Source of the DNA: Leucoraja ocellata
Taxonomy: Eukaryota
Assembly: GCA_036785375.1 (NCBI GenBank)
Contig: JAWMAR010003751.1
Span: 1-64,000, forward strand
Direction: 5' to 3'
Length of the DNA: 64,000 nucleotides
The notes beneath the pieces are model-generated. The model worked only from the letters and a program-made list of their open reading frames with translations. It was not told the DNA's origin and ran no database searches. The translations under genes were made by a program, and so were the position numbers. Positions 1-64,000 of the stretch are shown in pieces. Numbering within the stretch: position 1 is the stretch's first letter; every line of letters starts with the position of its first letter.

Positions 1-307
1 ATACAATCACCGAAACAGATCACAGTTACTGAAGGCGGGACTGTGCGACTAAACTGTGCATTTGTTGGCGACACAATCAGTTCAATTGGGGCCATTAGTT
101 GGTACAAAGACGTGGAAACTCGTGCCGTTTCCAACACGAGCGGCGACTATTATGGTCGCGTTCTGAAAAATAATTCACCGGGAATTCTAAATGAATCCAT
201 CGACATCACTGACCTCAACATGAACGATACAGGAAGGTATTACTGCCGAGTGCGTGTTTTCACAGGGGAAATATATAATGGTCACGGCACAGATGTCACG
301 GTCACAC
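1..307 (+). CDS. Ig V-set (pre-joined VJ-type) exon V1 of an NKp30/NCR3-like receptor, unit A; 5' end outside the window; frame open
   Basis: Frame 1 reads IQSPKQITVTEGGTVRLNCAFVGDTISSIGAISWYKDVETRAVSNTSGDYYGRVLKNNSPGILNESIDITDLNMNDTGRYYCRVRVFTGEIYNGHGTDVTVT. It has the B-strand Cys, C-strand Trp, DxGxYYC and a J-like GxGTxVTV. Phase-1 donor C|GTAAGT at 307/308. By eye it resembles NKp30 (IGSVTWFRD...FRGRL...YVCRVEV...GNGTRLVV). Confidence 0.85.
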
Positions 308-434
308 GTAAGTTTGCGGTACATTAACTTTGTCTTTACTGTTCTAAAAAACATTCTCACACCGGCCACCACACGCCTGAACAACCGAGCTTTGTCAGTT
401 TAGATTTAGGCACAGAAATTCATTATATATTTGT

Positions 435-700
435 AAGCCATTTAGGACTGGGATGAGAAAACACATTTTCACCCAGGGAGTTGTGAATCTGTGGAATTCT
501 CAGCGTCATAAGGCAGTGGAGGCCGGTTCCCTGGATGCTTTCAAGAGAGAGTTAGATAGAGATTTAAAGATAGCGGAGTCAAGGGATATGGGGAGAAGGC
601 AGGACGGGGCACTGATTGTGGATGATCAGCCATGATCACAGTGAATGGCGGGGCTGGCTCGAAGGGCCGAATGGCCTCCTCCTACACCTATTGTCTATTG
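435..700 (+). mobile_element. CR1 LINE 3' fragment (paralogs ~22017-22320 and ~42277-42578)
   Basis: RKHIFTQGVVNLWNS...FKRELD (ORF2 C-terminus), GGGCCGAATGGCCT 3'-UTR hairpin and TATTGTC tail. Confidence 0.85.
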
Positions 701-1439
701 CCCACACCGGCCAACAATGTCCCAGCTACACTAGTCCCACTTGCCTGCGCCTGGTCAATATCCCACAAAACCTGTCCTATCCATGTACCTGTCCAACTGC
801 CTCTTAAACGATGGGATAGTCCCAGCCTCAACGACCTCTGGCAGCTTGCTCCATACACCGACTATTCTTTCCATCGAAGCGCAATCCAGTTCCTCCTTAA
901 TTCACATGCACGCTCCGCTCACTCCGACTCCTCCATATATCAGGGTAAATTACACCTGTTCATTCCCCTATCAGGACGCACGTCTTTGGGATGAGAGAGG
1001 AAGCAGTAACGTCCAGGGGTAACACAGGGAATAACACGGAGAACGTGCAAACTCCACACCGGCAGTCAGCATTGAGGCCGGGATACTGGCCCTCAGAGGC
1101 AGCAGCTGCTTCGGCTATTCCCTCAAGCAATCAAGGTGGAGATAAAAGGAACAGCAGATGCGGGGTTACAAACAAAAAGACACAAAGTGCTGGAGTAACT
1201 CAGCGGGCAACGCAGCATCTGTGGAGAACATGGATAGGTGACATTGTGGAATGCTGAAGAAGGGTGCCGACCTGAAATGTCGCCTATACACGGGGTTTGG
1301 AGATTGCATCCTTCACGTGGTCCGCCCTGTTTCGACGAATGCAATCAACCTGGTGTGCACAATCAAATAAGGTCAAATAGAACAAGTTGTCCAACAACTT
1401 TGGGCAATGTACGCCATACGCAAGGAGAGGAATCGTATA

Positions 1440-1883
1440 CATGTTCTCCACAGATGCTGCCTGACCCGCTGAGTTACTCCAGCACTCTGTGAAACATCAC
1501 CTATCCATGTTCTCCACAGATGCTGCCTGACCCGCTGAGTTACTCCAGCACTCTGTGAAACGTCACCTATCCATGTTCTCCACAGATGCTGCCTGACCCG
1601 CTGAGTTACTCCAGCACTCTGTGAAACGTCACCTATACATGTTCTCCACAGATGCTGCCTGACACGCTGTGTTACTCCAGCACTCTGTGAAACGTCACCT
1701 ATACATGTTCTCCACAGATGTTGCCTGACCCACTGAGTTACTCCAGCACTCTGTGAAACGTCACCTATCCATGTTCTCCACAGATGCTGCCTGACCCGCT
1801 GAGTTACTCCAGCACTCTGTGAAACGTCACCTATCCATGTTCTCCACAGATGCTGCCTGACCCGCTGAGTTACTCCAGCACTT
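1440..1883. repeat. 66-bp intronic minisatellite, ~6.7 copies
   Basis: Unit CATGTTCTCCACAGATGCTGCCTGACCCGCTGAGTTACTCCAGCACTCTGTGAAACGTCACCTATC. Confidence 0.95.
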
Positions 1884-2051
1884 TGAATTCTATGCAAGAT
1901 TCCCACATCTGTTGTTACTGTTCAGGCAACTGAAGTGTGCGAATTGATCTACGTTTACAATGACAGTGGGGACATCTCGGTGTATAAGAATGGAAGGAGA
2001 CAGAAAGAATCTGGGAAAGTAATTGGTGAACTTGATGTTTTATTCCTTCAG

Positions 2052-2209
2052 CCCGGATCCCTGTAGAAAGCCCTGCATGGGGATTACGTTGGCAGCTGCT
2101 GGTAATGGGAGTGAAACTTGCAATGTTCATTGTGATCAACGTTATAATAGTTTTCATCATCCGCTCATGGGAGTCTTGTGGATTTGCCAGCCGGACAAAA
2201 GAAGCCTAA
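2052..2209 (+). CDS. Stalk + transmembrane + short cytoplasmic exon, unit A (not in the ORF track)
   Basis: Acceptor TTTTATTCCTTCAG|. Phase-1 reading gives (P)RIPVESPAWGLRWQLLVMGVKLAMFIVINVIIVFIIRSWESCGFASRTKEA*, with a ~24-aa hydrophobic stretch containing Lys and Asn. Stop TAA at 2207-2209; donor G|GTAAGA at 2224/2225. Phase matches the V exon donor. Confidence 0.85.
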
Positions 2210-2335
2210 CAGGCTGGTCAAACGGTAAGATGATTGCCAGCTGCATGTGTGGGTTGTATTAGCAGCTGAGGTCACTGGACAATGGTGAATTTTATTGTCA
2301 CCTGCGAGGTGCCACCACAGTGAAAATATTTCCTT

Positions 2336-2820
2336 ACAAACCAAAACTTAACCATACTTAACCAAACTAAACTAAACTAAACTCAGCTAAACTCAGCTAA
2401 ATTAAACTTAACTTATCAAAACAAACTTAACTAAACTTAACTAAACCAAACTAAACAAAATAAACTAACCTAAACTAAAATAAATAAAATTAAAATAAAT
2501 TACACTAAACTAAACTAAACTAAACTAAACTAAAACAAACTTATCTAAATTTAAACAAACGAATCCAAAGCATAGCAAACGAATCTAAACTAAACTAAAT
2601 TAACCTAAACTAAACAAAGAAACGAAACTAAAATAAACTAAACTAAACAGAAATACTCTAAACGAAACGAAGCTTAACTAAACTAAGCTTAACTTAACTT
2701 AACTAGACAATAACAAACTTAACTAAATTTAAATAAACCAAACCAAACAAAATTAAACTAATCTAAACGAAACTAAACTAAACTTAAATTAACTTAAATT
2801 AACAACTAAACTAATCTTCA
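2336..2820. repeat. (CTAAA/CTTAA)n degenerate pentanucleotide microsatellite (paralogs ~8995-9285, 24132-24290, 44155-44700)
   Basis: Direct inspection. Confidence 0.95.
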
Positions 2821-2842
2821 ATACATTCAGTTCCATTGAAAT

Positions 2843-3175
2843 CCCACACTCCCTTGGCCACGCTCTCATTACACTCCTACCATCAAGTAGAAGATATCTG
2901 AGTCTGAAAACCGTGACCACAAGGTTCAAGAACAGCTTCTTCCCTGCAACTATCAGGCTCTTGAACATCACAGAAGACCAGGCTCAACTATGAACATGAA
3001 TGGACTTCCTTGTGTTGCACCAAGGATCTTGTATTTTCGTGTTTGCCCCAGATACACATTTATTTTTGGTTTTGTTTATTATATTTTATCTAAGTGTGTT
3101 GTATGTACAGGCCTGTTACGCTGCTGCCAGTAAGAATCCCATTGTCCGGTTGTCGGTACAACAAACTTAGATAAA
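2843..3175 (+). mobile_element. Rex1/Babar-like LINE 3' fragment (paralogs ~9310, 24316, 44726)
   Basis: Translates as ...HALITLLPSSRRYLSLKTVTTRFKNSFFPATIRLLN, typical of the Rex1-type ORF C-terminus. Confidence 0.6.
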
Positions 3176-3562
3176 ATATAATCAACAAAACCAACAACAA
3201 ATTTGTAACTAGTGCAAACCCTCTTGAATCTTGCAACGTAGACTTACTGCAACATAACAAAGGCGACATGACAGGGAAAACTAGACCGAACCTGGCCAGA
3301 AATAAGGAGCTCATACAGGACTTGGATGGTACATGGATAGGTGGGTTTAGTGTAGCTGAGACATGTTGGCCGGTGTGGGGAGTGTGGGCCATAAGATCCT
3401 GTTTCCACGCTGTATCACTCCATGACTCTATGACTAGGAGCTATGTGGACACATACTTGACAAGAACTTTAATAACAATAATGTAGTCAATTGTGTTCAA
3501 TGCTATTGATGTTTTTGTGCCTGTACATGTGGTATAATAATATATCTCTTTTATTTTCACAG

Positions 3563-3740
3563 ACCATAAGTGTTGAACTCCCTACATATTTGAATCAACT
3601 CATCCAACAGATCAAACCATGAAAAGCAAACTCATTACTGAATCAACATTAGCTCAGTCAGCTGTGGTGATACTGTTGTGGGCCATTTGGGATAATGTAA
3701 TTTGTGAAATCTTACACTCATTAAAACTCCACATTGCCTT
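3563..3740 (+). other. Terminal 3'-UTR exon of unit A with ATTAAA polyadenylation signal at 3720-3725
   Basis: Strong acceptor TTTTATTTTCACAG|ACC; non-repeat sequence conserved in four copies; ATTAAA followed by a U/GU-rich tract (CTTCTTGTTTGTT). The 3' end is approximate. Confidence 0.65.
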
Positions 3741-3805
3741 CTTGTTTGTTCGTTCCTGACAACAACAGATTCATGTCAGAGTGGTTACATTTCAAACGCA
3801 GACCA

Positions 3806-4158
3806 TTAGACAATAGGCAATAGACAATATTTGGTCTGCAGTGTACAAGCCCAGCCGCTCCATTCTCTCAGCACATAACATTCCCGCCATCCCTGGAATT
3901 AACCTTGTAAACCTACGCTGCACTCCCTCAATAGCAAGAATGTCCTTCCTCAAATTAGGGGACCAAAACTGCGGATAATACTCCAGGTGTGGTCTCACTA
4001 CGTCTCTGTACAACTGCAGAAGGACCTCTTTGCTCCTATACTCACCTCCTCTTGTTATAAGGGCCAACATGCCATTCGCTTTCTTCACTGCCTGCTGCAC
4101 CTGCATGCCCACTTTCATTGACTGATGAACAAGGACCCCCAGATCCTGCTGCACCTCC
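3806..4158 (-). mobile_element. CR1 LINE fragment (paralogs ~10274-10628, 25275-25618, 45689-46038)
   Basis: ORF 3792-4154: QVQQAVKKANGML...RPHLEY..QFWSP...VQRRFTRLIPG. Confidence 0.9.
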
Positions 4159-4169
4159 CCAAGCGTCTA

Positions 4170-4470
4170 TACCCTGTGAAGAAGCGTCTTCACCTGAAAC
4201 CTCACCAATTCCTTTTCTTCCACAGATGCTGCCTGACCCGCGGAGTTACTCCAGCTTTTTGTATCTATTTTCGGACAGTCCTCTTGTGTTCCATTTGCTG
4301 ATGGATCTCCCGGTTTCAAACCATTTTAACTCTCCTTCCCATTCCCACACCGACCCCTCTGCCCTGAGTCTCCTCCATTGCCTGAGTGAGGCCATTGGAG
4401 AAACTGGACCTCATTCTCCATCTCGGTAGCTTAGAACCCAATATTGAACTGTGAATTTTCTAATGTCAGA
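4170..4470 (+). mobile_element. Penelope-like element remnant (GIY-YIG C-terminal region plus degenerate terminal repeat); paralogs ~10640, 25630, 46050
   Basis: DLPVSNHFNSPSHSHTD...LSLLHC resembles the Penelope endonuclease 'PVAxHFN' motif; adjacent degenerate hammerhead-type repeat. Confidence 0.6.
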
Positions 4471-4796
4471 TCACGCCAGTTCAGGCGACAGTTCGAGCTC
4501 GACAAACGAATCTTCGACACCAAGGTGTCTCGGCCACAAGATGGCGCCACAATGGTGTGATTTGACAGAGATTGTTACAGGTTGTAATAATAGACCAATA
4601 ATGACACTTTGTTAATAGGATCTTGTTCATGTTCTTTATATAATGACAACAATTTATCGCTGAATGATGTGCGCTGGAAAGTTATTAAAAGTCCCGCTGT
4701 ATCCGAAACTGTAATAAGTCTCTTCTGTTACATGGATTGTCTGCAGAACAAAGCATTTCACTGCATCAAGGTACATGTGAGAATCAAGTGTCATTA

Positions 4797-5025
4797 GGGC
4801 GGCCCGGTGGCGCAGCGGTAGAGTTGCTGCTTCCAGCACTTTCAGCGGCAGAAACGCAGGTTCGTTCCCGACTACGGGTACTGTCTGTACGGAGTTTGTT
4901 CGTTCTCCCCGTGACCTGTTGTCTCCGAGATCTTCAGTTCATCCCACACTCCAAAGAAAAACAGGTTTGTAGGTTAATTGGCTCAGTATATATGTAAATT
5001 GTCCCTGTTTCCGCGCTGTTTCTCC
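4797..5025 (+). mobile_element. tRNA-derived SINE (HE1/V-SINE-like); further copies ~12061-12260, 20790-21090, 27031-27320, 41147-41448, 47437-47715, and minus-strand 41605-41740, 56480-56760
   Basis: A box GGTGGCGCAGCGG, B box GGTTCG(A/T)TCC and the conserved ...CCCACACTCCAAAGAC...GGTTAATTGG core. Confidence 0.85.
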
Positions 5026-7076
5026 AAAACATAGAAACATAGAAAATACGTGCAGGAGAGTCGAATGGCCTATTCGACCCTTCGAGCCAGCACCGCTATT
5101 CATTGTGATCATGGCTGATTATCCCCAATCAATGACCCGTGCCTGCCTTATCCCCGTATCCCTTGACTCCACTAGCCCCTGGAGCTCTATCTAACTCTCT
5201 CTTAAATCCATTCAGTGACTTGGCCTCCACTTCCCTCTGTGACAGGAAATTCCACAAATTCACAACTCTCTGGGTGAAAAAGTTTTTTTCTCACCTCAGT
5301 CTTAAATGTCCTCCCCTTAATTCTAAGACTGTGGCCCCTGGTTCTGGACTCACCCAACATTGGAAAAAAATTCCTGCATCTAGCTTGTCCAGTCCTTTTA
5401 TAATTTTATATGTTTCTATAAGACATCCCCTCATCCTTCTAAACGCCAGTGAATATAAGCCTAGTCTTTTCAATCTTTCCTCATATGACTGTCCCGCCAT
5501 CCCAGGGATCAATCTCGTGAATCTACGCTGCACTGCCCCAATCACAAATATGTCTTCCTCAAATTCGGAGACCAAAACTGTACACAATACTCCAGATTTG
5601 GTCTTTCCAGAGTCCTATACAACAGCAGAAGAACCTCTCTACTCCTATACTGAAATCCTCTTGTAATGAAGGCTAACATTCCATTAGCTTTCTTTACTGC
5701 CTGCTGTACCTGTAAGTCAACTTTCAGTGACAGGTGTACAAGTACGCCTAGGTCTCGCTGTACCTCCCCCTTATCTATCCTAACCCCATTGAGATAATAA
5801 TCTGCCCCCTTGTTTTTCCGCCAAAGTGTATAACCCCACATTTATCTATATTATACTGCATCTGCCACGCATCTGCCCACTCACTCAACCTGTCCAGGTC
5901 ACCCTGCAACCTCCTAACATCCTCTTCCCTGTTCACGCTGCCACCCAGCGTTGTGTCATCCGCAAACTTGCTAGTGTTGCTCCTAATTCCCTCTTCCAAA
6001 TCATTAATATATATGGTAAACAGTTGCGGCCCCAACACTGAGCCTTGCGGCACTACACTCGCCACTGCCTGCCAATCCGAAAAGGACACGTTCACTCCTC
6101 CTCTTTGCTCCCTGTCTGCCAACCAATTTTCTATCCATGTCAACACCCTACCCCCAATACCATGCACTCTAATTTTAGTCACCAGTCTCCCGTGCGGGAC
6201 CTTATCAAAGGCTTTCTGAAAGTCTAGATACACTACATCCACTGGCTCTCCTTCATTCATTTTACATGTCACATCCTCAAAAAATTCAGAAGATTAGTCA
6301 AGCGTGATTTCCCCTACATAAATCCATGCTGACTTGGACTAAGCCTTTTAGTGCTATCCAAATGCCCCATTATTACCTCTTTAATAATTGACTCCAGCAT
6401 CTTTCCCACCACCGAAGTCAGGCTAACTGGTCTATAATTCCCCGTTTTCTTTCTCGCTCCTTTCTTAAAAAGTGGGATAACATTAGCTATCCTCCAATCC
6501 ACAAGAACTGATCCTGAATCAATTGAACATTGGAAAATGATCACCAATGCGTCCACTATTTCTAGAGCCACCTCCCTGAGAACCATCAGGCCCAGGGGAT
6601 TTATCATCCTTCAGTCCCATTAGCCTACCCAATATTATTTCTCGCCTAATGAAATTTTATTTCGGTTCCTCTACCCCTGTAGATCCTCAGTCCTCCAGTA
6701 CATCTGGGAGATTGTTTGTGTCTTCCTTAGTGAAGACAGATCCGAAGTACCTATTCAACTCTTCTGCCATTTCCTTGTTACCCATAATAATTTCACCCGT
6801 GTCTGCCTTCAAGGGACCCACATTTGACTTTGATATTATTTTTCCCTTAACATATGCAAATAAGCTTTTACTGTCCTTCTTTACATTCCTGGCCAGCTTC
6901 CCCTCTTACTTGATCTGTTCAGCCCGTATTGCCCGTTTTGTTTCCTTCTGTTGTCCCATAAAAGTTTCCCAATCCTCTGGCTTCCGGCTACTCTTTGCTG
7001 CATTATACATTTTTCCTTTTAATTTTATACTAACCGTAACTTCTCTTGTCAGCCACGTTTGCCCCCTACTCCCCTA
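5026..7076 (-). mobile_element. Degenerate CR1 LINE, 3' ~2 kb of ORF2 (RT)
   Basis: VYLDFQKAFDKVPH, VPQGSVLGP, KFADD and NYRPVSLTS motifs across frameshifted ORFs; (ACATAGAA)n tail. Confidence 0.95.
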
Positions 7077-7776
7077 AGAATATGTCTTCCTTTTTGGACT
7101 AACTAAACTAAACTGGTCTAAACTGAACGAAACTGAACATTATTGAATCTCTGAATAGGTGACGTTTCGGGTGAGAGCACTTATTCAGACTTTGTGTCTA
7201 TTTTCGTAAACCAGCATTTGCAGTTCTTTGTTTCTACAATATATACAGTTGTTTCTGCTATAACTCGACGTTGCTTCTTGAAGCAACCTCGCCATTATGA
7301 CAATTGGAAACGAGGGTTTGGGCTCGAGTGTTTCTGAAATTAACTCTTAACCCCCAGACAATTCTCCAAAATAATGAGAAAATCCTTGAAAAAATACACA
7401 TATATATATAGCTTGCATATATATTTTGTATATATTTATATATATATAGCTTACATATATATTTTAGCTTGCAGTAATACAGATATATATATATATATAT
7501 ATATATGCTTCCACTATTCCACTATTCCACTGTATATATATATATCTGTATTACTGCAAGCTAAAATACTGATGTTACATTGTTAAATCGAATAGTATTG
7601 TACAATATATTGCTTGTAAATTTCAATAGCTTCCTGCAGCGAAACCGACAGCCTGAGTTCTTAAGAAAGAATGATCATTGATTACTACAGGGAGGTTACA
7701 TGGAAACAGTTTTTCGTTATTCCCGACTGTTTTTCCACAAGGCCGGTTTTTTTCCTGCATGTAAATTTGTATAATA

Positions 7777-8856
7777 CAGTGGCTTGCAAAAGTTTTACAA
7801 ACCCCATGAACTTTTCCACATTTTGTCACGTTACAACCACAAATGTAAATGTATTTTATTGGGATTTTATGTGATAGACCAACACAAAGTGGTGCAAAAT
7901 TGTGAAGTGGAAGGAAAATGATACATGGTTTTCAATTTGTTTTACAAATAAAAAACTGAAAAGTGTGGCATGCAAAAGTATTCAGCCGCCCTGAGTCAAT
8001 ACTTTGTAGAACCACCTTTCGCTGCAATTACAGCTGCAAGTCTTTTGGGGTATGTCTCTACCAACTTTGCACATCTAGAGACTGAACTTTTTGCCCATTC
8101 TTCTTTGCAAAATAGCTCAAGCTCAGTCCGATTGGATGGAGAGCGTCTGTGAACAGCAATTTTCAAGTCTTGCCAGAGATTCTCAATTGGATTTAGTTCT
8201 GGACTTTGACTGGGCCATTCTAACACATGAATATACTTTGATCTAAACCATTCCATTGTAGCTCTGGCTGTATGTTTAGGGTCGTTGTCCTGCTGGAATG
8301 TGAACCTCCGCCCCAACCTCAAGTCTTTTGCAGACTCTAACAGGTTTTCTTCCAAGATTGCCCTGTATTTGGCTCCATCCATCCTCCCATCAACTCTGAC
8401 CAGCTTCCCTGTCCCTGCTGAAGAAAAGCATCCCCACAGCATGATGCTGCCACCACCATGTTTCACAGTGGGGATGATGTGTACAGGGTGATGTGCAGTG
8501 ATAGTTTTCCGCCACACATAGCATTTTGCATTTAGGCCAAAAACTTCAATTTTGTTCTCATCTGACCAGAGCACCTTCCTCCACATGTTTGCTGTGTCCC
8601 CCACATGGCTTGTGGCAAACTGCAAACGGGACTTCTTATGGCTTTTTTCAACAATGGCTTTCTTCTTGCCAATCTTCCATAAAGGCCCGATTTGTGGAAT
8701 GCACGACTAATAGTTGTCCTGTGGACAGATTCTCCCACCTGAGCTGTGGATCTCTGCAGCTCCTCCAGAGTTACCATGGGACTCTTGCCTGCTTCTCTGA
8801 TCAATGCTCCCCTTGCCCGGCCTGTCAGTTTAGGTGGACGGCCATGTCTTGGTAGG
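7777..8856 (-). mobile_element. Tc1-family DNA transposon, left part (unit A)
   Basis: TA|CAGTGGCTTGCAAAAG TIR; transposase WSDE...[14 protein letters not shown]...[10 protein letters not shown]...[15 protein letters not shown] (DD34E). Confidence 0.95.
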
Positions 8857-8889
8857 CGGACAAAAGAAGCCTAACAGGCTGGTCAAACG
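8857..8889 (+). pseudogene. Orphan 3' remnant of the TM exon (truncated paralog A')
   Basis: CGGACAAAAGAAGCCTAACAGGCTGGTCAAACG|GTAAGA matches the end of the TM exon (2192-2224) and is fused directly to Tc1 sequence at 8856/8857. Confidence 0.8.
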
Positions 8890-10028
8890 GTAAGAGGAAT
8901 GCCAGCTGCATGTGTGGGTTGTATTAGCAGCTGAGGTCACTGGACAATGGTGCATTTTACTGTTACCTGCGAGGTGCAAATATTGTCCTTACAACCTAAA
9001 CTAAACTAAACTAAACTAAACTAAACTAAACTAAACTAAACTAAACTAAACTTAACTAAACTTAACTTAACTTAACTTAACTTAACTTAACTTAACTTAA
9101 CTTAACTTAACTTACTTAACTTAACTTAACTTAACTAAACTAAACTAAACTGAACACAACTAAACTAAACTAAACTAAAACAAACTTAACTAAATTTAAA
9201 CAAACCAAACTAAACAAAATTAAACTAATCTAAGCGAAACTAAACTAAACTTAAATTAACTTAAATTAACAACTAAACTAATCTTCAATACATTCAGTTC
9301 CATTGAAATCCCACACTCCCTTGGCCACGCTCTCATTACACTCCTACCATCAAGTAGAAGATATCTGAGTCTGAAAACCGTGACCACAAGGTTCAAGAAC
9401 AGCTTCTTCCCTGCAACTATCAGGCTCTTGAACATCACAGAAGACCAGGCTCAACTATGAACATGAATGGACTTCCTTGTGTTGCACCAAGGATCTTGTA
9501 TTTTCGTGTTTGCACCAGATACACATTTGTTGTTGGTTTTGTTTATTATATTCTATCTAAGTGTGTTGTATGTACAGCCCTGTTACGCTGCTGCCAGTAA
9601 GAATTCCATTGTCCGGTTGTCGGTACAACAAACTTAGATAAAATATAATCAACAAAACCAACAACAAATTTGTAACTAGTGCAAACCCTCTTGAATCTTG
9701 CAACGTAGACTTACTGCAACAAAACAAAGGCGACATGACAGGGAAAACTAGACCGAACCTGGCCAGAAATAAGGAGCTCATCCAGGACTTGGATGGTACT
9801 TGGATAGGTGGGTTTAGTATAGCTGAGACATGTTGGCCGGTGTGGGGAGTGTGGGCCTTAAGATCCTGTTTCCACGCTGTATCACTCCATGACTCTATGA
9901 CTAGGAGCTATGTGGACACATACTTGACAAGAACTTTAATAACAATAATGTAGTCATTGTGTTCAATGCTATTGATGTTTTTGTGCCTGTACATGTGGTA
10001 TAATAATATATCTATTTTATTTTCACAG

Positions 10029-10206
10029 ACCATAAGTGTTGAACTCCCTACATATTTGAATCAACTCATCCAGCAGATCAAACCATGAAAAGCAAACTCA
10101 TTACTGAATCAACATTAGCTCAGTCAGCTGTGGTGATACTGTTGTGGGCCATTTGGGATAATGTAATTTGTGAAATCTTACACTCATTAAAACTCCACAT
10201 TGCCTT
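10029..10206 (+). other. Terminal 3'-UTR exon copy (A'), ATTAAA at 10186-10191
   Basis: Near-identical to 3563-3740, acceptor intact. Confidence 0.6.
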
Positions 10207-11236
10207 CTTGTTTGTTCGTTCCTGACAACAGCAGATTCGAGTCAGAGTGGTTACATTTCAAGCGCAGACCATTAGACAATAGACAATAGACAATATTTGG
10301 TCTAAAGTATACAAGCCCAGCCGCTCCATTGTCTCATCATATGACAGTCCCGCCATCCCTGGAATTAACCTTGTAAACCTACGCTGCACTCCCTCAATAG
10401 CAAGAATGTCCTTCCTCTAATTAGTGGACCAAAACTGCGGATAATACTCCAGGTGTGGTCTCACTGGGGCCCTGTAAAACTGCAGAAGGATCTCTTAGCT
10501 CCTATACTCACCTCCTCTTGTTATAAGGGCTAACATGCCATTCGCTTTCTTCACTGCCTGCTGCACCTGCATGCCCACTTTCATTGACTGATGAACAAGG
10601 ACCCCCCAGATCCTGCTGCACCTCCCCAAGCGACGATACCCTGTGAAGAAGCGTCTTCACCTGAAACCTCACCCATTCCTTTTTCTCCAGAGATGCTGCC
10701 TGACCCGCGGAGTTACTCCAGCTTTTGTATCTATTTTCGGACAGTACTCTTGTGTTCCATTTGCCTGATGGATCTCCCGGTTTCAAACCATTTTAACTCT
10801 CCTTCCCATTCCCACACCGACCCCTCTGCCCTGAGTCTCCTCCATTGCCTGAGTGAGACCATTGGAGAAACTGGACCTCATTCTCCATCTCGGTAGCTTA
10901 GAACCCTATATTGAACTGTGAATTTTCTAATGTCAGATCACGCCAGTTCAGGCGACAGTTCGAGCTCGACAAACTAATCTTCGACACCAAGGTGTCTCGG
11001 CCACAAGATGGCGCCACAATGGTGTGATTTGACAGAGATTGTTACAGGTTGTAATAATAGACCAATAATGACACTTTGTTAATAGGATCTTGTTCATGTT
11101 CTTTATATAATTACAACAATTTATCGCTGAATGATGTGCGCTGGAAAGTTATTAAAAGTCCTGCTGTAACCGAAACTGTAATAAGTCTCATCTGTTACAT
11201 GGATGTCCATTCTACCGGTATATACACGTATGTGTC

Positions 11237-23856: not shown

Positions 23857-24014
23857 GCCGGATCCCTGTAGAAAGCCCTGCATGGGGATTACGTTGGCAG
23901 CTGCTGGTAATGGGAGTGAAACTTGCAACGTTCATTGTGATCAACGTTATAATAGTTTTCATCATCCGCTCATGGGAGTCTTGTGGATTTGCCAGCCGGA
24001 CAAAAGAAGCCTAA
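23857..24014 (+). CDS. Stalk/TM/cytoplasmic exon, unit B (frame intact although all unit-B V exons are broken)
   Basis: (R)RIPVESPAWGLRWQLLVMGVKLATFIVINVIIVFIIRSWESCGFASRTKEA*; donor at 24029/24030. Confidence 0.8.
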
Positions 24015-25031
24015 CAGGCTGGTCAAACGGTAAGAGGATTGCCAGCTGCATGTGTGGGTTGTATTAGCAGCTGAGGTCACTGGACAAGGTGAATCATATT
24101 GTCACCTGCGAGGAGCCACCACAGTGAAAATTTAACTGAACTTAACTGAACTGAACTGAACTTAACTTAACTTAACTTAACTTAACTAAACTAAAACAAA
24201 CTTAACTAAATTTAAACAAAACAAACTAAACAAAATTAAACTAATCAAAGCGAATCTAAACTAAACTTAAATTAACAACTAAACTAATCTTCAATACATT
24301 CAGTTCCATTGAAATCCCGCACTGCCTTGGCCACGCTCTCATTTCACTCCTACCATCAAGTAGAAGATATCTGAGTGAAACCGTGACCACAAGGTTCAAG
24401 AACAGCGTTTTCCCTGCAATTATCAGGCTCTTGAACCCCACAGAAGACTAGGCTCAACTATGGACATGAATGGACTTCGTTGTGTTGCACCAAGGATCTT
24501 GTATTTTCGTGTTTGCACCGGATACACATTTATTTTCGGTTTGTTTATTATATTTTATCTAAGTGTGTTGTATGTACAGCCCTGTTACGCTGCTGCCAGT
24601 AAGAATTCCATTGTCCGCTTGTCGGTACAACAAACTTAGATAAAATATAATCAACAAAACCAACAACAAATTTGTAACTAGTGCAAACCCTCTTGAATCT
24701 TGCAACGTAGACTTACTGCAACATAACAAAGGCGACGTGGCAGGGAAAACTAGACCGAACCTGGCCAGAAGTAAGGAGCTCATCCAGGACTTGGATGGTA
24801 CATGGATAGGTGGGTTTAGTGTAACTGAGACATGTTGGCTGGTGTGGGGAGTGTGGGCCATAAGATCATGTTTCCACGCTGTATCACTCCATGACTCTAT
24901 GACTAGGAGCTATGTCGACACATACTTGACAAGAACTTTAATAACAATAATGTAGTCAATTGTGTTCAATGCTATTAATGTTTTTGTGCCTGTACATGTG
25001 GTATAATAATATATCTATTTTATTTTCACAG

Positions 25032-25209
25032 ACCATAAGTGTTGAACTCCCTACATATTTGAATCAACTCATCCAACAGATCAAACCATGAAAAGCAAAC
25101 TCATTACTGAATCAACATTAGCTCAGTCAGCTGTGCTGGTACTGTTGTGGGCCATTTGGGATAATGTAATTTGTGCAATCTTACACTCATTAAAACTCCA
25201 CATTGTCTT
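25032..25209 (+). other. Terminal 3'-UTR exon, unit B, ATTAAA at 25189-25194
   Basis: Paralog of 3563-3740. Confidence 0.6.
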
Positions 25210-27321
25210 CTTGTTTGTTCGTTCCTGACAACAACAGATTCAAGTCAGAGTGGTTACATTTCAAACGCAGACCATTAGACAATAGACAATAGACAATATT
25301 TGGTCTACAGTATACAAGCCCAGCCGCTCCATTCTCTCAGCATATGACAGTCCCGCCATCCCTGGAATTAACCTTGTACTCCCTCAATAGCAAGAATGTC
25401 CTTCCTCAAATTAGGGGACCAAAACTGCAGATAATACTCCAGGTGTGGTCTCACTAGGGCCCTATACAGCTGCAGAAAGATCTCTTTGCTCCTATACTCA
25501 CCTCCTCTTGTTATAAGGGCCAACATGCCATTCGCTTTCTTCACTGCCTGCTGCACCTGCATGCCCACTTTCATTGACTGATGAACAAGGACCCCCCAGA
25601 TCCTGCTGCACCTCCCCAAGCGCCGATACCCTCTGAAGAAGCGTCTTCACCTGAAACATCACCCATTCCTTTTCTCCAGAGATGCTGCCTGACCCGCGGA
25701 GTTACTCCAGCTTTTTGTATCTATTTTCGGACAGTCCTCTTGTGTTCCATTTGCCTGATGGATCTCCCGGTTTCAAACCATTTTAACTCTCCTTCCCATT
25801 CCCACACCGACCCCTCTGCCCTGAGTCTCCTCCATTGCCTGAGTGAGGCCATTGGAGAAACTGGACCTCATACTCCATCTCGGTAGCTTAGAACCCAATA
25901 TTGAACTGTGAATTTTCTAATGTCAGATCACGCCAGTTCTGGCGACAGTTCGAGCTCGACAAACGAATCTTCGACACCAAGGTGTCTCGGCCACAAGATG
26001 GCGCCACAATGGTGTGATTTGACAGAGATTGTTACAGGTTGTAATAATAGACCAATAATGACACTTTGTTAATAGGATCTTGTTCATGTTCTTTATATAA
26101 TGACAACAATTTATCGCTGAATGATGTGCGCTGGAAAGTTATTAAAAGTCCTGCTGTATCCGAAACTGTAATAAGTCTCATCTGTTACACGGATGTCCAT
26201 TCTACCGGTATATACACGTATGTGTCTCATAAGGTCATAAGGTCATAAGGTCATAAGTGATAGGAGCAGAATTAGGCCATTTTGTCCATCGAGTCTACTC
26301 CACCATTCAATCATGGCTGATCTATCTCTCCCTCCTAACCCCATTCCCCTGCCTTCTCCCCATTCCTCTAACACCTGTACTAATCAATAATCTATCTATC
26401 TTCGCCTTACAAATATCCACTGACTTGGCCTCAACAACCTTCTGTGGCAAATAACTCCACAGATTCATCACCCTCTGACTAAATAAATTCCTCCCCATCT
26501 CCTTCCGAAAAGAACCTCCTTTAATTCTGATGCTATGACCTCGAGTCCTAGACTCTCTCGTTAGTGGAATAATCCTCTCCACATCCACTCTATCCAAGCC
26601 TTTCACTATTCAGTAAATGTCAATGAGATATCCTCTCATCCTTCTAAATTCCTGCTGTTACAGGCCCAGTGCCGTCAAACGCTCATCATATGTTAACCCA
26701 CTCAATCCTGGGATCATTCTTGTAAATCTCCTCTGGACCCTCTCCGGAGCCAGCACATCCTTCCTCAGATGTTGGTCTTGTAGAATCCTACAGCTCCTCT
26801 CCTTGGCATTCACTGCAACCCGATCTCAGATAAAACATTTCCCATCTCCGCAATGTGTTAACAAACAATCTGAAATAGTGTTTGAAATTAACCCAAGGAA
26901 TATACACAAGTAAAAGATCACAACATCCCAAAGGAGCAGCAGCAACTGTGGAGAACATGGTTATTACCGGATTGTCTGCAGAACAAAGTACTTCACTGCA
27001 TCAAGGTACATGTGAGAATCAAGTGTCATTAGGGCGGCCCGGTGGCGCAGCGGTAGAGTTGCTGCTTACAGCACTTTCAGCGGCAGAAACGCAGGTTCGA
27101 TCCCGACTACGGGTACTGTCTGCACGGAGTTTGTTCGTCCTGTTGTCTCCGAGATCATCAGTTAAATCCCACACTCCAAAGACATACAGGTTTGTAGGTT
27201 AACTGGCTCAGTATATATGTAAATTGTCCCTAGTGTGTGTAGTGTAGTGTTAATGTGCGGGGATCGCTGGTCGGTGCGGACACGGTGGACCGAATGGCCT
27301 GTTTCCGCGCTGTATCTCCAA

Positions 27322-29270
27322 AACATAGAAACATAGAAAATACCATTCGACCCTTCGAGCCAGCACCGCCATTCATTGTGATCATGGCTGATTATTCCCA
27401 ATCAGTAACCCGTGCCTGCCTTCTCCCCATACCCCTTGACTCCACTAGCCCCTAGAGCTCTATCTAACTCTCTCTTAAATCCATCCAGTGACTTGGCCTC
27501 CACTGCCCTCTGTGGCAGGGAATTCCACAAATTCACAACTCTCTGGGTGAAATCGTTTTTTCTCACCTCAGTCTTAAATGCCTCCCCTTTATTTTAAGAC
27601 TGTGTGGCCCCTGGTTCTGGACTCGTCGAACATTGGGAATTTTTTGCCAGCATCTAGCTTGTCCAGTCCTTTTATAATTTTATATGTTTCTAAAAGATAT
27701 CCCCTCATCCTTCTAAACTCCAGTGAATATAAGCCTAGTATTTTCAATCTTTCCTCATATGACACTCCCTCCATCCCAGGGATCAATCTCGTGAATCTAT
27801 GCTGCACTGCCTCAATCACAAGGATGTCTTCCCTCAAATTCGGAGACCAAAACTGTACACAATACTCCAGATTTGGTCTTTCTAGAGCCCTATACAACTT
27901 CAGAAGAACCTCTGCACTCCTATACTGAAATTCTCTTGTAATGAAGGCTAACATTCCATTAGTTTTCTTCACTGCCTGCTACACCTGTAAGCCAACTTTC
28001 AGTGACAGGTGTACAAGGACACCCAGGTCTCGCTGTACCTCCCCCTTATCTAACCTAACCCCATTGAGATAATAATCTGCCCCCTTGTATTTCCGCCAAA
28101 GTGTATAATCCCACATTTATCTATATTATACTGCATCTGCCCACTCACTCAACTTGTCCAGGTCACCCTGCAACCTCCTAACATCCTCTTCACTGTTCAT
28201 GGTAAGCAGTTGTGAACCCAACACCGAGCCTTGCGGCACTCCACTCGCCACTGCCTGCCAATCTGAAAAAGACACGTTCACTCCTCCTCTTTGCTTCCTG
28301 TCTGCCAACCAATTTTCTATCCATGTCAACACCCTACCCCCAATACCATGCGCTCTAATTTTAGTCACCAGTCTCCCGTGCGGGACCTTATCAAAGGCTT
28401 TCTGAAAGTCTAGATACACTACATCCACTGGCTCCCCTTCATCCATTTTGCTTGTCATATCCTCAAAAGATTAGTCAAGCATGATTTCCCTTTCATAAAT
28501 CCATGTTGACTTGGACTTATCCTTTTACTGCTATCCAAATGCCCCATTATTACATCTTTAATAATTGACCAGCATATTTCCCACCACCGAAGTCAGGCTA
28601 ACTGGTCTATAATTCCCCGTTTTCTCTCTCGCTCCTTTCTTGAAAAGTGAGATAACATTAGCTATCCTCCAATCAACAGGAACTGATCCTGAATCTATGT
28701 AACATTGGAAAATGATCACCAATGCGTCCACTATTTCTAGAGCCACCTCCCTGAGAACCATCAGGTCCAGGGGATTTATCATCCTTCAGTCCCATTAGTC
28801 TACCCAATACTATGTCTCGCCTAATGAAAATTTACTTCGGTTCCTCTACCCCTGTAGATCCTCAGTCCTCCAGTACATCTGGGAGATTGATTGTGTCTTC
28901 CTTAGTGAAGGCAGATCCGAAGTACCTATTCAACTCTTCTGCCATTTCCTTGTTCCCCATAATGATTTCACCCGTGTCTGCCTTCAAGGGACCCACATTT
29001 GACTTTGCTATTATTTTTGCCTTAACATCTGCAAATAAGCTTTCACTGTCCTTCTTTATATTCCTGGCCAGCTTCCCCTCTTACTTCATCTGTTCAGCCC
29101 GTATTGCCCGTTTTGTCTCCTTCTGTTGTCCCATGAAAGTTTCCCAATCCTCTGGCTTCCGGCTACTCTTTGCTGCATTATACATTTTCCTCTTAATTTT
29201 ATTCTATCCGTAACTTCTCTTGTCAGCCACGTTTGCCTCCTACTCTCATTAGAATCTCTTCCTTTTTGAA
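27322..29270 (-). mobile_element. Degenerate CR1 LINE (unit B paralog)
   Basis: RT motifs in ORFs 27589-28782. Confidence 0.92.
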
Positions 29271-29861
29271 CTAACTAAACTAAACTGATCTAAACTGAAC
29301 GAAACTGAACGAAACTAAACATTATTGAATCTCGGAATAGGTGACGTTTCGGGTGAGAACACTTATTCAGACTTTGTGTCTATTTTTGTAAACCAGCATT
29401 TACAGTTCCTTGTTTCTACAATATATACAGTTGGTTCTGCTATAACTTGACATCTGTTTCTTGAAGCAACCTCGCCATTATGACAATTGGAAACGAGGGT
29501 TTGGTCTCGAGTGTTTCTGAAATTAACGCTTAACCCCCAGACAATTCTCCATAACAATTAGGTTTTTTCCATAGCTAATACAATAATATATATTAGCTAT
29601 GAAAAAAATCCTTGAAAACCTACTGTATATCTGATTTACTGCAAGCTAAAATACTAATGTTACATTGTTAAATCGATTAGTATTGTACAATATATTGCTT
29701 GTAAATTCAATGGCTTCCTGCAGCGAAACTGACAGCCTGAGTTCTTAAGAAACAAATGATCATTGATCACTACAGGGAGGTTACATGGAAACAGTTTTTC
29801 GTTATTCCCGACTGTTTTCCCACAAGGCCGGTTTTATTCCTGCATGTAAATTTGCATAATA

Positions 29862-31476
29862 CAGTGGTTTGCAAAAGTTTTTCAAACCCCATGAACTTTT
29901 CCACATTTTGTCACGTTACAACCACAAATGTAAATGTATTTTATTGGGATTTTATGTGATAGACCAACACAAAGTGGTGCAAAATTGTGAAGTGGAAGGA
30001 AAATGATCCATGGTTTTCAATTTTTTTTACAAATAAAAAACTGAAATGTGTGGCGTGCAAAATTATTCAGCCGCCCTGAGTCAATACTTTGTAGAACCAC
30101 CTTTCGCTGCAATTACAGCTGCAAGTCTTTTGGGGTATGTCTCTACCAGCTTTGCACATCTAGAGACAACTTTTTGCCCATTCTTCTTTGCAAAATAGCT
30201 CAAGCTCAGTCAGATTGGATGGAGAGCGTCTCTGAACAGCAATTTTCAAGTCTTGCCAGAGATTCTCAATTGGATTTAGGTCTGGACTTTGACTGGGCCA
30301 TTCTATCACATGAATATGCTCTGATCTAAACCATTCCAATGTAGCTCTGGCTGTATGTTTAGGGTCGTTGTCCTGCTGGAAGGTGAACCTCCGCCCCAGT
30401 CTCAAGTCTTTTGCAGATTCTAACAGGTTTTCTTCCAAGATTGCCCTGTATTTGGCTCCATCCATCTTCCCATCAACTCTGACCAGCTTCCCTGTCCCTG
30501 CTGAAGAAAAGCATCCCCAGAGCATGATGCTGCCACCACCATGTTTCACAGTGGGGATGGTGTGTTCAGGGTGATGTGCAGTGTTAGTTTTCCGCCACAC
30601 ATAGCGTTTTGCATTTAGGCCAAAAACTTCAATTTTGTTCTCATCTGACCGGAGCACCTTCCTCCACATGTTTGCTATGTCCCCCACATGGCTTATGGCA
30701 AACTGCAAACGGGACTACTTATGGCTTTTTTCAACAATGCCTTTCTTCTTGCCACTCTTCCATAAAGGCCCGATTTGTGGAATGCACGACTAATAGTTGT
30801 CCTGTGGACAGATTCTCCCACCTGAGCTGTGGATCTCTGCAGCTCCTCCAGAGTTACCATGGGCCTCTTGGCTGCTTCTCTGATCAATGCTATCCTTGCC
30901 CGGCCTGTCAGTTTAGGTGGACGGCCATGTCTTGGTAGGTTTGTAGTTGTGCCATACTCTTTCCATTTTCGGATGATGGGTTGAACAGTGCTCCGTGAGA
31001 TGTTCAAAGCTTGGGATATTTTTTTTATAACCTGACCCTGCTTTAAACTTCTCCACAACTTTATCGCTGACCTGTCTGGTGTGTTCCTTGGGCTTCATAA
31101 TGGTGTTTGTTCACTAATGTTCTCTAACAAACCTCTGAGGCCTTCACAGAACAGCTGTATTTATACTGAGATTAGATTACACACAAGTGGACTTTATTTA
31201 CTAATTAGGTGACTTCTGAAGGCAATTGGTTGCACTGGATTTTATTTAGGGGTATCAGAGTAAAGGGGGCTGAATACTTTTGCACGACACACTTTTCAGT
31301 TTTTTATTTGTAAAAAAATTGAAAACCATGTATCATTTCCCTTCCACTTCACAATTATGCGCCACTTTGTGTTGGTCTATCACATAAAATCCCAATAAAA
31401 TACATTTACGTTTGTGGTTGGAACGTGACAAAATGTGGAAACGTTGAAGGGTTATGAATACTTTTGCAAGCCACTG
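29862..31476 (-). mobile_element. Full-length (~1.6 kb) Tc1 transposon with long TIRs; transposase frameshifted
   Basis: TA|CAGTGG.TTGCAAAAG ... CTTTTGCAAGCCACTG ends; ~200-bp inverted termini; transposase split over ORFs 30913-31098, 30693-31058 and 30160-30708. Confidence 0.95.
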
Positions 31477-31889
31477 TGGGTTTCAAGTCTACCCCACGAC
31501 AGGAAGGGGAGGAGTTGTACAGTTTGATCGCCACAGGGAAGAAGGATCTCCAGTGACGTTCTGTGCTGCATCTTGGTGGAACCAGTCTGTTGCCTGCCCT
31601 CCAAGGCCACCAGCCTTCCTGTTGAGTTTTAGCTGGAGAAACCCAAGGCATGGTGACCACACAGAATTTGCCCTCGTCACCCAACATGGTTTACTGAAGC
31701 TAGAATTGTGCCGGATGCAGATAAGACTGGAGGTTGACGAGACCTCTCTGTTTTTGTAGCTCGGTGTTTCGCTTCGCCCCCTGTAAGAAGTCCAAGGGCT
31801 GCTTTAGATCCAACGCTGCCAGTGCGCGACAATTGAGTGGGGGTAAGTACCGGAATATCGAGTAGCCCTGGGTAGGGCGTTGGGAATAT

Positions 31890-32284
31890 TGTGTGTTTAT
31901 GTTGGTGGGTCTAACCAGGTTAGTTTGTGTGTTTATGTGTAGTGGGATGTTGGTGGGTCTAACCAGGTTAGTTTGTGTGTTTGTGTGTAGTGGGATGTTG
32001 GTGGGTCTAACCAGGTTAGATTGTGTATTTATGTTAGTGGGATGTTGGTGGGTCTAACCAGGTTAGTTTGTGTGTTTATGTGTAGTGGGATGTTGGTGGG
32101 TCTAACCAGGTTAGTTTGTGTGTTTATGTGTAGTGGGATGTTGGTGGGTCTAACCAGGTCAGTTTGTGTGTTTATGTTGGTGGGATGTTGGTGGGTCTAA
32201 CCAGGTTAGTTTGTGTGTTTATGTTTAGTGGGATGTTGGTGGGTCTAACCAGGTTAGTTTGTGTGTTTATGTGTAGTGGGATGT
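31890..32284. repeat. 48-bp minisatellite, ~8 copies (paralog 56203-56478, ~6 copies)
   Basis: Unit GGGATGTTGGTGGGTCTAACCAGGTTAGTTTGTGTGTTTATGTGTAGT. Confidence 0.95.
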
Positions 32285-32454
32285 CACGGGGAGAACGTGA
32301 GTCCGCACCCGTGGTCGGATCGAACCCGGGACTCTGGCGCTGTAAGCGCTGTAAGGCAGCAACTCTACCGCTTCGCCACCATGGCCGCCAGTCTCATGCG
32401 GTAGAAGACTGAGTGTTGGGCAATGAGTTACCCTGCAGGGTGTTCATGGATGGT

Positions 32455-32795
32455 AGGGAGAGGAGGAAGGGTGGTGGGGGTGGGGGTGGGGAGAGGTGGA
32501 GGCAGAGAAGGGGAGAGGTGGTGAGAGAGAGGGGAGAGAGGAGGGAGGGAAGAGAGGGGACGAGATGTGGTGAGAGAGCGGGAGAGAGAGGGGGAGGAGA
32601 GGGAGGGGGGGCGAGAGGTGGTGAGAGAGAGGGGTAGAAAGGGGGAGAGAGGAGGGAGGGGGAGAGGGGGGAGAGGTGGTGAGAGAGAGGGGTAGAGAGG
32701 GGGAGAGAGGATGGAGGGGGAGAGGGGGGAGAGGTGATGAGAGAGTGGGGGAGAGAGGGGAGAGAGAGGGCGGAGAGGAAGGGAGGGGAAGAGAC
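32455..32795. repeat. Polypurine (G/A-rich) low-complexity tract (shorter paralog 56830-56948)
   Basis: Direct inspection. Confidence 0.9.
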
Positions 32796-33379
32796 TGTTA
32801 CACATTATTATATTAAACTTCTCTTGTTTGTGTATCGAGGTGGGCGGGGAATTAAAGAATGTGTACGGGGAAACAACCCTCTTAAAGATAGCGGAGTCAG
32901 GGGATATGGGGAGAAGGCAGGAACGGGGTACTGATTGTGGATGATCAGCCATGATCACATTGAATGGCGGTGCTGTCTCGAGGGCCGAATGGCCTACTCC
33001 TGTACCTGTTGTCTATTGTCTATTGACTATTGCCTGTTTCCGTTGATCATCGTAACTTTTTTGCACATCTCACGTTTCCCTTTCCCCAGACCCTCAGTGT
33101 GAAGATGGGTCTCGACCCGAACGTCACCCATTCCTTCTCTCCAGAGATGTTGCCTGTCCCGCTGAGTTATTCCCGCTTGTTCTGTCTTTGCCATGGTTAC
33201 CTCTTTTTGCTTTTAACAGAGTAATGGGAAGCACACGGAATGGGATCAGGCCCTTCGGCTTCAACTTGCCCACACCGACCAACACTGTCCCATCTACACC
33301 AGTCCCACCTGCCGGCGTATCCGCCAGGTTGAAACCCCCCCCCGCAATTCGTGTGTTCTAGTTGGAGAGTGGAGAGTAT

Positions 33380-33700
33380 GAACTTTAAACCCACAACTCC
33401 GCGAGATATCAAGTTGGTGGACACATTTGTGAACCATGTGAATGTAGAAGGGCGGTAAATCCAGAGGAACTAAACACTTGGCGTTAACCAGGCTGCAGAT
33501 GCGGTATCTCTACATACATCTCCACACGTCGTTACTAAACATACACTTATTTTCTTAGAATGTAATTACAACATTTAGGAAGTTCAGTCGCCTGCTTGTG
33601 AGGAAGTGAAACTAGCTGATGATTTCATTTTATTTCATGTGAAAAGATCAGAATATCTTTATCTTGCTTCCTCTTGCTTGAAGTCCACTGTTACCCCCAT
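33380..33700. promoter_or_regulatory. Putative leukocyte enhancer or promoter: ETS/PU.1 site cluster with an EICE-type composite and a RUNX site
   Basis: Non-repeat island containing GAGGAAGTGAAACT (33600-33613; matches GGAAnnGAAA), GAGGAACT (33464), AGGAAGTT (33577), GCTTCCTCT (33666, minus strand) and TGCGGT (33500). Lies ~5.5 kb upstream of the unit C leader. Confidence 0.45.
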
Positions 33701-33829
33701 GTTGATATGATGATCGGCCTGTTACTAGGGACCCCGGGATCCAATTATCCACGTTTGATCTAGACCCTGACTGCTGTCTAAATAGAGTCTGCACATCTCC
33801 CAATGCACCTCTTGGGGTTACTTGTGGGA

Positions 33830-36385
33830 AACTGGGAAATGGCAGATTAGTTGAATAAGTACTTTGGATCCGTCTTCACTAAGGAGGACACAAACAATCT
33901 TCCTGATATAGTAGTGGCCAGAGGATCTGGGGTGACGGAGGAACTGAAGGAAATCCGCATTAGGCACGAAATGGTGTTGGGTAGACTGATGGGAATGAAG
34001 GCTGATAAATCCCCAGGGCCTGATGGTCTGAATCCCAGGGTACTTAAGTAAGTGGTTCTAGAAAATCGTGGATGCATTGGTGATCATTTTCCAATGTTCT
34101 ATAGACTCAGAATCAGTTCCTGTGGATTGGAGGGTAGCTAATGTTATCCCACTTTTTCAGAAAGGCGGGAGAGAGAAAACAGGGAATTATAGACCACTTA
34201 GCCTGATATTGGTGGTGGGGAAGATGCTGGAGTCAAACATAAAAGATGAAATAGCGGCACATTTGGATAGCAGTAACAGGATCGGTCCGAGTCAGCATGG
34301 ATTTATGAAGGGGAAATCATGCTTGACTAATCTTCTGGTGTTTTTTGAGGATGTAACTGGGAAATTGGACAAGGGAGAGTCAGTGGATGTAATTATTTCT
34401 GGGGTGGAATAATGGTTAGTATGGATGCTGCACATCTTCCCAGTACCTGGGTTTGATTCTCAGCCTGGGTGTTGTTGCTGTAGATATTTTGCACGTTGTA
34501 CCTGTGATTGGACTGTATGTTTGTTCCCTGGCTTCTTCTCGTGTCACAAAGGTTTGCTGGCAGGGTTAATTGGCCGGTGTAAATTGCCTCTAGAGTAGGT
34601 GGGTGCTGAGTGATGTTTGTGGCACGTGAGGGTAAATCTATCACAGGAAATACGTGGAGAATGCATCTCTGGTGAAATTACAGCAGCAGTTTGCTGGAAT
34701 ACTCGGGAGATTTCTCCATACTCTTCTATTTTAAAATGGCTTCAGACTGTGACCACATTCTCACGGATAAATGTAAGGTTATCCACTTTGGTAGCAAAAA
34801 CAGGAAGGCAGATTAATATCTAATTGGCATCAAGTTGGGAAAAGGGGAAGTACAACGGGATCTGGGGGTCCTTGTACATCAGTCTATGAAAGTATGCATG
34901 CAGGTACAGCAGGCAGTGAAGAAAGCGAATGGCATGTTGGCCTTTATAACAAGAGGAATCGAATGTAGGAGCAAAGAGGTCCTTCTGCAGTTGTACAGGG
35001 ACCTAGTGAGGCCACACCTGGAGTATTATGTGCAGTGTTGGCCCCCTAATCTGAGGAATTACATTATTGCTATGGAGGGACTGCAGCGTAGGTTTACAAG
35101 GTTAATTCGCAGGATGGCGGGACAGTCATACGCTGCGAGAATGGAGCGGCTGGGCTTGTACACTCTGGAGTTTAGGAGGATGAGAGGGTATCTCATTGAA
35201 ACATATAAGATTGTTAAGTGTTTGGACACGCTGGAGGCAGGAAACTTGTTCCCGATGTTGGGGGAGTCCAGAACCAGGGGCCACAGTTTAAGAATAAGGA
35301 GTAAACCACTTAGAACGGAGATAAGGAAACACTTTTCTCACAGAGAATGGTGAATATGGAATTCTCTGCTTCAGATGGCGGTGGAGGCAGGTTCTTTGGA
35401 TGCTTTCAAGAGAGAGCTAGATAGGGCTATTAAAAATTGCTGTATCAGGGGATATGGGGAGAAGGCGGGAACGGGGTACTGATTGGGAATAATCAGCCAT
35501 GATCACATTGAATGGTGGTGCTGGCTCGAAGGGCCGAATGACCTACTCCTGCACCCATTGTCTATTGTCTATTGTCAATAATGTACCTGGACTTTCAGGA
35601 AACATTTGATAAGGTCCACATAGGAGACTAGTGGGCAAAACTAGGGCACAAGGTATTGGGGGTAGAGTGCTGACATGGATAGAAAAGTGGTTGTAAGACT
35701 GGAAACAAAGAGAAGGGATTAACGGATCCCTTTAAGAATGGCAGGCAGTGACTGCTGGGGTACAGCAAGGCTCGGTGCTGGGACCGCAGCTATTTACAAT
35801 ATATATTAATGATTTAGATGGTATTCAAAGTAACATTAGCAAATTTGCAGATGACACAAAGCTGGGTGGCAGTGTGAACTATGAGGAGGATGCTATGAGA
35901 ATGCAGGGTGACTTGGACAGGTTGAGTGAGTGGGCAGGTGCAGTTTAATGTAGGTAAATGTGAGGTTATCCACGTTGGTAAAAAAAAAACAGGAATTAAG
36001 ATTATTATCTAAATGGTGTCGTTGGGAAATAGGGGAAGTACAACGGGGTCTGGGGGTCCTTGTTCTTCAGTCAATGATAGTAGGCATGCAGGTATAGCAG
36101 GCAGTGAAGAACGCGAATGGCCTGTTGGCCTTTATAACAAGAGGAGTTGAGTACAGGAGCAAAGAGGTCCTTCTGCAGTTGTACAGAGCCCTAGTGAGAC
36201 CACACCTGGAGTATTGCGTGCAGTTTTGGTTTCTAAATTTGAGGAAGGACATTCTTGCTATTGAGGGAGTGCAGCGTAGGTTCACCAGGTTAATTCCCGG
36301 AATGGCGGGACCGCCATATGCTGAGAAAATTGAACGGCTGGACTTGTACACTCTGGAGTTTAAATGGATGAGAGGGGATCTTATT
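33830..36385 (+). mobile_element. Cluster of nested or fragmented CR1 LINE pieces (33830-34391, 34765-35577, 35581-36385); paralog 57305-58920
   Basis: KSPGPDG, NYRP, QHGFMKGKSCLTNL, QGSVLGP and FADD motifs; (TATTGTC)n tail at ~35557-35577. Confidence 0.9.
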
Positions 36386-37101
36386 GCACTAAACGTTATT
36401 CCCATATCATCTATCTCTACACTGTAAATGGCTCAATTGTTATCACCTATTTGTCTTTCTGCTGAACGCAACAAAAGCTTTTCACTGTACCTCAGATAGA
36501 CACAAAATCTGGAGTGACTAAATAGACAATAGACAACAGGTGCAGGAGTAGGCCATTCGGCCCTTCGAGCCAGCACCGCCATTCACTGTGATCATGGCTG
36601 ATCATCCACAATCAGTACCCCGTCCCCGCCTTCTCCCCATATCCCTTGACTCCGCTTCCTTTGAGCTCTATCTAACTCAGCGGGACAGGCAGCATCTCTG
36701 GAGATAAGGAATTGATGACGTTTCCACTTCTTCAGACCTCTGTATCTCGGTACATGTGACACTACACTAAACTGAGTGCTGATCCAGATTATCCGATCGG
36801 GCTATGAACGAAATCCCGAATTCTGAATTTGAGATCAATAAACATCTAACTATTGGATCTGCCACTAAGTGGATTGTTTGCCACACATATTTAAATGGAT
36901 TCGTCAACTGTGAGGCACCTAACACCCTCTTTCCTCCGGAAAAGCGGCCCAGCTTGTTCCTTCTGAAGCGGTTTCACAATGTTGCACCCAAGACGTTATT
37001 TAAAAAAAACCCCATCGTGCTGGAGGCACTAAACGGGTCAGGCAGCATCTCTGGAGGTCAAAACAATGAACCACATGTGTTAGTTAATGTCCAGGCATGT
37101 A

Positions 37102-38808
37102 AACATAGAAACATAGAAACATAGAACATAGGTGCAGGAGTAGGCCATTCGGCCCTTCGACCCTGCACCGCCATTCGATATGATCATGGCTGATCATCCA
37201 ACTCAGTATTCCATCCCTGCCTCCTCTCCATACCCCCTGATCCCCTTAGCCACAAGGGCCACATCTAACTCCCTCTTAAATATAGCCAATGAACTGGCCT
37301 CAACTACGTTATGTGGCAGAGAATTCCACAGATTCACCACTCTCTGTAAAAAAATGATTTTCTCATCTCGGTCCTAAAAGACTTCCCTCTTATTCTCAAA
37401 CTGTGACCCCTAGTTCTGGACTTCCCCAACATCGGGAACAATCTTCCTGCATTTAGCGTGTCCAACCACTTAAGAATTTTGTAAGTTTCTATAAGAGCCC
37501 CCCTCAATCTTCTAAATTCTAGCGAGTACAAGCCGAGTCTATCCAGTCTTTCTTCATATGAAAGTCCTGCCATCCCAGGAATCAGTCTGGTGAACCTTCT
37601 ATGTACTCCCTCTATGGCAAGAATGTCTTTCCTCAGATTCGGAGACCAAAACTGTACGCAATACTCCAGGTGTGGTCTCACCAAGACCATGTACAAATGC
37701 AGTAGAACCTCCCTGCTCTTATACTCAAATCCTTTTGCTATGAATGCTAACACGTATTGCAGTATAATGTGGATAAATGTGAGGTTATCCAGTTTGGTGG
37801 CAAAAACAGGAAAGCAGACTATTATCTAAATGGTGGCCGACTAGGAAAAGGGGAGATGCAGCGAGACCTGGGTGTCATGGTACACCAGTCATTCAAAGTT
37901 GGCATGCATGTGCAGCAGGCAGTGAAGAAAGCGAATGGTATGTTAGCTTTCATAGCAAAATGATTTGAGTATAGGAGCAGGGAGGCTCTACTGCAGTTGT
38001 ACAGGGTCTTGGTGGGACCACACCTGGAGTATTGCGTACAGTTTTGGTCTCCAAATCTGAGGAAGTTTAGTATTGCCATAGAGGGAGTGCAGAGAAGGTT
38101 CACCAGACTGATTCCTGGTATGTCAGGACTGTCTTATGAAGAAAGACTGTATAGACTTGGTTTATACTCTCTAGAATTTAGGAGATTGAGAGGGGATATT
38201 ATAGAAACTTACAAAATTCTTAAGGGGTTGGACAGGCTAGATGCAGGAAGATTGCTCCCGATGTTGGGGAAGTCCAGGACAAGGGGTCACAGCTTAAGGA
38301 TAAGGGGGAAATCCTTTATAACCGAGATGAAAAGAACTTTTTTCACACAGAGAGCGGTGAATCTCTGGAACTCTCTGCCACAGAGTGTAGTCGAGGCCAG
38401 TTCATTGGCTATATTTAACAGGGAGTTATATGTGACCCTTGTGGCTAAGGGGATCAGAGGGTATGGAGAGAAGGCAGGTAGGGGATACTGAGTTGGATGA
38501 TCAGCCATGATCATATTGAATGGCGGTGCAGGCTCGAAGGGCCGAATGGCCTACTCCTGCACCTAATTTCTATGTTCCTATGTTTCTATGTTTCTAACGT
38601 ACCATTTGCTTTCTTCACTGCCTGCTGCACCTGCATTCCTACTTTCAATGACTGGTGTAGCATGACACCCAGGTCTCGTTGCATCTCCCCTCTTCCTAAT
38701 CGGCCACCATTCAGATAATAGTCTACTTTCCTGTTTTTGCCACCAAAGTGGATAACCTCACATTTATCCACATTATACTGCATCTGCCATGCATTTGCCC
38801 ACTCACCA
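37102..38808 (-). mobile_element. Minus-strand CR1 3' fragment interrupted by a plus-strand CR1 (37757-38596)
   Basis: (ACATAGAA)n tail at 37102; the insert ends in a (TTCTATGT)n tail and is flanked by ACGTA at 37752-37756 and 38597-38601. Confidence 0.88.
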
Positions 38809-39041
38809 CTAAAGTACAGGTGTAACTCAACTGGTCAGGCAGCGCCTCTGGAGGTGGGAGCGAGGAAGTGCAGAGGCTGGTGGATGCACATCAGAAAGTA
38901 CTGGAGTAGATCAGCGGGTCAGAAGCATCTCTGGAGAATATGGACAGGCGACGTTTCGGGTCTGGACCTCTCTTCAGACGGATTTCCCATTTCTTCCGCA
39001 GATGCTGCCTGACCTGTTTTTGTGTTTGTTTCTGCCCACAG

Positions 39042-39086
39042 GAAGCCGTCCAAAGATGCAGTGGAGTGTGGTCGCTTGGTCCGTTC
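39042..39086 (+). CDS. Leader (signal peptide) exon of unit C, ATG at 39056, truncated by an assembly gap
   Basis: TTTGTTTCTGCCCACAG|GAAGCCGTCCAAAGATG, reading MQWSVVAWSV...; paralog of 17408-17455. Confidence 0.65.
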
Positions 39087-39678
39087 NNNNNNNNNNNNNN
39101 NNNNNNNNNNNNNNNNNNNNNNNNNNNNNNNNNNNNNNNNNNNNNNNNNNNNNNNNNNNNNNNNNNNNNNNNNNNNNNNNNNNNNNNNNNNNNNNNNNNN
39201 NNNNNNNNNNNNNNNNNNNNNNNNNNNNNNNNNNNNNNNNNNNNNNNNNNNNNNNNNNNNNNNNNNNNNNNNNNNNNNNNNNNNNNNNNNNNNNNNNNNN
39301 NNNNNNNNNNNNNNNNNNNNNNNNNNNNNNNNNNNNNNNNNNNNNNNNNNNNNNNNNNNNNNNNNNGGGGTTGTGGGGAAGTGGAGAGAGAGAAGGAGAG
39401 GGAGAGCGTGGGGCGGAGTGTGTGGTANNNNNNNNNNNNNNNNNNNNNNNNNNNNNNNNNNNNNNNNNNNNNNNNNNNNNNNNNNNNNNNNNNNNNNNNN
39501 NNNNNNNNNNNNNNNNNNNNNNNNNNNNNNNNNNNNNNNNNNNNNNNNNNNNNNNNNNNNNNNNNNNNNNNNNNNNNNNNNNNNNNNNNNNNNNNNNNNN
39601 NNNNNNNNNNNNNNNNNNNNNNNNNNNNNNNNNNNNNNNNNNNNNNNNNNNNNNNNNNNNNNNNNNNNNNNNNNNNNA
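39087..39678. other. Assembly gap (N runs) with a G/A-rich island at 39367-39427
   Basis: N characters in the sequence. Confidence 0.99.
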
Positions 39679-39814
39679 CTTGAAACGTTGAGACATAGAA
39701 AGGCCATGATCCTAACGCGAGTAAATGGGATTGTGTAGATAGGTGTAATGGATGGCATTGACAGGGTGGGCCGAAAGGCCAGCGCCGAGACTATAATATT
39801 ATTTCTGGTTTCAG

Positions 39815-40145
39815 GTGCTGTTGGATCCGATGAATCGATCATACAATCACCGAAACAGATCAGTTACTGAAGGCGGGACTGTGCGGCTAAACTGTGCAGT
39901 TGTTGGCGACACAATCCGTTCAATTGGGTCCATTAGTTGGTACAAAGACGTGGAAACTCGTGACGTTTCCAACAGGAGCGGCGACTATTATGGTCGCGTT
40001 CTGAAATATAATTCACCGGGAATTATAAAAGAATCCCTCGAAATCACTGACCTCAAAATGACCGATACAGGAAGGTATTACTGCCGATGGACTAGTTTCA
40101 CAGGGGAAATATATAATGGGCCCGGCACAGATGTCACGGTCACAC
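39815..40145 (+). pseudogene. Ig V exon V5 (unit C), single 2-nt deletion near the start
   Basis: ATCAGTT vs ATCACAGTT in paralogs. The rest is open: VTEGGTVRLNCAVVGDTIRSIGSISWYKDVETRDVSNRSGDYYGRVLKYNSPGIIKESLEITDLKMTDTGRYYCRWTSFTGEIYNGPGTDVTVT. Splice sites intact; 331 nt. Confidence 0.8.
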
Positions 40146-41842
40146 GTAAGTTTGCGTTACCTTAACTTTGTCTTTACCGTTCTCAAAAACATCCTTAACA
40201 CCGGCCACCAACAACGAAACGTTGTCAGATCAGATTTAGGAACCAGGGGGCACAGTTTTGAAAATAAGGGGTAGGCCATTTAGAACGGAGACGAGGAAAC
40301 ATCTTTTCACCCAGATAGTTGTGAATCTGTGAAATTCTCTGCCACAAAAGGCAGTGGATGTTTTAAAGAGGGAGTTAGATTTAGCTCTTAGGGCTAATGG
40401 AATCAAGAGATATGGGGAGAATGCAGGAACGGGGTACTGATTTCAGATGATCATATTGAATGGCGGTGCTGTCTGGAAGGGCTGAATGGCCTACTTCTGC
40501 GCCTATTGTTTTCTGTTTTGTTTTTTTAAATTCCAATGTGCAAGATCAGTCACAGTGTGATACAGTGTGGAAACAGGCCCTTCGGCCCAACTTGCCCACA
40601 CCGGCCAACAATGTCCCATCTACACTAGTCACAGAGTGATACAGTGTGGAAACAGGCCCTTCGGCCCAACTTGCCCACACCGGCCAACATGTCCCATCTA
40701 TACTAGTCCCAACTGCCTGCGCCTGGTCCATATCCCTCCAAATCTGTCCTATACATGTACCTGTCCAACTGTTTCTTAAACGATGGTATAGCCCCAGCCT
40801 CAACTACCTCCTCTGGCAGCTTGTTCCATAAATCGAGCGCCCTCTGTGCGAAAAAAATACCCATGGGATTCTTACTAAATCTTTCCCCCTTCACCTTGAA
40901 CCTGTGTCCTCTGGTCCTCGATTGCCCTACTCTGGGCTAGAGACTGTGCATCAGTGTACGGGATGAAGAGAGAATTGGTGCATAATTTGATATAATCCGT
41001 GCCGATTTCATGGTCGCTTTCGACGCTGTAACATCCATGAATGTTGAAGCACAAAATCGGAATAACAAACATATGACCATTACCTGGCGGGGAAGATGGA
41101 GGAACTGTAAGGAAAGTACAGTGGGTTCAGGAAAGCTGGAGAGAGGGGCAACACGGTGGCGCGGTGGCAGAGTCGCTGCCTTACAGCGCCAGGGACCCCG
41201 GGTTCGATCCTGACTACGGGTTCTGTCTGTACGGAGTTTACGTTCCCCCTGCGTGGGTTTCACCGGGAGCTCCGTTTTCCTCCCACACTCCAAAGACGTA
41301 CTGGTTTGTAGGGAAATTACCCTCGGTAAAAAATTAAATTGTCCCTAGTGTGTGTAGAATAGCATTACTTTGCGGTGACGCTGGTCGACACGGGCTCGGT
41401 GGGCCGAAGGGCCTGCATCCGCGCTGAATCTCTAAACTAAACTAAACCATCACGATAATTGTCCATTGTGGCCGAAATCCCCATTTCTAGAACGAGGCAG
41501 GAAGCCATTTCGTTCCATGGAACAGCAAACCAGTTCCCTCTAAATTCACATTCACGCTCCAGTCACTCCGACTACTCCATAAACCAGGGGTGATTTACAG
41601 CTGCTAATTACCTAACAGGCCGCACGTCTTGGGGATGTGAGGGGATGTGAGGGGATGCACGAACGTACAGGAAAAACGCGGGCAAAATGTGCAAACTGCA
41701 CACAGATAGACAGCATCCGAGGTCAGGATCGAACCCGGATTGTCGCGAGTAAATGAGATTGTCAAGATAGGTGTAATGGATGGCATTGACGGGGTGGGCT
41801 GAAAGGCCAGCGCCGAAACTAAAAGATTATTTCTGGTTTCAG

Positions 41843-42148
41843 GAACTGTTATACAATCACCGTCTAATGTCAACGTTACTGAAGGTGGGACAGTGCGGAT
41901 TAATTGTACATTTGTTGGCAAGACAATTGGGTTCATTAGTTGGTACAAAGACGTGGAAACTCGTGCCGTTTCCAACAGGAGCGGCGACTATTATGGCCGC
42001 GTTCTGAAAAATAATTCACCGGGAATTCTAAAAGAATCCATCGACATCACTGACCTCAACATGAACGATACAGGAAGGTATTACTGCCGAGTGAGTGCTT
42101 TCACAGGGGAAATATATAATGGTCACGGCACAGATATCACGGTCACAC
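41843..42148 (+). CDS. Intact Ig V (VJ-type) exon V6 of an NKp30/NCR3-like receptor, unit C
   Basis: TTTCTGGTTTCAG| (G)TVIQSPSNVNVTEGGTVRINCTFVGKTIGFISWYKDVETRAVSNRSGDYYGRVLKNNSPGILKESIDITDLNMNDTGRYYCRVSAFTGEIYNGHGTDITVT |GTAAGT. Length 306 nt, symmetric phase 1-1. Confidence 0.88.
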
Positions 42149-43321
42149 GTAAGTTTGCGTTACCTTAACTTTGTCTTCACTGTTCTAAAACATCATTCTT
42201 AACACCGGCCACCACACGCCTGAACAACCGAGCTTTGTCAGTTCAGATTTAAGCATAGAATGTCATTTTATAAGCAGGAACCAAGGGCCACAGTTTAAGA
42301 ATAACGGGTAAGCCAATTAGAACGGAGACGAGGAAACACCTTTTGACAGAGAGTTGTGAGTCTGTGGAATTCTCTGCCTCAGAGGGCAGTGGAGGCCGGT
42401 TCTCTGGATGCTTTCAAGAGAGACCTAGATAGGGCTCTTAAAGATAGCGGAGTCAATGGATATGGGGAGAAGGCAGGAACGGGGCACTGATTGTGAATGA
42501 TCAGCCATGATCACAGTGAATGGCGGTGCTGGCTTGAAGGGCCGAATGGCCTCCTCCTGCACCTATTGTCTATTGTCTACTGCCCACACCGGCCAACAAT
42601 GTCCCAGCTACACTAGTCCCACCTGCCTGCGCCTGGTCAATATCCCACAAAACCTGTCCTATCCATGTACCTGTCCAACTGCCTCTTAAACGATGGGATA
42701 GTCCCAGCCTCAACGACCTCTGGCAGCTTGCTCCATACACCGACTATTCTTTCCATCGAAGCGCAATCCAGTTCCTCCTTAATTCACATGCACGCTCCGC
42801 TCACTCCGACTCCTCCATATATCAGGGGTAAATTACACCTGTTCATTACCTATCAGGACGCACGTCTTTGGGATGAGAGAGGAAGCAGTAACGTCCAGGG
42901 GTAACACAGGGAATAACACGGAGAACGTGCAAACTCCACACCGGCAGTCAGCATTGAGGCCGGGATACTGGCCCTCAGAGGCAGCAGCTGCTTCGGCTAT
43001 TCCCTCAAGCAATCAAGGTGGAGATAAAAGGAACAGCAGATGCGGGGTTACAAACAAAAAGACACAAAGTGCTGGAGTAACTCAGCGGGCAACGCAGCAT
43101 CTGTGGAGAACATGGATAGGTGACATTGTGGAATGCTGAAGAAGGGTGCCGACCTGAAATGTCGCCTATACACGGGGTTTGGAGATTGCATCCTTCACGT
43201 GGTCCGCCCTGTTTCGACGAATGCAATCAACCTGGTGTGCACAATCAAATAAGGTCAAATAGAACAAGTTGTCCAACAACTTTGGGCAATGTACGCCATA
43301 CGCAAGGAGAGGAATCGTATA

Positions 43322-43698
43322 CATGTTCTCCACAGATGCTGCCTGACCCGCTGAGTTACTCCAGCACTCTGTGAAACGTCACCTATCCATGTTCTCCACA
43401 GATGCTGCCTGACCCGCTGAGTTACTCCAGCACTCTGTGAAACGTTACCTATCCATGTTCTCCACAGATGCTGCCTGACCCGCTGAATTACTCCAGCACT
43501 CTGTGAAACGTCACCTATCCATGTTCTCCACAGATGCTGCCTGACCCGCTGAGTTACTCCAGCACTCTGTGAAACGTCACCTATCCATGTTCTCCACATA
43601 TGCTGCCTGACCCGCTGAGTTACTCCAGCACTCTGTGAAACGTCACCTATCCATGTTCTCCACAGATGCTGCCTGACCCGCTGAGTTACTCCAGCACT
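43322..43698. repeat. 66-bp minisatellite, unit C (~5.7 copies)
   Basis: Same unit as 1440-1883. Confidence 0.95.
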
Positions 43699-43867
43699 TT
43701 GAATTCTATGCAAGATTCCCACATCTGTTGTTACTGTTCAGGCAACTGAAGTGTGCGAATTGGTCTACGTTTACAATGACAGTGGGAACATCTCGGTGTA
43801 TAAGAATGGAAGGAGACAGAAAGACACTGGGAAAGTAATTGGTGAACTTGATGTTTTATTCCTACAG

Positions 43868-44025
43868 GCCGGATCCCTGTAGAAAGCCCTGCATGGGGAT
43901 TACGTTGGCAGCTGCTGGTAATGGGAGTGAAACTTGTAACGTTCATTGTGATCAACGTTATAATAGTTTTCATCATCCGCTCATGGGAGACTTGTGGATT
44001 TGCCAGCCCGACAAAAGAAGCCTAA
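43868..44025 (+). CDS. Stalk/TM/cytoplasmic exon, unit C
   Basis: TTTTATTCCTACAG| (R)RIPVESPAWGLRWQLLVMGVKLVTFIVINVIIVFIIRSWETCGFASPTKEA*; donor at 44040/44041. Confidence 0.85.
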
Positions 44026-45445
44026 CAGGCTGGTCAAACGGTAAGAGGATTGCCAGCGCCATGTGTGGGTTGTATTAGCAGCTGAGGTCACTGGACAATG
44101 GGGCATTTTATTGTCACCTGCGAGGTGCCACCACAGTGAAAATGTTGTCCTTACAAACTAAACTAAACTAAACTAAACTAAACTAAACTAAACTAAACTA
44201 AACTAAACTGAACTAAACTAAACTAAATTAAACTAAACTAAACTAAACGAAACTCAGCTAAATTAAACTGAACTAAATCAAACTAAATTAAACTAAACTA
44301 AACTAAACGAAACTGAGCTAAATTAAACTTAACTTAACTAAACTTAACCAAACCAAACTAAACAAAATTAAACTAACCTAAACTAAAATAAATTAAACTA
44401 AAATAAATTACACTAAACTAAACTAAACTAAACTAAAACAAACTTATCTAAATTTAAACAAAGGAATCCAAAGCATAGCAAACAAAACTAAACTAAACTA
44501 AATTAACCTAAACTAAACATAGAAACGAAACTAAAATAAACTAAACTAAACAGAAATACTCTAAACGAAACGAAACTTAACTAAACTAAGCTCAACTTAA
44601 CTTAACTAAACAAAAACAAACTTAACTAAACTTAACCAAACCAAACCAAACTAAATTAAACAAATCTAAACTAAACTTAAATTAACAACTAAACTAATCT
44701 TCAATACATTCAGTTCCATTGAAATCCCGCACCCCCTTGGCCACGCTCTCATTACACTCCTACCATCAAGTAGAAGATATCTGAGTCTGAAAACCGTGAA
44801 CACAAGGTTCAAGAACAGCTTCTTCCCTGCAACTATCAGGCTCTTGAACCCCACAGAAGACTAGGCTCAACTATGAACATGAATGGACTTCCTTGTGTTG
44901 CACCAAGGATCTTGTATTTTCGTGTTTGCACCAGATACACATTTATTGTCGGTTTTGTTTATTATATTTTATCTAAGTGTGTTGTATGTACAGGCCTGTT
45001 ATGCTGTTGCCAGTAAGAATTCCATTGTCCGGTTGTCGGTACAACAAACTTAGATAAAATATATTCAACAAAACCAATAACAAATTTGTAATTAGTGCAA
45101 ACCCTCTTGAATCTTGCAACGTAGACTTACTGCAACAAAACAAAGGCGAGCTGGCAGGGAAAACTAGACCGAACCTGGCAAGAAATAAGGAGCTCATCCA
45201 GGACTTGGATGGTACATGGATAGGTGGGTTTAGTGTAGCTGAGACATGTTGGCCGGTGTGGGGAGTATGGGCCATAAGATCCTGTTTCCACGCTGTATCA
45301 CTCCATGACTCTATGACTAGGAGCCATGTGGACACATACTTGACAAGAACTTTAATAACAATAATGTAGTCAATTGTGTTCAATGCTATTAATGTTTTTG
45401 TGCCTGTACATGTGGTATAATAATATATCTATTTTATTTTCACAG

Positions 45446-45623
45446 ACCATAAGTGTTGAACTCCCTACATATTTGAATCAACTCATCCAACAGATCAAAC
45501 CATGAAAAGAAAACTCATTACTGAATCAACATTAGCTCAGTCAGCTGTGCTGATACTGTTGTGGGCCATTTGGGATAATGTAATTTGTGAAATCTTAGAC
45601 TCATTAAAACTCCACATTGCCTT
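45446..45623 (+). other. Terminal 3'-UTR exon, unit C, ATTAAA at 45603-45608
   Basis: Paralog of 3563-3740. Confidence 0.6.
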
Positions 45624-47717
45624 CTTGTTTGTTCGTTCCTGACAACAACAGATTCAAGTCAGAGTGGTTACATTTCAAACGCAGACCATTAGACAATAGA
45701 AAATAGACAATATTTGGTCTACAGTATACAAGCCCAGCCGCTCCATTCTCTCAGCATATAACAGTCCTGCAATCCCGGGAATTAACCTTGTAAACCTACA
45801 CTGCACTCCCTCAATAGCAAGAATGTCCTTCCTCAAATTAGGGGACCACAACTGCGGATTACTCCAGGTGTGGTCTCACTAGGGCCCTGTGCAACTGCAG
45901 AAGGATCTCTTTGCTCCTATACTCACCTCCTCTTGTTATAAGGGCCAACATGCCATTCGCTTTCTTCACTGCCTGCTGCACCTGCATGCCCACTTTCATT
46001 GACTGATGAACAAGGACCCAGATCCTGCTGCACCTCCCCAAGCGACGATACCCTGTGAAGAAGCGTCTTCACCTGAAACATCACCCATTCCTTTTCTCCA
46101 CAGATGCTGCCTGACCCGCGGAGTTACTCCAGCTTTTTGTATCTATTTTCGGACAGTCCTCTTGTGTTCCATTTGCCTGATGGATCTCCCGGTTTCAAAC
46201 CATTTTAACTCTCCTTCCCATTCCCACACCGACCCCTCTGCCCTGAGTCTCCTCCATTGCCTGAGTGAGGCCATTGGAGAAACTGGACCTCATTCTCCAT
46301 CTCGGTAGCTTAGAACCCAATATTGAACTGTGAATTTTCTAATGTCAGATCACGCCAGTTCTGGCGACAGTTCGAGCTCGACAAACGAATCTTCGACACC
46401 AATGTGTCTCGGCCACAAGATGCGCCACAATGGTGTGATTTGACAGAGATTGTTACAGGTTGTAATAATAGACCAATAATGACACTTTGTTAATAGGATC
46501 TTGTTCATGTTCTTTGTATAATGACAACAATTTATCGCTGAACGATGTGCGCTGGAAAGTTATTAAAAGTCCTGCTGTATCCGAAACTGTAATAAGTCTC
46601 ATCTGTTACACGGATGTCCATTCTACCGGTATATACACGTATGTGTCTCATAAGGTCATAAGGTCATAAGTGATAGAATTAGGCCATTTGGCCCATCAAG
46701 TCTACTCCACCATTCAATCATGGCTGATCTATATCTCCCTCCTAACCCATCCCCCTGCCTTCTCCCCATTCCTCTAACACCTGTACTAATCAATAATCTA
46801 TCTATCTTTGCATTACAAATATCCACTGATTTGACATCCACAACCTTCTGTGGCAAATAATTCCACAGATTCACCACCCTCTGACTAAATAAATTCCTCC
46901 CCATCTCCTTCCGAAAAGAACCTCCTTTAATTCTGAGGCTATGACCTCGAGTCCTAGACTCTCTCGTTAGTGGAATAATCCTCTCCACATCCACTCTATC
47001 CAAGCCTTTCACTATTCAGTAAATGTCAATGAGATCACCTCTCATCCTTCTAAATTCCTGCTGGTACAGGCCCGGTGCCGTCAAACGCTCATCATATGTT
47101 AACACACTCAATCCTGGGATCATTCTTGTAAATCTCCTGTGGGCCCTCTCCGGAGCCAACACATCCTTCCTCAGATATTGGTCTTGTAGAATCCTACAGC
47201 TCCTCCCGTGGCGTTCACTGCAACCCGATCTCAGATAAAACATTTCCAATCTCCGCAATGTGTTAACAAACAATCTGAAATAGTGTTTGAAATTAACCCA
47301 AGGAATATACACAAGTAAAAGATCACAACATTCCAAAGGAGCAGCAGCAACTGTGGAGAACATGGTTATTACCGGATTGTCTGCAGAACAAAGCATTTCA
47401 CTGCATCAAGGTACATGTGAGAATCAAGTATCATTAGGGCGGCACGGTGGCGCAGCGGTAGAGTTGCTGCTTTCAGCGGCAGAATCGCAGGTTCGATACC
47501 GACTACGGCTACTGTCTGTACGGAGTTTGTTCGTCCTGTTGTCTCCGAGATCTCCAGTTTCATCCCACACTCCAAAGACATACAGGTTTGTAGGTTAATT
47601 GGTCAGTATATATGTAAATTGTCCCTAGTGTGTGTAGTGTAGTATTAATGTGCGGGGATCGCTGGTCGGTGGGGACACGGTGGGCCGAATGGCCTGTTTC
47701 CGCGCTGTACCGCCAAA

Positions 47718-49312
47718 ACATAGAAACATAGAGACATAGAAAATACGTGCAGGAGAAGGCCATTCGACCCTTCAAGCCCCTCATTGTGATCATAGCGTCA
47801 TCCCCAATCAATAACCCGTGCCTGCCTTATCCGCATATCCCTTGACTCCACTAGCCTCTAGAGCTCTATCTAACTCTCTCTTAAATCCATCCAGTGATTT
47901 GGCCTCCACTGCCCTCTGTGGCAGGGAATTCCACAAAATTCACAACTCTCTGGGTGAAAAAGTTTTTTCTCACCTCAGTCTTAAATGCCTCCCCTTTATT
48001 CTAAAACTGTGGCCCCTGGTTCTGGACTCGCCCAACATTGGGACATTTTTTCTTGCATCTAGCTTGTCCAGTCTTTTTATAATTTTATATGTTTCTATAG
48101 GATATCCCCTCATCCTTCTAAACTCCAGTGAATACAAGCCTAGTATTTTCAATCTTTCCTCATATGACAGTCCAGGAATCATTCTCGTGAATCTATGCTG
48201 CACTGCCTCAATCACAAGGATGTCCTTCCTCAAATTCGGAGACCAAAACTGTACACAATACTCCAGATTTGGTCTTTCCAGAGCCTTATACAACTGCAGA
48301 AGAACCTCTCTACTCCTATACTGAAATCCTCTTGTAATGAAGGCTAACATTCCATTAGCTTTCTTCACTGCCTGCTGTACCTGTAAGCCAACTTTCAGTG
48401 GCAGGTGTACAAGGACGCCCAGGTCTCGCTGTACCTCCTCCTTACCCAACCTAACCCCATTGAGATAATCATCTGCCCCCTTGTTTTTCCGCCAAAGTAT
48501 ATAACCCCACACGTATCTATATTATACTGCATCTGCCACGCATCTGCCCACTCACTCAACCTGTCCAGGTCACCCTACAACCTCCTAACAACCTCTTCAC
48601 AGTTCACGCTGCCACCCAGCTTTGTGTCATCCGCAAATTTGCTAGTGTTGCTCCTAATTCCCTCTTCCAAATCATTAATATATATGGTAAACATGTGTGG
48701 CCCCAACATCGAGCCTTGTGGCACTCCACTCGCCACTGCCTGCCATTCTGAAAAAGACACGTTCACTCCTCCTCTTTGCTTCCTGACTGCCAACCAATTT
48801 TCTATCCATGTCAACACCCTACTCCCAATACCATGTGCTCTAATTTTAGTCACCAGTCTCCCGTGCGGGACCTTATCAAAGGCTTTCTGAAAGTCTAGAT
48901 ACACTACATCCTCTGGCTCATCTTCATCCATTTTACATGTCACATCCTCAAAAAATTCAGAAGATTAGACAAGCATGATTTCCCTTTCATAAATCCATGT
49001 TGACTTGGACTAATCGTTTTACTGCTATCCAAATGCCCTATTATTACCTCTTTAATAATTGACTCCAGCATCTTTCCCACCACCGAAGTCAGGCTAACTG
49101 GTCTATAATTCCCCGTTTTCTCTCTCGCTCCTTTCTTGAAAAGTGGGATAACATTAGCTATTCTCCAATCCACAGGAACTGATCCTGAATCAATTGAACA
49201 TTGGAAAATGATCACCAATGCGTCCACTATTTCTAGAGCCACCTCCCTGAGAACCATCAGGCCCAGGGGATTTATCATCCTTCAGTCCCATTAGCCTACC
49301 CAATACTATTTC
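47718..49312 (-). mobile_element. Degenerate CR1 LINE (unit C paralog)
   Basis: RT motifs in ORFs 47970-49278. Confidence 0.92.
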
Positions 49313-50410
49313 TTGGGTGAGAACACTTATTCAGACTTTGTGTCTATTTTTGTAAACCAGCATTTGCAGTTCCTTGTTTCTACAATATATACAGGTGTTT
49401 CTGCTATAACTCGACATCTGATTCTTGAAGCAACCTCGCCATTATGTCAATTGGAAACGAGGGTTTGGGCTCGAGTGTTTCTGAAATTAACGCTTAACCC
49501 CCAAACAATTATCCAAAATAATGAGATTTTTTCATAGCTAATATAATAATATATATTAGCTATGAAACAAATCCTTGAAAATACACACACACATATATAT
49601 ATATATATATTACTGTAAGCTAAAATGCTAATGCTACATTGTTAAATCGATTAGTATTGTACAATATATTGCTTGTAAATTCAATGGCTTCCTGCAGCGA
49701 AACCGACAGCCTGAGTTCTCAAGAAACAATGATCATTGATTACTACAGGGAGGTTACATGGAAACAGTTTTTCGTTATTCCCGACTGTTTTCCCACAAGG
49801 CCGTTTTTTTTCCTGCATGTAAATTTGCATAATACAGTGGCTTGCAAAAGTTTTTCAAACCCCATGAACTTTTCCACATTTTGTCACGTTACAACCACAA
49901 ATGTAAATGTATTTTATTGGGATTTTATGTGATAGACCAACACAAAGTGGTGCAAAATTGTGAAGTGGAGGAAAATAATACATGGTTTTCAATTTGTTTT
50001 ACAAATAAAAAACTAAAAAGTGTGGCGTGCAAAAGTATTCAGCCCCCCTGAGTCAATACTTTGTAGAACCACCTTTCGCTGCAATTACAGCTGCAAGTCT
50101 TTTGGGTATGTCTCTACCAGCTTTGCACATCTAGAGACTGAACTTTTTGCCCATTCTTCTTTGCAAAATAGCTAAAGCTCAGTCAGATTGGATGCAGAGC
50201 GTCTGTGAACAGCAATTTTCAAGCCTTGCCAGAGATTCTCATCAGAGATTGGATTTAGGTCTGGACTTTGACTGGGCCATTCTAACACATGAATATGCTT
50301 TGATCTAAACCATTCCATTGTAGCTCTGGCTGTATGTTTAGGGTCGTTGTCCTGCTGGAAGGTGAACCTCCGCCCCAGTCTCAAGTCTTTTGCAGACTCT
50401 AACAGGTTTT

Positions 50411-52989
50411 AGCAGGATTAATTAAAAATGTCATAGTTAGGGACTCGTTGGGAACAAGTGACCACAATATGGTCGAATTCCATATTCAAATAGAAGGGGA
50501 GCAGGTTGAAGCTCAGGCTAGGGTGCTTATTCTAAATAAGGGGGATTATGAAGGTATGAGGACTGAGCTGATCAAAGTTGACTGGGATAGCAGACTCAAG
50601 AATAAGACGGTACATGAGCAGTGGTGTACGTTTAAGGGTATACTGTATAACCTTCAAGAAAAATTTATTCCTATGAAGAAAAAAAGGGGTAAGGGTAAGA
50701 AAAGTCAGCCATGGCTCAGTAAAACTATAAAGGATAGTATTCGGCTGAAGGCAAGGGCATATAAGGTAGCCAGAGATAGTGGGAGGGTAGAGGATTGGGA
50801 AGCATTTAAAGGTCAGCAAAAAATAACTAAGAGATTAATTAAGACGGGGAAAATAGACTATGAAAGGAATTTAGCGAACAACATAAAAACTAATAGTAAG
50901 AGTTTTTATAGCTATATAAAAAGAAAAAGGGTGGCTAAGGTGAACGTTGGTCCATTGGAGGGTGAGACTGGAGAGTTGTTGGTGGGGAACATGGAAATGG
51001 CAAAGGCATTAAACGAGTATTTTGTATCAGTCTTCACCATAGAAGACACAAAAAATATTCCAACGCTGGATAAACAGGGGGCGGTAGGAATGGAGGAGCT
51101 AAATACTATTAAGATCACCAAGGAGGTGGTATTAGGGAAATTAATGAGACTGAAGGAGGATAAATCCCCTGGGCCTGATGGATTACATCCAAGGGTCTTG
51201 AGGGAGATAGCGGTGGGGATTGTGGATGCATTGGTGATAATTTTCCAAAACTCCCTGGAGGCAGGAACGGTCCCAGTGGATTGGAAAATGGCCAATGTAA
51301 CACCTATATTTAAAAAAGGAAGTAAACAGAAGGCGGGTAACTATAGACCGGTTAGTCTAACATCGGTGGTGGGTAAAATGTTAGAGACAATTATTAAAGA
51401 AACACTAACGGGGCACTTGGATAAACATGACTTCATCGGACAGAACCAGCATGGTTTTGTGAAGGGGAAGTCCTGTTTAACGAATCTGCTCGAATTCTTT
51501 GAGGAAGTAACAACCCGGGTGGATAAAGGGGAACCGGTGGATGTGGTATACTTGGACTTCCAAAAGGCTTTTGACAAGGTGCCACATAAGAGACTATTGC
51601 TAAAAATAAAAAAATATGGGATTGGGGGTAATATATTAGCATGGGTAGAGGATTGGCTAACAAATAGGAAGCAGAGAGTGGGGATAAATGGTTCATACTC
51701 GGGATGGCAACCGGTAACTAGCGGGGTTCCGCAAGGGTCGGTGCTGGGACCCCAGTTGTTCACAATTTATATAAATGATTTGGAGGAGGGAACCAAGTGT
51801 AATATATCAAAATTTGCGGACGATACAAAAATGGGAGGAAAAGTAGGGGATGAGGAGGATAGGAAGAGTCTGCAAAAGGATATTGATAAGCTAGGTGAGT
51901 GGGCAACAACTTGGCAGGTTAAATTTAATACTAATAAATGTGAAGTCATTCACTTTGGAAAAAAAATGATAGGGCAAGTTATTTTCTAAATGAGGAGGAG
52001 CTGCGTTGTAATGCAACGCAAAGGGATCTAGGGATATTAGTACATGAATCACTGAAAGTTAGTATGCAGGTGCAGCAAGCAATCAGGAAGGCCAATGGAG
52101 TTTTGGCCTTTATTGCTAGGGGGATTGAGTATAAAAACACGGAGGTCTTGCTGCAGCTGTACACAGTATTATTGAGACCACATTTGAAATACTGTGTACA
52201 GTTCTGGGGTCCATACTTAAGAAAGGATGTACTAGCCCTGGAGGCAGTGCAGCGAAGGTTTACAAGATTAATTCCTGCAATGAGGGGATTGACATATGAG
52301 GAAAGGTTAAGTAGGCTGGAACTCTACTCTTTGGAGTTTAGAAGAATGAGAGGCGATCTCATTGAAACATATAAGATCGTGAGGGGCCTTGATCGGGTGG
52401 ATGCACCGAGGATGTTCCCAATGATCGGGGAAACTAGAACTAGGGGACATAGTTGCAGAATAAGGGGGGGCTCTTTTAAAACTGAGATGAGGAAGAACTT
52501 CTTCACCCAGAGGGTGGTTAATTTATGGAATTCACTGCCCCGGGGAGCAGTGGAAGCAGAAACTTTAAATATATTTAAGACTAAAATAGATGTTTTTTTA
52601 GCTGCCAAGGGGATAAGGGGCTACGGGGAGAGGGCAGGGATATGGACCTAGGTATGGTTAGTATAGTAAGACCTGAGTGATCTCCTGGACAAGTGTCGAT
52701 CGCCTGGATTGGGGTCGGAGAGGAATTTCCCGGATTTTTTTCCCGAATTGGACCTGGGTTTTTATCCGGTTTTTGCCTCCCCCAGGAGATCACGAGGTTC
52801 TTGGGGTGGAGAGGGGTGATAGCGGTATAAAGGGGAGGGTAGTGTCTTGTGTTCTGTGTCTTGTGTCTACTGTTTGTGGGTAAGTGTGTCTGTTTAGTGT
52901 TCAGCCATGAGCGAATGGCGGTGCGGGCTCGACGGACCTGGTGGTCTACTCTCGCACCTACTTTCTATGTTTCTATGTTTCTATGTTTT
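50411..52989 (+). mobile_element. Young 5'-truncated CR1 LINE (end of endonuclease + RT, ORF2 nearly intact)
   Basis: 513-aa ORF (SDHNMV...YLDFQKAFDKVPH...KFADD) continued by the 195-aa ORF after one frameshift at a homopolymer (~51958); (TTCTATGT)n tail. Confidence 0.95.
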
Positions 52990-53328
52990 CTTACAAGATT
53001 GCCCTGTATTTGGCTCCATCCATCTTCCCATCAACTCTGACCAGCTTCCCTGTCCCTGCTGAAGAAAAGCATCCCCACAGCATGATGCTGCCACCACCAT
53101 GTTTCACAGTGGGGATGGTGTGTTCAGGGTGATGTGCAGTGTTAATTTTCCGCCACACATAGTATTTTGCATTTAGGCCAAAAACTTCAATTTTGATCTC
53201 ATCTGACCAGAGCACCTTCCTCCACATGTTTGCTGTGTCCCCCACATGGCTTGTGGCAAACTGCAAACGGGACTTCTTATGGCTTTTTTTCAACAATGGC
53301 TTTCTTCTTGCCACTCTTCCATAAAGAC

Positions 53329-54254
53329 GTGAGACGTGAATTGGCCAAGATTGACTGACAATTAATTCTAAAAGGGTTGACGGTGGATATGCAATGGAAG
53401 ACATTTAAAGACTGCATGGATGAACTACAAAAAATGTTCATACCAGTTTGGCAAAAGAATAAATCAGGGACGGTAGTACATCCATGGATTATTATCTAAA
53501 TGGTGGCCGATTGGGAAAGGGGGAGATGCAGCGAGACCTGGGTGTCATGGTACACCAGTCATCGAATGTAGGCATGCAGATGCGGCAGGCAGTAAAGAAA
53601 GCGAATGCTATGTTAGCATTCATTGCAAAAGGATTTGAGTATAGGAGCAGGGAGGTTCTACTGCAGTTGTACAGGGTCTTGGTGAGACCACACCTGGAGT
53701 ATTGCGTACAGTTTTGGTCTCCAAATCTGAGGAAGGACATTCTTGCCATAGAGGGAGTGCAGAGACGGTTCACCAGACTGATTCCTGGGATGTCAGGACT
53801 GTCTTATGAAGAAAGACTGGATAGACTTGGTTTATACTCTCTAGAATTTAGGAGATTGAGAGGGGATCTTATAGAAACTTACAAAATTCTTAAGGGGTTG
53901 GACAGGCTAGATGCAGGAAGATTGTTCCCGATGTTAGGGAAGTCGAGGACAAGGGGTCACAGCTTAAGGATAAGGGGGAAATCCATTAAAACCGAGATGA
54001 GAACTTTTTTCACACAGAGAGTGGTGAATCTCTGGAACTCTCTGCCACAGAGGGTAGTTGAGGCCAGTTCATTGGCTATATTTAAGAGGGAGTTAGATGT
54101 TGCCCTTGTGGCTAAGGGGATCAGGGGGTATGGAGAGAAGGCAGGTACGGGATACGGAGTTGGATGATCAGCCATGATCATATTGAATGGCGGTGCAGGC
54201 TCGAAGGGCCGAATGGCCTACTCCTGCACCTAATTTCTATGTTTCTATGTTTCT
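53329..54254 (+). mobile_element. CR1 LINE insertion with a large internal deletion, AAGAC target duplication
   Basis: AAGAC at 53324-53328 and 54255-54259; 227-aa ORF2 C-terminal ORF; (TTCTATGT)n tail. Confidence 0.9.
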
Positions 54255-57200
54255 AAGACCCGATTTGTGGAGTGCACGACTAATAGTTGTCCTGTGGACA
54301 GATTCTCCCACCTGAGCTGTGGATCTCTGCAGCTTCTCCAGAGTTGGCTATTTGGCTGCTTCGCTGATCAATGCTCTCCTTGCCCGGCCTGTCAGTTTAG
54401 GTGGACGGCCATGTCTTGGTAGGTTTGCAGTTGTGCCATACTCTTTCCATTTTCGGATGATGGGTTGAACAGTGCTCCGTGAGATGTTCAAAGCTTGGGA
54501 TATTTTTTATAACCTGACCCTGCTTTAACCTTCTTCACAATTATGCGCCACCATGTGTTGGTCTATCACATAAAATCCCAATAAAGCACATTTACGTTTG
54601 TGGTTGTAACGTCACAAAATGTGGAAAAGTTCAAGGGGTATGAATACTTTTGCAAGCCACTGTAGGTTTCAAGCGGTTCTCACGCATCAGTCGAGTCATG
54701 TCTCAATCGCGTTGTGCAAACACTGAAATAGTAGACATTTCCTGCAATTGTGAAACATTTCAGGGGTTTTGCAATTTCATCGCATCGCTCTCACGGTCTT
54801 TACCAAACACCGTCCCAAGAAATACATGGCCACGGATCAAACAGCAGGATTTCTGCTATCAGTTTAGTTTATTGTCACGTGTACCGAGGTACAGTGAAAA
54901 GCTTTTGTTGCGTGCTATCCAGTCAGCAGAAAAACAATACATGATTACAATCGAGCCATTGTATACATGATAAGGGAATAACGTTTAGTGCAAAGTAAGG
55001 CCAGTAAAATCCCATCAATGATAGTCCGAGGGTCACCAATGAGGTAGATAGTATTTCAGCGCTGATCTATGGTTCTGGTGAGATGGTTCAATTGCCTGAT
55101 AACAGATGGGAAGAAACTGGTCCTGAACTGAATTGAAATTTGCATTCCAACTCATTCCAAGTGCAACATAAAAGTTAGTGGAAAAGTAGACACAAAATGC
55201 TGGAGTAACACTGCGGGCGAGGCAGCATCTGTGGAGAGAAGGAATGGTCGACGTTTCGGGTCGAGGCCCTTCTTCAGCCTGAAATTCAGGAGGGAAATTG
55301 ATCTGCCGACTGCCATAAAACACAAAACATGAAATTAAAGTGACAAGTGGAAAGGATTGGGGATGTGCAAAAATTGAGGTGTGGGGGGAGGGGGAGGGGG
55401 TTAATCTCAGTCTACCCCACGACAGAAGGGGGAGGAGTTGTACAATTTGATCTCCACTGGGAAGAAGGATCTCCAGTGACGTTCTGTGCTGCATCTTGGT
55501 GGAACCAGTCTGTTGCTGAAGGTGCGATATGGAACGATGAATGAAAGACATGCAAAAACAGTAACGATGACAAAGCAAGCATGCTCAGGACTTTCACATG
55601 AAGAAAGACTGGATAGACTCGGCTTGTACTCGCTAGAATTTAGAAGATTGAGTGGAGATCTTATAGAAACTTACAACATTCTTAAAGGGAGGAATCAGGG
55701 GGTATGGGGAGAAGGCAGGGATGGGATACTGAGTTGGATGATCAGCCGTGATCATATTGAATGGCGGTGCAGGCTCGAAGGGCCGAATGGCCTAATCCTA
55801 CACCTATTTTCTACGTTTCTATCTTTCTATGTGACGTTCTGTGCTGCATCTTGGTGGAACCAGTCTGTTGCCTGCCCTCCAAGGCCACCTCCCATGAATC
55901 CAACTCCGCCCCCAGGTCGGAGCCAGCCTACCTGGTGAGTTTTAGCTGGAGAAACCCAAGGCATGTTGACCACACAGAATTTGCCCTCGTCACCCGACAT
56001 GGTTTACGGAAGGTAGAATTGTGCCGGATGCAGATAAGACTGGAGGTTGACGAAATCTCTCTGTTTTTGAAGCTCGGTGCTTCGCTTCGCCCCCTGTAAG
56101 AAGTCAAAGGGCTGCTTTAGATCCAACGCTGCCAGTGCGCGACAATTGAGTGGGGGTAAGTACCGGAATATCGAGTAGCCCTGGGTAGGGCGTTGGGAAT
56201 ATTGTGTGTTTATGTTGGTGGGTCTAACCAGGTTAGTTTTTGTGCTTATGTTAGTGGGATGTTGGTGGGTCTAACCAAGTTAGTTTGTGTGTTTATGTTT
56301 AGTGGGATGTTGGTGGGTCTAACCAGGTTAGTTTGTGTGTTTATGTGTAGTGGGATGTTGGTGGGTCTAACCAGGTTAGTTTGTGTGTTTATGTGTAGTG
56401 GGATGTTGGTGGGTCTAACCAGGTTAGTTTGTGTGTTTATGTGTAGTGGGATGTTGGTGGGTCTAACCAGGTTAGTTTAGTTTACAAATACAGTGCGAAA
56501 TACAGACCCTTCGCTTCACTGAATCCGCACCGACCAGAGGTCGCCGCACATTATCTCTACACTACAATTTACACTTGTACCAGGTCAATTGAACTACAAA
56601 CCTGCACGGTTTGGGAGTGTGGGAGGAAACAGAATATCTCGGAGAAAACACACTCAGGTCACGTTGAGAACGTGAGTCGGCACCCGAGGTCGGGATCGAA
56701 CCCGGGACTCTGGCGCTGTGAGCGCTGTAAGGCAGCAACTCTACCGCTGCGCCACCATGGCCGCCAGTCTCATGCGGTAGAAGACTGAGTGTTGGGCAAT
56801 GAGTTACCCTGCAGGGGGTTCATGGATGGTAGGGAGGAGGAAGGGGGGTGGGGTGGGGAGAGGTGGAGGCAGAGAAGGGGAGAGGTGGTGAGAGAGCGGG
56901 GGAGAGAGGGGGAGGAGAGGGAGGGGGAGAGGGAGGGAGGGGAAGAGACTGTTACACAGTATGGACGCTGCACATCTTCCCAGTACCTGGGTTGATTCTC
57001 AGCTTGGGTGCTGTTGCTGTAGATATTTTGCACGTTGTACCTGTGATTGGACTGTATGTTTGTTCCATGGCTTCTTCTCGTGTCACAAAGGTTTGCTGGC
57101 AGGGTTAATTGGCCGGTGTAAATTGCCTCTAGAGGAGGTGGGTGCTGAGTGATGTTTGTGGCACGTGAGGGTAAATCTATCACAGGAAATACGCGGAGAA

Positions 57201-57304
57201 TGCATCTCTGGTGAAATTACAGCAGCAGTTTGCTGGAATACTCGGGAGATTTCTCCATACTCTTCTATTTTAAAATGGCTTCAGACTGTGACCACATTCT
57301 CACG

Positions 57305-58920
57305 GATAAATGTGAGATTATCCACTTTGGTAGCAAATACAGGAAGGCAGATTAATATCTAAATAGCATCAAGTTGGGAAAAGGGGAAGTACAACGGGAT
57401 CTGGGGGTCCTTGTACATCAGTCTATGAAAGTAAGCATGCAGGTACAGCAGGCAGTGAGAAAGCGAATGGCATGTTGGCCTTTATAACAAGAGGAATCGA
57501 ATATAGGAGCAAATAGGTCCTTCTGCAGTTGTGCAGAGCCCTAGTGAGACCACACCTGGAGTATTGTGTGCAGTTTTGGCCCCCTAATTTGAGGAATGAC
57601 ATTCTTGCTATTGAGGGAGTGCAGCGTGGGTTTACACGGTTAATTCCCAGGATGGCGGGACTGTCATATGCTGAGAGAATGGAGCGGCTGGGCTTGTACA
57701 CTCTGGAGTTTAGAAGGATGAGAGGTTATCTCATTGAAACATATAAGATTGTTAAGGGTTTGGACACGCTAGAGGCAGGAAACATGTTCCCGATGTTGGG
57801 GGAGTCCAGAACCAGGGGCCACAGTTTAAGAATAAGGAGTAAACCATTTAGAACGGAGATGAGGAAACACTTTTCTCACAGAGTGGTGAATGTGGAATTC
57901 TCTGCTTCAGAGGCAGGTTCTCTGGATGCTTTCAAGAGAGAGCTAGATAGGGCTATTACAAATTGCTGTATCAGGGGATATGGGGAGAAGGCAGGAACGG
58001 GGTACTGATTGGGAATTATCAGCCATGATCACATTGAATGGTGGTGCTGGCTCGAAGGGCCGAATGGCCTACTCCTGCACCTATTGTCTATTGTCTATTG
58101 TCTATTGTCAATAATGTACCTGGACTTTCAGAAAGCATTTGATAAGGTCCCACATAGGAGATTAGTGGGCAAAATTAGGGCACAAAGTATTGGGGGTAGA
58201 GTGGTGACATGGATAGAAAAGTGGTTGGCAGACAGGAAACAAAGAGTAGGGATTAACGGATCCCTTTAAAAATGGCAGGCAGTGACTGGTGGGGTACAGC
58301 AAGGCTCGGTGCTGGGACTGCAGCTATTTACAATATATATTCATGATTTAGATGAAGGGATTCAAAGTAACACTAGCAAATTTGTAGATGACACAAAGCT
58401 GGGTGGCAGTGTGAACTGTGAGGAGGATGCTATGAGAATGCTGGGTGACTTGGACAGGTTGAGTGAGTGGGCAGGTGCAGTTTAATGTAGGTAAATGTGA
58501 GGTTATCCACTTTGGTAAAAAAAAACAGGAATTAAGATTATTATCTAAATGGCGTCGTTGGGGAAATGGGAAGTACAACGGGATCTGGGGGTCCTTGTTC
58601 TTCAGTCAATGATAGTAAGCATGCAGGTAGAGCAGGCAGTGAATACATCGAATGGCCTGTTGGCCTTCATAACACTAGGTGTTGAGTATAGGAGCAAAGA
58701 GGTCCTTCTACAGTTGTACAGAGACCTGATGAGATCACACCTGGAGTATTGTGTGCAGTTTTGATTTCCCAAATTTGAGGAAGGACATTCTTGCTATTGA
58801 GGGAGTGCAGCGTAGGTTCACCAGGTTAATTCCCGGGATGGTCGGACTGCCATATGCTGAGAAAATTGAACGGCTGGGTTTGTATACTCTGGAGTTTAGA
58901 AGGATGAGAGGTGATCTTAT
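57305..58920 (+). mobile_element. CR1 fragments (unit C paralog of 34765-36385)
   Basis: RT motifs in ORFs 57529-58954. Confidence 0.9.
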
Positions 58921-58927
58921 TGTAACA

Positions 58928-59110
58928 TTCAGTGCTTTAGTAAAGGTACAGTGAGCCAAGGGTACAGTGGGCTAAAGGTACAGCGGGCTAAAGGTACAGT
59001 GCTTTAGTAAAGGTACAGTGAGCCAATGGTACAGTGGGTTAAAGGTACAGTGCTTTAGTAAAGGTACAGTGAGCCAAGGGTACAGTGGGCTAAAGGTACA
59101 GTGCTTTTTG
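58928..59110. repeat. Short variable tandem repeat (core AAAGGTACAGTG) at the 5' end of a CR1 element
   Basis: About ten recurrences of (A)AGGTACAGTG. Confidence 0.85.
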
Positions 59111-62100
59111 TTTATATAATAAAGGTGCAGTTTAAAGGTCACGAGGGAGCAGCTGTTGTGAGTCAGATACCTGCTGATTTCCCCCAGCAGTTTCTATTGT
59201 ATTATACTTGTATCGGATCCAGGGTAAGGCGGGAGAATGACAGTCAGAGCAGTATACTGTTCTGGATGTCAGATGTGGGAGGTCATGGTGTCGGATGGCC
59301 CTCCAGACGTCCACATCTGCACCAGGTGCAGCGAGATGGGGCTCCTAAGGGACCGTATTAGGATCCTGGAGCAGCAGCTAGCTGACCTCTGCCTGGTCAT
59401 GGAGAGTGATGAGGTCATAGAGGGGAGTTATAGGGAGGTGGTCACTCCAAAACCACGGGAGAGAGACATGTGGGTCACGTTAAGGAAGGGCAAGAAGCAG
59501 AGGCAGGAACGAGTGAGTGCTCCAATGTCAGTACACCTCGCAAATAAGTACTCCTGTTTGAGTACGGAAGGGGGTGACAGCCTACCCCGGGGTAGTGACA
59601 GCGGACGGGCCTCCAGCACAGAGACCGGCCCAGTTGCTCCAAAAGGTAGGGAAAAAAGAGGGCAATATTAATTGGGGACTCTATTGTTAGGGGGTCGGAT
59701 AGGCGATTCTGTGGACGCAGTCGGGAGACCAGGATGGTGGTCTGCCTCCCTGGTGCCAAGGTCTCGGACGTGTCTCAACGCATCCAAGATATCCTTAAAT
59801 CAGAGGGAGAGGAGCCTGAGGTTGTGGTACATATAGGTACCAATGACATAGGTAAAAAAACGGAAGAGGTCCTGAAGGGAGGTTTTAGGGAGTTGGGAGG
59901 AGAGTTAAGAAAAATGACCAAAAAGGTAACAATCTCAGGATTACTGCCTGTGCCACGCAACAGTGAGAGTAGGAATGGAGCGAGGTGGAGGATAAATGCG
60001 TGGCTGAAAGACTGGTGCAGACGGCAGGGATTCAAGTTCCTGGATCATTGGGACTTATTTTGGGGAAGGTGGGACCTGTACAGAAAGGATGGATTGCACT
60101 TGAACCCGAGGGGGACCAATATCCTAGCGGGGAAATTTGCAAAGGCTGCTGGGGAGACTTTAAACTAGAATGGTTGGGGCGAGGGACTCAAATAGCGAAA
60201 GGTAGTAGACAGAATGGGAGGCAGGAAGCAGAAAAGGGAAGCACTCGGACACAAGAGGAGTAAGAAAAAAAAGGAAATAAACAGAGAATAAGAGACGGGG
60301 GTTTCTTAAATTGCATATTTTAATGCTAGGAGCATTGTAAGAAAAGTGGATGAGCTTAGAGTCTGGATAGACACCTGGAAGTATGATGTTGTGATATAAT
60401 TATGGAGAGGGTCAGAACTGGACCTAGGGTTGAGATTTTTGATTGGAGAAAGGCTAACTTTGATGAGATGCGAGATGATTTAAAAGGAGTGAACTGGGAC
60501 AGTTTGTTTTATGGGAAGCATGTAGAAGAGAAATGGAGGACATTTAAAGGTGAATTTTTAAGAGTACAGAATATTTATGTTCCTGTTCGGTTGAAAGGAA
60601 ACAGTAAAAATTGGAAAGAGCCCTGGTTTTCAAGGGAAATTGGACATCTTGTTCGGAAAAAGAGGGAGATCTACAATAATTATAGGCAGCATGAAGTAAA
60701 TGAGGTGCTTGAGGAGTATAAGGAATGTAAAAAGAATCTAAAGAAAGAAATTAGAAAAGCTAAAAGAAGATATGAGGTTGCTTTGGCAAGTAATGTGAAA
60801 GTAAATCCAAAGGGTTTCTACAGCTATATTAATAGCAAAAGGATAACGAGGGATAAAATTGGTCCATCGGAGAGACAGAGTGGACAGTTATCTGCAGAGC
60901 CAAAAGAGATGGGGGAGATATTGAACATTTGTTTTTCTTCGGTATTCACCAAGGAGAAGGATATTGAATTATGTGAGGTAAGGGAAACTAGTAGAGTAGC
61001 TATGGATACTATGAGGTTCAAAGTAAAAGAAGTACTGACACTTTTGAAAAATATAAAAGTGGATAAGTCTCCAGGTTCTGACAGGATATTTCCTAGGACA
61101 TTGAGGGAAGTTAGTGTAGAAATAGCCGGGGCTATGACAGAAATATTTCAAATGTCATTAGAAACGGGAATAGTCCCCGAGGATTGGCGTACTGCGCATG
61201 TTGTTCGATTGTTTAAAAAGGGTTCTAAGAGTAAACCTAGCAATTATAGACCTGTTAGTTTGACTTCAGTGGTGGGCACATTAATGGAAAAGATACTTAG
61301 AGATAATATATATATAAGCATCTAGATAAACAGGGTCTGATTAGGAACAGTCAACATGGATTTGTGCCTGGAAGGTCATGTTTGACTAATCTTCTTGAAT
61401 TTTTTGAAGAGGTTACTAGGGAAATTGACGATGGTAAAGCAGTGGATGTTGTCTATATGGACTTTAGTAAGGCCTTTGACAAGGTTCCTCATGGAAGGTT
61501 GGTTAAGAAGGTTCAACTGTTGGGTATAAATGCAGGAATAGCAAGATGGATTCAACAGTGGCTGAATGGGAGAAGCCAGAGGGTAATGGTGGATGGCTGT
61601 TTGTCGGGTTGGAGACAGGTGACTAGTGGGGTGCCTCAGGGATCTGTGTTGGGTCCTTTGTTGTTTGTCATGTACATCAATGATCTGGATGAAGGTTTGG
61701 TAAATTGGATTAGTAAGTATGCAGATGATACCAAGATAGGGGCTGTTGTGGATAATGAAGAGGATTTCCAAAGTCTACAGAGTGATTTAGGCCATTTGGT
61801 AGAATGGGCTTAAAGATGGCAGATGGAGTTTAATGCTGATAAATGTGAGGTGCTACACCTTGGCAGGACAAATCAAAATAGGACGTACATGGTAAATGGT
61901 AGGGAATTGAAGAATACAGTTGAACAGAGGGATCTGGGTATAACCGTGCATAGTTCCTTGAAGGTGGAATCTCATATAGATAGGGTGGTAAAGAAAGCTT
62001 TTGGTATGCTAGCCTTTATAAATCAGAGGATTGAGTATAGAAGCTGGGATGTAATGTTAAAATTGTACAAGGCATTGGTGAGACCAAATCTGGAGTGTGG

Positions 62101-62462
62101 TGTACAATTTTGGTAGCCCAATTATAGGAAGGATGTCAACAAAATAGAGACCGTACAGAGGAGATTTACTAGAATGTTGCCTGGGTTTCAACAACTAAGT
62201 TACAGAGATAGGTTGAATAAGTTAGGTCTTTATTCTCTGGAGCGCAGAAGGTTAAGGGGAGACTTGATAGAGGTCTTTAAAATGATGAGAGGGATAGACA
62301 GAGTTGATGTGGACAAGCTTTTCCCTTTGAGAATAGGGAAGATTCAAACAAGAGGACATGACTTCAGAATTAAGGGACATAAGTTTAGGGGTAATATGAG
62401 GGGGAACTTCTTTACTCAGAGAGTGGTAGCGGTGTGGAATGAGCTCCCAGTGGAAGTGGTGG
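59111..62462 (+). mobile_element. Near full-length degenerate CR1 LINE: ORF1 (zinc finger, leucine zipper, SGNH esterase) and ORF2 (endonuclease largely deleted, RT)
   Basis: ORF1 has CSGC...HICTRC, LRDRIRILEQQL, GDS, VHIGTND and DGLHLN. The ORF2 start NARSIVRKVDELR jumps at ~60395 to the post-EN region. RT motifs MDFSKAFDKVPH, PQGSVLGP, YADD; several stops. Confidence 0.92.

Positions 62463-64000: not shown

Follow-up and report, generated by a model that had tools for sequence, protein, structure and literature searches.

Genes of the NCR3 (NKp30) family are known from sharks (Kinlein et al. 2021, Immunogenetics 73:333), and NCBI models named 'natural cytotoxicity triggering receptor 3-like' exist for rays and sharks. 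Members are small type I receptors with a single-exon, non-rearranging VJ-type V domain, several diverged copies of which occur per genome. The human counterpart, NCR3, is described as a single MHC-linked gene, and NKp30-type VJ domains have been put forward in print as stand-ins for the ancestor of antigen receptors before it was split by the RAG transposon. An expanded NKp30 gene cluster is also reported from Xenopus (Flajnik et al. 2012, Immunogenetics 64:571). The window, by which we mean the entire 64-kb stretch of DNA that was analysed, shares the small type I layout, the VJ-type V domain and the multiple copies with the shark genes but represents a new locus in another species, probably a skate, set apart by tandem units of ~20 kb, by the duplication of its V cassettes and by the large number of exons that are broken. 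With the Xenopus cluster, which belongs to a different lineage, it would share the lineage-specific tandem expansion of NKp30-type VJ genes. We consider it likely that the window holds a birth-and-death cluster of three recent tandem duplicates, which encode single-V, adaptor-coupled receptors of an elasmobranch NCR3-like family and are partly pseudogenised.

The window contains six V-set exons, three intact TM exons and two leader starts (Table 1), arranged in three tandem units of ~20 kb each with a mutual likeness of 92-96%. Each unit is built from one leader, one to three V cassettes and one TM exon, a cassette being ~140 bases of intron followed by a single-exon VJ-type V domain. Unit 1 comprises V1 and TM1; unit 2 the leader at 17422, V2, V3, V4 and TM2; and unit 3 the leader at 39056, V5, V6 and TM3. 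On sequence grounds, the duplication of these units is recent, and the occurrence of such similar units together with decayed exons bears out the birth-and-death evolution proposed in an earlier note on this DNA. Besides the cluster, no genes were found in the window, only repeats. Transposons extend to ~150 bases upstream of both leaders.

Table 1. Exons, leader starts and remnants of the receptor cluster, with positions in the window.
Feature	Start	End	Strand	Remarks
V1 exon	1	307	+	Truncated by window start; visible part open, phase-1 donor CAC/gtaagt; Pfam V-set 2e-13
TM1 exon	2052	2224	+	Short stalk, TM helix with Lys, 15-aa tail; stop TAA 2207-2209
TM remnant	8797	8895	+	Fourth TM exon, 3' part only; then gene-tail copy up to ~12262
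Leader start, unit 2	17422	17455	+	MQWSVVAWFFL; N gap reached after 34 bases
V2 pseudo-exon	18503	18823	+	Two frameshifts and stops in splice frame
V3 pseudo-exon	19436	19766	+	Frame shifted by 1-base insertion after WYKDVET
V4 pseudo-exon	21558	21889	+	Acceptor AG changed to AT; several indels
TM2 exon	23857	24029	+	Open
Leader start, unit 3	39056	39086	+	MQWSVVAWSV; N gap reached after 31 bases
V5 exon	39815	40145	+	2-base deletion near 5' end; Pfam V-set 1e-9
V6 exon	41843	42148	+	Intact, phase 1 at both ends; Pfam V-set 9.5e-13
TM3 exon	43868	44040	+	Stop TAA 44023-44025; gtaaga at 44041

The V exons were located by tblastn using one V ORF as the query. The count of six V exons and three TM exons made in the earlier note was confirmed, with Pfam V-set E-values ranging from 2e-13 to 1e-9 (V1, V6 and V5). 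A J-like G-x-G-T-x-V-T-V strand lies inside each of the six V exons, the J consensus being given as G-x-G-T-x-V-x-V in PMC11599192. None of the six is adjoined by a heptamer/nonamer signal, and the one RSS-like match in 64 kb is on the minus strand at 40557, inside a repeat. The description of single-exon V domains with a J-like strand and no recombination signals is thus correct for all six. A rearranging Ig/TCR V gene was rejected because the V exons lack heptamer-spacer-nonamer signals and tblastn with seven relatives found no C exon in the window, and the latter result also led to the rejection of a germline-joined Ig light chain.

Each cassette, bounded by phase 1 on either side, opens with an AVGSDESI-type peptide of its own. 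The canonical phase-1 layout claimed previously stands as far as most splice sites are concerned, with the donor CAC/GTAAGT in 6/6 exons and a cag acceptor in four of the five that are visible (V4 has lost its acceptor and reads cat, and that of V1 lies outside the window), but it fails for the reading frames. V2 to V5 are broken in the phase-1 splice frame, which is open only in V1 and V6 (2/6 V exons). In V2, a 36-base duplication creates a second donor after 18859. In V5, because of the 2-base deletion, the splice frame meets a TGA after 17 codons, the remaining 94 codons being open in another frame. Contigs of organism D neither confirm nor remove this deletion, since they match the window V exons at only ~90-95%. 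The N-terminal end of V6 is 18 bases shorter than in the other cassettes, and its sequence is absent from the ESM Atlas. The only cysteines of V6 are the canonical pair at residues 21 and 81. V domains of the CD300/pIgR/MDIR type carry an extra cysteine pair, and this type was rejected because V6 has none. Taken at the level of sequence, unit 2, all three V exons of which are broken, is probably dead, while unit 1 (V1 and TM1) and unit 3 (V6 and TM3, with V5 skipped) could be functional. The spare cassettes would be local duplication products in decay.

The leader start occurs only twice in the window, and both copies run into N gaps, so that leader donors, their phase and the leader-V junctions are not readable; the canonical splice sites that had been claimed for the leaders could therefore not be upheld. 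All three TM exons are open, each with an AG acceptor, and encode a helix with a Lys within the membrane and an Arg at its outer edge, followed by a 15-residue tail without Tyr, consistent with the activating-type membrane part predicted earlier. Such a Lys, combined with a tail devoid of Tyr, suggests, by analogy with other receptors, that the product would depend for its signalling on an ITAM adaptor as partner, e.g. DAP12, FcR-gamma or CD3-zeta. In human NKp30 the membrane residue is Arg, whereas it is Lys here, with the Arg at the edge. The human protein (PDB 6yjp, 3pv6, 3noi, 9fww) is otherwise alike: its one V domain includes a G-x-G-T J-like strand and is followed by a short stalk, a membrane part with a basic residue and a short tail. 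When the window was searched by tblastn with seven relatives, neither an ITIM-tail exon nor a C-domain or further Ig exon between V and TM was found.

Protein searches, in which V and TM exons were queried separately, identified as the top homologue a skate protein of 196 aa, P0001, with a leader-one V-TM organisation. Its leader (MQWGVVAW, compared with MQWSVVAW in the window) is followed by a V domain that is 62-69% identical and a TM/tail part that is 73-78% identical, the Lys being conserved. At its 3' end, the coding sequence of this protein continues across the gtaaga that follows the TM exon. The working product of the cluster may likewise consist of leader, one V, short stalk and TM, i.e. 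it would be a small type I membrane receptor of the elasmobranch family that carries the NCBI label NCR3 (NKp30)-like. All ten of the nearest named proteins first looked up are from elasmobranchs, in line with the cartilaginous-fish origin that had been assigned to this DNA. "NCR3-like" is the NCBI name of 7/16 relatives in one set of matches, and V identity to named NCR3-like ray/shark models is 45-67%; other names among the relatives are pIgR-like, SIRP-beta-like, TIGIT-like and IgSF11-like. Single-V relatives with a Lys-TM occur in Hemitrygon, Mobula and Pristis, and the Lys-TM motif is common also to Hypanus P0018 and a two-V Mobula protein, P0154. ITIM tails are found on relatives from Hemitrygon, Hypanus, Narcine and Heterodontus.

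In a tree of 51 V domains with SIRP-like outgroups, from which the broken V2, V3 and V4 and codons 1-16 of V5 were left out, the three window V domains form one clade (97/96) whose sister is skate P0001 (94/95). Window and skate domains are nested in a batoid clade (86/86) that mixes Lys-TM with ITIM forms. Since nearly the same V domain is found on ITIM tails in other rays, the family as a whole is best described as one of paired activating and inhibitory receptors, with near-identical V domains on both kinds of tail. The SIRP-like outgroup domains form a separate clade. Of the phylogeny that the earlier note had proposed, against NKp30/NCR3, SIRP, CD300, NITR and TCR domains among others, this tree covers the comparison with SIRP-like domains; its taxa include no tetrapod NCR3, NITR, CD300 or TCR anchors.

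How closely this family is related to NKp30 itself was assessed by ranking profiles against the V domains of PDB structures. With a 10-sequence family profile (A3), human NKp30 was the best single solved V domain (60.7-63.5 bits), at least 7 bits ahead of any other, the values being ~49 bits for TCR-alpha, 44 for SIRP-alpha and 34.5 for the best antibody VL. This lead holds over the domain, including the F-G strand and the region of CDR1. When the profile was narrowed to window and skate sequences only, NKp30 (34.2-34.7 bits) ranked below nanobodies (38.4) and shark NAR V (36.1), and with V6 alone as the query NKp30 was absent from the best 60 of 3947 matches. Several traits of the NKp30 family are present: a V-set domain and its J-like strand in one exon, a V that does not rearrange (every V exon ends in a splice donor) and the layout of leader, one V, stalk, basic TM and short tail, for which the TM exon is seen here and the single V in P0001. 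The NKp30-like label first proposed finds support at the level of the family, by NCBI names and by the A3 profile, but it is weaker than the earlier note had it, as neither V6 alone nor the window-clade profile ranks NKp30 first. It is somewhat doubtful, yet worth weighing, that these genes represent a separate elasmobranch VJ-type family outside the NCR3 lineage, in which case the name would reflect annotation practice and the likeness would be one that VJ domains share in general. The indifference of V6 and of the narrow profile to NKp30, the varied NCBI names, the SIRP-like multi-V proteins that are the closest matches outside elasmobranchs and a tree built without true NCR3 sequences would all fit this reading, whereas the lead of NKp30 in the 10-sequence profile, CDR1 region and F-G strand included, and the separate clade of the SIRP-like domains argue for an NCR3-like family. 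SIRPs share the VJ-type V and the pairing of activating (Lys-TM) with inhibitory (ITIM) members, but they have C1 domains after V and a lower score (44 bits for SIRP-alpha vs 63 for NKp30); as tblastn with seven relatives found no further Ig exon between V and TM in the window, the SIRP family was rejected.

The novelty attributed to the cluster was overstated, as the receptor family is already in print. Rather than a receptor of a new kind, the cluster is an addition to a known family, and since that family has been published and is named in public annotations, the cluster alone raises no new question. Its value lies in the detail it provides for annotating elasmobranch immune loci, with gene turnover in a batoid cluster by whole-unit duplication, V-cassette duplication and rapid frame loss.

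The earlier note had also inferred two to three V exons per gene, which would give proteins carrying as many V domains in tandem. The symmetric phase-1 cassettes, each with its own AVGSDESI-type peptide, would permit this, and multi-V relatives exist, such as Mobula birostris P0154 (298 aa; leader-V-V-TM with a Lys TM) and others with three and five V domains. We nonetheless regard it as highly improbable here and did not retain it, as none of the extra cassettes V2, V3, V4 and V5 keeps the splice frame open, P0001 as the nearest homologue has a single V and no V-V joint was among the RNA joints listed. A related idea, which we find quite improbable, is that one leader and one TM exon serve interchangeable phase-1 V exons as a splicing-based diversity device. 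Each V exon would then bring its own leader-completion peptide, and alternative or additive splicing would allow one gene to yield a variety of receptors, single-V or multi-V. If true, cassette choice would be a germline, RAG-free way to vary a VJ receptor; the window would show the device in partial decay, and it may be intact in Mobula.

That the whole cluster is a decaying relic, in which none of the units yields a functional receptor and the exons still open are just too young to have been broken, seems unlikely. Such a relic would account for the 4/6 broken V exons, for the transposons so near both leaders and for the pattern of substitutions: dN/dS between copies is 0.78, 3.1 and 1.0 on 21-26 differences, and the TM exons differ by 0 synonymous vs 1-4 nonsynonymous changes, so that neither measure gives any sign of purifying selection between copies. 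However, open frames with good splice sites are present in V1, V6, all three TM exons and both leader starts, and fast-evolving immune receptors also show ratios of about 1 or higher. The near absence of RNA, which would likewise suit a relic, comes from two oligo-dT runs of unstated tissue, ~5% of each of which was read. No V-TM or V-V joint occurs among the 15 joints listed for these samples, a further 3712 lying beyond that list. One run (X1), from a group with 0.10-0.17 of the words, covered repeats only, the depth being 0 in the bins of the V5, V6 and TM exons. In the two oligo-dT runs, depth was 0 in the V6 bins and ~1 or less in the TM bins, and the V5 exon bins reached ~3-4 in one run, against 0 in the second. 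The few RNA reads are from other gene copies: they differ from the window copy, the CA missing in V5 being present in 2/2 reads, and the TM reads bear TM1/TM2 letters.

Comparison of the window with itself defined three tandem units, beginning near positions 1, 21584, and 41851, that are 92-96% identical across several kilobases. Using one V ORF as a tblastn query, we found six V-set exons (V1 to V6, in window order), whose DNA is 86-94% identical over the segment in common with V1. As assessed by tblastn, alignment, and translation, the six V exons and three open transmembrane (TM) exons listed in the earlier note are largely real. The donor is CAC/GTAAGT in all six V exons, and V1, V5, and V6 match the Pfam V-set domain (2e-13, 1e-9, and 9.5e-13, respectively). 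Translation places a J-like strand (N-G-H-G-T-D-V-T-V) within the V exon, and scanning detected no heptamer-spacer-nonamer signal adjoining any V exon, which bears out the proposed V domain with an in-exon J-like strand and no recombination signals.

A word-indexed search with the V5 ORF returned a single match, an uncharacterized 196-aa protein from the skate Rhinoraja longicauda (P0001), with the layout MQWGVVAWYFLLLSG-AVGSDESIRQSP...one V...TM with a Lys. In tblastn, its leader, V, and TM are each matched in the window (V 62-69% identity, TM/tail 73-78%). This exon-by-exon match establishes phase 1 as the correct V frame (AVGSDESIIQSP), in which V2 to V5 are broken, as judged from DNA alignments including flanks and translation in each frame. 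The previous proposal of products with two or three V domains is not supported in this window.

Coordinates and state of the features of the receptor genes (window, forward strand)
Feature	Position	State
V1	1-307	truncated by window start; open
V2	18503-18823	2 frameshifts and stops
V3	19436-19766	insertion of 1 base
V4	21558-21889	acceptor AG to AT; several indels
V5	39815-40145	2-base deletion giving TGA after 17 codons (splice frame); other 94 codons open
V6	41843-42148	intact; both ends phase 1
TM exons (3)	2052-2224, 23857-24029, 43868-44040	all open; 96% identical including flanks
Gap pairs (2)	17456-18334, 39087-39677	same homologous place, just past leader codon 10-11
(F)FLVSG tracts	18487-18502, 19423-19435, 21539-21557, 39799-39814, 41827-41842	before V2-V6 cassettes
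66-base tandem array	1436-1882, 23054-23687, 43318-43698	5.8-6.9 copies; V-TM intron, all 3 units
(AAACT)n microsatellite	2344-2814, 44155-44697	directly 3' of TM exon, units 1 and 3
Partial fourth gene copy	8797-12262	3' end of TM exon (8797-8895) and ~3.3 kb gene tail

The J/donor end of V2 carries a 36-base duplication (18824-18860) that creates a second GTAAGT donor, and P0001 has 11 additional residues (MSTAVTVTVTR) at the matching position. Some copies may gain a longer stalk by using a duplicated donor. In frame, the pyrimidine tract plus acceptor preceding the V cassettes translates to (F)FLVSG, resembling the leader end of P0001 (FLLLSG); at V6, where this was checked, there is no ATG and a stop lies 11 codons upstream. 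These tracts are either chance or the trace of a former leader. Pairwise dN/dS values for the open copies are 0.78 (V1/V6), 3.1 (V1/V5), and 1.0 (V5/V6), with 21-26 differences per pair, and among the TM exons there are 0 synonymous versus 1-4 nonsynonymous changes, small counts that would fit diversifying change or relaxed constraint alike.

The leader start ATGCAGTGGAGTGTGGTCGCTTGG occurs in exactly two copies, at 17422 and 39056 (chance expectation 0). An N run begins 34 and 31 bases, respectively, into the leader, and the leader end, donor, and length of intron 1 lie inside the unread part. Hence, for the leaders described earlier, two starts are confirmed, but the splice donor and phase fall in N gaps; the phase is suggested by P0001 alone, no frame being carried across the gaps. 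Between the two leader units, the left gap flanks are nearly identical across the final ~175 bases and the right flanks are 89.8% identical across 480 bases. With homology on both sides, two independent units share the arrangement of leader, then gap, then first V cassette. Short read islands within the gaps are GA-rich and of low complexity, which may be the cause of assembly failure at these sites.

The TM exon product, RIPVESPAWGLRWQLLVMGVKL(A/V)(M/T)FIVINVIIVFIIRSWE(S/T)CGFAS(R/P)TKEA-stop, consists of a short stalk, a lysine-bearing helix, and a tyrosine-free 15-residue tail. This is probably the last coding exon, because the C-terminal end of P0001 (QAGQTVR) aligns with read-through of the gtaaga 3' of it; at that site, the 3'UTR exon of the earlier note is without support. 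A good acceptor, ttttattttcacag, is present at 3562/3563 (region 3547-3576) and, going by the DNA, splicing it to the phase-1 V donor would give H-H-K-C-stop. In the partial fourth copy, which has no V exon or leader within its span, the TM-exon remnant encodes TKEA-stop-QAGQTVR, and the gene tail is 94-95% like those of units 1-3.

A word search of sequencing runs listed no RNA run as a match, the best DNA runs having 0.51 of the words. Reads were mapped on the N-free segment 39700-44100, using two raw oligo-dT RNA runs from organism C (∼5% of each sampled) and contig runs, one each, from organisms A and D (coded labels). Depth was about 3 plus 1 in V5 exon bins in run X23 and 0 in X24, 0 in V6 exon bins in both sampled RNA runs, and about 0-1 in TM exon bins; no V-TM joint was found among the 15 joints listed of 15 + 3712. 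A CA insertion is present at the V5 deletion site in 2/2 reads, and TM reads carry TM1/TM2-type letters. The few exon reads derive from other gene copies. High depth outside exons corresponds to repeats, which account for all coverage by run X1.

An exhaustive search with V6 identified 531 proteins at E ≤ 0.001, and names and taxa were checked for 20 of the 150 matches listed (10 closest and 10 weaker). All 10 closest of those listed, single-V or multi-V, are elasmobranch, three with an NCR3-like (NKp30-like) name. Two of the 10 weaker matches are elasmobranch; the other eight, from lungfish, squamate, salamander, or teleost, are variously named (SIRP-beta-2-like, pIgR-like, titin-like, and others), and the four of these with sequence examined are SIRP-like multi-V proteins. 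A profile-based search (A4) gave 16 matches, 14 of them elasmobranch and seven named NCR3-like. Some family members have a Lys-TM with a conserved RWQL..GVKL motif, and others have long tails bearing I/V-x-Y-x-x-V/L motifs; a Mobula birostris model (P0154) has the layout leader-V-V-TM. Phylogenetic analysis covered 51 V domains, of which 48 came from 33 stored proteins and three from the window (V1, V6, and the open portion of V5; V2-V4 were excluded), with SIRP-like domains as outgroup. The window domains form one clade (97/96) whose sister is P0001 (94/95), and together they fall within a batoid clade (86/86) where Lys-TM and ITIM forms are intermixed. This topology is consistent with a paired-receptor family undergoing lineage-specific birth and death, and it points to a skate or some other batoid as the source. 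The gene kind and evolution mode had been called correctly in the earlier note.

With A3, a profile from 10 family members, four human NKp30 entries scored 60.7-63.5 bits (E 2.8e-16 to 2e-15) and ranked third to sixth of 5215, above TCR-alpha single chains (∼49 bits) and SIRP-alpha (44 bits). Only two entries ranked higher, both of them four-domain diabodies with a top single-domain score of 34.5 bits. The A3-NKp30 alignment spans the entire domain, including the CDR1 region and F-G strand. However, NKp30 was absent from the best 60 of 3947 matches to V6 as sole query, and a profile of the window V domains plus P0001 gave it only 34.2-34.7 bits, less than for nanobodies (maximum 38.4 bits) or for a NAR V domain from shark (36.1). 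The NKp30-like label, upheld by A3 but not by these two queries, is therefore a two-step chain: sequence comparison argues strongly for the link from window to batoid family and moderately for that from batoid family to NKp30.

In sharks, Kinlein et al. reportedly described several NCR3 family subtypes that are divergent, differ in expression, and are linked to the MHC, and the NKp30 cluster is said to be expanded in Xenopus (Flajnik et al. 2012). Passages of two papers treat NKp30/NCR3 as the sharks' non-rearranging, MHC-linked VJ gene (PMC10751288, PMC12227049), and a passage of a third counts NKp30 as a joined-VJ member of the IgSF and states the J consensus (PMC11599192). In the main texts consulted on elasmobranch NKp30 and shark NCR3, we found no description of a batoid cluster with V-cassette duplication. 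Novelty was overstated in the earlier note.

Repeat DNA, including reverse transcriptase ORFs, a DDE transposase, and the 66-base tandem array, makes up the bulk of every unit and the entire 45.6-64 kb. The ∼150 bases 5' of both leaders look like the unit of this array, reversed. The ORF at 59734-60165, which encodes a GDSL-type lipase/esterase domain (Pfam 1e-13) and is closely followed by reverse-transcriptase-like ORFs, is probably ORF1 of a LINE element. A LINE segment is present in two copies, 50905-52439 and 62464-64000, that are 99% identical and represent a very recent insertion or duplication.

Follow-up and report, generated by a model that had tools for sequence, protein, structure and literature searches.

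What kind of receptor is encoded by a membrane exon that places an arginine, a lysine and an asparagine along one helix and then ends in a short tail? The exon at 2052-2224 of a 64,000-nucleotide stretch of Leucoraja ocellata DNA (the window, hereafter) raises this question. Its product is a short stalk followed by a hydrophobic helix and a 15-residue tail that lacks tyrosine. The original prediction was of an activating, adaptor-coupled receptor whose transmembrane (TM) segment looked intermediate between those of NK receptors and TCR chains. The exon limits are borne out by an AG acceptor and a GT donor in phase 1, and the spacing of the three residues (Lys nine after Arg, Asn eight after Lys) and the tail with its one Cys are present as described. 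The exon likely belongs to an already known receptor family; its activating helix is of a batoid Lys/Asn type, and inhibitory siblings exist. An activating receptor was right in type, but the NCR3-like identity and the paired nature of the family had been overlooked. Taken whole, the best reading is of tandem activating receptors of the NCR3/NKp30 family whose Lys is predicted to bind a zeta/FcR-gamma-type ITAM adaptor dimer, and we consider this reading probable.

A tandem array of receptor units

The locus consists of three tandem units (leader, one to three V exons, TM exon) that are 92-96% identical over kilobases (Table 1). As judged by eye, the open reading frames of the window comprise receptor genes and transposons only. 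The transposon-like frames, at 7996-8706, 30160-30714 and 13798-15800 on the minus strand and at 50403-52651 and 60387-63488 on the plus strand, were assigned, again by eye, to Tc1/mariner-type transposase remnants, a BEL/Pao-type LTR element remnant and CR1-type LINE reverse-transcriptase frames. Each intron between V and TM exons also holds tandemly arrayed copies, differing in number, of a 66-base unit from a widespread repeat (1436-1882, 23054-23687 and 43318-43698).

Table 1. Receptor exons and marked residues in the window
Feature	Positions	Strand	Basis or remark
Single-exon VJ-type Ig domain of unit 1	1-307	+	Cut by window start; open frame; phase-1 GT donor at 308; Pfam V-set 2e-13
Stalk/TM/tail exon of unit 1	2052-2224	+	Phase 1; AG acceptor 2050-2051; GT donor 2225-2226
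Arg of unit 1 TM exon	2087-2089	+	Translation
Best 21-residue helix core, unit 1	2099-2161	+	Hydropathy
Lys of unit 1 TM exon	2114-2116	+	Nine residues after Arg
Asn of unit 1 TM exon	2138-2140	+	Eight residues after Lys
Tail Cys of unit 1 TM exon	2177-2179	+	Sole Cys of tail
Stop codon of unit 1 TM exon	2207-2209	+	15 bases upstream of donor
Candidate start of downstream 3' untranslated exon	3563-3630	+	Pyrimidine tract then AG; sequence only
Truncated remnant of TM/tail exon 3' end, helix part missing	8854-8900	+	Sequence comparison
Leader exon of unit 2, cut by N gap	17422-17455	+	tblastn with P0004 leader, 9/11 identical
V exon of unit 2, frameshifted	18503-18823	+	Sequence comparison
V exon of unit 2, one frameshift	19436-19766	+	Sequence comparison
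V exon of unit 2, frameshifted, acceptor reads TG	21558-21889	+	Sequence comparison
TM/tail exon of unit 2, intact	23857-24029	+	98.8% identical to unit 1
Leader exon of unit 3, cut by N gap	39056-39086	+	Sequence comparison
V exon of unit 3, frameshifted near its start	39815-40145	+	Sequence comparison
V exon of unit 3, open frame, both splice sites intact	41843-42148	+	Pfam V-set 9.9e-13
TM/tail exon of unit 3, intact	43868-44040	+	97.1% identical to unit 1

Two of the six V exons, one in unit 1 and one in unit 3, are open, and in each a single exon covers the domain from its first strand, past the GxGT motif, up to a phase-1 donor; the one ending at 307 is in phase 1 with the TM exon at 2052-2224. 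The other four carry frameshifts and N gaps interrupt both leaders, so that the window holds no demonstrable complete gene. The four affected V exons (in 18503-21889 and at 39815-40145) carry small indels, one of them also lacking its acceptor, and may be real pseudo-exons or assembly errors beside the N gaps.

This state of the V exons, together with the truncated TM remnant, could mean that the window copies form a largely decaying tandem array of pseudogenes or mis-assembled duplicates, in a family that functions through other copies; the near-identity of the units over kilobases and the presence of four N gaps fit such a view. It is nevertheless improbable, in our assessment, since all three TM exons keep their frame and both splice sites, the two open V exons are in phase with them, and the single-base indels beside the gaps may themselves be assembly errors. 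Multi-V genes are also normal in the family (P0165 has three V domains and P0166 two), and exons like those of unit 1 are covered by RNA of a relative.

The RNA coverage comes from a search of sequencing runs in which five of the 24 listed runs shared 24-38% of words and no RNA run was listed as containing the sequence. Four of the 24 were aligned to positions 1-2400 at 85% likeness. In the stranded RNA run X15, depth was 15-23 over the V exon, 1.8-5 over the TM exon and zero over the unique intron stretch 321-400, and the first mates all fell on one strand, consistent with RNA of the plus strand; run X8 gave the same pattern at lower depth. A contig from X2 (a run of unrecorded type) agrees with 2053-2224 at all but one difference and departs from the window at both splice sites, and a contig from X1 runs through both. 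Fixed differences place the reads in a relative or a paralogue. The splice joint from V to TM exon is not among the 15 joints listed (1838 more exist), and intron repeats swamp the tables of joints and loose ends. Both exons are transcribed in a related species.

At the DNA level the three TM exons are 97.1-98.8% identical, and 4 of 51 amino-acid columns vary; the LAM/LAT/LVT variation noted originally is found at 23857-24029 and 43868-44040. The constancy of Arg, Lys and Asn in the three copies had been offered as evidence of their importance. It is uninformative because the exons are so alike: the computed chance that any three named residues stay unchanged in three copies is about 0.78.

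V domains and paired siblings

The V domains place the exon in its wider family. Searched against 1.84 billion representatives, the V exon had 542 matches at E <=0.001. In the best 150 of these, the nearest is the skate protein P0004 (Rhinoraja longicauda), at 67% over the V domain, and the closest single-V proteins come from skate, stingrays, electric ray and sharks; several of these relatives, stingray ones included, carry the NCBI name "NCR3-like". Further members, from Mobula and Pristis, came out of a profile search (15 matches). Two word-index searches of proteins, started from the V exon, gave 64 and 3 candidates and recovered none of the existing relatives.

Against the PDB, a profile of 19 family sequences found human NKp30 as its best single-domain match, at 66 bits versus 53 for TCR alpha and 51 for SIRP-alpha; five multi-V antibody constructs outscored it by summing domains. 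NKp30 also came out on top for the horn-shark sister row P0047 (4/4 matches at E <=1e-7) and for the bichir protein P0142 (4/5 matches at E <=1e-6). The window sequence by itself placed NKp30 at rank 26 only, and a single sawfish sequence did not return it at E <=1e-7. The AlphaFold2 model of P0004 has a V fold and one long helix (129-192), which does not delimit the membrane span; Foldseek with this model gave TCR V-alpha and antibody domains, with no NKp30 among the roughly 45 matches listed, and the ESM Atlas returned generic V-set clusters for P0004.

A quick SH-aLRT tree was built from 87 V domains over 107 columns, drawn from 53 chosen proteins (at most two domains each, three for P0165) and the two open window exons, with outgroup labels (TCR-like, NITR-like) assigned by inspection in this analysis. 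The window groups with P0004 (support 98), and the batoid family falls on one side of a branch with support 93, next to shark NCR3-like rows and apart from SIRP and TCR-like rows; the clade with support 93 that includes frog and bichir NCR3 also contains long-branch rows. By profile, by the PDB matches of clade rows and by the tree, the V domain is closer to NKp30 than to Ig, TCR or SIRP, the single-sequence and Foldseek searches being non-discriminating. The tree and profile suggest that the genes likely belong to an elasmobranch NCR3/NKp30-like family.

Like NCR3/NKp30, the batoid receptors have one exon for the whole VJ-type V domain, J-like GxGT strand included, then a short stalk, a TM helix whose outer half carries a basic residue, and a short tail. 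Binding of B7-H6 and assembly with zeta/FcR-gamma are further properties of NCR3/NKp30. Unlike NKp30, whose basic residue is Arg, the batoid helix has at that depth a Lys with an Asn two turns below. The outer-half Arg marks mammalian NKp30 and not the whole family, because a frog member of the clade carries Lys and many of those from sharks are neutral. Humans have only one NCR3 gene, unlike the batoid family with its tandem expansion, multi-V members and separate ITIM-like siblings with near-identical V domains. In sharks, NCR3 forms a divergent, MHC-linked multigene family, and linkage to the MHC (class III), or a place on an MHC paralogon (NCR3H), would be expected of an NCR3 gene. P0142, the bichir protein in the clade, is clustered with a gene model bearing the name PRC2A, and an NKp30-like protein of Polypterus senegalus (P0163) is fused in a gene model of that name, which hints at a mammalian MHC class III neighbourhood in bichir.

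NCR3 has been described as a VJ gene that does not rearrange and that stands at the base of the antigen-receptor tree, in an article that also lists published nurse-shark NCR3 sequences (MT914154-MT914161; PMC12227049), and an inhibitory-acting form of NKp30 is reported to be made by splicing (PMC6514059). A literature search for NCR3 membrane domains in skates and rays found none, a weak result since key shark NCR3 papers lay outside its reach; charged members and members with ITIMs may already appear in Kinlein et al. 2021, Flajnik et al. 2012 or the supplements to them.

The window genes are likely the activating members of an activating/inhibitory pair, and the predicted activating type, with a membrane Lys and no tail motif, is supported. 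Among the relatives, all eight neutral-TM siblings examined carry one to three ITIM-like tail motifs, and V domains of the two signalling types are identical at 99/105 (P0169 vs P0174) or 95/105 positions (P0168 vs P0173), so the receptor family is a paired one. In Rhinoraja, Hypanus and Mobula hypostoma the locus numbers of activating and inhibitory models follow one another, on the same chromosome-length records, and going by these numbers the two kinds of gene would adjoin. The pairing is found in the relatives and not inside the window, where seven inhibitory-type queries for an ITIM-type exon gave nothing below E 0.18 in the 64,000 nucleotides.

In Mobula birostris, near-identical activating TM exons (49/51) sit on V domains only 48/105 alike (P0168 vs P0166), and the tree intermixes activating and inhibitory rows. 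Like TM exons on two V lineages, and like V domains on opposite signalling modules, point to exon shuffling or gene conversion in the cluster. A basic-TM, short-tail member beside neutral-TM ITIM members is also the arrangement of KIR2DS/KIR2DL, SIRP-beta/alpha and the teleost NITR and LITR, although the batoid V domains fall outside the SIRP and NITR-like rows of the tree (the latter label being one given by inspection).

The membrane helix and its proposed resemblance to TCR chains

Conservation of the helix was examined in 13 batoid sequences of activating type, namely the three window copies and all ten relatives found with this TM segment, the latter from six other species; the relatives were partly found with a profile that includes the segment. 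Invariant in all 13 are the Lys, Leu+1, Phe+4, Ile+7, Asn+8, Val+12, Ile+15, Gln-7 and Leu-10 (numbered from the Lys). Of the three residues originally said to be unchanged, Lys and Asn stand at 13/13, while Arg drops to 11/13, being Cys in Mobula hypostoma P0169 and His in Pristis P0170. The nine non-skate relatives (P0017, P0019, P0026 and P0165-P0170, from stingrays, devil rays and sawfish) all have Thr at +11 and all have Glu four residues before the Lys, where skates have Val; this Glu, one turn above, could possibly form an intra-helix salt bridge. Pfam gave only chance-level matches for the TM exon, and the ESM Atlas gave no usable match.

Conservation clusters on one face of the helix, with a best period of 96-98 degrees and a permutation p of 0.003-0.015 that becomes 0.05-0.11 once the four anchor columns are dropped. 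The Asn lies 80 degrees from the Lys on this same conserved face, and the Arg 180 degrees from it. In Kyte-Doolittle scans with windows of 19, 21 and 23 residues the best windows always include the Lys and never the Arg, so that this simple hydropathy scan puts the Lys within the predicted helix and does not bear out the refuting condition named originally, a helix without it. Its position in these windows is 4-8 for the window copy and 3-8 across three proteins, and only 15 hydrophobic residues follow it.

The tail is more variable than the helix. Its shortness and lack of Tyr hold in the window, but the models of four of the ten relatives have Tyr after the helix and five of the ten have longer tails. 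The stingray activating-type tails P0019, P0026 and P0165 carry a membrane-proximal Tyr-Arg-Ala-Leu (YxxL) without the ITIM residue at -2, possibly a sorting motif. In the Rhinoraja model P0004 the codon corresponding to the window's stop (2207-2209) reads Glu and the frame continues past the conserved GT donor site, so that a longer tail may come from a downstream exon in this species. Palmitoylation of the tail Cys, also suggested originally, is possible for the window, but a Cys at that position occurs in only 4/13 sequences, all from skates; as a family trait it was rejected, a Cys falling within the first eight tail residues in 7/13.

A further observation concerns the sturgeon Acipenser ruthenus, whose SIRP-beta-1-like proteins P0054 and P0154 have the batoid arrangement Val-Lys-Leu-x5-Ile-Asn-x7-basic (residues 381-397 of P0054). 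Among 118 proteins of at most 1000 residues, a hydrophobic Lys-x7-Asn pattern was found in the batoid family and this sturgeon pair only, and that limited sample gave no shark example. The V domains of P0054 group with SIRP and its helix is identical to the batoid ones at 6-8/28 positions; the likeness may be a common ancient module or convergence.

Along the helix, Arg, Lys and Asn follow the order of TCR alpha/delta membrane segments, but at wider spacing (+9/+8, against +5/+5 in TCR alpha) and with an Arg that is variable and outside the hydrophobic core. The description of the helix as intermediate between NK receptors and TCR chains is not supported by these comparisons: none of the best windows contains the Arg, which faces away from the Lys and gives way to Cys or His in two relatives. 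A TCR-type triad with two basic residues is unsupported for the same reasons, and the TCR alpha/delta feature of two invariant, membrane-embedded basic residues plus an Asn is absent. Membership in the TCR family was likewise rejected, there being no C1 constant domain, V and J lying in one exon, and rearranging segments being absent. In full-length relatives the V domain is followed directly by the TM exon, the window exon has no stalk Cys, and searching the PDB with the TM exon at E <=10 gave no TCR chain and three matches, all to photosystem PsbH.

A bolder version of the TCR comparison would make the helix a membrane hub, a relic related to TCR alpha/delta in which the Asn joins two receptor chains and the Arg and Lys recruit two different signalling dimers. 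In the TCR, the Asn is reported to stabilise the alpha-beta coiled coil and the Arg and Lys to bind zeta and CD3 (PMC13107469). Such a hub would agree with the shared residue order, with the invariant Asn, with the opposite faces of Arg and Lys, as two docking sites require, and with the place given to NCR3 at the antigen-receptor root (PMC12227049); even the His of Pristis could be excused, as CD89 is reported to tolerate His for Arg (PMC13107469). Yet 25 residues separate the Arg from the cytoplasmic boundary, one species has a Cys in its place, the Asn shares the face of the Lys, and the Lys/Asn spacing recurs without the Arg in the sturgeon protein. With the wider spacing and the lack of a TCR match, a C1 domain and a stalk Cys, these points make the hub highly improbable.

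The sturgeon likeness allows one more proposal, to which we give a very low probability as well: an ancient activating module, common to bony-fish SIRP-beta-like receptors, in which the outer Arg and a conserved Gln/Glu-Lys-Phe-Ile-Asn-Thr face would hold together a TCR-like multi-helix complex that includes two signalling dimers. If this were true, the batoid module would be a living model of membrane assembly in a non-rearranging precursor of antigen receptors.

Depth of the lysine and the choice of adaptor

Basic TM residues are reported to bind the Asp pair of an adaptor dimer (PMC13107469, PMC1440944, PMC5371597), and mammalian NKp30 to use an outer-half Arg with zeta/gamma (PMC5371597, PMC13107469). 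Depth in the membrane was counted here as residues to the first charged or strongly polar cytoplasmic residue. The batoid Lys is at depth 16 in the window and in four of five batoid relatives measured, and at 19 in P0004; the Arg of four Arg-type proteins of the NCR3 clade (two sharks, bichir, frog) is at 16, 16, 17 and 19, and the Lys of a frog NCR3-clade protein at 17. The Lys of two amniote SIRP-beta-like proteins is closer to the cytoplasmic side, at 11 and 13, but that of the sturgeon SIRP-beta-like protein is at 16, so depth does not cleanly split the classes.

On this basis the batoid Lys would be a positional stand-in for the Arg of other NCR3s. Its predicted partner is the acidic pair of an ITAM adaptor dimer, and the CD3-zeta/FcR-gamma type is the likeliest; the face formed by Gln-7, Lys, Leu+1, Phe+4, Ile+7, Asn+8, Val+12 and Ile+15 would pack on the adaptor, and the Arg would act as a boundary residue only. 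The Asp of the adaptors is reported at TM position 6 in Fc-gamma and 9 in DAP12 (PMC1440944). One catfish LITR with a Lys is reported to bind FcR-gamma and zeta-like adaptors and not DAP12; the same source describes the Lys as dispensable, which counts against a Lys-adaptor reading (PMC4810170). Also counting against zeta/gamma is a 2014 screen that reportedly detected no FcR-gamma gene in sharks (PMC4016189).

The same receptors might instead couple through their Lys to DAP12 (TYROBP), as KIR2DS, NKp44, SIRP-beta and zebrafish Nitr9 do, in which case the batoid lineage would have changed adaptor together with the switch from Arg to Lys. Every type I DAP12 partner in mammals is reported to have a Lys (PMC1440944; for human partners also PMC13107469), whereas Fc-gamma partners prefer Arg, and changing Arg to Lys in Fc-alpha-RI strongly lowered assembly (PMC1440944); the mammalian rule and this loss therefore favour DAP12. 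Fish NITRs are reported to signal via Dap12 (PMC2442602), the spacing Lys-Leu-x5-Ile-Asn-x7-basic is common to the sturgeon SIRP-beta-1-like protein, and the Lys falls at position 7-8 of a 23-residue window. Set against this, the Lys of DAP12 partners is central (position 9), while the batoid Lys stands at 4-8 depending on window length and 16 residues from the boundary, farther out than in the amniote SIRP-beta-like proteins. DAP12 partners are reported to share no TM feature except the Lys (PMC13107469), whereas the batoid helix conserves eight positions; a Glu also stands one turn above the Lys in all nine non-skate relatives. A literature search for DAP12 in cartilaginous fish found no confirmation. 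We regard coupling to DAP12 as an unlikely version of the family's biology, though the closest rival. Should an adaptor be bound at all, we estimate that a zeta/gamma-type dimer is the somewhat probable partner, DAP12 a possible but less likely one, and any other adaptor improbable.

NKp30 is one of the few NK receptors that can be traced to cartilaginous fish. The present evidence has no bearing on the origin of the TCR. A paired NKp30 family that is expanded in skates and rays, with Lys at the depth of the mammalian Arg, would offer a direct test of whether the mammalian rule that Lys means DAP12 and Arg means zeta/gamma applied in early jawed vertebrates, and the family may provide a marker of activating NK-like cells or T cells in these fish.
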